Shown: positions 1 through 27,864 of the stretch, piece after piece
Position numbering within the stretch: position 1 is the first letter of the stretch
Layout: the number at the start of each line of letters is the position of its first letter
Origin: Methanobacterium sp.
GTDB lineage: Archaea > Methanobacteriota > Methanobacteria > Methanobacteriales > Methanobacteriaceae
Length of the DNA stretch: 27,864 bases
NCBI GenBank assembly: GCA_003166335.1
Contig: PMWA01000031.1
Coordinates: 1-27,864, forward strand
Reading direction: 5' to 3'
Made by a program: the position numbers and the translations under genes
The notes under the pieces: model-generated
Told to the model about the DNA's origin: nothing
Database searches by the model: none
The model's input: only the letters and a program-made list of their open reading frames with translations

Positions 1-948
1 GAACAGGAGATTATGGAAACACCATCTAGATGGAGGAATTTCCCTGAAGTTAGAAAAGAGTACTGTATAGCGTGTGGAGCATGTACAGCTGCTTGCCCTG
101 CACCAATGGCTATAAAATTAGTGAGAAGCAGCGACACTAGTGAAGAAGAGGGTATAACTTATCCAGTTATAAACACTAGGGGTTGTATAAGATGTGGTTT
201 CTGCGCTGAAGTATGTCCAACTGACCCTAAAACCTTACTATGTGGTGAGAATCATCTTATACGGGAAGAATTCACCATTCTACCTGTAGATAAAATGTTT
301 GTAATGGATGATTACTTATGCATTAGATGTAAAAAGTGTTTGAATTCCTGTAAAGTCGGTGCAGTATCAGAAGTTGACGGGAAGATGGTTATAGATCAAT
401 CCAAATGCATAGCCTGCGGAGAATGCATTAAAAACTGCCCTGTTAAAGGTGCGATTAAAGGTGTATTCATCTCTCATGTTGAGGAGCAGAAGGAAATAAT
501 AAATCTTGTGGTGAATACGTTAGAAAATCGAATTAATGCAGAACAGGATAAAATTAAGGATTTAGAACCCGAAGAGGTTTACAAATTTGATTTCCCTATT
601 GATGAATTAGTTGAACAAGCCCGGGAGATTATACCTAAAGAGGAATTAATCAGAGATACTTTCGAGAAGATAACTGACCGTTTAAAAATGAGAGTCATTA
701 CTTGGGATGATGAAAAATGTAAAAGCTGCAAACTATGTGTTGATGAATGTCCAGTAGGCGCCATCACCTATGATGAGGATAAAGGAATTCAACGAGACCA
801 GGATAAATGTCTTAAATGCAGTACATGCTATCAGACATGCCCATTTGGAGTGGCTGGATTTTATGTGGCGAGATTCCTCCTATCAGAAGCAAAATTAGAT
901 GAAGGCGTAATACACGTAACGGTTAAACCATCCCAATTACCAGTATAA
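1..948 (+). CDS. ehaP: Eha-associated 6x[4Fe-4S] polyferredoxin (EhaP), probably 5'-truncated by the window edge
   Basis: Six CxxCxxCxxxC motifs. The frame is open from base 1 (EQEI-METP...). Gene order ehaP-Q-R-S-T matches the Methanothermobacter eha operon. ATG at 13 with AGGAG at 5-9 is an alternative start. Confidence 0.8.
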
Positions 949-953
949 AGGAG

Positions 954-2321
954 TTGTTTATTATACCAGAAAGCCAGAGCACCACTAAAAAATCACATAA
1001 ACCACTTAGAGAAGTTGAAGTTGAATATGAAGTGGATTATAAAAAATGTGAAATATGTCCGGATAAACCATGTCTTTTATCTTGCCCAGTAGATGCTTTA
1101 CACGAAATACCTCCAGATAATCGTATTGAAATAGATGAGAAATGTATTGGATGTGTGTTATGCAGGGAAGCATGTCCATATGATGCTATAAAGATGAGAA
1201 CCACCCTTGCAGAACCTGTAAGAGAAAATGTACCTAATATAAATGTTAAACTTTGCAGGCAATGCGGTGCCTGTGTTCAAGCGTGTAAAATGGGTGCTAT
1301 ACATCTTGAATCCACTGGTACTGAGGAAGCGCATAGTGTAATTGATGAGGATAAATGTGTTCGCTGCGGTTACTGCGCTAGAGCATGTCCAACCGAAGCT
1401 ATAAAGTATGGTGAAATCATGCCTCGGTCAGTGGTGGGTGGTAAAGCAATTGTGGTTGATCAAGAAGAATGTATAGGATGCATGACTTGTACTAGAGTCT
1501 GCCCTTCACGTGGAGCTATAAATGTTGGTGAAGTGAATAAATTACCATTCATAAATCCATCTTACTGCGCCCGGTGTGAGGAATGTATGAATGTTTGCCC
1601 CACTACATCCATTACATACTCTTCAAGGAAGAGAGCGTATGAAAAATTTAATAAAATTAAAACCATGGAGTTAGCCTCAGAAATCCTGGAGAAAGATACT
1701 AATAGGCTTTCTAAAGATGCGACTAGAATAAACATGATTTTCAATAAAATAGCTCGAGATGTAAGTTATCGTCATCTAGAGCCGGAGTTTGAAGAGGATG
1801 TGACTGATATTATAAAGGATGAAATCAGAGGTATGGTGGATGTAGGACTGGAAATAGAAGATATTGGGGAGATTATTGAAAGAACTAATCCTAAACGTGA
1901 AGTCACAGTTGTAGAGGAATTGTGTGTTGGTTGTGGTGCTTGTATTGAGGAATGTCCAGTGGAATGTATAGAGTTGGAGATGCCCTCCCCGATTCATATA
2001 GGTGAAGAATGTGTTTATTGTGGGAAATGTATTGATGTATGCCCTTTTGATGCTATAACTATTAGGGAAGAAGTTTTTTATTCTAATGAGGGTAGAATAT
2101 TCTTTTCTAGAGAAAAACTTGAGGGAACTCGGGTAGGTGAAGTAATTATAGAAGAATCATCTTGCCAATCCTGCGGTGTATGTGTTAATCGGTGTCCTGA
2201 AGGTGCTATGACTATTGAAGATGATAAAGTAATTATTGACGCAGAGAAATGTATTTTATGCGGTGTTTGTGAAGCAATATGTCCCGTTCGAGCTGTTAAA
2301 TTAAAAACCGAAAACATGTAA
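954..2321 (+). CDS. ehaQ: Eha-associated 10x[4Fe-4S] polyferredoxin (EhaQ); exact start codon uncertain
   Basis: Ten ferredoxin-type Cys motifs, the first atypical ([14 protein letters not shown]). Directly follows ehaP. Confidence 0.8.
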
Positions 2322-2418
2322 AAATTATTATTTTATAGATTTTAATTTTATTCTTTTTTATATTGATTAGTGAATCTGGATTAAATGGAAATTTTATGAT
2401 TGGAGGTAGGATGGAATT

Positions 2419-3444
2419 TTGAATAGAAGATTCTTTGTTTCTGATTGTGAAGGTCCTATATCTATAAATGATAATGCATTTGAATTATCTAGTTATTTTA
2501 TAGAGGATGGAGAAAAATTCTTTGAAATAATTAGTAAATATGATGATATTCTCGTTGAAGTGGTGAAAAGACAGGGTTATAATGCGGGAGGAACATTAAA
2601 ATTTATATTACCATTTTTAAAAGCTTACGGGGCAACAAATGATAATATAAAAAGTTTTTCACAGGAAAATGTGCTTTTAATACCTGGTGCTCTTGACACA
2701 CTTCAATATATATATAATTTAATGCCATCATTCATTGTAAGCACCAGTTACCAGCAATATATTCATGCTTTATGTGATTCAACAGGATTTCCCTATGAAA
2801 ATACCTATTCAACTCAGTTAGATATTGACAAATATAATTTATCATCAAAAGAGAAAAATCGATTAATGGAAATTAAAGAGGAAATAATAGATAATCCTGA
2901 ATTTGAAAATCTGGATAGAATATTCTGGGAGGAACTCCCTAAAATGAGTATAGGCAGAATTATTAAGGATGTTAATCCGATAGGTGGAGAAGGTAAAAAA
3001 AACGCTTTAAAAGATATAATAAGCAAATTTCAGTTTAACACATCAGATTTAGCATATGTGGGGGATAGTATAACTGATCTCCAACCTTTAAAATTCGCCT
3101 TTGAAAAAGGTGGATTGGCGATTTCCTTCAATGGTAATGAATATGCAGTCAAAGAAGCTGAAGTAGTTATTATGGCTGATAACACATTAATAATTTCCAT
3201 AATAGTTGATCTGTTTAATAAAGCAGGCAGAACTGGAGTCTTGGAATTTATAAATGCTTTTATTGATGATCCACAGTTAGCACTATTTAATTACCCTGTA
3301 GATCCTCAATTAACCCTGAAATTTCCTTCTATGAGTAATTCAAAAATAAGAATCGTAGACAGTGATAATTTAGACGAATTATTAGAAGAAAGTTTAAAAT
3401 ATCGTAAAAAGGTTAGAGGAGATATTATAGGGGGTTTAGGATAG
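2419..3444 (+). CDS. ehaR: EhaR, HAD-superfamily-like protein
   Basis: N-terminal FVSDCEGP (HAD motif I-like), IVSTS, and YVGDSITD (motif IV-like). Lies after ehaQ. Confidence 0.75.
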
Positions 3445-3445
3445 T

Positions 3446-4345
3446 ATGCTTACAAGTTTAATTGAAAAAATGGTGGAGGATACTTATTCTGAAGTCTTCT
3501 CAGGAATATGCTGTCGAGTTATAATAACGGCTGATGATGATGAAACAATTAGTAGGGCAGCCTTTGACGCCACAGCCACTCCCGGTGCAGTTATTGGGAG
3601 AGTGGAAGGAGGTGTAGAAGCTTTTCTAAATGAAGATGAAACTCCTGATGGTAGAAGAGGTGCCATTTTACAATTCTGGTACAAAAAAGATGATTTAGAA
3701 AAATTTGAGTTAGAATTATCCTACCGTATTCGTCAGGATATTCTTGTAAAGCCATTTACGCGAATATTTGATGCTTCAATAAATCCTATAGGAATGATTG
3801 ATACTATGAAGCATGTGGGGCATTGTGGTGATGGATATGAATGGATAGAGCATTCATATGGACGTGATATGATTGTAATACCTATCGCCATACCTGATTT
3901 TATGATTGAACGTAAATTAGGTTATTCCAATGGATTTATGGGTGCCAACTTTTGGTACATGTGTCGTTCTAAAGAAGCAGTTATGAATGCCGGTAAAAAG
4001 GCTCTTAAAGCAATAAGTGAGGTTGAGGGAGTTATAACTCCTTTTGATATATGTTCAGCAATGTCTAAACCTGAGACTAATTATCCTTGGATTGGACCTA
4101 CTACTAACCATCCTTACTGCCCCTCCTTGAGAACCGTGCTTGGTAAACAGTCATTGATTCCTGAGGATGTTCATTATATTCCGGAAATTGTTATTAATGG
4201 TTTAAATGAGGATGTTGTTGAAGAATCCTTAATGGTAGGTATAAAGGCTGTATTAGATGTTGAGGATGTTTTAAGAGTATCTGCAGGAAATTATGAAGGA
4301 ATATTAGGTGATTATAAAATTTATTTAAGAGAGTTGTTTGAATGA
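3446..4345 (+). CDS. ehaS: Formylmethanofuran:H4MPT formyltransferase-like paralogue (EhaS/FtrII)
   Basis: Ftr-like motifs [39 protein letters not shown] and SAGNYEG. Position in the eha operon. Confidence 0.8.
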
Positions 4346-5253
4346 GTCTTGATGTGGTAGGCTTTGGTGCTTTAAATGTAGATAAACTGTATCAAGTAAA
4401 TAGAATAGCTAAAGAGGATGAAGAAGTTTACATAAAAGATTTAAATTTATCATGTGGAGGATCAGCTGCTAATACTATGGTGGGGCTTTCAAGATTAGGA
4501 TTAAAAACTGGATATATTGGTAAAGTTTCAAATGATCCTGAAGGCAATCTTATATTGGAGAATCTTAAAAATGAGGATGTTAATACTAATGGAGTAATTA
4601 TAGGGGAAGGTAGAAGTGGTTGTGTAATGGGTTATGTAGATTTAAGTGGTCAAAGGGCATTATATGTTGATCCTGGAGTAAATGATTTAATTAAACCAGA
4701 AGAAATTAAAATTGAATATCTTAAAGATGTAAAAATCCTGCATCTTACATCATTTGTAGGTGAATCGATAAAAGCCCAGGAGGCACTTTTAGGGGAATTA
4801 CCCTCCACTGTGAATGTTAGTTTTGACCCGGGCAGGATATATGCTGAAAAAGGTTTAAGATATCTTAAAAAGATTTTGGAGAGAACTAATATACTCCTTA
4901 TAAATGAAGAGGAGTTAAAAATATTAACCAGTAAAAATAGCACATTTGAAGATAGGATCAATGCTTTAATGAACTATGAACTAGATTTAATTGTAGTTAA
5001 ACGTGGTGAGAAGGGTTGTTATGTTATGAATGTTAAGGAATCACATTCCATAGAGGCATTCCAGGTTAAATGCAAAGACACCACAGGTGCGGGAGATGCT
5101 TTTAACTCAGGATTCATTTATGGATTATTAGAAGGGAAAAACCTCTATAATTCCTGTGTTATAGGTAATTATGTGGCTGCTTGTTGTGTGGAAGAAATAG
5201 GTACTATAAATGGTCTTCCAGATTCCTCTAAAGTTAAAAAAAATACTTTATAA
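4342..5253 (+). CDS. ehaT: PfkB/ribokinase-family carbohydrate or nucleoside kinase (EhaT)
   Basis: GGSAAN, INEEE, VKRGEKG and DTTGAGDAF PfkB signatures. ATGA overlap with ehaS. Confidence 0.8.
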
Positions 5254-5369
5254 ATTAAAAAAATAAGTAATAAGATTTAAAATATAAATTGATGGAATCT
5301 CTAAAAAATATTTATGATAATATTTATGATAAGTTAATGTAAAAAAACATTAACGGGGCAGTGTTATTT

Positions 5370-6134
5370 ATGGATATAACTTTTAAAAAGAAAAAACAAG
5401 ACCTTGAAGGGGAATTAAAGATTAAATCATTGGATATTGAGCACATTGATGAGGATTTCCAACCAGAAATAGAAAGCTGCGCATTAAAACAGAAATTCAT
5501 TACCATATCTCCTGAATGTGTAAGATGTAATCTCTGCGTGGAGGAATGTCCGGTTGAGGCGATAAATCCTTCAGAATCAACTAAATCTGCTAAAATCCTT
5601 TATAATTGTGTTAAATGTGAAATATGCGCTCAAACATGTCCTGTTAAAGCAGTTAAAGTTATAGAGAGTACATCAAGTATAGATGAAGATGTGAAATATC
5701 ATATTAAAGATTTAAAGATTCCTCACCGTAGATTAAGGATGAATGAGATTAAAGTAGATGAGGATAAATGTAAAACCTGTAATACTTGTATTAAATTCTG
5801 CCCCACTGAAGCAATAACAGTCGAAGAGGATGAGAAGGCTATAATAGATAAAAGTCTTTGTATAGGATGCGGTGCATGTGTCAATGTTTGCCCTGAAGAA
5901 GCTATAACTCTTGAACGTGATTTAGGACCAGTGATTAAAACTAAAGAACTCCTAATAGATCAGGAAACCTGTGTACAATGTCAAGTATGTGAGGAAAACT
6001 GTCCCATTGATGCTATAAAACTCGAAGGAGATAAAGTAACGCTTAATGAGGATAAATGTATATTATGTGATGTTTGTTCAACTAAATGCCCGGTAGGAGC
6101 ATTAAAACTGGAGAGATTGCCCCATGAAAGTTAA
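5370..6134 (+). CDS. 6x[4Fe-4S] polyferredoxin
   Basis: Six CxxCxxCxxxCP motifs. ATG 5370 preferred over GTG 5361. Confidence 0.85.
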   Translation: MDITFKKKKQDLEGELKIKSLDIEHIDEDFQPEIESCALKQKFITISPECVRCNLCVEECPVEAINPSESTKSAKILYNCVKCEICAQTCPVKAVKVIESTSSIDEDVKYHIKDLKIPHRRLRMNEIKVDEDKCKTCNTCIKFCPTEAITVEEDEKAIIDKSLCIGCGACVNVCPEEAITLERDLGPVIKTKELLIDQETCVQCQVCEENCPIDAIKLEGDKVTLNEDKCILCDVCSTKCPVGALKLERLPHES

Positions 6135-6759
6135 AGAAATAATGGATAAAGAATTTATAGTTGTATCGCCTGATCAAAAGGTTGATGAAGTATCAATCAA
6201 GATGGAAAAAAAAAGAAAATTCACCACTCCTGTTGTGGATGATGATGAGAAGCTTGTGGGATGGATTACCTCATTAGATGTAACTAGAGGCCTCAGAGAA
6301 CATAAAAAGAAAGTTAAAGATATTATGTATTCTAGAGAGGAAATTGTCCATGTTTATGAAAATGATACTGCCAGGTTAGCGGTTTTAGAAGCGTCTAAGC
6401 ATAAATTGGTTAGTATACCAGTACTTAATGAAGAAGAAGTTGTAGTTGGAGTTGTTAGAACCTTTGATATAGTGAAAACTCTATCTCAATTGTATGAAAT
6501 CAAAGTTTATAAAATTTTCGAGGCTATGGAACAGGAACTTAAGGGTGTAAGTTGGGATGAATTAATGGAAGCCTCTGCCATTGTTACCAAGAGGAGCACT
6601 GGTGAAAGAATCACCGCTGAAGAATATGAACAAAGAATTAGAAATTCCACATTTGGTGAGGCTATATGGGCAACTGGTGGGTTAGAAAAGTTTTTTGTAG
6701 GTTTCACAGCTATTGGAGAACTAGTAATTGCCAGGAAGGTTGCCAGAGCCAGAAAATAG
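6124..6759 (+). CDS. CBS-domain-pair protein with C-terminal extension
   Basis: KVKEIM...TTPVVD...LVGWIT and KVKDIM...SIPVLN...VVGVV CBS repeats. Overlaps the upstream stop. Confidence 0.85.
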   Translation: MKVKEIMDKEFIVVSPDQKVDEVSIKMEKKRKFTTPVVDDDEKLVGWITSLDVTRGLREHKKKVKDIMYSREEIVHVYENDTARLAVLEASKHKLVSIPVLNEEEVVVGVVRTFDIVKTLSQLYEIKVYKIFEAMEQELKGVSWDELMEASAIVTKRSTGERITAEEYEQRIRNSTFGEAIWATGGLEKFFVGFTAIGELVIARKVARARK

Positions 6760-6893
6760 AATTAATTCAATAATTATCATTGAATTTATATTCTACTTAT
6801 AATTTATTTAATTCTATAATTTTTTTTTAAATAGACTTTTTATTTTATTAACTCTTATTGAGCATTAGAAATCATTTTTTAAGTTTCAATCAA

Positions 6894-6908
6894 CCGGAAC
6901 CTATATAT
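6894..6908 (+). promoter_or_regulatory. Putative BRE-TATA promoter of the lyase/radical SAM unit
   Basis: CCGGAAC-CTATATAT immediately upstream of operator copy 1. Confidence 0.5.
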
Positions 6909-6909
6909 C

Positions 6910-6927
6910 AAATAACTATTGTTAATT
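6910..6927. promoter_or_regulatory. Palindromic sulfur-gene operator, copy 1
   Basis: AAATAACTATTGTTAATT, core TAAC-TATT-GTTA at 6913-6924. Confidence 0.65.
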
Positions 6928-7047
6928 AATATCTACCAGTGACTGAACTTAATAAAAATATTTTAAAAATAAATTATTTTCAATTTTCAGTTGAAGTTAA
7001 TAAAACTTCTTTTAAATGAAAATATTTAAGAATTAGGAGATAAATAA

Positions 7048-8175
7048 TTGAAATTCGATACAAAATCCATACATGAAGGCAGGAAACCGGATCCCCTTAC
7101 AGGAGCAATTTCCACACCCATATATCAAACTTCTACATTCGTATTCGAAGATTATGATAAACCAGGTGAACATGATTACTCCAGAACTAGCAACCCCACT
7201 AGAAGTGCACTGGGAGAAGCTATAGCTGGTTTAGAAGGTGGACACCAAGGATTTGCATTTTCAAGCGGCATGGCTGCTGTAACCACTGCGATACATCTTT
7301 TAAAAGCAGGAGATCATATTATATCGTGTGATGATCTTTATGGTGGTTCCCACAGACTTTTTTCGGAGATAATGACTAAATTCGGATTAGAATTCACTTT
7401 TATGAGGTTGGATGATGAAGAAAAAATTCAAGAAGCAATAAAACCCAATACTAAAATGATCTGGATAGAAACACCATCCAATCCATTATTAAACATAACA
7501 GATCTGGAAATGGTTTCCAGGATTGCTAAGGATAATGAAATACTGACTGCTGCAGATAATACTTTCTCAAGTCCATACTTCTTAAGACCTTTAGAATATA
7601 ATATTGATCTAGTAATACATTCCACAACCAAATATTTGAATGGACACTCAGATGTTATTGGAGGTGCAGTAGTTACGTCTAGTGAGGAGCTTTCAGAGGA
7701 AATTCAATTTCTTCTTAATGGAATGGGAACTAATGCATCACCATTAGACTCTTGGCTAGTCTTAAGAGGTATTAAAACTCTTCCTCTAAGGATGAAGAAA
7801 CATGCTAAAAATGCCATGACCATAGCCCAGTATTTAAGTGATCATCCAAGGGTTAAAGAAGTCTTCTATCCGGGATTAACATCTCATAAGGGACATGAAA
7901 TTGCTAAAAAACAGATGGATGGTTTTGGTGGAGTGGTGTCATTCAAAATAGATACAAATGTAGTTGAATTCCTCAGAGGGTTGGATATATTCGCTCTGGC
8001 TGAATCATTGGGAGGTGCGGATTCTTTGGTGGAACATGCAGCTACAATGAGTCATGCTTCTATGAATGAGGAGGTTAGGAATAAAGCAGGTATCACTGAT
8101 GATCTTATCCGATTATCAGTAGGTTTAGAGGATGTAAATGATCTTATTGAAGATTTAGATAAAGGATTCAAATGA
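7048..8175 (+). CDS. PLP-dependent Cys/Met metabolism enzyme (cystathionine gamma-synthase/gamma- or beta-lyase family)
   Basis: YSRTSNPT, FSSGMAA, ETPSNP, DNTF, HSTTKYLNGHSDV (PLP Lys), AESLGG and IRLSVGLE. TTG start after AGGAG. The exact reaction cannot be assigned by eye. Confidence 0.9.
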   Translation: MKFDTKSIHEGRKPDPLTGAISTPIYQTSTFVFEDYDKPGEHDYSRTSNPTRSALGEAIAGLEGGHQGFAFSSGMAAVTTAIHLLKAGDHIISCDDLYGGSHRLFSEIMTKFGLEFTFMRLDDEEKIQEAIKPNTKMIWIETPSNPLLNITDLEMVSRIAKDNEILTAADNTFSSPYFLRPLEYNIDLVIHSTTKYLNGHSDVIGGAVVTSSEELSEEIQFLLNGMGTNASPLDSWLVLRGIKTLPLRMKKHAKNAMTIAQYLSDHPRVKEVFYPGLTSHKGHEIAKKQMDGFGGVVSFKIDTNVVEFLRGLDIFALAESLGGADSLVEHAATMSHASMNEEVRNKAGITDDLIRLSVGLEDVNDLIEDLDKGFK

Positions 8176-8196
8176 TATATAAATAGAAGGATTATT

Positions 8197-9363
8197 TTGA
8201 TGAGTGAATTAACCAAATTAAAGATTGAACTACTCTGTAAAGGAATAAGAATAGATTCTAAAGAACCATATTACAGAGAAGTAGTGCCTGAGACATATGC
8301 TGAAGGAGGTAAATCTAGAGCTGGAGTAGCTGGTAGTGGCAAATCATTTCTTTTAGGTTGTGAAGAACCTTGCAATGTCGGAGTTTTACAGCCATTTCTC
8401 AAGGAATCACCTTACGCATTTAAAATAATAGATAACCAAGGTTGGATTCTAAAGAATGGTGAAAAAACTATTAAAGCCACATTAAGAGAACCAAAATGGC
8501 ACTCAACAGATCTTTTGAATGAAATCCAGTTACATGGAATAAATTCAATAGCCACTGCAATTTCTAATTCATGTATTTATAAAAAGCAAGGAGTTGGCTG
8601 TAAGTTCTGTATAATTGATGTTGGTCGAGAAGTAGTTTTTCATGACCCATATAAGATTGCAAGATCAATAGAAACAATCGAAAAAAATCCGGATCTCAGG
8701 TTATGTTTTGATATTGAAGATAAATATAATCCAAATCTTGATGAAGAAGAACTTTTAAGACGAAAAAGATACATAGAACCCAAAGATATTAATATAAATG
8801 CTGGAGCCCTTAAAAATGCAGTGGAAATTTATGGAAACACTATTTCACAGATAAAACGTGTTAGTAAACTTCCTATTTTCATAGAAATTGGTCCTATGAA
8901 TAAAGATAAAATTGAAACTCTTTATTCTGCTGGTAAAGATGCATTAAGTTTTAATTTAGAAGTTTATGATAAAAATGCAAGAAAAAATGTAATTCCAGGT
9001 AAAGCCAAGATTAATACTCCTGATGTATACTTCGACGCTATGAAAAATGCTTCTGATATAATTGGAGAAAATCAGGTAAGCTCTTGGATATTAATTGGAC
9101 TTGAGCCTCCTGAAAAAACCATAGAAGGGATCAAGAAAATAGCAGAAGCAGGTGCGATACCTCTGCCAAAACCGTTCAGACCGTTATACGGTGCAGATTA
9201 TGAAAAAAGAAAACCTCCTACAATAAAGGATGCGATTTTAATTTATACCGAATGGTTAGACACAATCAAAGAGTATGGTTTGAATCCTTTTAAAGCTAAA
9301 GCAGGTTGTGTACGATGTAACGCATGTTTTCCCATACGAGAATTATTGAAATATGGTATCTAG
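8197..9363 (+). CDS. Radical SAM protein with CX8CX2C motif, resembling the MSMEG_0568/biotin-synthase-like group
   Basis: C126-x8-C135-xx-C138 (CIYKKQGVGCKFC), SFNLE, ILIGLE, and C-terminal AGCVRCNAC. Start is TTG 8197 or ATG 8200. Confidence 0.8.
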   Translation: MMSELTKLKIELLCKGIRIDSKEPYYREVVPETYAEGGKSRAGVAGSGKSFLLGCEEPCNVGVLQPFLKESPYAFKIIDNQGWILKNGEKTIKATLREPKWHSTDLLNEIQLHGINSIATAISNSCIYKKQGVGCKFCIIDVGREVVFHDPYKIARSIETIEKNPDLRLCFDIEDKYNPNLDEEELLRRKRYIEPKDININAGALKNAVEIYGNTISQIKRVSKLPIFIEIGPMNKDKIETLYSAGKDALSFNLEVYDKNARKNVIPGKAKINTPDVYFDAMKNASDIIGENQVSSWILIGLEPPEKTIEGIKKIAEAGAIPLPKPFRPLYGADYEKRKPPTIKDAILIYTEWLDTIKEYGLNPFKAKAGCVRCNACFPIRELLKYGI

Positions 9364-9562
9364 TAAATATTTTAAAAATTTGAATAATAATGGTTTGGAA
9401 ATCTCTTTTAAGAGCAGATGCAGTTAAAATTGTTTTTTTCTATAAGAAATGAATATTTGCGTTATTTATTAGTTGGGGTTCATGTAATACCATGAGTTTT
9501 TAAATTTTGAATCTAAATTGGGTTAAAAAAATAATTAATGACAAATATATAAGTAAAAATTA

Positions 9563-9580
9563 ATATAACAATTGTTAATA
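9563..9580. promoter_or_regulatory. Palindromic sulfur-gene operator, copy 2 (upstream of thiI-thi4-MOSC)
   Basis: ATATAACAATTGTTAATA with perfect core TAACAATTGTTA at 9566-9577. TATA-like ATATATAA at 9545-9552. Confidence 0.7.
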
Positions 9581-9788
9581 TTTATTTTCATTTGATTACT
9601 TTAATCTATGAAACTAAAAATAACTAATTAAATGGGAAATAATGTTTGAAGAAGATATCTAATAATTAAAGAGTATAAATGTATATAAAAATGATTTAAA
9701 AATTTAGAACATAATTAAAAGTTTAAATTAACTATCACTTAACTTATTGGAAATTTAGAATGCAAACTCTATTGGAAGGAGATAAAAA

Positions 9789-10982
9789 ATGAGTGAAATA
9801 GTGCCTGACAGGCCTATAATAGTAAGATATGGAGAAATAGGAGTTAAAAGCCCCAAAGTTAGACGTAGATTTGAAAGAAGATTAATATCCAACATTAAAG
9901 TACTCATAGATTGTGAAATAGAATTAACACAGGGCAGGATATTCCTATACCCTAATGATTATGAACAGGCTTTAAAATCATTAGAAAAAATTTTCGGTGT
10001 AGTTTCATTCAGTCCCACCCTATCCACTAAAACAGATCATGATTCCATAAAAAATACTCTAACAAGTTATGTTAAAGAATTAGTAGAACAGAATCTATTT
10101 TTACCAGATAACACTTTCGCTATTAGATGTCGTAGAGTAGGGGAACATGAATTCACTAGCCAGGAAATGGCTGCTTACTGTGGTGCAGTAGTGGTGGAAG
10201 AAACTAATGCACCAGTTAATCTCTCCAACCCCGACTTCCAGATTTACGTGGAAGTCCGGGATGATAAAACATACTTCTTCCATAAAAAGATTCCAGGGTT
10301 AGGTGGCCTACCTATTGGAACTCAAGGAAGAGTAATATCTTTAGTTTCAGGTGGTATAGACTCACCAGTAGCAACTTTTCAAATGATGAAGAGAGGCTGC
10401 GATGTAACTATATTACACTTTAATAATGATCCATATACCAAATGCTCAGGTGGATGTAAGATAATAAAAATTGTTGAAAAACTTAAAGAGTATTCATCAG
10501 GCTCTAAATTAAATTTTTACACTGTTAAATACGGAGATTTCCTGGGAAAATGTTTGGAAGAGGCACCCTCCAGAATGACCTGTGTACTTTGTAAAAGTGG
10601 AATGTATCAGATCGCTGAGAAATTAGCAAGAGAAGAAAAAGCATTGGCCATAGTAGATGGCAGTAGTTTAGGTCAGGTAGCATCTCAAACTTTACCAAAC
10701 ATTCTAGCCACTCGTCACTCCACTAAATTACCCGTTCTAAGCCCATTGATTGGATTGGATAAGGTGGAGATCCAGAAAATTGCTGAGAAAATTGGAACCT
10801 TTGAAATATCTATACTGCCGGAGAGCGACTGCTCCGCTGCTCCGAAACATCCAGAAACTAATGCAGTTCTTGAAAATGTACTTCAGGTTCAAGAGGATAT
10901 TGAGATGAGCCAAGAACTAGAGAATATTTTATCCACACTGGAGGAAATCTCCTTAAAAAATTATTTAAAAGAGGCTGATTGA
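9789..10982 (+). CDS. thiI: tRNA 4-thiouridine synthase ThiI, methanogen Fe-S type without rhodanese domain
   Basis: VRYGEIGVKS, THUMP region, PP-loop SGGIDSPVA, C265xxC268 plus C348, and LGQVASQT. Confidence 0.93.
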   Translation: MSEIVPDRPIIVRYGEIGVKSPKVRRRFERRLISNIKVLIDCEIELTQGRIFLYPNDYEQALKSLEKIFGVVSFSPTLSTKTDHDSIKNTLTSYVKELVEQNLFLPDNTFAIRCRRVGEHEFTSQEMAAYCGAVVVEETNAPVNLSNPDFQIYVEVRDDKTYFFHKKIPGLGGLPIGTQGRVISLVSGGIDSPVATFQMMKRGCDVTILHFNNDPYTKCSGGCKIIKIVEKLKEYSSGSKLNFYTVKYGDFLGKCLEEAPSRMTCVLCKSGMYQIAEKLAREEKALAIVDGSSLGQVASQTLPNILATRHSTKLPVLSPLIGLDKVEIQKIAEKIGTFEISILPESDCSAAPKHPETNAVLENVLQVQEDIEMSQELENILSTLEEISLKNYLKEAD

Positions 10983-11085
10983 ATATTTCGATTCAATAAA
11001 TGAAATATTATATATTCATTAAATCTCTTAATATAATTATAGATTAATTTACTGAATTGACTAAAAAAAGAGGAGAGGATAAAGA

Positions 11086-11913
11086 ATGGAAATATTTTCC
11101 AAAGTATCTGAAAAAGATGTAACAAAAGCCATAGTTTCTGAATTTGCTGATGAATTCCTAGATTATATAGAAAGTGACGTGATAATAGTAGGAGCAGGTC
11201 CAAGCGGTCTTTTCGCAGCTAAAAGACTAGCAGAAAAAGGTGTAAAAACATTATTAATTGAAAGTAACAACTATTTAGGCGGGGGTTTCTGGATAGGTGG
11301 ATATCTAATGAATAAGTTAACCGTGAGGGAACCTGGACAGAAAATATTAGATGAAATCGGTGCCCCATACAAAAAATTTAAAGAAGGGCTCTACGTTGCT
11401 GACGGACCACATGCATGCTCAAAACTCATAGCTAGTGCCTGTGATGCCGGAGTGAAAATTATAAACATGACTAAGTTTGACGATGTAGTAATGAGAGAAG
11501 ATAAAGTAGGAGGAATAGTTATGAACTGGACACCAGTATCTGCACTACCAAGAGCCATTACCTGTGTCGATCCAGTAGCTATTGAATCCAAACTAGTGAT
11601 AGATGCAACAGGCCATGATGCAGTAGTTGTAAAATCACTGGAAAAAAGAGGACTTGTAAATACAGCAGGTTTCCAAGGCATGTGGGTTGAAAAAGCAGAG
11701 GATGCCGTAGTTGAAAATACTCAAGAAGTTTATCCAGGAGTCATAGTGACGGGAATGGCCGTAGCCACCACATACGGAAATCCTAGAATGGGCCCTACCT
11801 TCGGCGGAATGCTTCTATCAGGAGAAAAAGCTGCAGAAATAGTTTTGAATAAATTAAAATCTGACATAAGCATTAAAAAATCAGAAGCAGCAAAAATTAA
11901 CGGTTCAAAATAA
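11086..11913 (+). CDS. thi4: Thiazole synthase Thi4 (Cys-containing type)
   Basis: [28 protein letters not shown] and [14 protein letters not shown]. Confidence 0.93.
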
Positions 11914-11938
11914 AAAAAATGGAGTCAATATTCTTTCC

Positions 11939-12388
11939 ATGAATCCATCTAAAGTAATAGCTGTATGCATCAGCCAAGAAAAACACACCAAGAAGAAAAA
12001 CATAGGAAAAGGTGTTTTAAGGGAAAACTATGGGATAATAGGAGATGCCCACAGTGATAGTAGTACACATCGACAAATAAGTCTTTTAGCGATAGAGAGC
12101 ATTGAAAAAATGCGTGAACTTTCTTTAAACGTGCATCCTGGAGATTTTGCTGAAAACATAACCACAGAGGGCATTGATCTCGTATCCCTCCCTCTGGATA
12201 CTAAAATATTGATAGGTGAAACAATACTGCAGGTGACTCAAATTGGTAAGGAATGCCATAATCCCTGTGCAATCGGACAACAGGTGGGTGATTGCATAAT
12301 GCCTCGTGAGGGTATATTTGCCAGAGTTATAAATGGTGGAAAAATTAAAATTGGAGATGAAATACGGTTATTAAAGATAGAAATCTGA
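11939..12388 (+). CDS. Stand-alone MOSC-domain protein
   Basis: GIIGDAH, RQISLL, GDFAENITT and QIGKECH...CIMPREGIFARV. Confidence 0.88.
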   Translation: MNPSKVIAVCISQEKHTKKKNIGKGVLRENYGIIGDAHSDSSTHRQISLLAIESIEKMRELSLNVHPGDFAENITTEGIDLVSLPLDTKILIGETILQVTQIGKECHNPCAIGQQVGDCIMPREGIFARVINGGKIKIGDEIRLLKIEI

Positions 12389-12613
12389 AAATATCATTTT
12401 ATTAATGGTTTATACCTAAATTTGAATTATTCATCTTTTGTCTTTATCAATATTTTTAAAACCTAAAATATTTTTTTTTATTTTAAAGTTAAAACCAATT
12501 AAATTTTGTTAAAAATAAATTCGATTAAAAAAAAAAATAGAACTAAATTAGAAAAAATTTGGAGCATAAAAAAATAGAATGAGATAAGAGTTCATTCACG
12601 GAGATAGATTAAA

Positions 12614-13495
12614 ATGTTACATGGAACTGAAGTTTTAAAGAAAGGATTTGCAAAGATGACTAAAGGCGGAGTAATAATGGACGTCGTAAATGCTGAACAA
12701 GCTGTAATCGCTGAAGAATCAGGTGCAGTATCAGTGATGGCTCTTGAAAAAGTTCCCGCAGATATAAGGGCAGCTGGTGGAGTTGCTCGAATGGCTGATC
12801 CCGCCAAAGTAACGGAAATAATAGAAGCAGTATCCATACCGGTCATGGCTAAAGTAAGAATAGGCCATTTTGTGGAGGCTCAAGTTTTAGAGACCTTGGG
12901 AGTGGATATGATCGACGAAAGTGAGGTTTTAACTCCAGCCGATGAAAAATATCATATTGATAAAAAAAGATTCACCATCCCTTTTGTATGCGGTGCCCGG
13001 AATCTAGGGGAAGCTTTACGTAGAATGGATGAAGGTGCAGCTATGATCAGGACCAAAGGAGAAGCTGGAACTGGTAACATAGTTGAAGCAGTTAGACATA
13101 TGAGAATGATAATGGGCGGCATAAGAGAACTCCGCAATAAGGATGAAGAAGAATTATGGGGTGTGGCCAGGGAAATAGAAGCTACACTTGAATTAGTAAG
13201 AGAAACAGCTAAACTTGGAAAACTGCCAGTAGTGAACTTCGCTGCTGGTGGTGTGGCTACCCCGGCAGATGCTGCTCTTATGATGCAGTTAGGAGCAGAT
13301 GGAGTGTTCGTTGGAAGTGGAATATTCAAATCAGAATATCCGGAATTAGTAGCTAAAGCCATAGTAGAAGCCACACATCATTACAACGATGCAGAAATAA
13401 TTGCAGAAGTCAGCCGCGATTTAGGGAAGGCCATGCCCGGACTTGAAATGAGTGAAATACCTGAAAATGAAAAACTACAAACCAGAGGTTGGTAG
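12614..13495 (+). CDS. pdxS: Pyridoxal 5'-phosphate synthase subunit PdxS
   Basis: [44 protein letters not shown] and C-terminal RGW. Confidence 0.96.
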
Positions 13496-13526
13496 TAGAT
13501 AAAAAAAATTAGAATAAGTTTAAAAT

Positions 13527-13553
13527 GGGTTTTTATTAACCCCAATTTTTTTT
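13527..13553. terminator. Putative terminator between convergent pdxS and aldo/keto reductase
   Basis: GGGTT-N6-AACCC hairpin followed by a T-run. An A-run at 13501-13508 provides a T-run on the minus strand. Confidence 0.45.
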
Positions 13554-13588
13554 ATTTATTTCATTTTATACTTTTTTAAATTAATTAT

Positions 13589-14743
13589 TCATTTTTCGAA
13601 AATATCGGCAGTTTCTTTAAGATATTTTTTTATGGAAATACTTTGTGTGCATTTTTCTTCACACTCACCACATTCATTACAGTACGCTGCACTCATTCCA
13701 CGGGCTGAAAGATGAAAATAATTCCCGGAAGGTTTATCCAAGTTATTATAAATATAAACATCGTTTAAAAGACTTAAGTTCAATGGAATATTAACACCAG
13801 CTGGGCAGGGCATGCAATAATTGCAATTAGTACAGTCAACATGAATTCTAGCATTGAAAGTTTCTCTCACCTTCTCGATCAGATCCTTCTCAGCTTTCGT
13901 TAAACTTTGCGGATAACCCTCTTCTGCGATTTTAATATTCTCCCGTACCTGTTCCATAGTACTCATACCACTTAAAACTAGGTTAATATTAGATTGATCC
14001 CATAGGAAACGTAAACCCCATCCTGCAAGAGTTCTTTTAACCTTAGATTCATCCCATAATTTTTGAATGTCTTCTGGGATGTTCTTGGTCAAACAACCTC
14101 CCCTAAGGGGCTCCATGATTATGGTGCCTAATCCCTTTTTTGCTGCATATTCTAAACCGGCCCTTCCAGCTTGGAAATTCCGATCCATATAATTGTACTG
14201 AATTTGAGAAAAACTCCAATTATAGGAATTTACAACTTCCTTAAAAAATTCAAATTCATCATGAAATGAGAAACCTGCATATCCTATTCTACCATCTTCA
14301 ATGGCTGAATCCAGAAACTCGAAAACATCAAAGTTTATTAAATGTTCCCAAAAATGCCGATGAAGACCATGCAGAAGATAAAAATCTATCCTGTCCGTTT
14401 GAAGCCGCTGGAGCTGTTCATTCAGGTAACGGTTCATATCTTCACTCTTTTGAATAAGCCAGATAGGTAGTTTAGTAGCCAAATACACCTGCTCCCTGTA
14501 ACCTTCCTTTAAGGCATTTCCAACTAAGATTTCACTCATACCACCCTCGGTTGGAGATGAAGCATGATAAGGATAGGCTGTATCTATATAATTAATACCA
14601 TGATCAATGGCATAATGTATCATTTCAGTTGCTAGGGGTTTATTTATATGATCCGATCTCTCACCAATTGTAGGGAGGCGCATACAACCAAAACCCAGTA
14701 TTGAAACTTTTTGACCTGTTTTTCCAAGTTCTCTAAAAAGCAA
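13589..14743 (-). CDS. Aldo/keto reductase with C-terminal Fe-S ferredoxin-like domain
   Basis: LGFGCMRLP, DTAYPY, ATK, LLH and GFSFHD. C-terminal CTNCNYCMPCP and CNECGECEEKC. TTG start after AGGAG. Confidence 0.9.
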   Translation of the reverse strand: MLFRELGKTGQKVSILGFGCMRLPTIGERSDHINKPLATEMIHYAIDHGINYIDTAYPYHASSPTEGGMSEILVGNALKEGYREQVYLATKLPIWLIQKSEDMNRYLNEQLQRLQTDRIDFYLLHGLHRHFWEHLINFDVFEFLDSAIEDGRIGYAGFSFHDEFEFFKEVVNSYNWSFSQIQYNYMDRNFQAGRAGLEYAAKKGLGTIIMEPLRGGCLTKNIPEDIQKLWDESKVKRTLAGWGLRFLWDQSNINLVLSGMSTMEQVRENIKIAEEGYPQSLTKAEKDLIEKVRETFNARIHVDCTNCNYCMPCPAGVNIPLNLSLLNDVYIYNNLDKPSGNYFHLSARGMSAAYCNECGECEEKCTQSISIKKYLKETADIFEK

Positions 14744-14962
14744 TATATACTTCTCCTGTTTTATTTTGTAGAAATTTTAATGAACTAAACTTATAAATAT
14801 ATGGTATTATGATTTAATTTCAATAGAATTTGTTGAGAATAACTATTAAAAAAAACTAATATTTAGATTAGTATATTAAATTATTCCAATATATCTTAAT
14901 ATCGTGTTATTACATCCATAATCTTCATTAAATCTGATGAAATAATTTTTTTGGTGAAACTT

Positions 14963-15604
14963 ATGTTAAGGGATCTTTTGATAGATGGGAATTTATTTGG
15001 GAATATCCAGAAGAAAATTTTAGAAGCTGAAGATTGGAATGATAATGCTAAATCAGAAACAAATATCCTTGAGAAAAATGTTTTGAAACTTCTAAGAAAG
15101 AAAAGATCATTGAAAAAATATAAGAAAATGGGTGTTACTAGGACTGATCTTAAGGAATTAATAGAATTAGCGGAAATAACTAATTTAGAGCTTTTTCAAG
15201 GTCCTTCAAATTCTGAATTATCATCATTACATCCAGAGTGGTGCAATAATTGCGGTAGATGCTGTAGTGAATCATCACCAATATTCATTCATAAAGATGA
15301 ATTAAACCTATTAATTATGTTCAATCCAAAACTAGAAACAGAAATTATAACTAATGAATATTATCCAGAGCATTTCAGGTTTAGAGAGGATAAACCTTGT
15401 AAATTCCTTGATATTGAAGCGAAAAGATGCAAGATATATGATAGTAGACCCCAAGTGTGTCGGTATTATCCTCTTATGATGATTGGAAGTGAAGATAAAG
15501 CCCGTAATATCATTAATCTGCGTTATAATTGTAATTATGCTACTCGATTAATTTTAGAGAAGTCAATAATACTTTTCGATGAAGCAGTAAAACGACTAAA
15601 ATAA
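14963..15604 (+). CDS. YkgJ/UPF0153-family Cys-cluster (CxxCxxCC) protein
   Basis: CNNCGRCC...CKFL...CKIYDSRPQVCRYYP. GGTGA RBS at 14953-14957 favours ATG 14963. Confidence 0.85.
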   Translation: MLRDLLIDGNLFGNIQKKILEAEDWNDNAKSETNILEKNVLKLLRKKRSLKKYKKMGVTRTDLKELIELAEITNLELFQGPSNSELSSLHPEWCNNCGRCCSESSPIFIHKDELNLLIMFNPKLETEIITNEYYPEHFRFREDKPCKFLDIEAKRCKIYDSRPQVCRYYPLMMIGSEDKARNIINLRYNCNYATRLILEKSIILFDEAVKRLK

Positions 15605-15704
15605 AAAAAATTAACAATTTAATGGACTGAAAATAAACTTTTGCAGTGATCCCTCAAAAAAAAATAATAATTAAAAATTTAAGAAAAAATTATATCAAAT
15701 TTTA

Positions 15705-16082
15705 TTACTCTTTCTCTGCAATTTTCTTCTTATAATCGTCTATAGCAGCTTTCAGAGCATCTGCAGCTAAATTAGAGCAATGCATCTTAACTGGAGGCAA
15801 TCCTTCTAATTCATCCGCAACATCATTTCTGCTGATTTTCAATGCTTCTTCAAGGGTTTTACCCATAGCCATCTCCGTTACCATACTACTAGTTGCTATT
15901 GCTGCTCCGCAACCAAAAGTTTTAAATTTAATGTCTTCAATGATATTATCCTTAACTTTTATATAGATAGTCATAAGATCTCCGCAGACAGGGTTTCCAA
16001 CGGTTCCAACACCATCTGCATCTTCTATTTCACCCACATTCCGGGGATTTGAAAAATGTTCCATTACTTTTTCGCTGTACAT
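15705..16082 (-). CDS. iscU: Fe-S cluster scaffold IscU/NifU-N
   Basis: MYSEKVMEHFSNPRNVG, GNPVCGD, FGCGAAIA and PPVKMHCS. Start corrected to ATG 16082, just after the iscS stop. Confidence 0.95.
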   Translation of the reverse strand: MYSEKVMEHFSNPRNVGEIEDADGVGTVGNPVCGDLMTIYIKVKDNIIEDIKFKTFGCGAAIATSSMVTEMAMGKTLEEALKISRNDVADELEGLPPVKMHCSNLAADALKAAIDDYKKKIAEKE

Positions 16083-16087
16083 GTTTA

Positions 16088-17251
16088 TCAAACCTTTGCC
16101 TGACACCATAATGGAGACATTTTCCTTAAAGTGTCAACAGCATTTTTTATTGATTCTATTACATAATCTGTATCTTCAACTTTATTTTCTTTTCCCAAAG
16201 TTAATCGTAGTGATCCATGTGCCTGTACTTCCTCTAGTCCCAGAGCCATTAAAACATGAGATGCTTCTAATTTCTTAGATGAGCATGCAGAACCAGTTGA
16301 GGAAGCTATATTCTTAGAGTCAAGATGTAAAACTAATGATTCTCCTTCAATACCGGTGAATCTGAAGTTAATGTTATTAGGCAGTCTTTTGGTTGGATGT
16401 CCATTGAGATAAGATTCATCAATCTCAGAAAGCACCCTTCTTATTAACTCATCCCGCATAGTGGTTAAATATTGGGCTTCTTCCTCAAGAGTTTTCTCTG
16501 CTATTTCACATGCTTTTCCTAAACCTACAATACCGGCCACGTTTTCTGTACCCGGTCTAATACCCTTTTCATGTCCACCGCCATGAATTATGGGTTCTAA
16601 TCTAACACCTTTTTTAATATACAAAGCTCCAACACCTTTAGGTCCATAAAGCTTATGAGCGGAGAGGGATAACATATCCACGTTTAGTTCTTCTACATTC
16701 ACTGGTATTTTACCAACGCTTTGCACGGCATCTGTGTGGAAGTAAATTTTATTTTCACGGGCAATTTCACCTAATTCACTAATAGGTTGAATTGTACCAA
16801 TTTCATTGTTAGCATGCATAACAGTAATTAAGATGGTTTTATCAGTAATTGCATCTTCCAGATCGGATGAATTAACAATTCCATCCTTTTCTACTGGTAG
16901 ATAGGTAACTTCAAATCCGTTTTTCTCCAGATATTTACACGTTTCATCAACCGCTGGATGTTCAATGTTACTGGTGATTATGTGGTTTCCTCTTCTTTTA
17001 AATCTGTATGCAATGCCTTTAATTGCTATGTTATCGGATTCAGTACCTCCGCTAGTGAATATAATTTCATCAGTGTTTGCACCTATGATGGATGCTACTT
17101 TTTCTCTGCTGGATTCCATAGCTCTTCTGGCATCTCTACCTAGAGAATACAGCGTAGAGGCGTTTCCATAGGATTTCACGAAGTAGGGTTCCATAGCATT
17201 TAGTACTTCCCTGTCTACGGGTGATGTTGCCGAATGATCCATATAAATCAT
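16088..17251 (-). CDS. iscS: Cysteine desulfurase IscS/NifS, group I, with catalytic motifs intact
   Basis: SGGTESDN, IEH98, DAVQ177, SAHK200LYGPKG, RPGTEN and STGSAC323SS. Adjacent to iscU. Confidence 0.95.
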   Translation of the reverse strand: MIYMDHSATSPVDREVLNAMEPYFVKSYGNASTLYSLGRDARRAMESSREKVASIIGANTDEIIFTSGGTESDNIAIKGIAYRFKRRGNHIITSNIEHPAVDETCKYLEKNGFEVTYLPVEKDGIVNSSDLEDAITDKTILITVMHANNEIGTIQPISELGEIARENKIYFHTDAVQSVGKIPVNVEELNVDMLSLSAHKLYGPKGVGALYIKKGVRLEPIIHGGGHEKGIRPGTENVAGIVGLGKACEIAEKTLEEEAQYLTTMRDELIRRVLSEIDESYLNGHPTKRLPNNINFRFTGIEGESLVLHLDSKNIASSTGSACSSKKLEASHVLMALGLEEVQAHGSLRLTLGKENKVEDTDYVIESIKNAVDTLRKMSPLWCQAKV

Positions 17252-17408
17252 ATTTTTTACCTCACATTTTGTTTTTGTGAATTCATAAAGATAAATCTTA
17301 ACACATTTGTTAAAGATAACTTTTCATCGAAATTTAAGAAATAAAGAAATGAATTGATATAATGAATAATTATATTTCAATGAGTTACTTTGTTAAATAA
17401 AATTTCCA

Positions 17409-18881
17409 TTATTTGCTCCCAGCAATTAAGGTGCTTATATGATCAGTAGTGATGATACCAATAACTCTGCCCGTATCATCCACTACGGGAAGGGATGATA
17501 TATTATATTTCCTCATTTTTTGGGCAGAAGACTCTATAGAGTCATCTGGAAGCGCCATGATAACATCCTTGGTCATTATATCTTCTAATTTATCATATTT
17601 AAGAGCCACAGCTTTTGATATGTCCCATGCAGTAACGATACCTATAAGTTTATCTTCCATATTAACTACAGGAATATGGGTAATTTTATCTCTTATCATG
17701 GATTTAGCTGCTTCTTCAATGCTGGTGTTTTTACTAATCTTAGCTACCATATGACTCATCACATCTCTTACTAGGATATCTGACAAGAAATTTTCGATAA
17801 CGTAATTAAGTTGTCCTCCTTCAATTAGAAAAGCATCATGACCATAACTGGATTTCAACTCATAATAAATAACATCTACCTCATTAGCAGTTAAAGCCAT
17901 TAAAATTTCTTTTGATTGTGAAGGGGGATAAAGCCAATCAGAGTCGATTGATATAACTAAAATTTTAGATTTAACATTCTTTAAACCATCTGCTAATGAG
18001 CCATCCACTGTTAAATCAAAATAATCAATGGCTTTAGTTATGTAAAGATATGTGTTAGCATCGAATCTTTTAGTGAAGGAGTTACCTTGATAATGAAGAT
18101 AACTCTCCACTTGAAAATCAGTGGAAAATTCGAAACCATATTCATCCTTATCCTGGAGTCTTCGACCGAATTTCTGATACATGGATTCATTGCTGAGATA
18201 AGTGATATGAGCAATCATACGGGCTAGGGCCAGACCATTATCTGGAAATTGAAGAGAATAATATTCACCATGATTCCAATTTGGATCAGATATAATAGCT
18301 CTTCTACCCACCTCATTAAAGGCTATCTGTTGTGGAGAGGAGTAGGCTGCTGTAGCTATAGGTATAGCCATTCTTACCATGTCTGGATAGGATATGCACC
18401 ATTGAAGAATTTGCATACCACCCATAGATCCTCCTATAACCGCAAATAATTGCTTAATGCCCAAATAGTCGATTAATTTTTTCTGAGCATTTATCATATC
18501 TTTAATAGTTATAATTGGAAAATCCAAGCCATAAGGTTTCCCAGTTTTAGGATTTAGGGATGAAGGACCGGTAGATCCTTTACAACCTCCGATAACATTA
18601 GAACATATGATAAAGTATTTATCAGTGTCCAGGCATCTACCAGGACCAATTATGATATCCCACCAACCAGGTTTTGAATCACCTTCATGCCATCCAGCTG
18701 CATGTGCATCGCCTGAAAGGGCGTGGCAGACCATTATAGCGTTACTTTTCTCCTTATTCAATTTACCATAAGTTTCATACGCTATGGTAATGTTTTCCAA
18801 CCTTTCTCCTCCCTCTAAAACCAGATCATCGGAGGGTTTATAGTACTGCGTTGCTATAATTCCTACAGATTCCTTTCCCAT
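17409..18881 (-). CDS. metX: Homoserine O-acyltransferase MetX fused to a C-terminal CBS pair
   Basis: HALSGD, GGSMGG nucleophile elbow, SDWLY and GHDAF. Two CBS repeats in the last ~120 aa. ATG 18881 preferred over TTG 18893. Confidence 0.92.
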
Positions 18882-19003
18882 CTTACATCCCAAGATTACC
18901 GTTAGTTATAACTAAAATTCTATTATTCATATATTTTTTTATCATCTCCCGCTTAATAAAAACCTTTTGAAAACATTTCACTTAGTAGATGAATCTTTTT
19001 ACT

Positions 19004-20320
19004 TTACACGTTTATTTTGGAAAGTGATTGATCAATATCTGCGATAATATCTTCCACATTTTCTAGTCCAATGGACAATCGGATAAAGTCCTGAGTTACT
19101 CCGGTGGTTTCCTGCTCTTCTGGAGTTAATTGCTGATGTGTAGTGGATGCAGGATGTATAACTAAACTTTTAGCATCTCCAATATTAGCCAAGTGAGAGA
19201 GAAGCTCCACATTTTCAATGAATTGTTTTCCAGCTTCTAATCCGCCTTTAATACCAAATCCTATAAGAGCACCATAACCACCTTTCAAGTATTTAGAAGC
19301 TACTTCATGGGATGAGTCATCTTCTAATCCTGGATAGTTAATCCAATTTACTTTAGGGTGTTCCTTCAAGAATTTTGCAACTTCAAAAGCATTTTCTGAG
19401 TGTTTCTTCACCCTTATATCCAGGGTTTCCAATCCTTGCAGGAATAAGAATCCGTTGAAAGGACTTAAAGCTGCTCCTATATCACGTAAAAGTCTTACTC
19501 TTGCCCTGATGGTGAAGGCTATGTTTCCAAGTCCCGGGAAATCACCAAAGGTTTCCCAGTATTTCAGACCATGGTAACTTGGATCCGGTTCAGTGTATTG
19601 TGGGAATTTACCATTGCCCCAATTAAATTTACCTGAATCAACTATTACTCCACCAATTGAGGTTCCATGCCCTCCTATAAATTTTGTGGCTGAATTTGCT
19701 AGTATGTCTGCTCCAAGTTCCAGAGGCTTTACTAAACCAACTCCTGAGGTGTTGTCAACCACAAATGGTATATCATTTTCGTGAGCAATTTCTGCAATAC
19801 CCTCATAATCAGGCACATCTAACTTTGGATTACCTATTGATTCGGCAAAAATTGCTTTTGTTTTATCTGTGACTGCATTTTCAATCTCTTTCAGATTAGT
19901 TGATTCAACAAAGTTAACTTTTCTACCTAGTTCTGGAAATGTGTAGTTAAAAAGCTGATATGTACCACCATAGAGGTTGTTTGCTGCTAATATTTCATCA
20001 CCAGGTAAACTAAGGTTTAGAAGCGAGTAAGTAGTGGCTGCCTGTCCAGATGCTACGGCTAATGCCGAAGTACCGCCTTCTATAGCTGCTATTCTTCTTT
20101 CGAAGATGTCGTTGGTGGGGTTCATTATACGTGTGTATATGTTACCAAATTCTTTCAATGCGAAAAGGTTTGCTGCGTGGTCTGTGTCTTTAAATACGTA
20201 GGATGATGTTTGATAAATGGGTACTGCCCTAGATCCAGTTGCTGGATCAGGTTCTTCCTGCCCGACATGTAATCCTAAAGTAGCTAATCCATATTCTCTC
20301 TTTTTTTCTTCTTCGGTCAT
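19004..20320 (-). CDS. metY: O-acetylhomoserine aminocarboxypropyltransferase/sulfhydrylase MetY
   Basis: [36 protein letters not shown] and [21 protein letters not shown]. Upstream of metX. Confidence 0.94.
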
Positions 20321-20526
20321 TTTTATATCTCCTTTTATTGTTATATTTTCCTTTTGTGGGTTTAATTCCTTATTTTGGATTTTAACAGTTAAAAAGATAA
20401 TTTATCTTTTATTAAAGTATATAAATCTTATTTCTTATGTACGATTAATTTTAAATTTACTGCAGATTTTTTTCATTGTAGAGTGAATTATTAGGCAATA
20501 TTATATGAAAATAACCACATTAGGAA

Positions 20527-20546
20527 AATATAACAATTGTTATATT
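20527..20546. promoter_or_regulatory. Palindromic sulfur-gene operator, copy 3 (upstream of metY-metX)
   Basis: Perfect 20-bp palindrome AATATAACAATTGTTATATT. Confidence 0.8.
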
Positions 20547-20553
20547 ATTATAT

Positions 20554-20569
20554 TATTTAAATTTTACCC
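20554..20569 (-). promoter_or_regulatory. Putative BRE-TATA promoter for metY (distal)
   Basis: Minus strand reads GGGTAAAA-TTTAAATA, ending 7 nt before operator copy 3. Confidence 0.5.
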
Positions 20570-20705
20570 TATACATTTTTTATGTTAAAAATCCTCAAAC
20601 TATTGCATAGCTTCAAAAACTAATGGAAAATGAGCGAAAATAATCACTTGCATACTCATTCAAGTTCCCAAAAAAAACTAAATCTTAATTAATTATTTAA
20701 TTAAT

Positions 20706-21866
20706 TTAATTCAGTGCACTTATTCTTCTTAAGTTCACTATTATGTCTACTACAGCATCCACCACTCTGTCAACATCTTTCATAGTATTAAATCGACTAA
20801 AAGTAAAACGCACGGATCCATGAGCTCTTTCATGTTCTCCCCCGATCCCCAGTATAACATGACTAGCTTCTAATGTACGGCTAAAACAGGCTGAGCCGGT
20901 GTTCACCGCAAAACCACGCATATCCAGATGAAGAGTGATGGATTCACCTTCTACTCGTTCAAAGGTTATATTAGCATTTTGAGGTATTCGCTTTGTAGGA
21001 TGTCCATTTAAAACAGTTTGAGGTATTTCAGATAGAATTCGCTCCATCAAACGGTCACGCATTTTCTGAAGATATTTGTTTTCATCATCAGTCACCAGTT
21101 GAACTGCCTTCGCAAATCCAACAGCACCCGAAACATTTTCCAACCCTGCACGACGATCAGATTCCTGATATCCACCGTCCATCCATTTCCGTATTTGAGT
21201 ACCTTTGCGAATGAAAAGACCGCCGATGCCATTAGGGCCATGTATGGTATGAGCTGAGAATGAAATCAGATCTACAGGTACTTTCTGCACATCCAGAGGT
21301 ATCCTAGTAAAAGTATGAGTTGCATCAATATGGAAGAGCACATTTTTCTTTTGACAAACTCTTCCAATGGCTTCAATGTCTTGAATGGTACCAATTTCTT
21401 GATTAGCATGTTGCACGGAAACTAAAATAGTTTCATCAGTAATGGTATCTTTGAGTAGGGCGGGATCCACCAGGCCATCACCGTCAACATCTAGATATGT
21501 GACTTTAAAACCTTGCTTCTCTAGTGCTTTAGCTGTGTTAAGAACAGAGAAGTCTTCGATTTTAGATACAATTATGTGATTCCCTTTTCTGATTTTAGCC
21601 ATAGCCACCCCTTTCAAGGCCATATTACTGGATTCTGTAAACCCTGAGGTGAAAATAAATTCAGATGCCGAAGCTCCTAAATGATTTGTTATGATTTCTC
21701 TGCTTTTTTCCAGGGCTTCACGAGCTTCTATACCCATGGAATAACCGGATTCAGATGTGGGAATGGCGTAAATATCAAAAAAGTAGGGTTTCATTTCATC
21801 AAAAACGCGCTCATCCAAACGGGTGATAGATGCATTATCTAAATAAGTGTATTCATTATCAAACAT
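20706..21866 (-). CDS. IscS-like paralogue lacking PLP-binding residues but retaining the persulfide Cys
   Basis: Full-length colinear similarity to iscS (16088-17251), but with SAHT207IHGP, IED105, DATH184 and AGLEN. TGSAC327FS is retained. Confidence 0.9.
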   Translation of the reverse strand: MFDNEYTYLDNASITRLDERVFDEMKPYFFDIYAIPTSESGYSMGIEAREALEKSREIITNHLGASASEFIFTSGFTESSNMALKGVAMAKIRKGNHIIVSKIEDFSVLNTAKALEKQGFKVTYLDVDGDGLVDPALLKDTITDETILVSVQHANQEIGTIQDIEAIGRVCQKKNVLFHIDATHTFTRIPLDVQKVPVDLISFSAHTIHGPNGIGGLFIRKGTQIRKWMDGGYQESDRRAGLENVSGAVGFAKAVQLVTDDENKYLQKMRDRLMERILSEIPQTVLNGHPTKRIPQNANITFERVEGESITLHLDMRGFAVNTGSACFSRTLEASHVILGIGGEHERAHGSVRFTFSRFNTMKDVDRVVDAVVDIIVNLRRISALN

Positions 21867-21874
21867 GATTTCAC

Positions 21875-22294
<420 letters not shown>

Positions 22295-22303
22295 TTTTTT
22301 CAC

Positions 22304-22531
22304 CTATTTTCGGATTTTAATTTTCCATACTCCTTCTTTCTCTTGGATGTCTATTACCTCTAAACCCATATCTTCAGCTGCCATCGGTATCTCTTTTTTG
22401 GAAGCAGGATGATTACCGGTAATTTCCACAATATCTCCTTTTGACGCTTTATTTAATGCTTTCCGGAATTCAACTAACGGTCCTGGACATGTTTGACCAG
22501 TTACATCAACTTTTATTTCTTTTTCAGCCAT
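22304..22531 (-). CDS. tusA: TusA/SirA-family sulfurtransferase
   Basis: 75 aa with DVTGQTCPGP (CPxP) motif. GGTGA RBS. Confidence 0.9.
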   Translation of the reverse strand: MAEKEIKVDVTGQTCPGPLVEFRKALNKASKGDIVEITGNHPASKKEIPMAAEDMGLEVIDIQEKEGVWKIKIRK

Positions 22532-22697
22532 TTAAATCACCCAATTCCTTTTTTTATTTAATAATTTTTAAAAAAGATTAGAATAAATTAGATAAATTCA
22601 AAAATAACATATAATATTTATATTACCTAATGAAGATAAATTTTTTTATATATTGAATTATTAAGTTAAGACTAATTTTTTTATTGCAGAATATACT

Positions 22698-22717
22698 AAT
22701 ATAACAATTGTTATATT
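22698..22717. promoter_or_regulatory. Palindromic sulfur-gene operator, copy 4 (upstream of tusA-dsrE-iscS-like)
   Basis: Perfect 20-bp palindrome AATATAACAATTGTTATATT, identical to copy 3. Confidence 0.8.
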
Positions 22718-22719
22718 TC

Positions 22720-22734
22720 CTTATAAAGATTTGC
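22720..22734 (-). promoter_or_regulatory. Putative BRE-TATA promoter for the tusA operon
   Basis: Minus strand reads GCAAATC-TTTATAAG, abutting operator copy 4. Confidence 0.55.
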
Positions 22735-23100
22735 ATCTCTTATAAAAACTTATAAAAAATATTTCACATTACAAATCAAAATATATTAAAAATGAGATTA
22801 ACTTATAAATATCCGTATATATGGTTGATTTCCCATTAAGACATACCAATCTGAATTGGCGTTAAATATAGCCACGTAAATATAACCACTAAAACTATTA
22901 AACATATTTACTCAAATAATAATTAATCTTAGTGTTCTATAAAAAATATTATTTTTAATTTAAAATTAACACATAGAACTTAAATCTTTAATCCTCATAT
23001 TCTTAAAAAAATAAGAATGAAAAAATTTTATAGATATTATTCTACATATTTTATCAGGATTCTTATATTCATTAATAATCTCCTTAATGAAATTAGATTA

Positions 23101-25542
23101 TTAAGTTATTCCTAGCTTTACCCGTTTTGCAGGAGGTACATATCCTTTTAAAAGTAATGAAAGGCTTAAAACTGATACAGAACTCAATGCCATCGCCAAA
23201 CCAGCAAATTCCGGTCTAAATATAATGCCAAAAAATGGATACAATACTCCAGCTGCAACAGGAATGAGCACCACATTATAAGCGAAAGCCCAGAATAAAT
23301 TCTGCTTTATCCTAGACATTACTTTTCTACTTAACTGCACACCAGCAAGAGCATCCATTATGTCATCTTTTATAAGAACAATTTCACCACTTTCTATAGC
23401 AACATCAGTACCGCTTCCAATAGCAAGACCTACATCCGACTGTGCAAGAGCTGGTGCATCATTAATACCATCACCCACAAATGCCACAACTTCTCCAGTG
23501 TCCTGAAGCCTTTTAACTTCCTCTGATTTCTCTTGGGGCAGTACTTCCGCAATCACATCATGAATTCCCAATTCTTTGGCAATAGCATTAGCTGTTTTTT
23601 CATTATCACCAGTGATCATAACCACTTTAAGATTCATCTTTTTAAGACCCTCAATAGCATCCTTAGCAGTTTCTTTTAATGTATCTGCTATAGCAATGAT
23701 TCCAGATAATTCATTATTAACTCCAATCAAAATTGCTGTTTTTCTTTTATTTTCAAATTTATATAATTGATCTTCAACATTGTCTGATATTATAATATTT
23801 CTATCTCTAAACAGTGCTCTATTTCCAATAATTACTTCGTTTCCATCAACTATTGCTTTTACTCCTTTTCCACCAAAAGTATCAAAATTCTGGCTTTCTA
23901 ATATTTCAATATTTTCTGATTGGGTTTTTTTTACTACTGCTTTTGCAAGTGGATGTTGTGAATTTTTCTCTACACTCGCCGCTATTTTTAATAAACTATT
24001 ACCATCTATTCCAATGGCCTCTATATCAGTAACTTCAGGTTTACCTTTAGTAAGAGTTCCTGTTTTATCAAATACCATTGTAGTAAGCCTTTCAGATATT
24101 TCCAAGGCTTCACCATTCTTAACCAGAATACCAAACTCTGCTCCCCGCCCAATACCAACAGTAACCGCTGTAGGTGTTGCTAAACCCAAAGCACAGGGAC
24201 ATGCCACAACTAAAATTGATATAAAAACTGTAAGAGCGAAAAGTAAAGTGCTTCCCGAGATTAAATACCAGAAAATGAAAGCCACAATAGCAATGGTTAA
24301 AATAGTGGGAATGAAATAACTCACAGCCCTATCAGCTAACCTTTGAACTGGTGGTTTTGAACCTTGAGCATCTTCAACTAATTTAATAATCTGTGAAAGC
24401 ATAGTGTCCTTACCTATTTTCATAGCTTCAAATCTTATCACTCCATTTTGATTGATAGTTCCACCAACAACCGATTTTCCAGCATCTTTAAGGACAGGAA
24501 TCGGTTCTCCCGTGACGGTGGATTCATCCACATAACTTTCACCACTTACAACATCCCCATCTAAAGGAATCTTTTCACCAGGCTTAACCACAACTATATC
24601 GTCAATTTGAACATCTTCAATGGGTATTTCCATCTCTTCATTATTACGTAATACAGTAGCTGTTTTAGCCTGCAATTCCATTAAACTTTTTATTGCTGTT
24701 GATGTCCTTCCCTTAGCTCTTGTCTCTAAATATCTTCCTAACGTCAGAAAAGCAGCAAGTATAAGTGCAGTTCCATAAAATAAAAATTGTGGAGTCAATA
24801 CAATACTAAAAGTACCTAAAACACTTGCCACGTACGCAACACCTATACCCATAGAATACATAACATCCATATCTAGATTTTTATGTCTAAGAGAACGGAA
24901 ACCAGCACTGAATATAGGGTAACTTACATAGGCGAATGGAATAATGGATACTATAAATATGAAAAGAGAAATAGGAATCGGAAGATGGAAGCTAACATAG
25001 GATAAGGCTTCAAGTGGAATTCCAAAACCGAAACCCACAATCATTCGATTTCTTTTAGTTTTAAGGTCTTTAACTCTCAGTTCTTCTTCAAGATCTTCTG
25101 TTACTTCACCTTCTACTCCTAAATATTGATAGCCCAGATCTTCAATGGCGTCTTTCATCTCTATTATGCTGGTCATCTGTTGATTATAAGTGATATAGGC
25201 TTTCTCGGCAGTGAGGTTAACTGTTACTTTGCTAATTCCATCCAGTTTTCCCAGCGCATCTTCTATGGCTTTTACACACATGACACAGCTCATTCCTCCT
25301 ATTTTTAGGATTACTTTCTCATTCAATACATTGAAACCAGCGCCTTCTACGGCTTTTTCCAGTTCAGGGAGCTTCAGTTTTTCAGGATCGTATTTTACCG
25401 TTGCTTTTTCCGTTCCAATATTCACATGGGCTTCTTCAACACCTTCAAGATTTTTTAAGTATTTTTCAACGTTTAAGGCACAAGAAGCACAACTCATCCC
25501 TGAAACTTTGATTTCTGCCTTTTTTTTAGATTCTTCCACCAT
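23101..25542 (-). CDS. copA: P1B-1 Cu(I)-exporting ATPase with two N-terminal HMA domains
   Basis: [46 protein letters not shown] and MALSS. Confidence 0.95.
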
Positions 25543-25714
25543 TTATATTCCTTCTTTTTATATGAGGTCAGATTTTAATATTTATTAGATGATTACTATA
25601 ATTTTGATTCTGTATCCATTGCTTTACACAATAAATAATTGATTTTTATGTGAAATCTAATTTGCTGTTTATATATATTAAAACCGAACTAATAATATTT
25701 AAATTAAGTATAGA

Positions 25715-25730
25715 CGAAAACGTTATATAC
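25715..25730 (+). promoter_or_regulatory. BRE-TATA promoter of the HxlR gene
   Basis: CGAAAACG-TTATATAC about 50 nt upstream of the start codon. Confidence 0.6.
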
Positions 25731-25739
25731 TATTCAACT

Positions 25740-25764
25740 GTATACTGACCATCATAAAGTATAC
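25740..25764. promoter_or_regulatory. Inverted repeat, probable HxlR autoregulatory operator
   Basis: GTATACT-N11-AGTATAC straddling the expected transcription start. Confidence 0.6.
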
Positions 25765-25778
25765 CAGGTTGTGATTAT

Positions 25779-26123
25779 ATGGTTAATAAAATGAAGGAAT
25801 ATTGTTGTCCAGTAGGAGCGGCAATAGATGAAATAGGTGGAAAATGGAAGCCACTTATTTTGTGGGCATTGAAAGATGGTAAATTACGATTTAATGAAAT
25901 TAATAAAGCTATACCAGCTATAACTCAACGTATGCTTACGAAACAGTTACGTGAATTAGAAAAAGATGGTTTAGTTAATAGGAAAGTATATGCTGAGGTA
26001 CCTCCCAAAGTGGAATATAATCTTACCAAAAAAGGTGATTCAGTTATGCCCATTTTAGAATTACTTTGTAATTGGGGAGAAGAATACTGTAAACATAAAA
26101 TTATTTTAAACGAATTACACTAA
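25779..26123 (+). CDS. HxlR (MarR/DUF24) family winged-helix regulator
   Basis: CCPV...[21 protein letters not shown] and [14 protein letters not shown]. Confidence 0.93.
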
Positions 26124-26204
26124 AATTCTTATTTATATAAACTAATTAATAAAAAATATTTATAATTAATAAATTAATATTTTTTATTCATAGTTGGGCT
26201 ATAA

Positions 26205-26732
26205 ATGATTGTTATAAGAAAAGATAAAGATGATATAGGGAAAGACGGAAAAAAGACGTCTTTTTTACCACTACTGTTTACCGTAATAATTTTTTTATTA
26301 TTATTCCTAGTGATTCCTATAGGCTTAGTCTTATTACTTCACTTACCATGGTATTTATTATTTATTTATCCTTTGGGAATTGTTATCGGGGCTATTTTAA
26401 TTATTGTTGGTGTTGTAATTATATATCTTGGTATTAAAGGTCTTAGATTGAGATATTCTCGTGATTCATATGATAAAATAAAGGAAGGATTAGTAACTAC
26501 TGGAATTTATGCTTACACTAGAAATCCTATGTACTTTGGTGCGATAATCATGATTTTGGGATGGTTCCTAGTCTTTCCATTCACTTTCATTTTAATTAGC
26601 ACCTTCCTATTTTTAGTTTTATTTTATATCACGGCAAGATCTGAAGAGAAACAGTTACAGGAAAAATATGGTAGAAAATTTTTGGAATATAAGCGTAAAG
26701 TACCTTTATTCATACCATATCCAAAATTCTGA
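26205..26732 (+). CDS. Isoprenylcysteine carboxyl methyltransferase/PEMT-family membrane protein
   Basis: Hydrophobic helices. LVTTGIYAYTRNPMYFG and EEKQL...Y...VPLFIP. Confidence 0.88.
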   Translation: MIVIRKDKDDIGKDGKKTSFLPLLFTVIIFLLLFLVIPIGLVLLLHLPWYLLFIYPLGIVIGAILIIVGVVIIYLGIKGLRLRYSRDSYDKIKEGLVTTGIYAYTRNPMYFGAIIMILGWFLVFPFTFILISTFLFLVLFYITARSEEKQLQEKYGRKFLEYKRKVPLFIPYPKF

Positions 26733-26820
26733 AAAATAAATCAAAAAATAATGATTAATTGTGTAAATTTAAACGATTTATTCTTAAAAATTGAATTAAT
26801 TTAGAAAAATTTAACCTTAG

Positions 26821-27040
26821 TTAATTAACGGAGCAATCTTAGCTGCCATAGTGGGTTTTGTAAGCATTATAATACTATTAACCAAGTGTACACGAATGGA
26901 TTGCTATCAACATATACAACTTCTGGTTTAATCGAATCACTGTTGATACTCCAAGTTTATAATATTATAGCGGCTTTAGTTGGTGTAGTGATTGGAAACG
27001 TAGCCGGGTAGAATACTTAAAATCTATAAATCTTGATTAG
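26821..27040 (+). pseudogene. 5'-truncated, frameshifted remnant of a small membrane-protein gene
   Basis: LINGAILAAIVGFVSIIILL (26821-26880) continues after a frameshift as QVYTNGLLSTYTTSGLIESLLILQVYNIIAALVGVVIGNVAG (26883-27008). No start codon; in-frame TAG at 26818. Confidence 0.5.
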
Positions 27041-27267
27041 TAACTATGATACGATTAAACATGTAGAATAATCAAATAAGTTGTACTGCTTTGAGTAAGG
27101 TATTATATTTTGGTTATTCATTCAATTAATGCATAATCCAAATATTTTTTTATGAATTTTTCAGAATTTTCTTAAAATTTGGAATAAAATTTGAGGGTCT
27201 GAAAAAATTTTATAAAAGTAATATGAGTAAAATAATGATAATTTTTAACTTATTTTAAATAAATAAT

Positions 27268-27282
27268 CGAAAGATTTATAAA
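27268..27282 (+). promoter_or_regulatory. BRE-TATA promoter of cysK
   Basis: CGAAAGA-TTTATAAA, a canonical methanogen promoter, about 85 nt upstream of the ATG. Confidence 0.7.
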
Positions 27283-27290
27283 TGATTTTG

Positions 27291-27326
27291 ATATAACGAT
27301 TGTTATATATATAACGATAGTTATAT
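27291..27326. promoter_or_regulatory. Tandem palindromic sulfur-gene operators, copies 5 and 6
   Basis: ATATAACGATTGTTATAT (27291-27308) directly followed by ATATAACGATAGTTATAT (27309-27326). Confidence 0.8.
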
Positions 27327-27364
27327 ATTAATATGTTAAATTATAAAAAAATTGGTGAGAAAAT

Positions 27365-27864
27365 ATGGTTAAAATACCTGAATTAACAAGAGGAATCGCT
27401 AAAGATTCAACGGAATTGATTGGAAATACTCCTTTAGTAAGATTAAACAGAATAGCAGAGGGAGTAAATGCAGATATTATAGCAAAACTAGAATCCTTCA
27501 ATCCTTTAGGAAGTGTAAAAGACAGGATAGGAGTTTCTTTAATTGAAGCTGGAGAAGAAGCCGGAGTCATAAATGAAAATTCGGTTTTAATTGAACCTAC
27601 CAGTGGGAATACTGGAATTGCCCTTGCATTCGTGGCAGCAGCTAAAGGTTACAAATTAATACTGACTATGCCTGACACCATGTCTATTGAGAGAAGAAAG
27701 CTTTTAGCAACCTTTGGCGCGGAAATAATATTAACACCCGGTGCAAACGGCATGCCCGGTGCAATAGCAAAGGCAGAAGAGCTAGCTAAAGAAATACCAA
27801 ATGCAGTACTACCGCAGCAATTTAAAAACCCTGCAAACCCAAAAATACACAGAGAAACCACTGC
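27365..27864 (+). CDS. cysK: Cysteine synthase A (O-acetylserine sulfhydrylase), 3'-truncated by the window edge; absent from the supplied ORF track
   Basis: Manual translation gives [28 protein letters not shown]...[16 protein letters not shown]...[12 protein letters not shown]...[25 protein letters not shown] at 27354-27359. Confidence 0.96.

Follow-up and report, generated by a model that had tools for sequence, protein, structure and literature searches.

A palindrome of the form ATAAC-nATn-GTTAT is a conserved site located a short way downstream of TATA in the promoters of genes for sulfur assimilation and sulfur transfer. The site keeps its position and its sequence in relatives, occurs and decays together with the gene of a cysteine-rich helix-turn-helix protein and, in distant archaea, stands before the gene of this regulator itself. 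With a probability of about 0.76, the palindrome is the operator of this protein, which would act as a dimeric repressor releasing the DNA on sulfur shortage.

In the window, by which the whole analysed stretch of 27,864 nucleotides is meant, a pattern search for TAACnATnGTTA gave six exact matches, starting at 6913, 9566, 20531, 22702, 27294 and 27312 and all intergenic. Nine matches were obtained when up to one mismatch was allowed (2.18 +/- 1.57 expected), a number reached by none of 100 shuffles. The sites, with matrix scores, and the TATA boxes, identified by eye, are the following:

6901..6908, plus strand: TATA-like box, 4 nt before operator 1
6910..6927: operator 1, core TAACTATTGTTA at 6913-6924, before the cystathionine lyase/synthase and radical SAM genes, score 12.8
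9545..9552, plus strand: TATA-like box, 13 nt before operator 2
9563..9580: operator 2, core at 9566-9577, before thiI-thi4-MOSC, score 17.7
20527..20546: operator 3, perfect 20-mer palindrome, before metY, score 25.0
20554..20561, minus strand: TATA box TTTAAATA, 11 nt before operator 3
22698..22717: operator 4, perfect 20-mer palindrome, before tusA, score 25.0
22720..22727, minus strand: TATA box TTTATAAG, 6 nt before operator 4
27275..27282, plus strand: TATA box TTTATAAA, 11 nt before operator 5
27291..27326: operators 5 and 6 in tandem, cores at 27294 and 27312, 18 bp apart, before cysK-cysE-regulator, scores 23.7 and 22.6

The original prediction had listed six intergenic copies of ATAACnATwGTTA, two of them identical perfect 20-mers; both points are borne out, the 20-mers at 20527 and 22698 being identical to each other. 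It had also placed each core 4-13 nt downstream of a correctly oriented TATA-like box, and at the five promoters 8-mers of this kind, in gene orientation, end 4, 13, 11, 6 and 11 nt before the core. A scan of the window down to score 6 revealed no further operator and hence none before the eha, AKR, YkgJ, copA or HxlR genes, in agreement with the earlier inspection by eye, while five more sites are found on the same contig just outside the window (C107:32921, 41223, 42729, 42757 and 44269). Moreover, the motif does differ, as claimed, from known archaeal boxes: a SurR-type GTT-N3-AAC lies near only one of 11 operator sites, and the NrpR (GGAA-N6-TTCC) and MsvR (TTCG...CGAA) patterns, as worded in that prediction, near none of the 11.

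The genes of the sulfur loci in the window are:

7048..8175, plus strand: Cys/Met metabolism PLP enzyme of the cystathionine gamma-lyase/synthase type (PF01053)
8197..9363, plus strand: radical SAM protein (variant_rSAM, MSMEG_0568-related; NF045502 above cut-off)
9789..10982, plus strand: thiI, tRNA uracil 4-sulfurtransferase (TIGR00342 above cut-off)
11086..11913, plus strand: thi4 thiazole synthase, Cys type (CVDP motif)
11939..12388, plus strand: MOSC-domain protein (PF03473)
15705..17251, minus strand: iscS-iscU (NifS/NifU type), without an operator of its own
17409..20320, minus strand: metY (O-acetylhomoserine sulfhydrylase) and metX (TIGR01326 and NF001209 above cut-off)
20706..22531, minus strand: tusA, dsrE-like and iscS-like sulfur relay genes (PF01206, PF13686, PF00266)
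27365..27864, plus strand: 5' part of cysK; cysE (C107:28340) and the candidate regulator (C107:29140) follow outside the window

The gene assignments made earlier hold (Cys_Met_Meta_PP and radical SAM; ThiI, Thi4 and MOSC; MetY and MetX; TusA, DrsE_2 and IscS-like; CysK). The best NCBIfam match of the 7048..8175 product is cystathionine gamma-lyase/homocysteine desulfhydrase, under its cut-off, and the thi4 gene is the only one found among the called ORFs of the source genome. The iscS-iscU pair is possibly read through from metY-metX.

Beyond the window, a position matrix was trained on 41 sites, all from relatives and none from the source genome. Intergenic matches in this genome at scores 12, 15 and 20 numbered 14, 10 and 7, against 2.1, 0.45 and 0 in 20 shuffles, and 11 of the 17 matches scoring at least 12 fall in one 38-kb sulfur gene island. 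In 251 Methanobacteriaceae genomes, the exact 14-mer occurs 2,012 times, versus 259 for the reversed control, and its core is conserved while the flanking sequence diverges. The same site as operator 3 precedes metY in 9/10 relatives. In 80 Methanobrevibacter-type loci, 273 sites with the N4 spacer are spread over 76 loci (any other spacer, at most five), and the site is present for cysK in 66/72 and, again as in operator 3, for metY in 50/51. Furthermore, in four genomes with two thi4 genes in which both copies were checked, the Cys-type gene has a site and the His-type one, of the sulfide-dependent family, has none. In genome G030, operators are found in front of nifD/K/H-like genes and of an NMT1 ABC transporter. 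Matches in the source genome thus concentrate before sulfur genes and sites are kept before orthologous genes in relatives, as expected of the sulfur regulon first proposed, but not every site precedes a sulfur gene: in three other genomes about a third of the sites stand before other or unclear genes. Unrelated genes that follow a site include one for a small GTPase, where the site is conserved in G017, as well as genes of the OmdA family, for a class II amidotransferase and for a pyridoxal-kinase-like protein.

A repressor had not been identified in the window; a candidate can now be named just outside it, in two copies:

C107:29140: regulator copy 1, 1.3 kb outside the window, with an NN assembly gap
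C107:46243-46623: regulator copy 2, intact, behind a second cysK-cysE

The candidate, a helix-turn-helix protein of 126 aa in which six cysteines are conserved, is encoded behind cysK-cysE, as in most loci of the family. Its distribution matches that of the motif, and in distant archaea sites stand before its own gene. HTH_3 is the sole Pfam match of both copies at E up to 1e-4, the NCBIfam scan gave no match, and the predicted fold is all-helical with an HTH, for which comparison with solved regulator families returned HTH-sized or weak matches. The protein aligns with residues 1-118 of an HTH-ThiN protein from L067 (hhalign 99.3%, 31% identity, 117 columns), which we take to be of the ThiR type from its domain layout, and the alignment includes all six cysteines. 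Recorded orthologues are ABQ86474.1 (Methanobrevibacter), mru_1572 and AIS32185.1 (Methanobacterium formicicum).

The system is not limited to Methanobacteriales, the order named in the original prediction: the same half-sites and homologues of the regulator occur in distant archaea. Around such homologues, 60 loci from many families were collected, in which intergenic TAAC-spacer-GTTA palindromes have the N3 spacer in 37 and N4 in five (other spacers from 0 to 10, at most two each). Self-sites, here exact matches placed 12-58 nt upstream of the start of the regulator gene, are present in 35 of the 60, and in many of these no sulfur gene is adjacent. The neighbours of these homologues are often iscS-iscU, sufCBDS, cysS, thiI and ttuA.

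On this evidence, direct binding of the regulator to the palindrome is very probable. With sulfur plentiful, the regulator, a predicted dimer, would keep the sulfur genes off; with sulfur short, probably read as Fe-S or cysteine-sulfur status, it would leave the operator. Derepression would then provide the high-affinity sulfide-fixing enzymes CysK-CysE and MetY-MetX, the cysteine-mobilising enzymes IscS, C-S lyases, TusA, DsrE and ThiI, the Cys-type Thi4 and, in some species, tRNA-Cys/CysS, the NMT1-type ABC transporter and a nitrogenase-like enzyme. A wider picture, unlikely as a whole, would see in the stand-alone Cys-bearing ThiR DNA-binding module an Fe-S/sulfur sensor, pan-archaeal and independent of Rrf2; acting at TAAC-N3/4-GTTA, it would repress the acquisition of sulfur in lineages as far apart as small-genome archaea and the methanogens of gut and peat. 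In this picture, some Methanobacterium-type regulons would further contain a nitrogenase-like enzyme for scavenging sulfur and a long leader or small RNA whose Met-Cys-Arg minigenes would sense, at the ribosome, how much Cys-tRNA is available.

Sulfur or Fe-S supply is the likely signal. Our guess at the sensor, held at somewhat under even odds, is that Cys5/Cys89/Cys92 carry an Fe-S cluster and that Cys102/His105/Cys115/Cys118 hold a structural zinc. The triad is kept in 35/36 members with N3 sites, 14/15 with N4 sites and 15/20 without a nearby site, and Methanobrevibacter-type members lose Cys102/His105. The strongest rival, a serious one though also short of an even chance, retains the operator and the protein but has no cluster as signal. 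In it, the cysteines would bind zinc or undergo modification, be it oxidation or by sulfane sulfur, or else the protein would sense cysteine status when in complex with CysK, the way Bacillus CymR does. The usual place of the gene behind cysK-cysE speaks for it, as does the finding that, across 50 diverse members, conservation is highest for the Cys3His set C102/H105/C115/C118; besides, the six cysteines may be structural, because the ThiR-type protein, whose effector is thiamine phosphate, keeps all of them. However, in distant archaea cysK is a less frequent neighbour of the gene than iscS-iscU, suf, thiI and cysS, and short members retaining just the three-Cys triad still have sites.

As for the mode of action, the regulator probably represses by covering the region from TATA to start, to judge from where the sites lie. 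In relatives, a strict TATA pattern occurs 0-15 nt before the first site in 21 of 107 promoters versus 12 mirrored, a modest enrichment, and the strong TATA peak at 16 nt (46 versus 0 mirrored) comes largely from related cysK promoters. It is improbable that the regulator binds these sites as an activator, or in both roles by cofactor state like IscR, as might be read from the promoters in which the site abuts the TATA box (gap 0, 8/107) and from tandem spacings that vary between 14 and 37 bp: the sites are downstream of TATA in all five promoters of the window and, in 11 distant loci, leave just 12-14 nt to the start codon, whereas archaeal RbkR was inferred to be an activator because its sites lie upstream of the promoter elements (PMC5397151).

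The tie between the sites and the HTH-Cys protein itself is further supported by its losses. At least two sites are present in 220/230 family genomes with the regulator and in 5/21 without it (n=251; median counts 8 and 0), a plain co-occurrence that is confounded because the regulator is lost together with its targets, and whose Fisher values overstate it because related genomes are not independent. In fact, metY was not found in 16/18 genomes with a missing or broken regulator, and only self-sites and the cysS control escape this confounding. The promoter of tRNA-Cys-cysS, a retained target, has a site in 23/33 regulator-positive and 0/16 regulator-less genomes (10/12 and 0/9 within one genus), the latter being split among several distinct groups in a quick cysS tree; G071 and G079 preserve decayed remnants at the same distance. 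This site is absent from the other 10/33 regulator-positive genomes and from the source genome. A different transcription factor, lost with the sulfur island and leaving the HTH-Cys gene as a passenger target, is very unlikely. It would fit the joint loss of regulator, metY and cysE, the five regulator-less genomes that have 4-15 sites and the eight with a seemingly intact regulator and at most one exact site; in the former, cysE was not found in 4/5 and cysS in 3/5, which suggests assembly gaps. Against it, self-sites in distant loci often stand with no sulfur gene beside them, G009 and G033, with broken copies, have one site each, and no other regulator gene is common to the islands of G000, G030 and the Methanobrevibacter loci. 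G263, with sites and no detected regulator, stands as an exception.

Finally, chance AT-rich matches, mobile-element repeats and terminators are rejected with near certainty by the shuffle and reversed-pattern controls, the fixed promoter position, the conservation of the core and the loss with the regulator, even though intergenic DNA is 77% A+T and TAAC-N4-GTTA with any middle is mildly enriched genome-wide (25 intergenic copies versus 7-18 for other spacers).

The heavy Fe-S demand of methanogens makes the control of cysteine synthesis and Fe-S assembly matter, and in the literature searched no regulator is assigned to it in archaea or methanogens; nor was such a circuit found described for archaea there, the ThiR publication being outside the coverage. 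The finding supplies a named protein family, a 14-bp operator, recorded orthologues and natural loss lineages, and the operator flags unannotated sulfur genes (radical SAM, GMC oxidoreductase, Hdr paralogues, the nitrogenase-like enzyme and a candidate RNA). The analysis contributes evidence on loss and decay together with the control by a retained target; it also ties spacer-3 to spacer-4 sites and the regulator to ThiR, and brings in the candidate RNA with minigenes.

Among known systems, SurR has the operator GTT-N3-AAC. The regulator described here would resemble it in being archaeal, Cys-dependent and sulfur-linked, with GTT and AAC half-sites, which stand in the opposite order (AAC...GTT). 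SurR of Thermococcales is a redox-sensitive activator/repressor of hydrogen and S0 metabolism and controls hydrogenases and S0 respiration, not assimilation (PMC4463584). In Rhodospirillum rubrum, SalR is required for expression of methylthio-alkane reductase (PMC13474568). The control of nitrogenase-like genes by sulfur limitation would be shared with the G030 operators; SalR differs in being a bacterial LysR-type protein, and the G030 nitrogenase-like enzyme is putative.

ModE sites consist of GTTATATA...TATATAAC arms at fixed spacing; a ModE-type operator was rejected, given that only one pair among the 11 sites agrees even with a relaxed form of this pattern, that most promoters contain just one inverted unit and that tandem spacings range between 14 and 49 bp. 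ThiR is reportedly an archaeal thiamine regulator with HTH and ThiN domains, attributed to a 2017 publication by Rodionov and colleagues that PMC10746257 cites. The whole regulator is homologous to the N-terminal part of such an HTH-ThiN protein, but it ends at 126 aa with no ThiN match, and so without the thiamine-phosphate sensor, and its regulon is sulfur-wide. In thi4 promoters of a Thermococcales-like family, AAC-N3-GTT palindromes occur in 22/24 His-type loci (up to one mismatch; shifted readings with spacer 5/6 score too), and at least two of those genomes hold a stand-alone homologue.

CymR is the Rrf2 repressor of cysteine metabolism in Bacillus subtilis, acting with CysK, and IscR is the bacterial [2Fe-2S] regulator of isc/suf of the same family. 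Membership in Rrf2 was rejected for the present protein, which gives HTH_3 only in Pfam. Like CymR, it has its gene next to cysteine genes and is likely the master repressor for cysK and further Cys/Met genes; unlike CymR, it has six conserved cysteines and adjoins iscS/suf in archaeal loci without cysK. With IscR it shares the features of a small Cys-bearing DNA-binding protein, self-regulating to judge from its self-sites, adjacent in many loci to iscS-iscU or sufB/sufCBDS, and with three conserved cysteines in site-bearing members, for a cluster that is here putative. It differs from IscR in its operator and in a target range that also covers Cys/Met synthesis, tRNA-Cys/CysS and sulfur carriers.

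The operator, a palindrome of the form ATAAC-nATn-GTTAT placed just downstream of a TATA box, occurs in the window in the six copies that the original prediction had described. The exact sequence TAACnATnGTTA is found at 6913, 9566, 20531, 22702, 27294 and 27312, all six sites are intergenic, and the two 20-mers have the same, perfectly palindromic sequence. At the five promoters concerned, a TATA-like 8-mer in the orientation of the gene lies upstream of the core, with gaps, as judged by eye, of 4, 13, 11, 6 and 11 nt, and the identities proposed for the downstream genes were upheld by Pfam and NCBIfam. With up to one mismatch allowed, the window holds 9 matches versus 2.18 +/- 1.57 expected, a number reached in 0 of 100 shuffles. 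One of the operator-headed operons includes a radical SAM protein (8197-9363; variant_rSAM, MSMEG_0568-related), and in another genome, G005, a further site precedes a possible radical SAM gene, named by eye and without a Pfam match.

Throughout the Methanobacterium genome (G000; 2.49 Mb, G+C 32%) the exact 12-mer is present 13 times, nine of them in the 6.9-42.8 kb region of C107, the contig whose positions 1-27864 are the window. For a matrix scan, 41 sites, all from relatives, served to train a 22-bp matrix; it gives 17 matches at a score of at least 12, of which 11 fall inside a 38-kb island of sulfur genes; the intergenic matches at scores of 12, 15 and 20 number 14, 10 and 7, against shuffle means of 2.1, 0.45 and 0. 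The island matches are the six window sites and the following ones, beyond the window.

Further operator sites of the sulfur island found by the matrix scan
C107:32921, site before a GMC oxidoreductase-thiF-hdrCBA series
C107:41223, site before a PNPOx-like gene
C107:42729/42757, site pair
C107:44269, site before a second cysK

The remaining six matches lie before or within other genes. One of these six, at C123:38703 (locus L003; score 22), has a TATA box and stands before a gene for a small GTPase-like protein that follows amt-glnB; it is conserved in a relative (G017, locus L027), its link to sulfur being not evident. Two TAATAATTGTTA near-matches 20 bp apart (C50:70055 and 70075), in an intergene between nitrilase-like and Alba-like genes named by eye, may represent either weak operators or a different motif. 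The variant TAAC-N3-GTTA, with a spacer shorter by one base than TAAC-N4-GTTA, shows no enrichment in G000. RNA-library runs labelled as peat metagenome contain a stretch of the window, and pieces longer than 1.4 kb from two such runs are identical to the stretch adjoining it; these letter-identical pieces indicate the presence of the organism without implying transcription, and the contigs of such runs are unsuited to ranking expression or locating starts; runs 15-20, which contain small shares, were left out.

The operator is a feature of the family. Of its genomes, 35/36 contain the sequence ATAACnATnGTTAT, compared with 1/9 and 0/5 for two further families belonging to the order, and 251 family genomes gave 2,012 matches versus 259 for the reversed motif. 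In 80 loci carrying the regulator gene discussed below, nearly all titled Methanobrevibacter, 76 contain intergenic TAAC-N4-GTTA (273 copies), any other spacer being seen at most 5 times; in these loci a site precedes cysK in 66/72 cases, metY in 50/51 and iscS in 1/49. Each exact 14-mer of three other near-complete genomes (n = 24) was inspected: in our reading 15 stand before clear sulfur or Fe-S genes (cysK, cysE, metY, iscS, thiI, thiF, moaE), for two of these 15 the gene, nifB-like radical SAM in one case and glutamate-cysteine-ligase-like in the other, was named by eye only; three are plausible (an hcgF cluster, an FMN reductase and one within an NMT1 gene), and six precede unrelated or unclear genes. 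The original prediction had named equal frequency before unrelated genes as an outcome that would refute it, and such equal frequency is not seen. The edges of the regulon are lineage-specific. In one relative, G030, the island measures 47 kb and has 23 sites; its additional genes are tRNA-Cys-cysS, those of an NMT1-type ABC transporter and nitrogenase-like D/K/H genes. These nitrogenase-like and transporter genes (L078:15393-19460 and L079:99-2967) lie behind operator arrays, and the former are possibly an archaeal counterpart of the sulfur-scavenging MAR/ISR enzymes.

Beyond the window, a gene for a 126-aa helix-turn-helix (HTH) protein with a weak HTH_3 match follows both cysK-cysE pairs of G000 (C107:29140, where an NN gap interrupts it, and 46243). 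The contig thus has two copies of a cysK-cysE-regulator unit, at C107:27365-29460 and 44319-46623; the NN at 27865 and 29397 in the first copy are assembly gaps and not real breaks. Three lines of evidence connect this candidate regulator with the operator. The first is co-occurrence in the same 251 family genomes, 230 of which have a detectable regulator: at least two sites are present in 220/230 genomes with the regulator and in 5/21 without it (medians 8 versus 0; kin genomes are not independent in these counts), while the reversed control averages about 1 in either group. Where the regulator is broken, in two genomes, there is one site each. This relationship is confounded, because metY was not found in 16 of the 18 regulator-less or broken genomes.

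The second line concerns a target that is retained, the tRNA-Cys-cysS promoter; thi4 is unusable as such a control because its island copy is a separate Cys-type paralogue. In G000 the tRNA-Cys gene lies before cysS at C107:31169-31239 (L001:4170-4240), and in most relatives an operator is present at its promoter. An initial comparison gave 14/14 versus 0/14, with genomes chosen by site count and hence partly circular, and was widened to take in the remaining genomes of one genus (g13), those of the window's genus and the exceptions. Three of the resulting 53 loci were excluded, two because their upstream part was shorter than 300 nt and one because it had no anchor; the site is present in 23/33 regulator-positive, 0/16 regulator-less and 0/1 broken cases, and within g13 in 10/12 versus 0/9. 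Two genomes, G071 and G079, have decayed copies of the site where it would be expected from its distance. In a quick cysS tree the regulator-less rows do not form one group but several. The window's own sub-lineage does not have the cysS site.

The third line, from distant archaea, is the strongest, being free of target co-loss. Sixty loci centred on homologues were taken as the best 30 of 70 and the best 30 of 42 matching genomes; small genomes are frequent among them, as are related ones, and the site-bearing ones span, by our count, 17 families. Intergenic TAAC-N3-GTTA occurs 40 times in 37 of these 60 best loci, the N4 form 6 times in 5, and other spacers at most twice. In 35/60 an exact site stands 12-58 nt before the regulator's own start, often without an adjoining sulfur gene; neighbours in other distant loci are iscS-iscU, sufCBDS, cysS, thiI or ttuA-thiS-thiF. 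Against the assignment stand, within the family, five regulator-less genomes with 4-15 sites (cysE was not found in 4/5 and cysS in 3/5; G263 is unexplained) and eight with a seemingly intact regulator gene and at most one exact site. Overall, the original prediction's reading of a sulfur regulon under one repressor, which it had not identified in the window, is supported and extended by a named candidate for that repressor, with a probability of roughly 76%.

In the regulator, C5, C89, C92, C102, H105, C115 and C118 are invariant in 18 close homologues. A profile search returned 1,814 clusters at 50% identity, and the look-alike clusters, unnamed, come from archaea. AlphaFold models the protein as all-helical (pLDDT 82), with the HTH at residues 31-49. 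A sequence search of solved structures gave nothing below E 0.7, Foldseek none at E 0.001, and VIA-align a top Z of 5.2, inside the common range; the homodimer prediction score of 0.02 is evidence neither way. The protein aligns over 117 columns, all six cysteines included, with the N-terminal part of an HTH-ThiN protein, whose layout we take to be that of ThiR. The triad C5/C89/C92 is kept in 35/36 members with N3 sites, 14/15 with N4 sites and 15/20 without a nearby site, and the C102/H105/C115/C118 set in 28/36 and 12/15 of the N3 and N4 members. Judging from these residues, the triad is likely the sensor; an Fe-S cluster bound to it is our best guess, held at somewhat less than even odds, and the second set reads as a putative structural zinc site. 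Trp10 accompanies the 4-bp spacer (15/15 versus 1/36), 12 of those 15 belonging to a single family.

In all five window promoters the site follows the TATA box and precedes the expected start, and in 11 of the best 60 distant loci it is only 12-14 nt before the start codon. In relatives, 107 promoters were scanned with a strict TATA pattern: the distance from its end to the first site is 0-15 nt in 21, versus 12 mirrored, and exactly 16 nt in 46, versus 0 mirrored; as the 16-nt peak derives largely from related cysK promoters, this positional support is real but uneven. For archaeal repressors such as NrpR, a site in this position blocks the recruitment of the polymerase, and the regulator bound to its site would do the same, a shortage of sulfur leading to derepression of the target genes. 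What the targets do, whether fixing sulfide, mobilising sulfur from cysteine or scavenging, suits derepression at low sulfur. RbkR was inferred to be an activator since its sites lie upstream of promoter elements (PMC5397151).

Two types of Thi4 exist in the family (loci L130-L159), a Cys type (CVDP) in the sulfur island and a His type (HVDP) elsewhere, family-wide; among the called ORFs of G000 there is the Cys type only (window 11086-11913). His-type enzymes use free sulfide, as the NCBIfam family name implies. Both copies were checked in four genomes that have two: the site is at the Cys type and none is at the His type, a pattern that agrees with derepression at low sulfur, while two genomes with His-type thi4 only have the site there.

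A side finding concerns an ORF-less conserved stretch beyond the window (C107:42050-42770, minus strand; L001:15050-15770). The operators at 42757 and 42729, 28 bp apart and downstream of a minus-strand TATA box, head about 670 nt without a long ORF, an arrangement conserved in several relatives. The stretch contains a ribosome-site-like word followed by ATG TGT AGA TAA (Met-Cys-Arg-stop), and in another genus the minigene reads Met-Cys-Ser-Cys-Arg. A strict minigene pattern was found in 11/251 genomes, 10 of the 12 matches being behind paired operators; in some cases an hdrA-like or a tusA gene follows at about 650-690 nt. Folding gave z = -4.45 for the G000 copy and -1.5 to -5.6 for five others; the consensus structure across 10 copies has 0 pairs, and Rfam has no match for the candidate RNA. 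A 389-nt RNA-library contig (run X4) wholly within the stretch is a weak hint pointing to such an RNA. A precedent is the Trp minigene, with two codons, ahead of trpY in Methanothermobacter, and we hypothesise that the stretch is a candidate cysteine-sensing leader or small RNA.

As for known systems, the operator patterns of SurR, NrpR, MsvR and ModE do not fit the sites. Searches of the literature on methanogen sulfur and Fe-S regulation turned up no description of the operator or the protein, nor did passages of PMC10746257, PMC13474568, PMC5397151 and PMC4463584; stand-alone members may be mentioned in the ThiR paper. For recorded orthologues, such as AIS32185.1 and ABQ86474.1, the annotation goes no further than predicted regulator. 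In a Thermococcales-like family, His-type thi4 promoters match TAAC-N3-GTTA with at most one mismatch in 22/24 cases, which would fit a common recognition code, although shifted readings with spacers of 5-6 also score. The thi4 promoters of this family (L253, L343-L370) have two AAC-N3-GTT palindromes in tandem, and five loci have a Cys-type Thi4 with a related element. The working of the regulator would resemble that of IscR or CymR, although it is not an Rrf2 protein; with ThiR, the archaeal thiamine regulator, it has the DNA-binding module in common, but without the ThiN domain.

Follow-up and report, generated by a model that had tools for sequence, protein, structure and literature searches.

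The radical SAM enzyme encoded in a sulfur-gene cluster of a Methanobacterium sp. belongs to a clade that combines an IsrB-like cysteine motif with a genomic link to sulfonates and has no nitrogenase-like partner. Our main reading, which we place at a probability of roughly 0.4, is radical cleavage, by this enzyme, of the C–S bond in a C2 sulfonate of the coenzyme M type. The original prediction had proposed a route to form or cleave a C–S bond, run jointly by the radical SAM enzyme and the PLP enzyme encoded next to it. C–S bond chemistry is retained as the likely theme, but the gene neighbourhoods of the clade favour a sulfonate over an amino-acid thioether as the substrate, and a conserved module of the two enzymes is not supported. 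The window, the whole stretch of 27,864 nucleotides that was analysed, comes from a genome that is 99% complete. Its close relatives are Methanobacteriaceae, and sequence near-identical to it is present in peat metatranscriptome runs.

The two genes are adjacent, with 21 nt between the PLP gene and the TTG start of the radical SAM gene or 24 nt if the ATG start is used, and they stand behind a palindromic box (Table 1), as originally described. The residues named in the original prediction (the R41-AGVAGSG loop, C126-x8-C135-x2-C138, C371-x2-C374-x2-C377, C55 and C59) were all confirmed in the open reading frame. In a 40-row alignment of homologues, C14, C126, C135, C138, C371, C374 and C377 are all invariant. 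The extra cysteines C55 and C59 are present but carry less weight than had been claimed for them: C55 is private to the window protein (1/40) and C59 is found in 23/40, while C14, which had gone unmentioned, is found in every row. This conservation rules out C55 and C59 as cluster ligands. By analogy with LipS2, the protein probably has a second metal site. The auxiliary [4Fe-4S] cluster of LipS2 is ligated by C85, C276 and C279, according to part of the text of PMC9585515, and since the C-terminal pair C276/C279 contributes to it, a second cluster on C371/C374/C377 is plausible, with C14 as a possible fourth ligand. The structure model (pLDDT 94) adopts a radical SAM barrel fold. Its top fold matches are tied within one Z unit and have about 15% identity to the protein: MqnE (Z 18.6, rmsd 3.8, 232 aligned), LipA (Z 17.8, rmsd 3.3, 239 aligned) and HydE (Z 17.6). 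A sequence search of the PDB found no solved relative, and a search of the ESM Atlas returned only unnamed radical SAM clusters.

Table 1. Positions of the genes, motifs and predicted regulatory sites in the window.
Feature	Position	Strand	Description
Palindromic box TAACnATnGTTA	6913..6924	.	Predicted repressor site of the sulfur-gene regulon (putative repressor role)
PLP-dependent Cys/Met metabolism enzyme (PF01053)	7048..8175	+	375 aa, TTG start
Variant radical SAM enzyme (NF045502)	8197..9363	+	388 aa from TTG 8197, 387 aa from ATG 8200
C14	8236..8238	+	Invariant in 40/40 aligned homologues
RAGVAGSG loop	8317..8340	+	R41 and G48 invariant; sequence and alignment
C126-x8-C135-x2-C138	8572..8610	+	Predicted SAM-binding [4Fe-4S] motif; alignment
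C371-x2-C374-x2-C377	9307..9327	+	Predicted auxiliary Fe-S site; invariant in 40/40
Second box	9566..9577	.	Before thiI-thi4-MOSC-pdxS

Profile comparison placed the radical SAM protein in NF045502 (134.9 bits, cut-off 125), a domain-level family without an assigned function that corresponds to megacluster 4-6 of RadicalSAM.org. A profile search recovered 1802 representatives at E ≤ 0.001, of which 148 were newly listed; 112 of these are 330–430 aa long. The eight-residue spacer is present in 102 of the 112 and the C-terminal CxxCxxC in 89. The motif that had been called atypical is therefore the family norm, and it is catalogued at RadicalSAM.org for megaclusters 4-6-1, -3, -5 and -6, as given in part of the text of PMC9477430. 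Compared with the rest of NF045502, the window clade has an insertion near residues 160–195 and its own neighbourhoods. In a quick tree, the window protein falls in a 32-row clade with a support of 100, separate from MSMEG_0568.

The resemblance to MSMEG_0568 noted at the outset holds as kinship, with full-length homology at 25% identity, a Gly-rich N-terminal loop and a C-terminal GCxxCxxC. It does not extend to membership, as the protein fails the TIGR04043 model of the MSMEG_0568 family (111.5, cut-off 303.7), and the two MSMEG_0568-type examples have CX9 spacing, in contrast to CX8 in the window protein. The Nit1C setting also differs: the window has no nitrilase, GNAT or AIR-synthase-like partner. 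The original statement that no Nit1C partner is present was borne out by the genes of the window, and none appeared among the annotated representatives of the genes adjoining the radical SAM loci. In the portion of PMC1199592 available to us, COG2516 is named as the nearest relative of the Nit1C enzymes. The contexts of the wider family include Nit1C nitrilase clusters, GNAT and ATP-grasp fusions, and marker 11/YcaO-like neighbours. A likeness to LipS2/LipS1 is limited to weak profile matches and the C-terminal CxxC, which serves as an auxiliary-cluster ligand in LipS2 (PMC9585515, in part). LipS2 differs in its canonical CX3CX2C motif and its assignment to megacluster 4-8; its model NF053743 scores 23.8 against a cut-off of 270, and no lipoyl partner genes were seen in the radical SAM loci. 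A search of the literature outside subscription journals found no description of the clade, and our literature search did not find MSMEG_0568 treated together with radical SAM.

The closest functional parallel is offered by IsrB. Known anaerobic C–S cleavage of sulfonates uses glycyl-radical enzymes or the nitrogenase-like IsrBHDK, the isethionate reductase that accompanies SsuCAB in Rhodobacter capsulatus (PMC11423573; also reviewed in PMC13474568, in part). The portions of PMC11423573 consulted report that sulfur from isethionate is used anaerobically only if IsrB is present along with IsrHDK and SsuCAB, state that the role of IsrB is unclear, and give BciD as its best Swiss-Prot match. The window protein shares with IsrB a C-x8-C-x2-C motif preceded by S-N, as seen in the Paenibacillus orthologue rows of Fig. 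S4 of that paper, and a link to SsuABC-type importers and sulfur-assimilation genes. IsrB, however, works with the nitrogenase-like IsrHDK, whereas this genome lacks an H-D-K set: its two PF00148 genes, a lone 394-aa gene and a CfbD-like gene, are each solitary. In the genomes G005 and G025, more distantly related NF045502 members are also found under the palindromic box, and one fragment is located near a nitrogenase-like D gene. Judged by the short motif, these paralogues look closer to IsrB than the window clade does. A search made via the paralogue gave 564 matches, and the 120 of them listed include no named IsrB; plasmids yielded none either.

The sulfonate link emerged from gene neighbourhoods outside Methanobacteriaceae. 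Sixty of 64 fetched loci gave a radical SAM ORF, and four were dropped. An SsuA-type binding protein or permease lies within three ORFs in 25 of the 60 and a PLP gene in 16; no locus has both, and 19 have neither, several of which are cut at contig ends. Since many loci are near-copies, these counts are not independent; among the 27 GTDB loci, the respective numbers are 15 and 5. The SsuA-linked hosts comprise Methanophagales, Ca. Ethanoperedens, Bathyarchaeia, Archaeoglobales, one Dehalococcoidia MAG and three bacteria. In a first scan against the SsuA model TIGR01728, four of seven binding proteins passed the cut-off (two of locus L025 and those of L023 and L038); with both proteins of L026, six pass in all. 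The binding proteins from L027, from L030 and from this genome fall short of it. The binding proteins fall into three subtypes that are 22–38% alike over aligned stretches. At L026, an ANME-1 locus, the gene order is MMP16, ComA, ComB-like, ComDE, SsuA, permease, radical SAM, SsuA and ATPase. In Methanosarcina, ssuA/ssuC encode a coenzyme M importer and MMP16 is a coenzyme M synthase, according to part of the text of PMC12068725. The window protein is 60–70% identical to the SsuA-linked enzymes of ANME-1 and Bathyarchaeia, with all cysteine motifs invariant.

Among 94 Archaeoglobales genomes, seven carry a close orthologue of the radical SAM gene and ten carry mcrA; six of the seven orthologue carriers have mcrA, and these six probably represent one clade. 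Across the hosts outside Methanobacteriaceae, mcrA was detected in 8/17 and gave no match in 9/17, so that coenzyme M itself is not universal to the clade. The gene is rare, with three full copies and one fragment in 79 genomes of the class of G232 and one copy in 301 genomes of the class of G241.

No SsuA/SsuC importer and no SsuC permease were found in the genome that carries the window, and its only NMT1_2 protein has no signal peptide. Consequently, if the sulfonate reading holds, the substrate would be internal or would enter by another route. The gene for this signal-less SsuA-like protein lies under the box in this genome and directly follows the radical SAM gene in the Archaeoglobales loci. 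It was considered as a possible obligate partner of the radical SAM enzyme, but it is encoded in 68/201 genomes and in only 5/12 radical SAM carriers (E ≤ 1e-50). Among named matches, this type folds most like SsuA/TauA, with Thi5 close behind.

The box TAACnATnGTTA lies 135 nt before the PLP gene, with a TATA-like element (6902–6907) just upstream of it. With at most one mismatch and counting strands, it matches the window 13 times against 1.54 expected, a number reached by none of 100 shuffles. Across the whole genome, exact copies show no enrichment: there are 13, where composition predicts about 11. Nine of these 13 sites are clustered within about 36 kb of sulfur genes, a stretch in which each of 11 control palindromes has 0–1 sites. 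With at most one mismatch, the box precedes the PLP gene in 14/14 loci of relatives that were checked. It is a real element, clustered and conserved, and from its target genes we infer a response to sulfur. A search of literature outside subscription journals found no description of TAACnATnGTTA among the matches listed. The second box likely marks the next transcription unit, and RNA contigs from two studies stop at 9425–9426, a weak hint for a unit border. A sigma-70 scan found 16 sites against 17.5 expected and is uninformative for an archaeon. The window contains thiI, thi4, a MOSC protein gene, iscU/iscS, metX, metY, a second desulfurase gene, dsrE and cysK. Beyond it lie cysE, a gene for a PatB C–S lyase, cysS, moeB, hdrCBA-like genes, moaD and mrp; we name cysE, cysS, hdrC and hdrB from their translations. 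The genome has three NIR_SIR-family genes, compatible with the use of sulfite. Four radical SAM carriers of genus g13 have box numbers at background (1–5 sites, control 3–6), and G102, a comparison genome without the radical SAM gene, has 29 sites. The radical SAM gene is also present in G089, a 99% complete single-contig genome in which no SsuA-family match was found. Judging by G089 and the genus-g13 carriers together, the gene can do without sulfur regulation and without an importer.

These observations can be assembled into a tentative scheme. The box would act as a repressor site that is lifted under sulfur shortage, and the PLP and radical SAM genes would then be read together. The cluster on CX8CX2C would cleave SAM to yield a 5'-deoxyadenosyl radical, which may take a hydrogen from a small sulfonate of the coenzyme M, methyl-coenzyme M or isethionate type. 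The sulfonate would be held close to the second cluster, which C371/C374/C377 and perhaps C14 would ligate. Scission of the C–S bond would release sulfite or sulfide, to be reused by CysK/MetY-type enzymes of the same regulon. The PLP enzyme, whose family suggests a role in ordinary transsulfuration, would perform this task alongside and would not be needed by the radical SAM enzyme. The unrelated contexts of the wider family, the absence of IsrHDK here and the rarity of the gene speak against a sulfonate reading. In its broadest form, the reading describes a stand-alone radical SAM sulfonate C–S lyase, independent of a glycyl-radical enzyme or a nitrogenase-like partner, that would serve sulfur recycling from coenzyme M-type molecules in sulfur-short peat methanogens and the processing of imported coenzyme M-type sulfonates in ANME-1, Bathyarchaeia and sediment bacteria; we consider this wider claim unlikely.

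A different view restricts the sulfonate link to the relatives; the Methanobacteriaceae enzyme would then act elsewhere, for example in modifying a cofactor, a tRNA or a protein, or its gene would be carried along almost neutrally. Stand-alone copies in genus g13, which have no box, PLP gene or importer, fit this view, as do the patchy distribution and the diverse contexts of the wider family. The high identity shared with the enzymes of ANME-1 and Bathyarchaeia that are linked to SsuA, and the invariant cysteine motifs, are harder to reconcile with it. Furthermore, the radical SAM ORF remains intact beside decayed PLP genes, and its synonymous codon changes outnumber replacements. We judge such a separate role somewhat unlikely.

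The enzyme might alternatively act in coenzyme M salvage. In that case it would build a molecule instead of breaking one: it would either add sulfur drawn from the second cluster to an ethanesulfonate-type compound at its terminal carbon, much as LipS2 acts on octanoyl C8, or oxidise isethionate to sulfoacetaldehyde for MMP16. The L026 gene lies within an SsuABC unit and downstream of MMP16-ComA-ComB-like-ComDE, a position that argues for this role, and the resemblance of the C-terminal CxxC to C276/C279 of LipS2 (PMC9585515, in part), the place of LipA among the tied top folds and the presence of MMP16 in 10/12 Methanobacteriaceae carriers are consistent with it. However, the hosts without an mcrA match (Bathyarchaeia, Dehalococcoidia and the three bacteria) would have no use for coenzyme M, MMP16 gave no match in this genome, and the score of the protein against the LipS2 model is far below the cut-off. 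Salvage appears distinctly doubtful. An alternative coenzyme M synthase replacing MMP16 was also considered and rejected, given the MMP16 genes of those ten carriers and three MMP16-less genomes that have no radical SAM gene.

The two-enzyme route of the original prediction, in which an S-amino acid or thioether is processed by the PLP and radical SAM enzymes one after the other, is highly improbable. It draws on the short gap of 21–24 nt behind one box, on a gene order kept in the 16 PLP-linked loci, and on RNA-library contigs (7259–9426 and 7248–9234) that bridge the junction in two of four runs, both from one study and with DNA carry-over possible; in the other two runs, X3 and X4, the junction is uncovered, which says nothing either way. 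The distribution of the genes tells against it. Of 201 Methanobacteriaceae genomes, 12 carry the radical SAM gene and 52 a PLP orthologue (E ≤ 1e-100), yet only four (G000, G014, G015 and G017) have both, and the PLP gene of G017 is frameshifted and split. Two of the remaining radical SAM carriers have a decayed PLP copy alongside, and six have no PLP gene at the threshold; conversely, the radical SAM gene is missing from 48 of the 52 PLP carriers. The five genomes of genus g13 that carry one gene are all distinct from the six that carry the other. Of ten paired loci checked, six have a frameshifted or decayed PLP gene next to an intact radical SAM ORF. Two of these breaks recur in separate assemblies (L020/L048 and L051/L053), and that of L015 may be an assembly error. 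The original prediction was to fall if homologues showed no linkage to Cys/Met enzymes, and this is largely what they show: such linkage is confined to one Methanobacteriaceae lineage, with 16 of the 60 loci and 5 of the 27 GTDB loci. Because of this low co-occurrence, the many PLP carriers without a partner and the broken PLP genes, the pair does not qualify as a conserved module.

The PLP enzyme itself is of an ordinary kind. It matches Pfam PF01053 with 505.7 bits (gathering threshold 27), and its predicted PLP lysine is K195 (codon 7630–7632), as aligned with 7d7o, the best PDB match (E 1.9e-123); 4l0o was matched as well. Its closest models and structures indicate a relative of MccB-type cystathionine gamma-lyase/homocysteine desulfhydrase. 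The best NCBIfam model, NF005810, scores 480 against a cut-off of 594; NF004821 and NF005871 are also among the top models. Since no equivalog cut-off is reached among the best 25 models listed, the enzyme is not assignable to gamma-lyase as opposed to gamma-synthase. In 10/10 fetched genomes without a radical SAM orthologue, the PLP gene occupies the same slot behind the box and is followed by thiI, either directly (7) or via moeB (3); this marks it as a long-standing part of the sulfur cluster. The radical SAM proteins of Methanobacteriaceae group as a single clade (100/100) that branches from among SsuA-linked lineages. The PLP-linked rows require 1–2 changes on the tree, and a single PLP-linked clade, with a p-AU of 0.277, is neither shown nor rejected. 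The radical SAM gene is likely an accessory gene that was inserted once into the sulfur cluster of one Methanobacteriaceae lineage.

The unit of interest is accordingly the radical SAM clade and not the pairing with the PLP gene, which is of little interest in itself. A relative with the IsrB motif that occurs without HDK, in mcrA-bearing archaea and beside sulfonate-binding proteins, offers a single-protein test of radical SAM action on a sulfonate. Such a test could reveal a route of coenzyme M turnover in methane-cycling archaea.

Neither the coenzyme M synthase MMP16 nor a paralogue resembling L-ASST (best E value about 1e-9) was found in a search of five methanogen genomes that are 96–99% complete (G000, the source of the window, and G017, G005, G012 and G004). 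G000 carries comDE, together with a comA fragment where a contig ends. In these five methanogens, no MMP16 or L-ASST-like gene accounts for the final reaction that yields coenzyme M.

A gene for an SsuA/NMT1-like protein that has no signal peptide lies further along the same contig of G000, where it is preceded by moaD and a box of the TAACnATnGTTA type, a palindrome clustered among sulfur genes. The protein was found in 68 of the 201 Methanobacteriaceae genomes. In Archaeoglobales that carry mcrA, its gene comes immediately 3' of the one for the radical SAM enzyme. Numerous His and Cys positions are invariant, and the protein is possibly an enzyme. Its apparent start codon is ATC or ATT in 5 of the 20 loci listed, preceded by a purine-rich ribosome site; the same position is occupied by ATG, TTG or GTG in the remainder.

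Positions of the genes, start codon and boxes described in the text
Feature	Location	Strand
Signal-less SsuA/NMT1-like gene	L082:12753-13679; G000 C107 about 39753-40679	(-)
Its apparent non-standard start codon	L082:13677-13679; likewise L129, L130, L131, L140	(-) in L082
Second NF045502 clade members	L108:2539-3672; L109:54-1169; L110; L111:7289-8431	
Region of the protein above MSMEG_0568 cut-off, archaeon	L146:65-2571	
Lone nitrogenase component 1-type gene, Dehalococcoidia MAG	L027:5395-6801	
TAACnATnGTTA boxes, window	6913, 9566, 20531, 22702, 27294, 27312	
TAACnATnGTTA boxes, L082	C107:41223, 42729, 42757	
cysK-cysE-HTH unit, two copies on C107	L082:365-2406; L082:17319-19623	

Other relatives of the radical SAM enzyme occur in different surroundings. 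A paralogue with 34% identity in Archaeoglobales (L122–L128) lies alongside methanogenesis marker 11, and its further neighbours resemble YcaO/TfuA genes. In an archaeon, the end of an L-ASST-like (DUF39-CBS) gene is overlapped by the gene for a protein that scores above the MSMEG_0568 cut-off; this 4-kb locus contains no Nit1C genes. Five distant family members (P0096, P0136, P0156, P0160 and P0178) carry a fused GNAT, ATP-grasp, methyltransferase or second radical SAM-like domain. The lone nitrogenase component 1-type gene in the Dehalococcoidia MAG is situated two ORFs 3' of the radical SAM orthologue.

The members of a second NF045502 clade, found in G005 and G025, end in a C-terminal HCxxC motif. 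Their genes also stand under the TAACnATnGTTA box and adjoin NifX-like genes, with a nitrogenase-like D gene beside the L110 member. These loci may represent an archaeal Isr/Mar-type system.

The box numbers 29 sites in G102, the majority within one region; its count is at background level in four genomes of the genus g13. The literature matches listed contain no description of it. The small HTH gene of the duplicated cysK-cysE-HTH unit is a candidate for a regulator acting on the box, which, judging from its target genes, is predicted to mark a sulfur-gene regulon in many Methanobacteriaceae.
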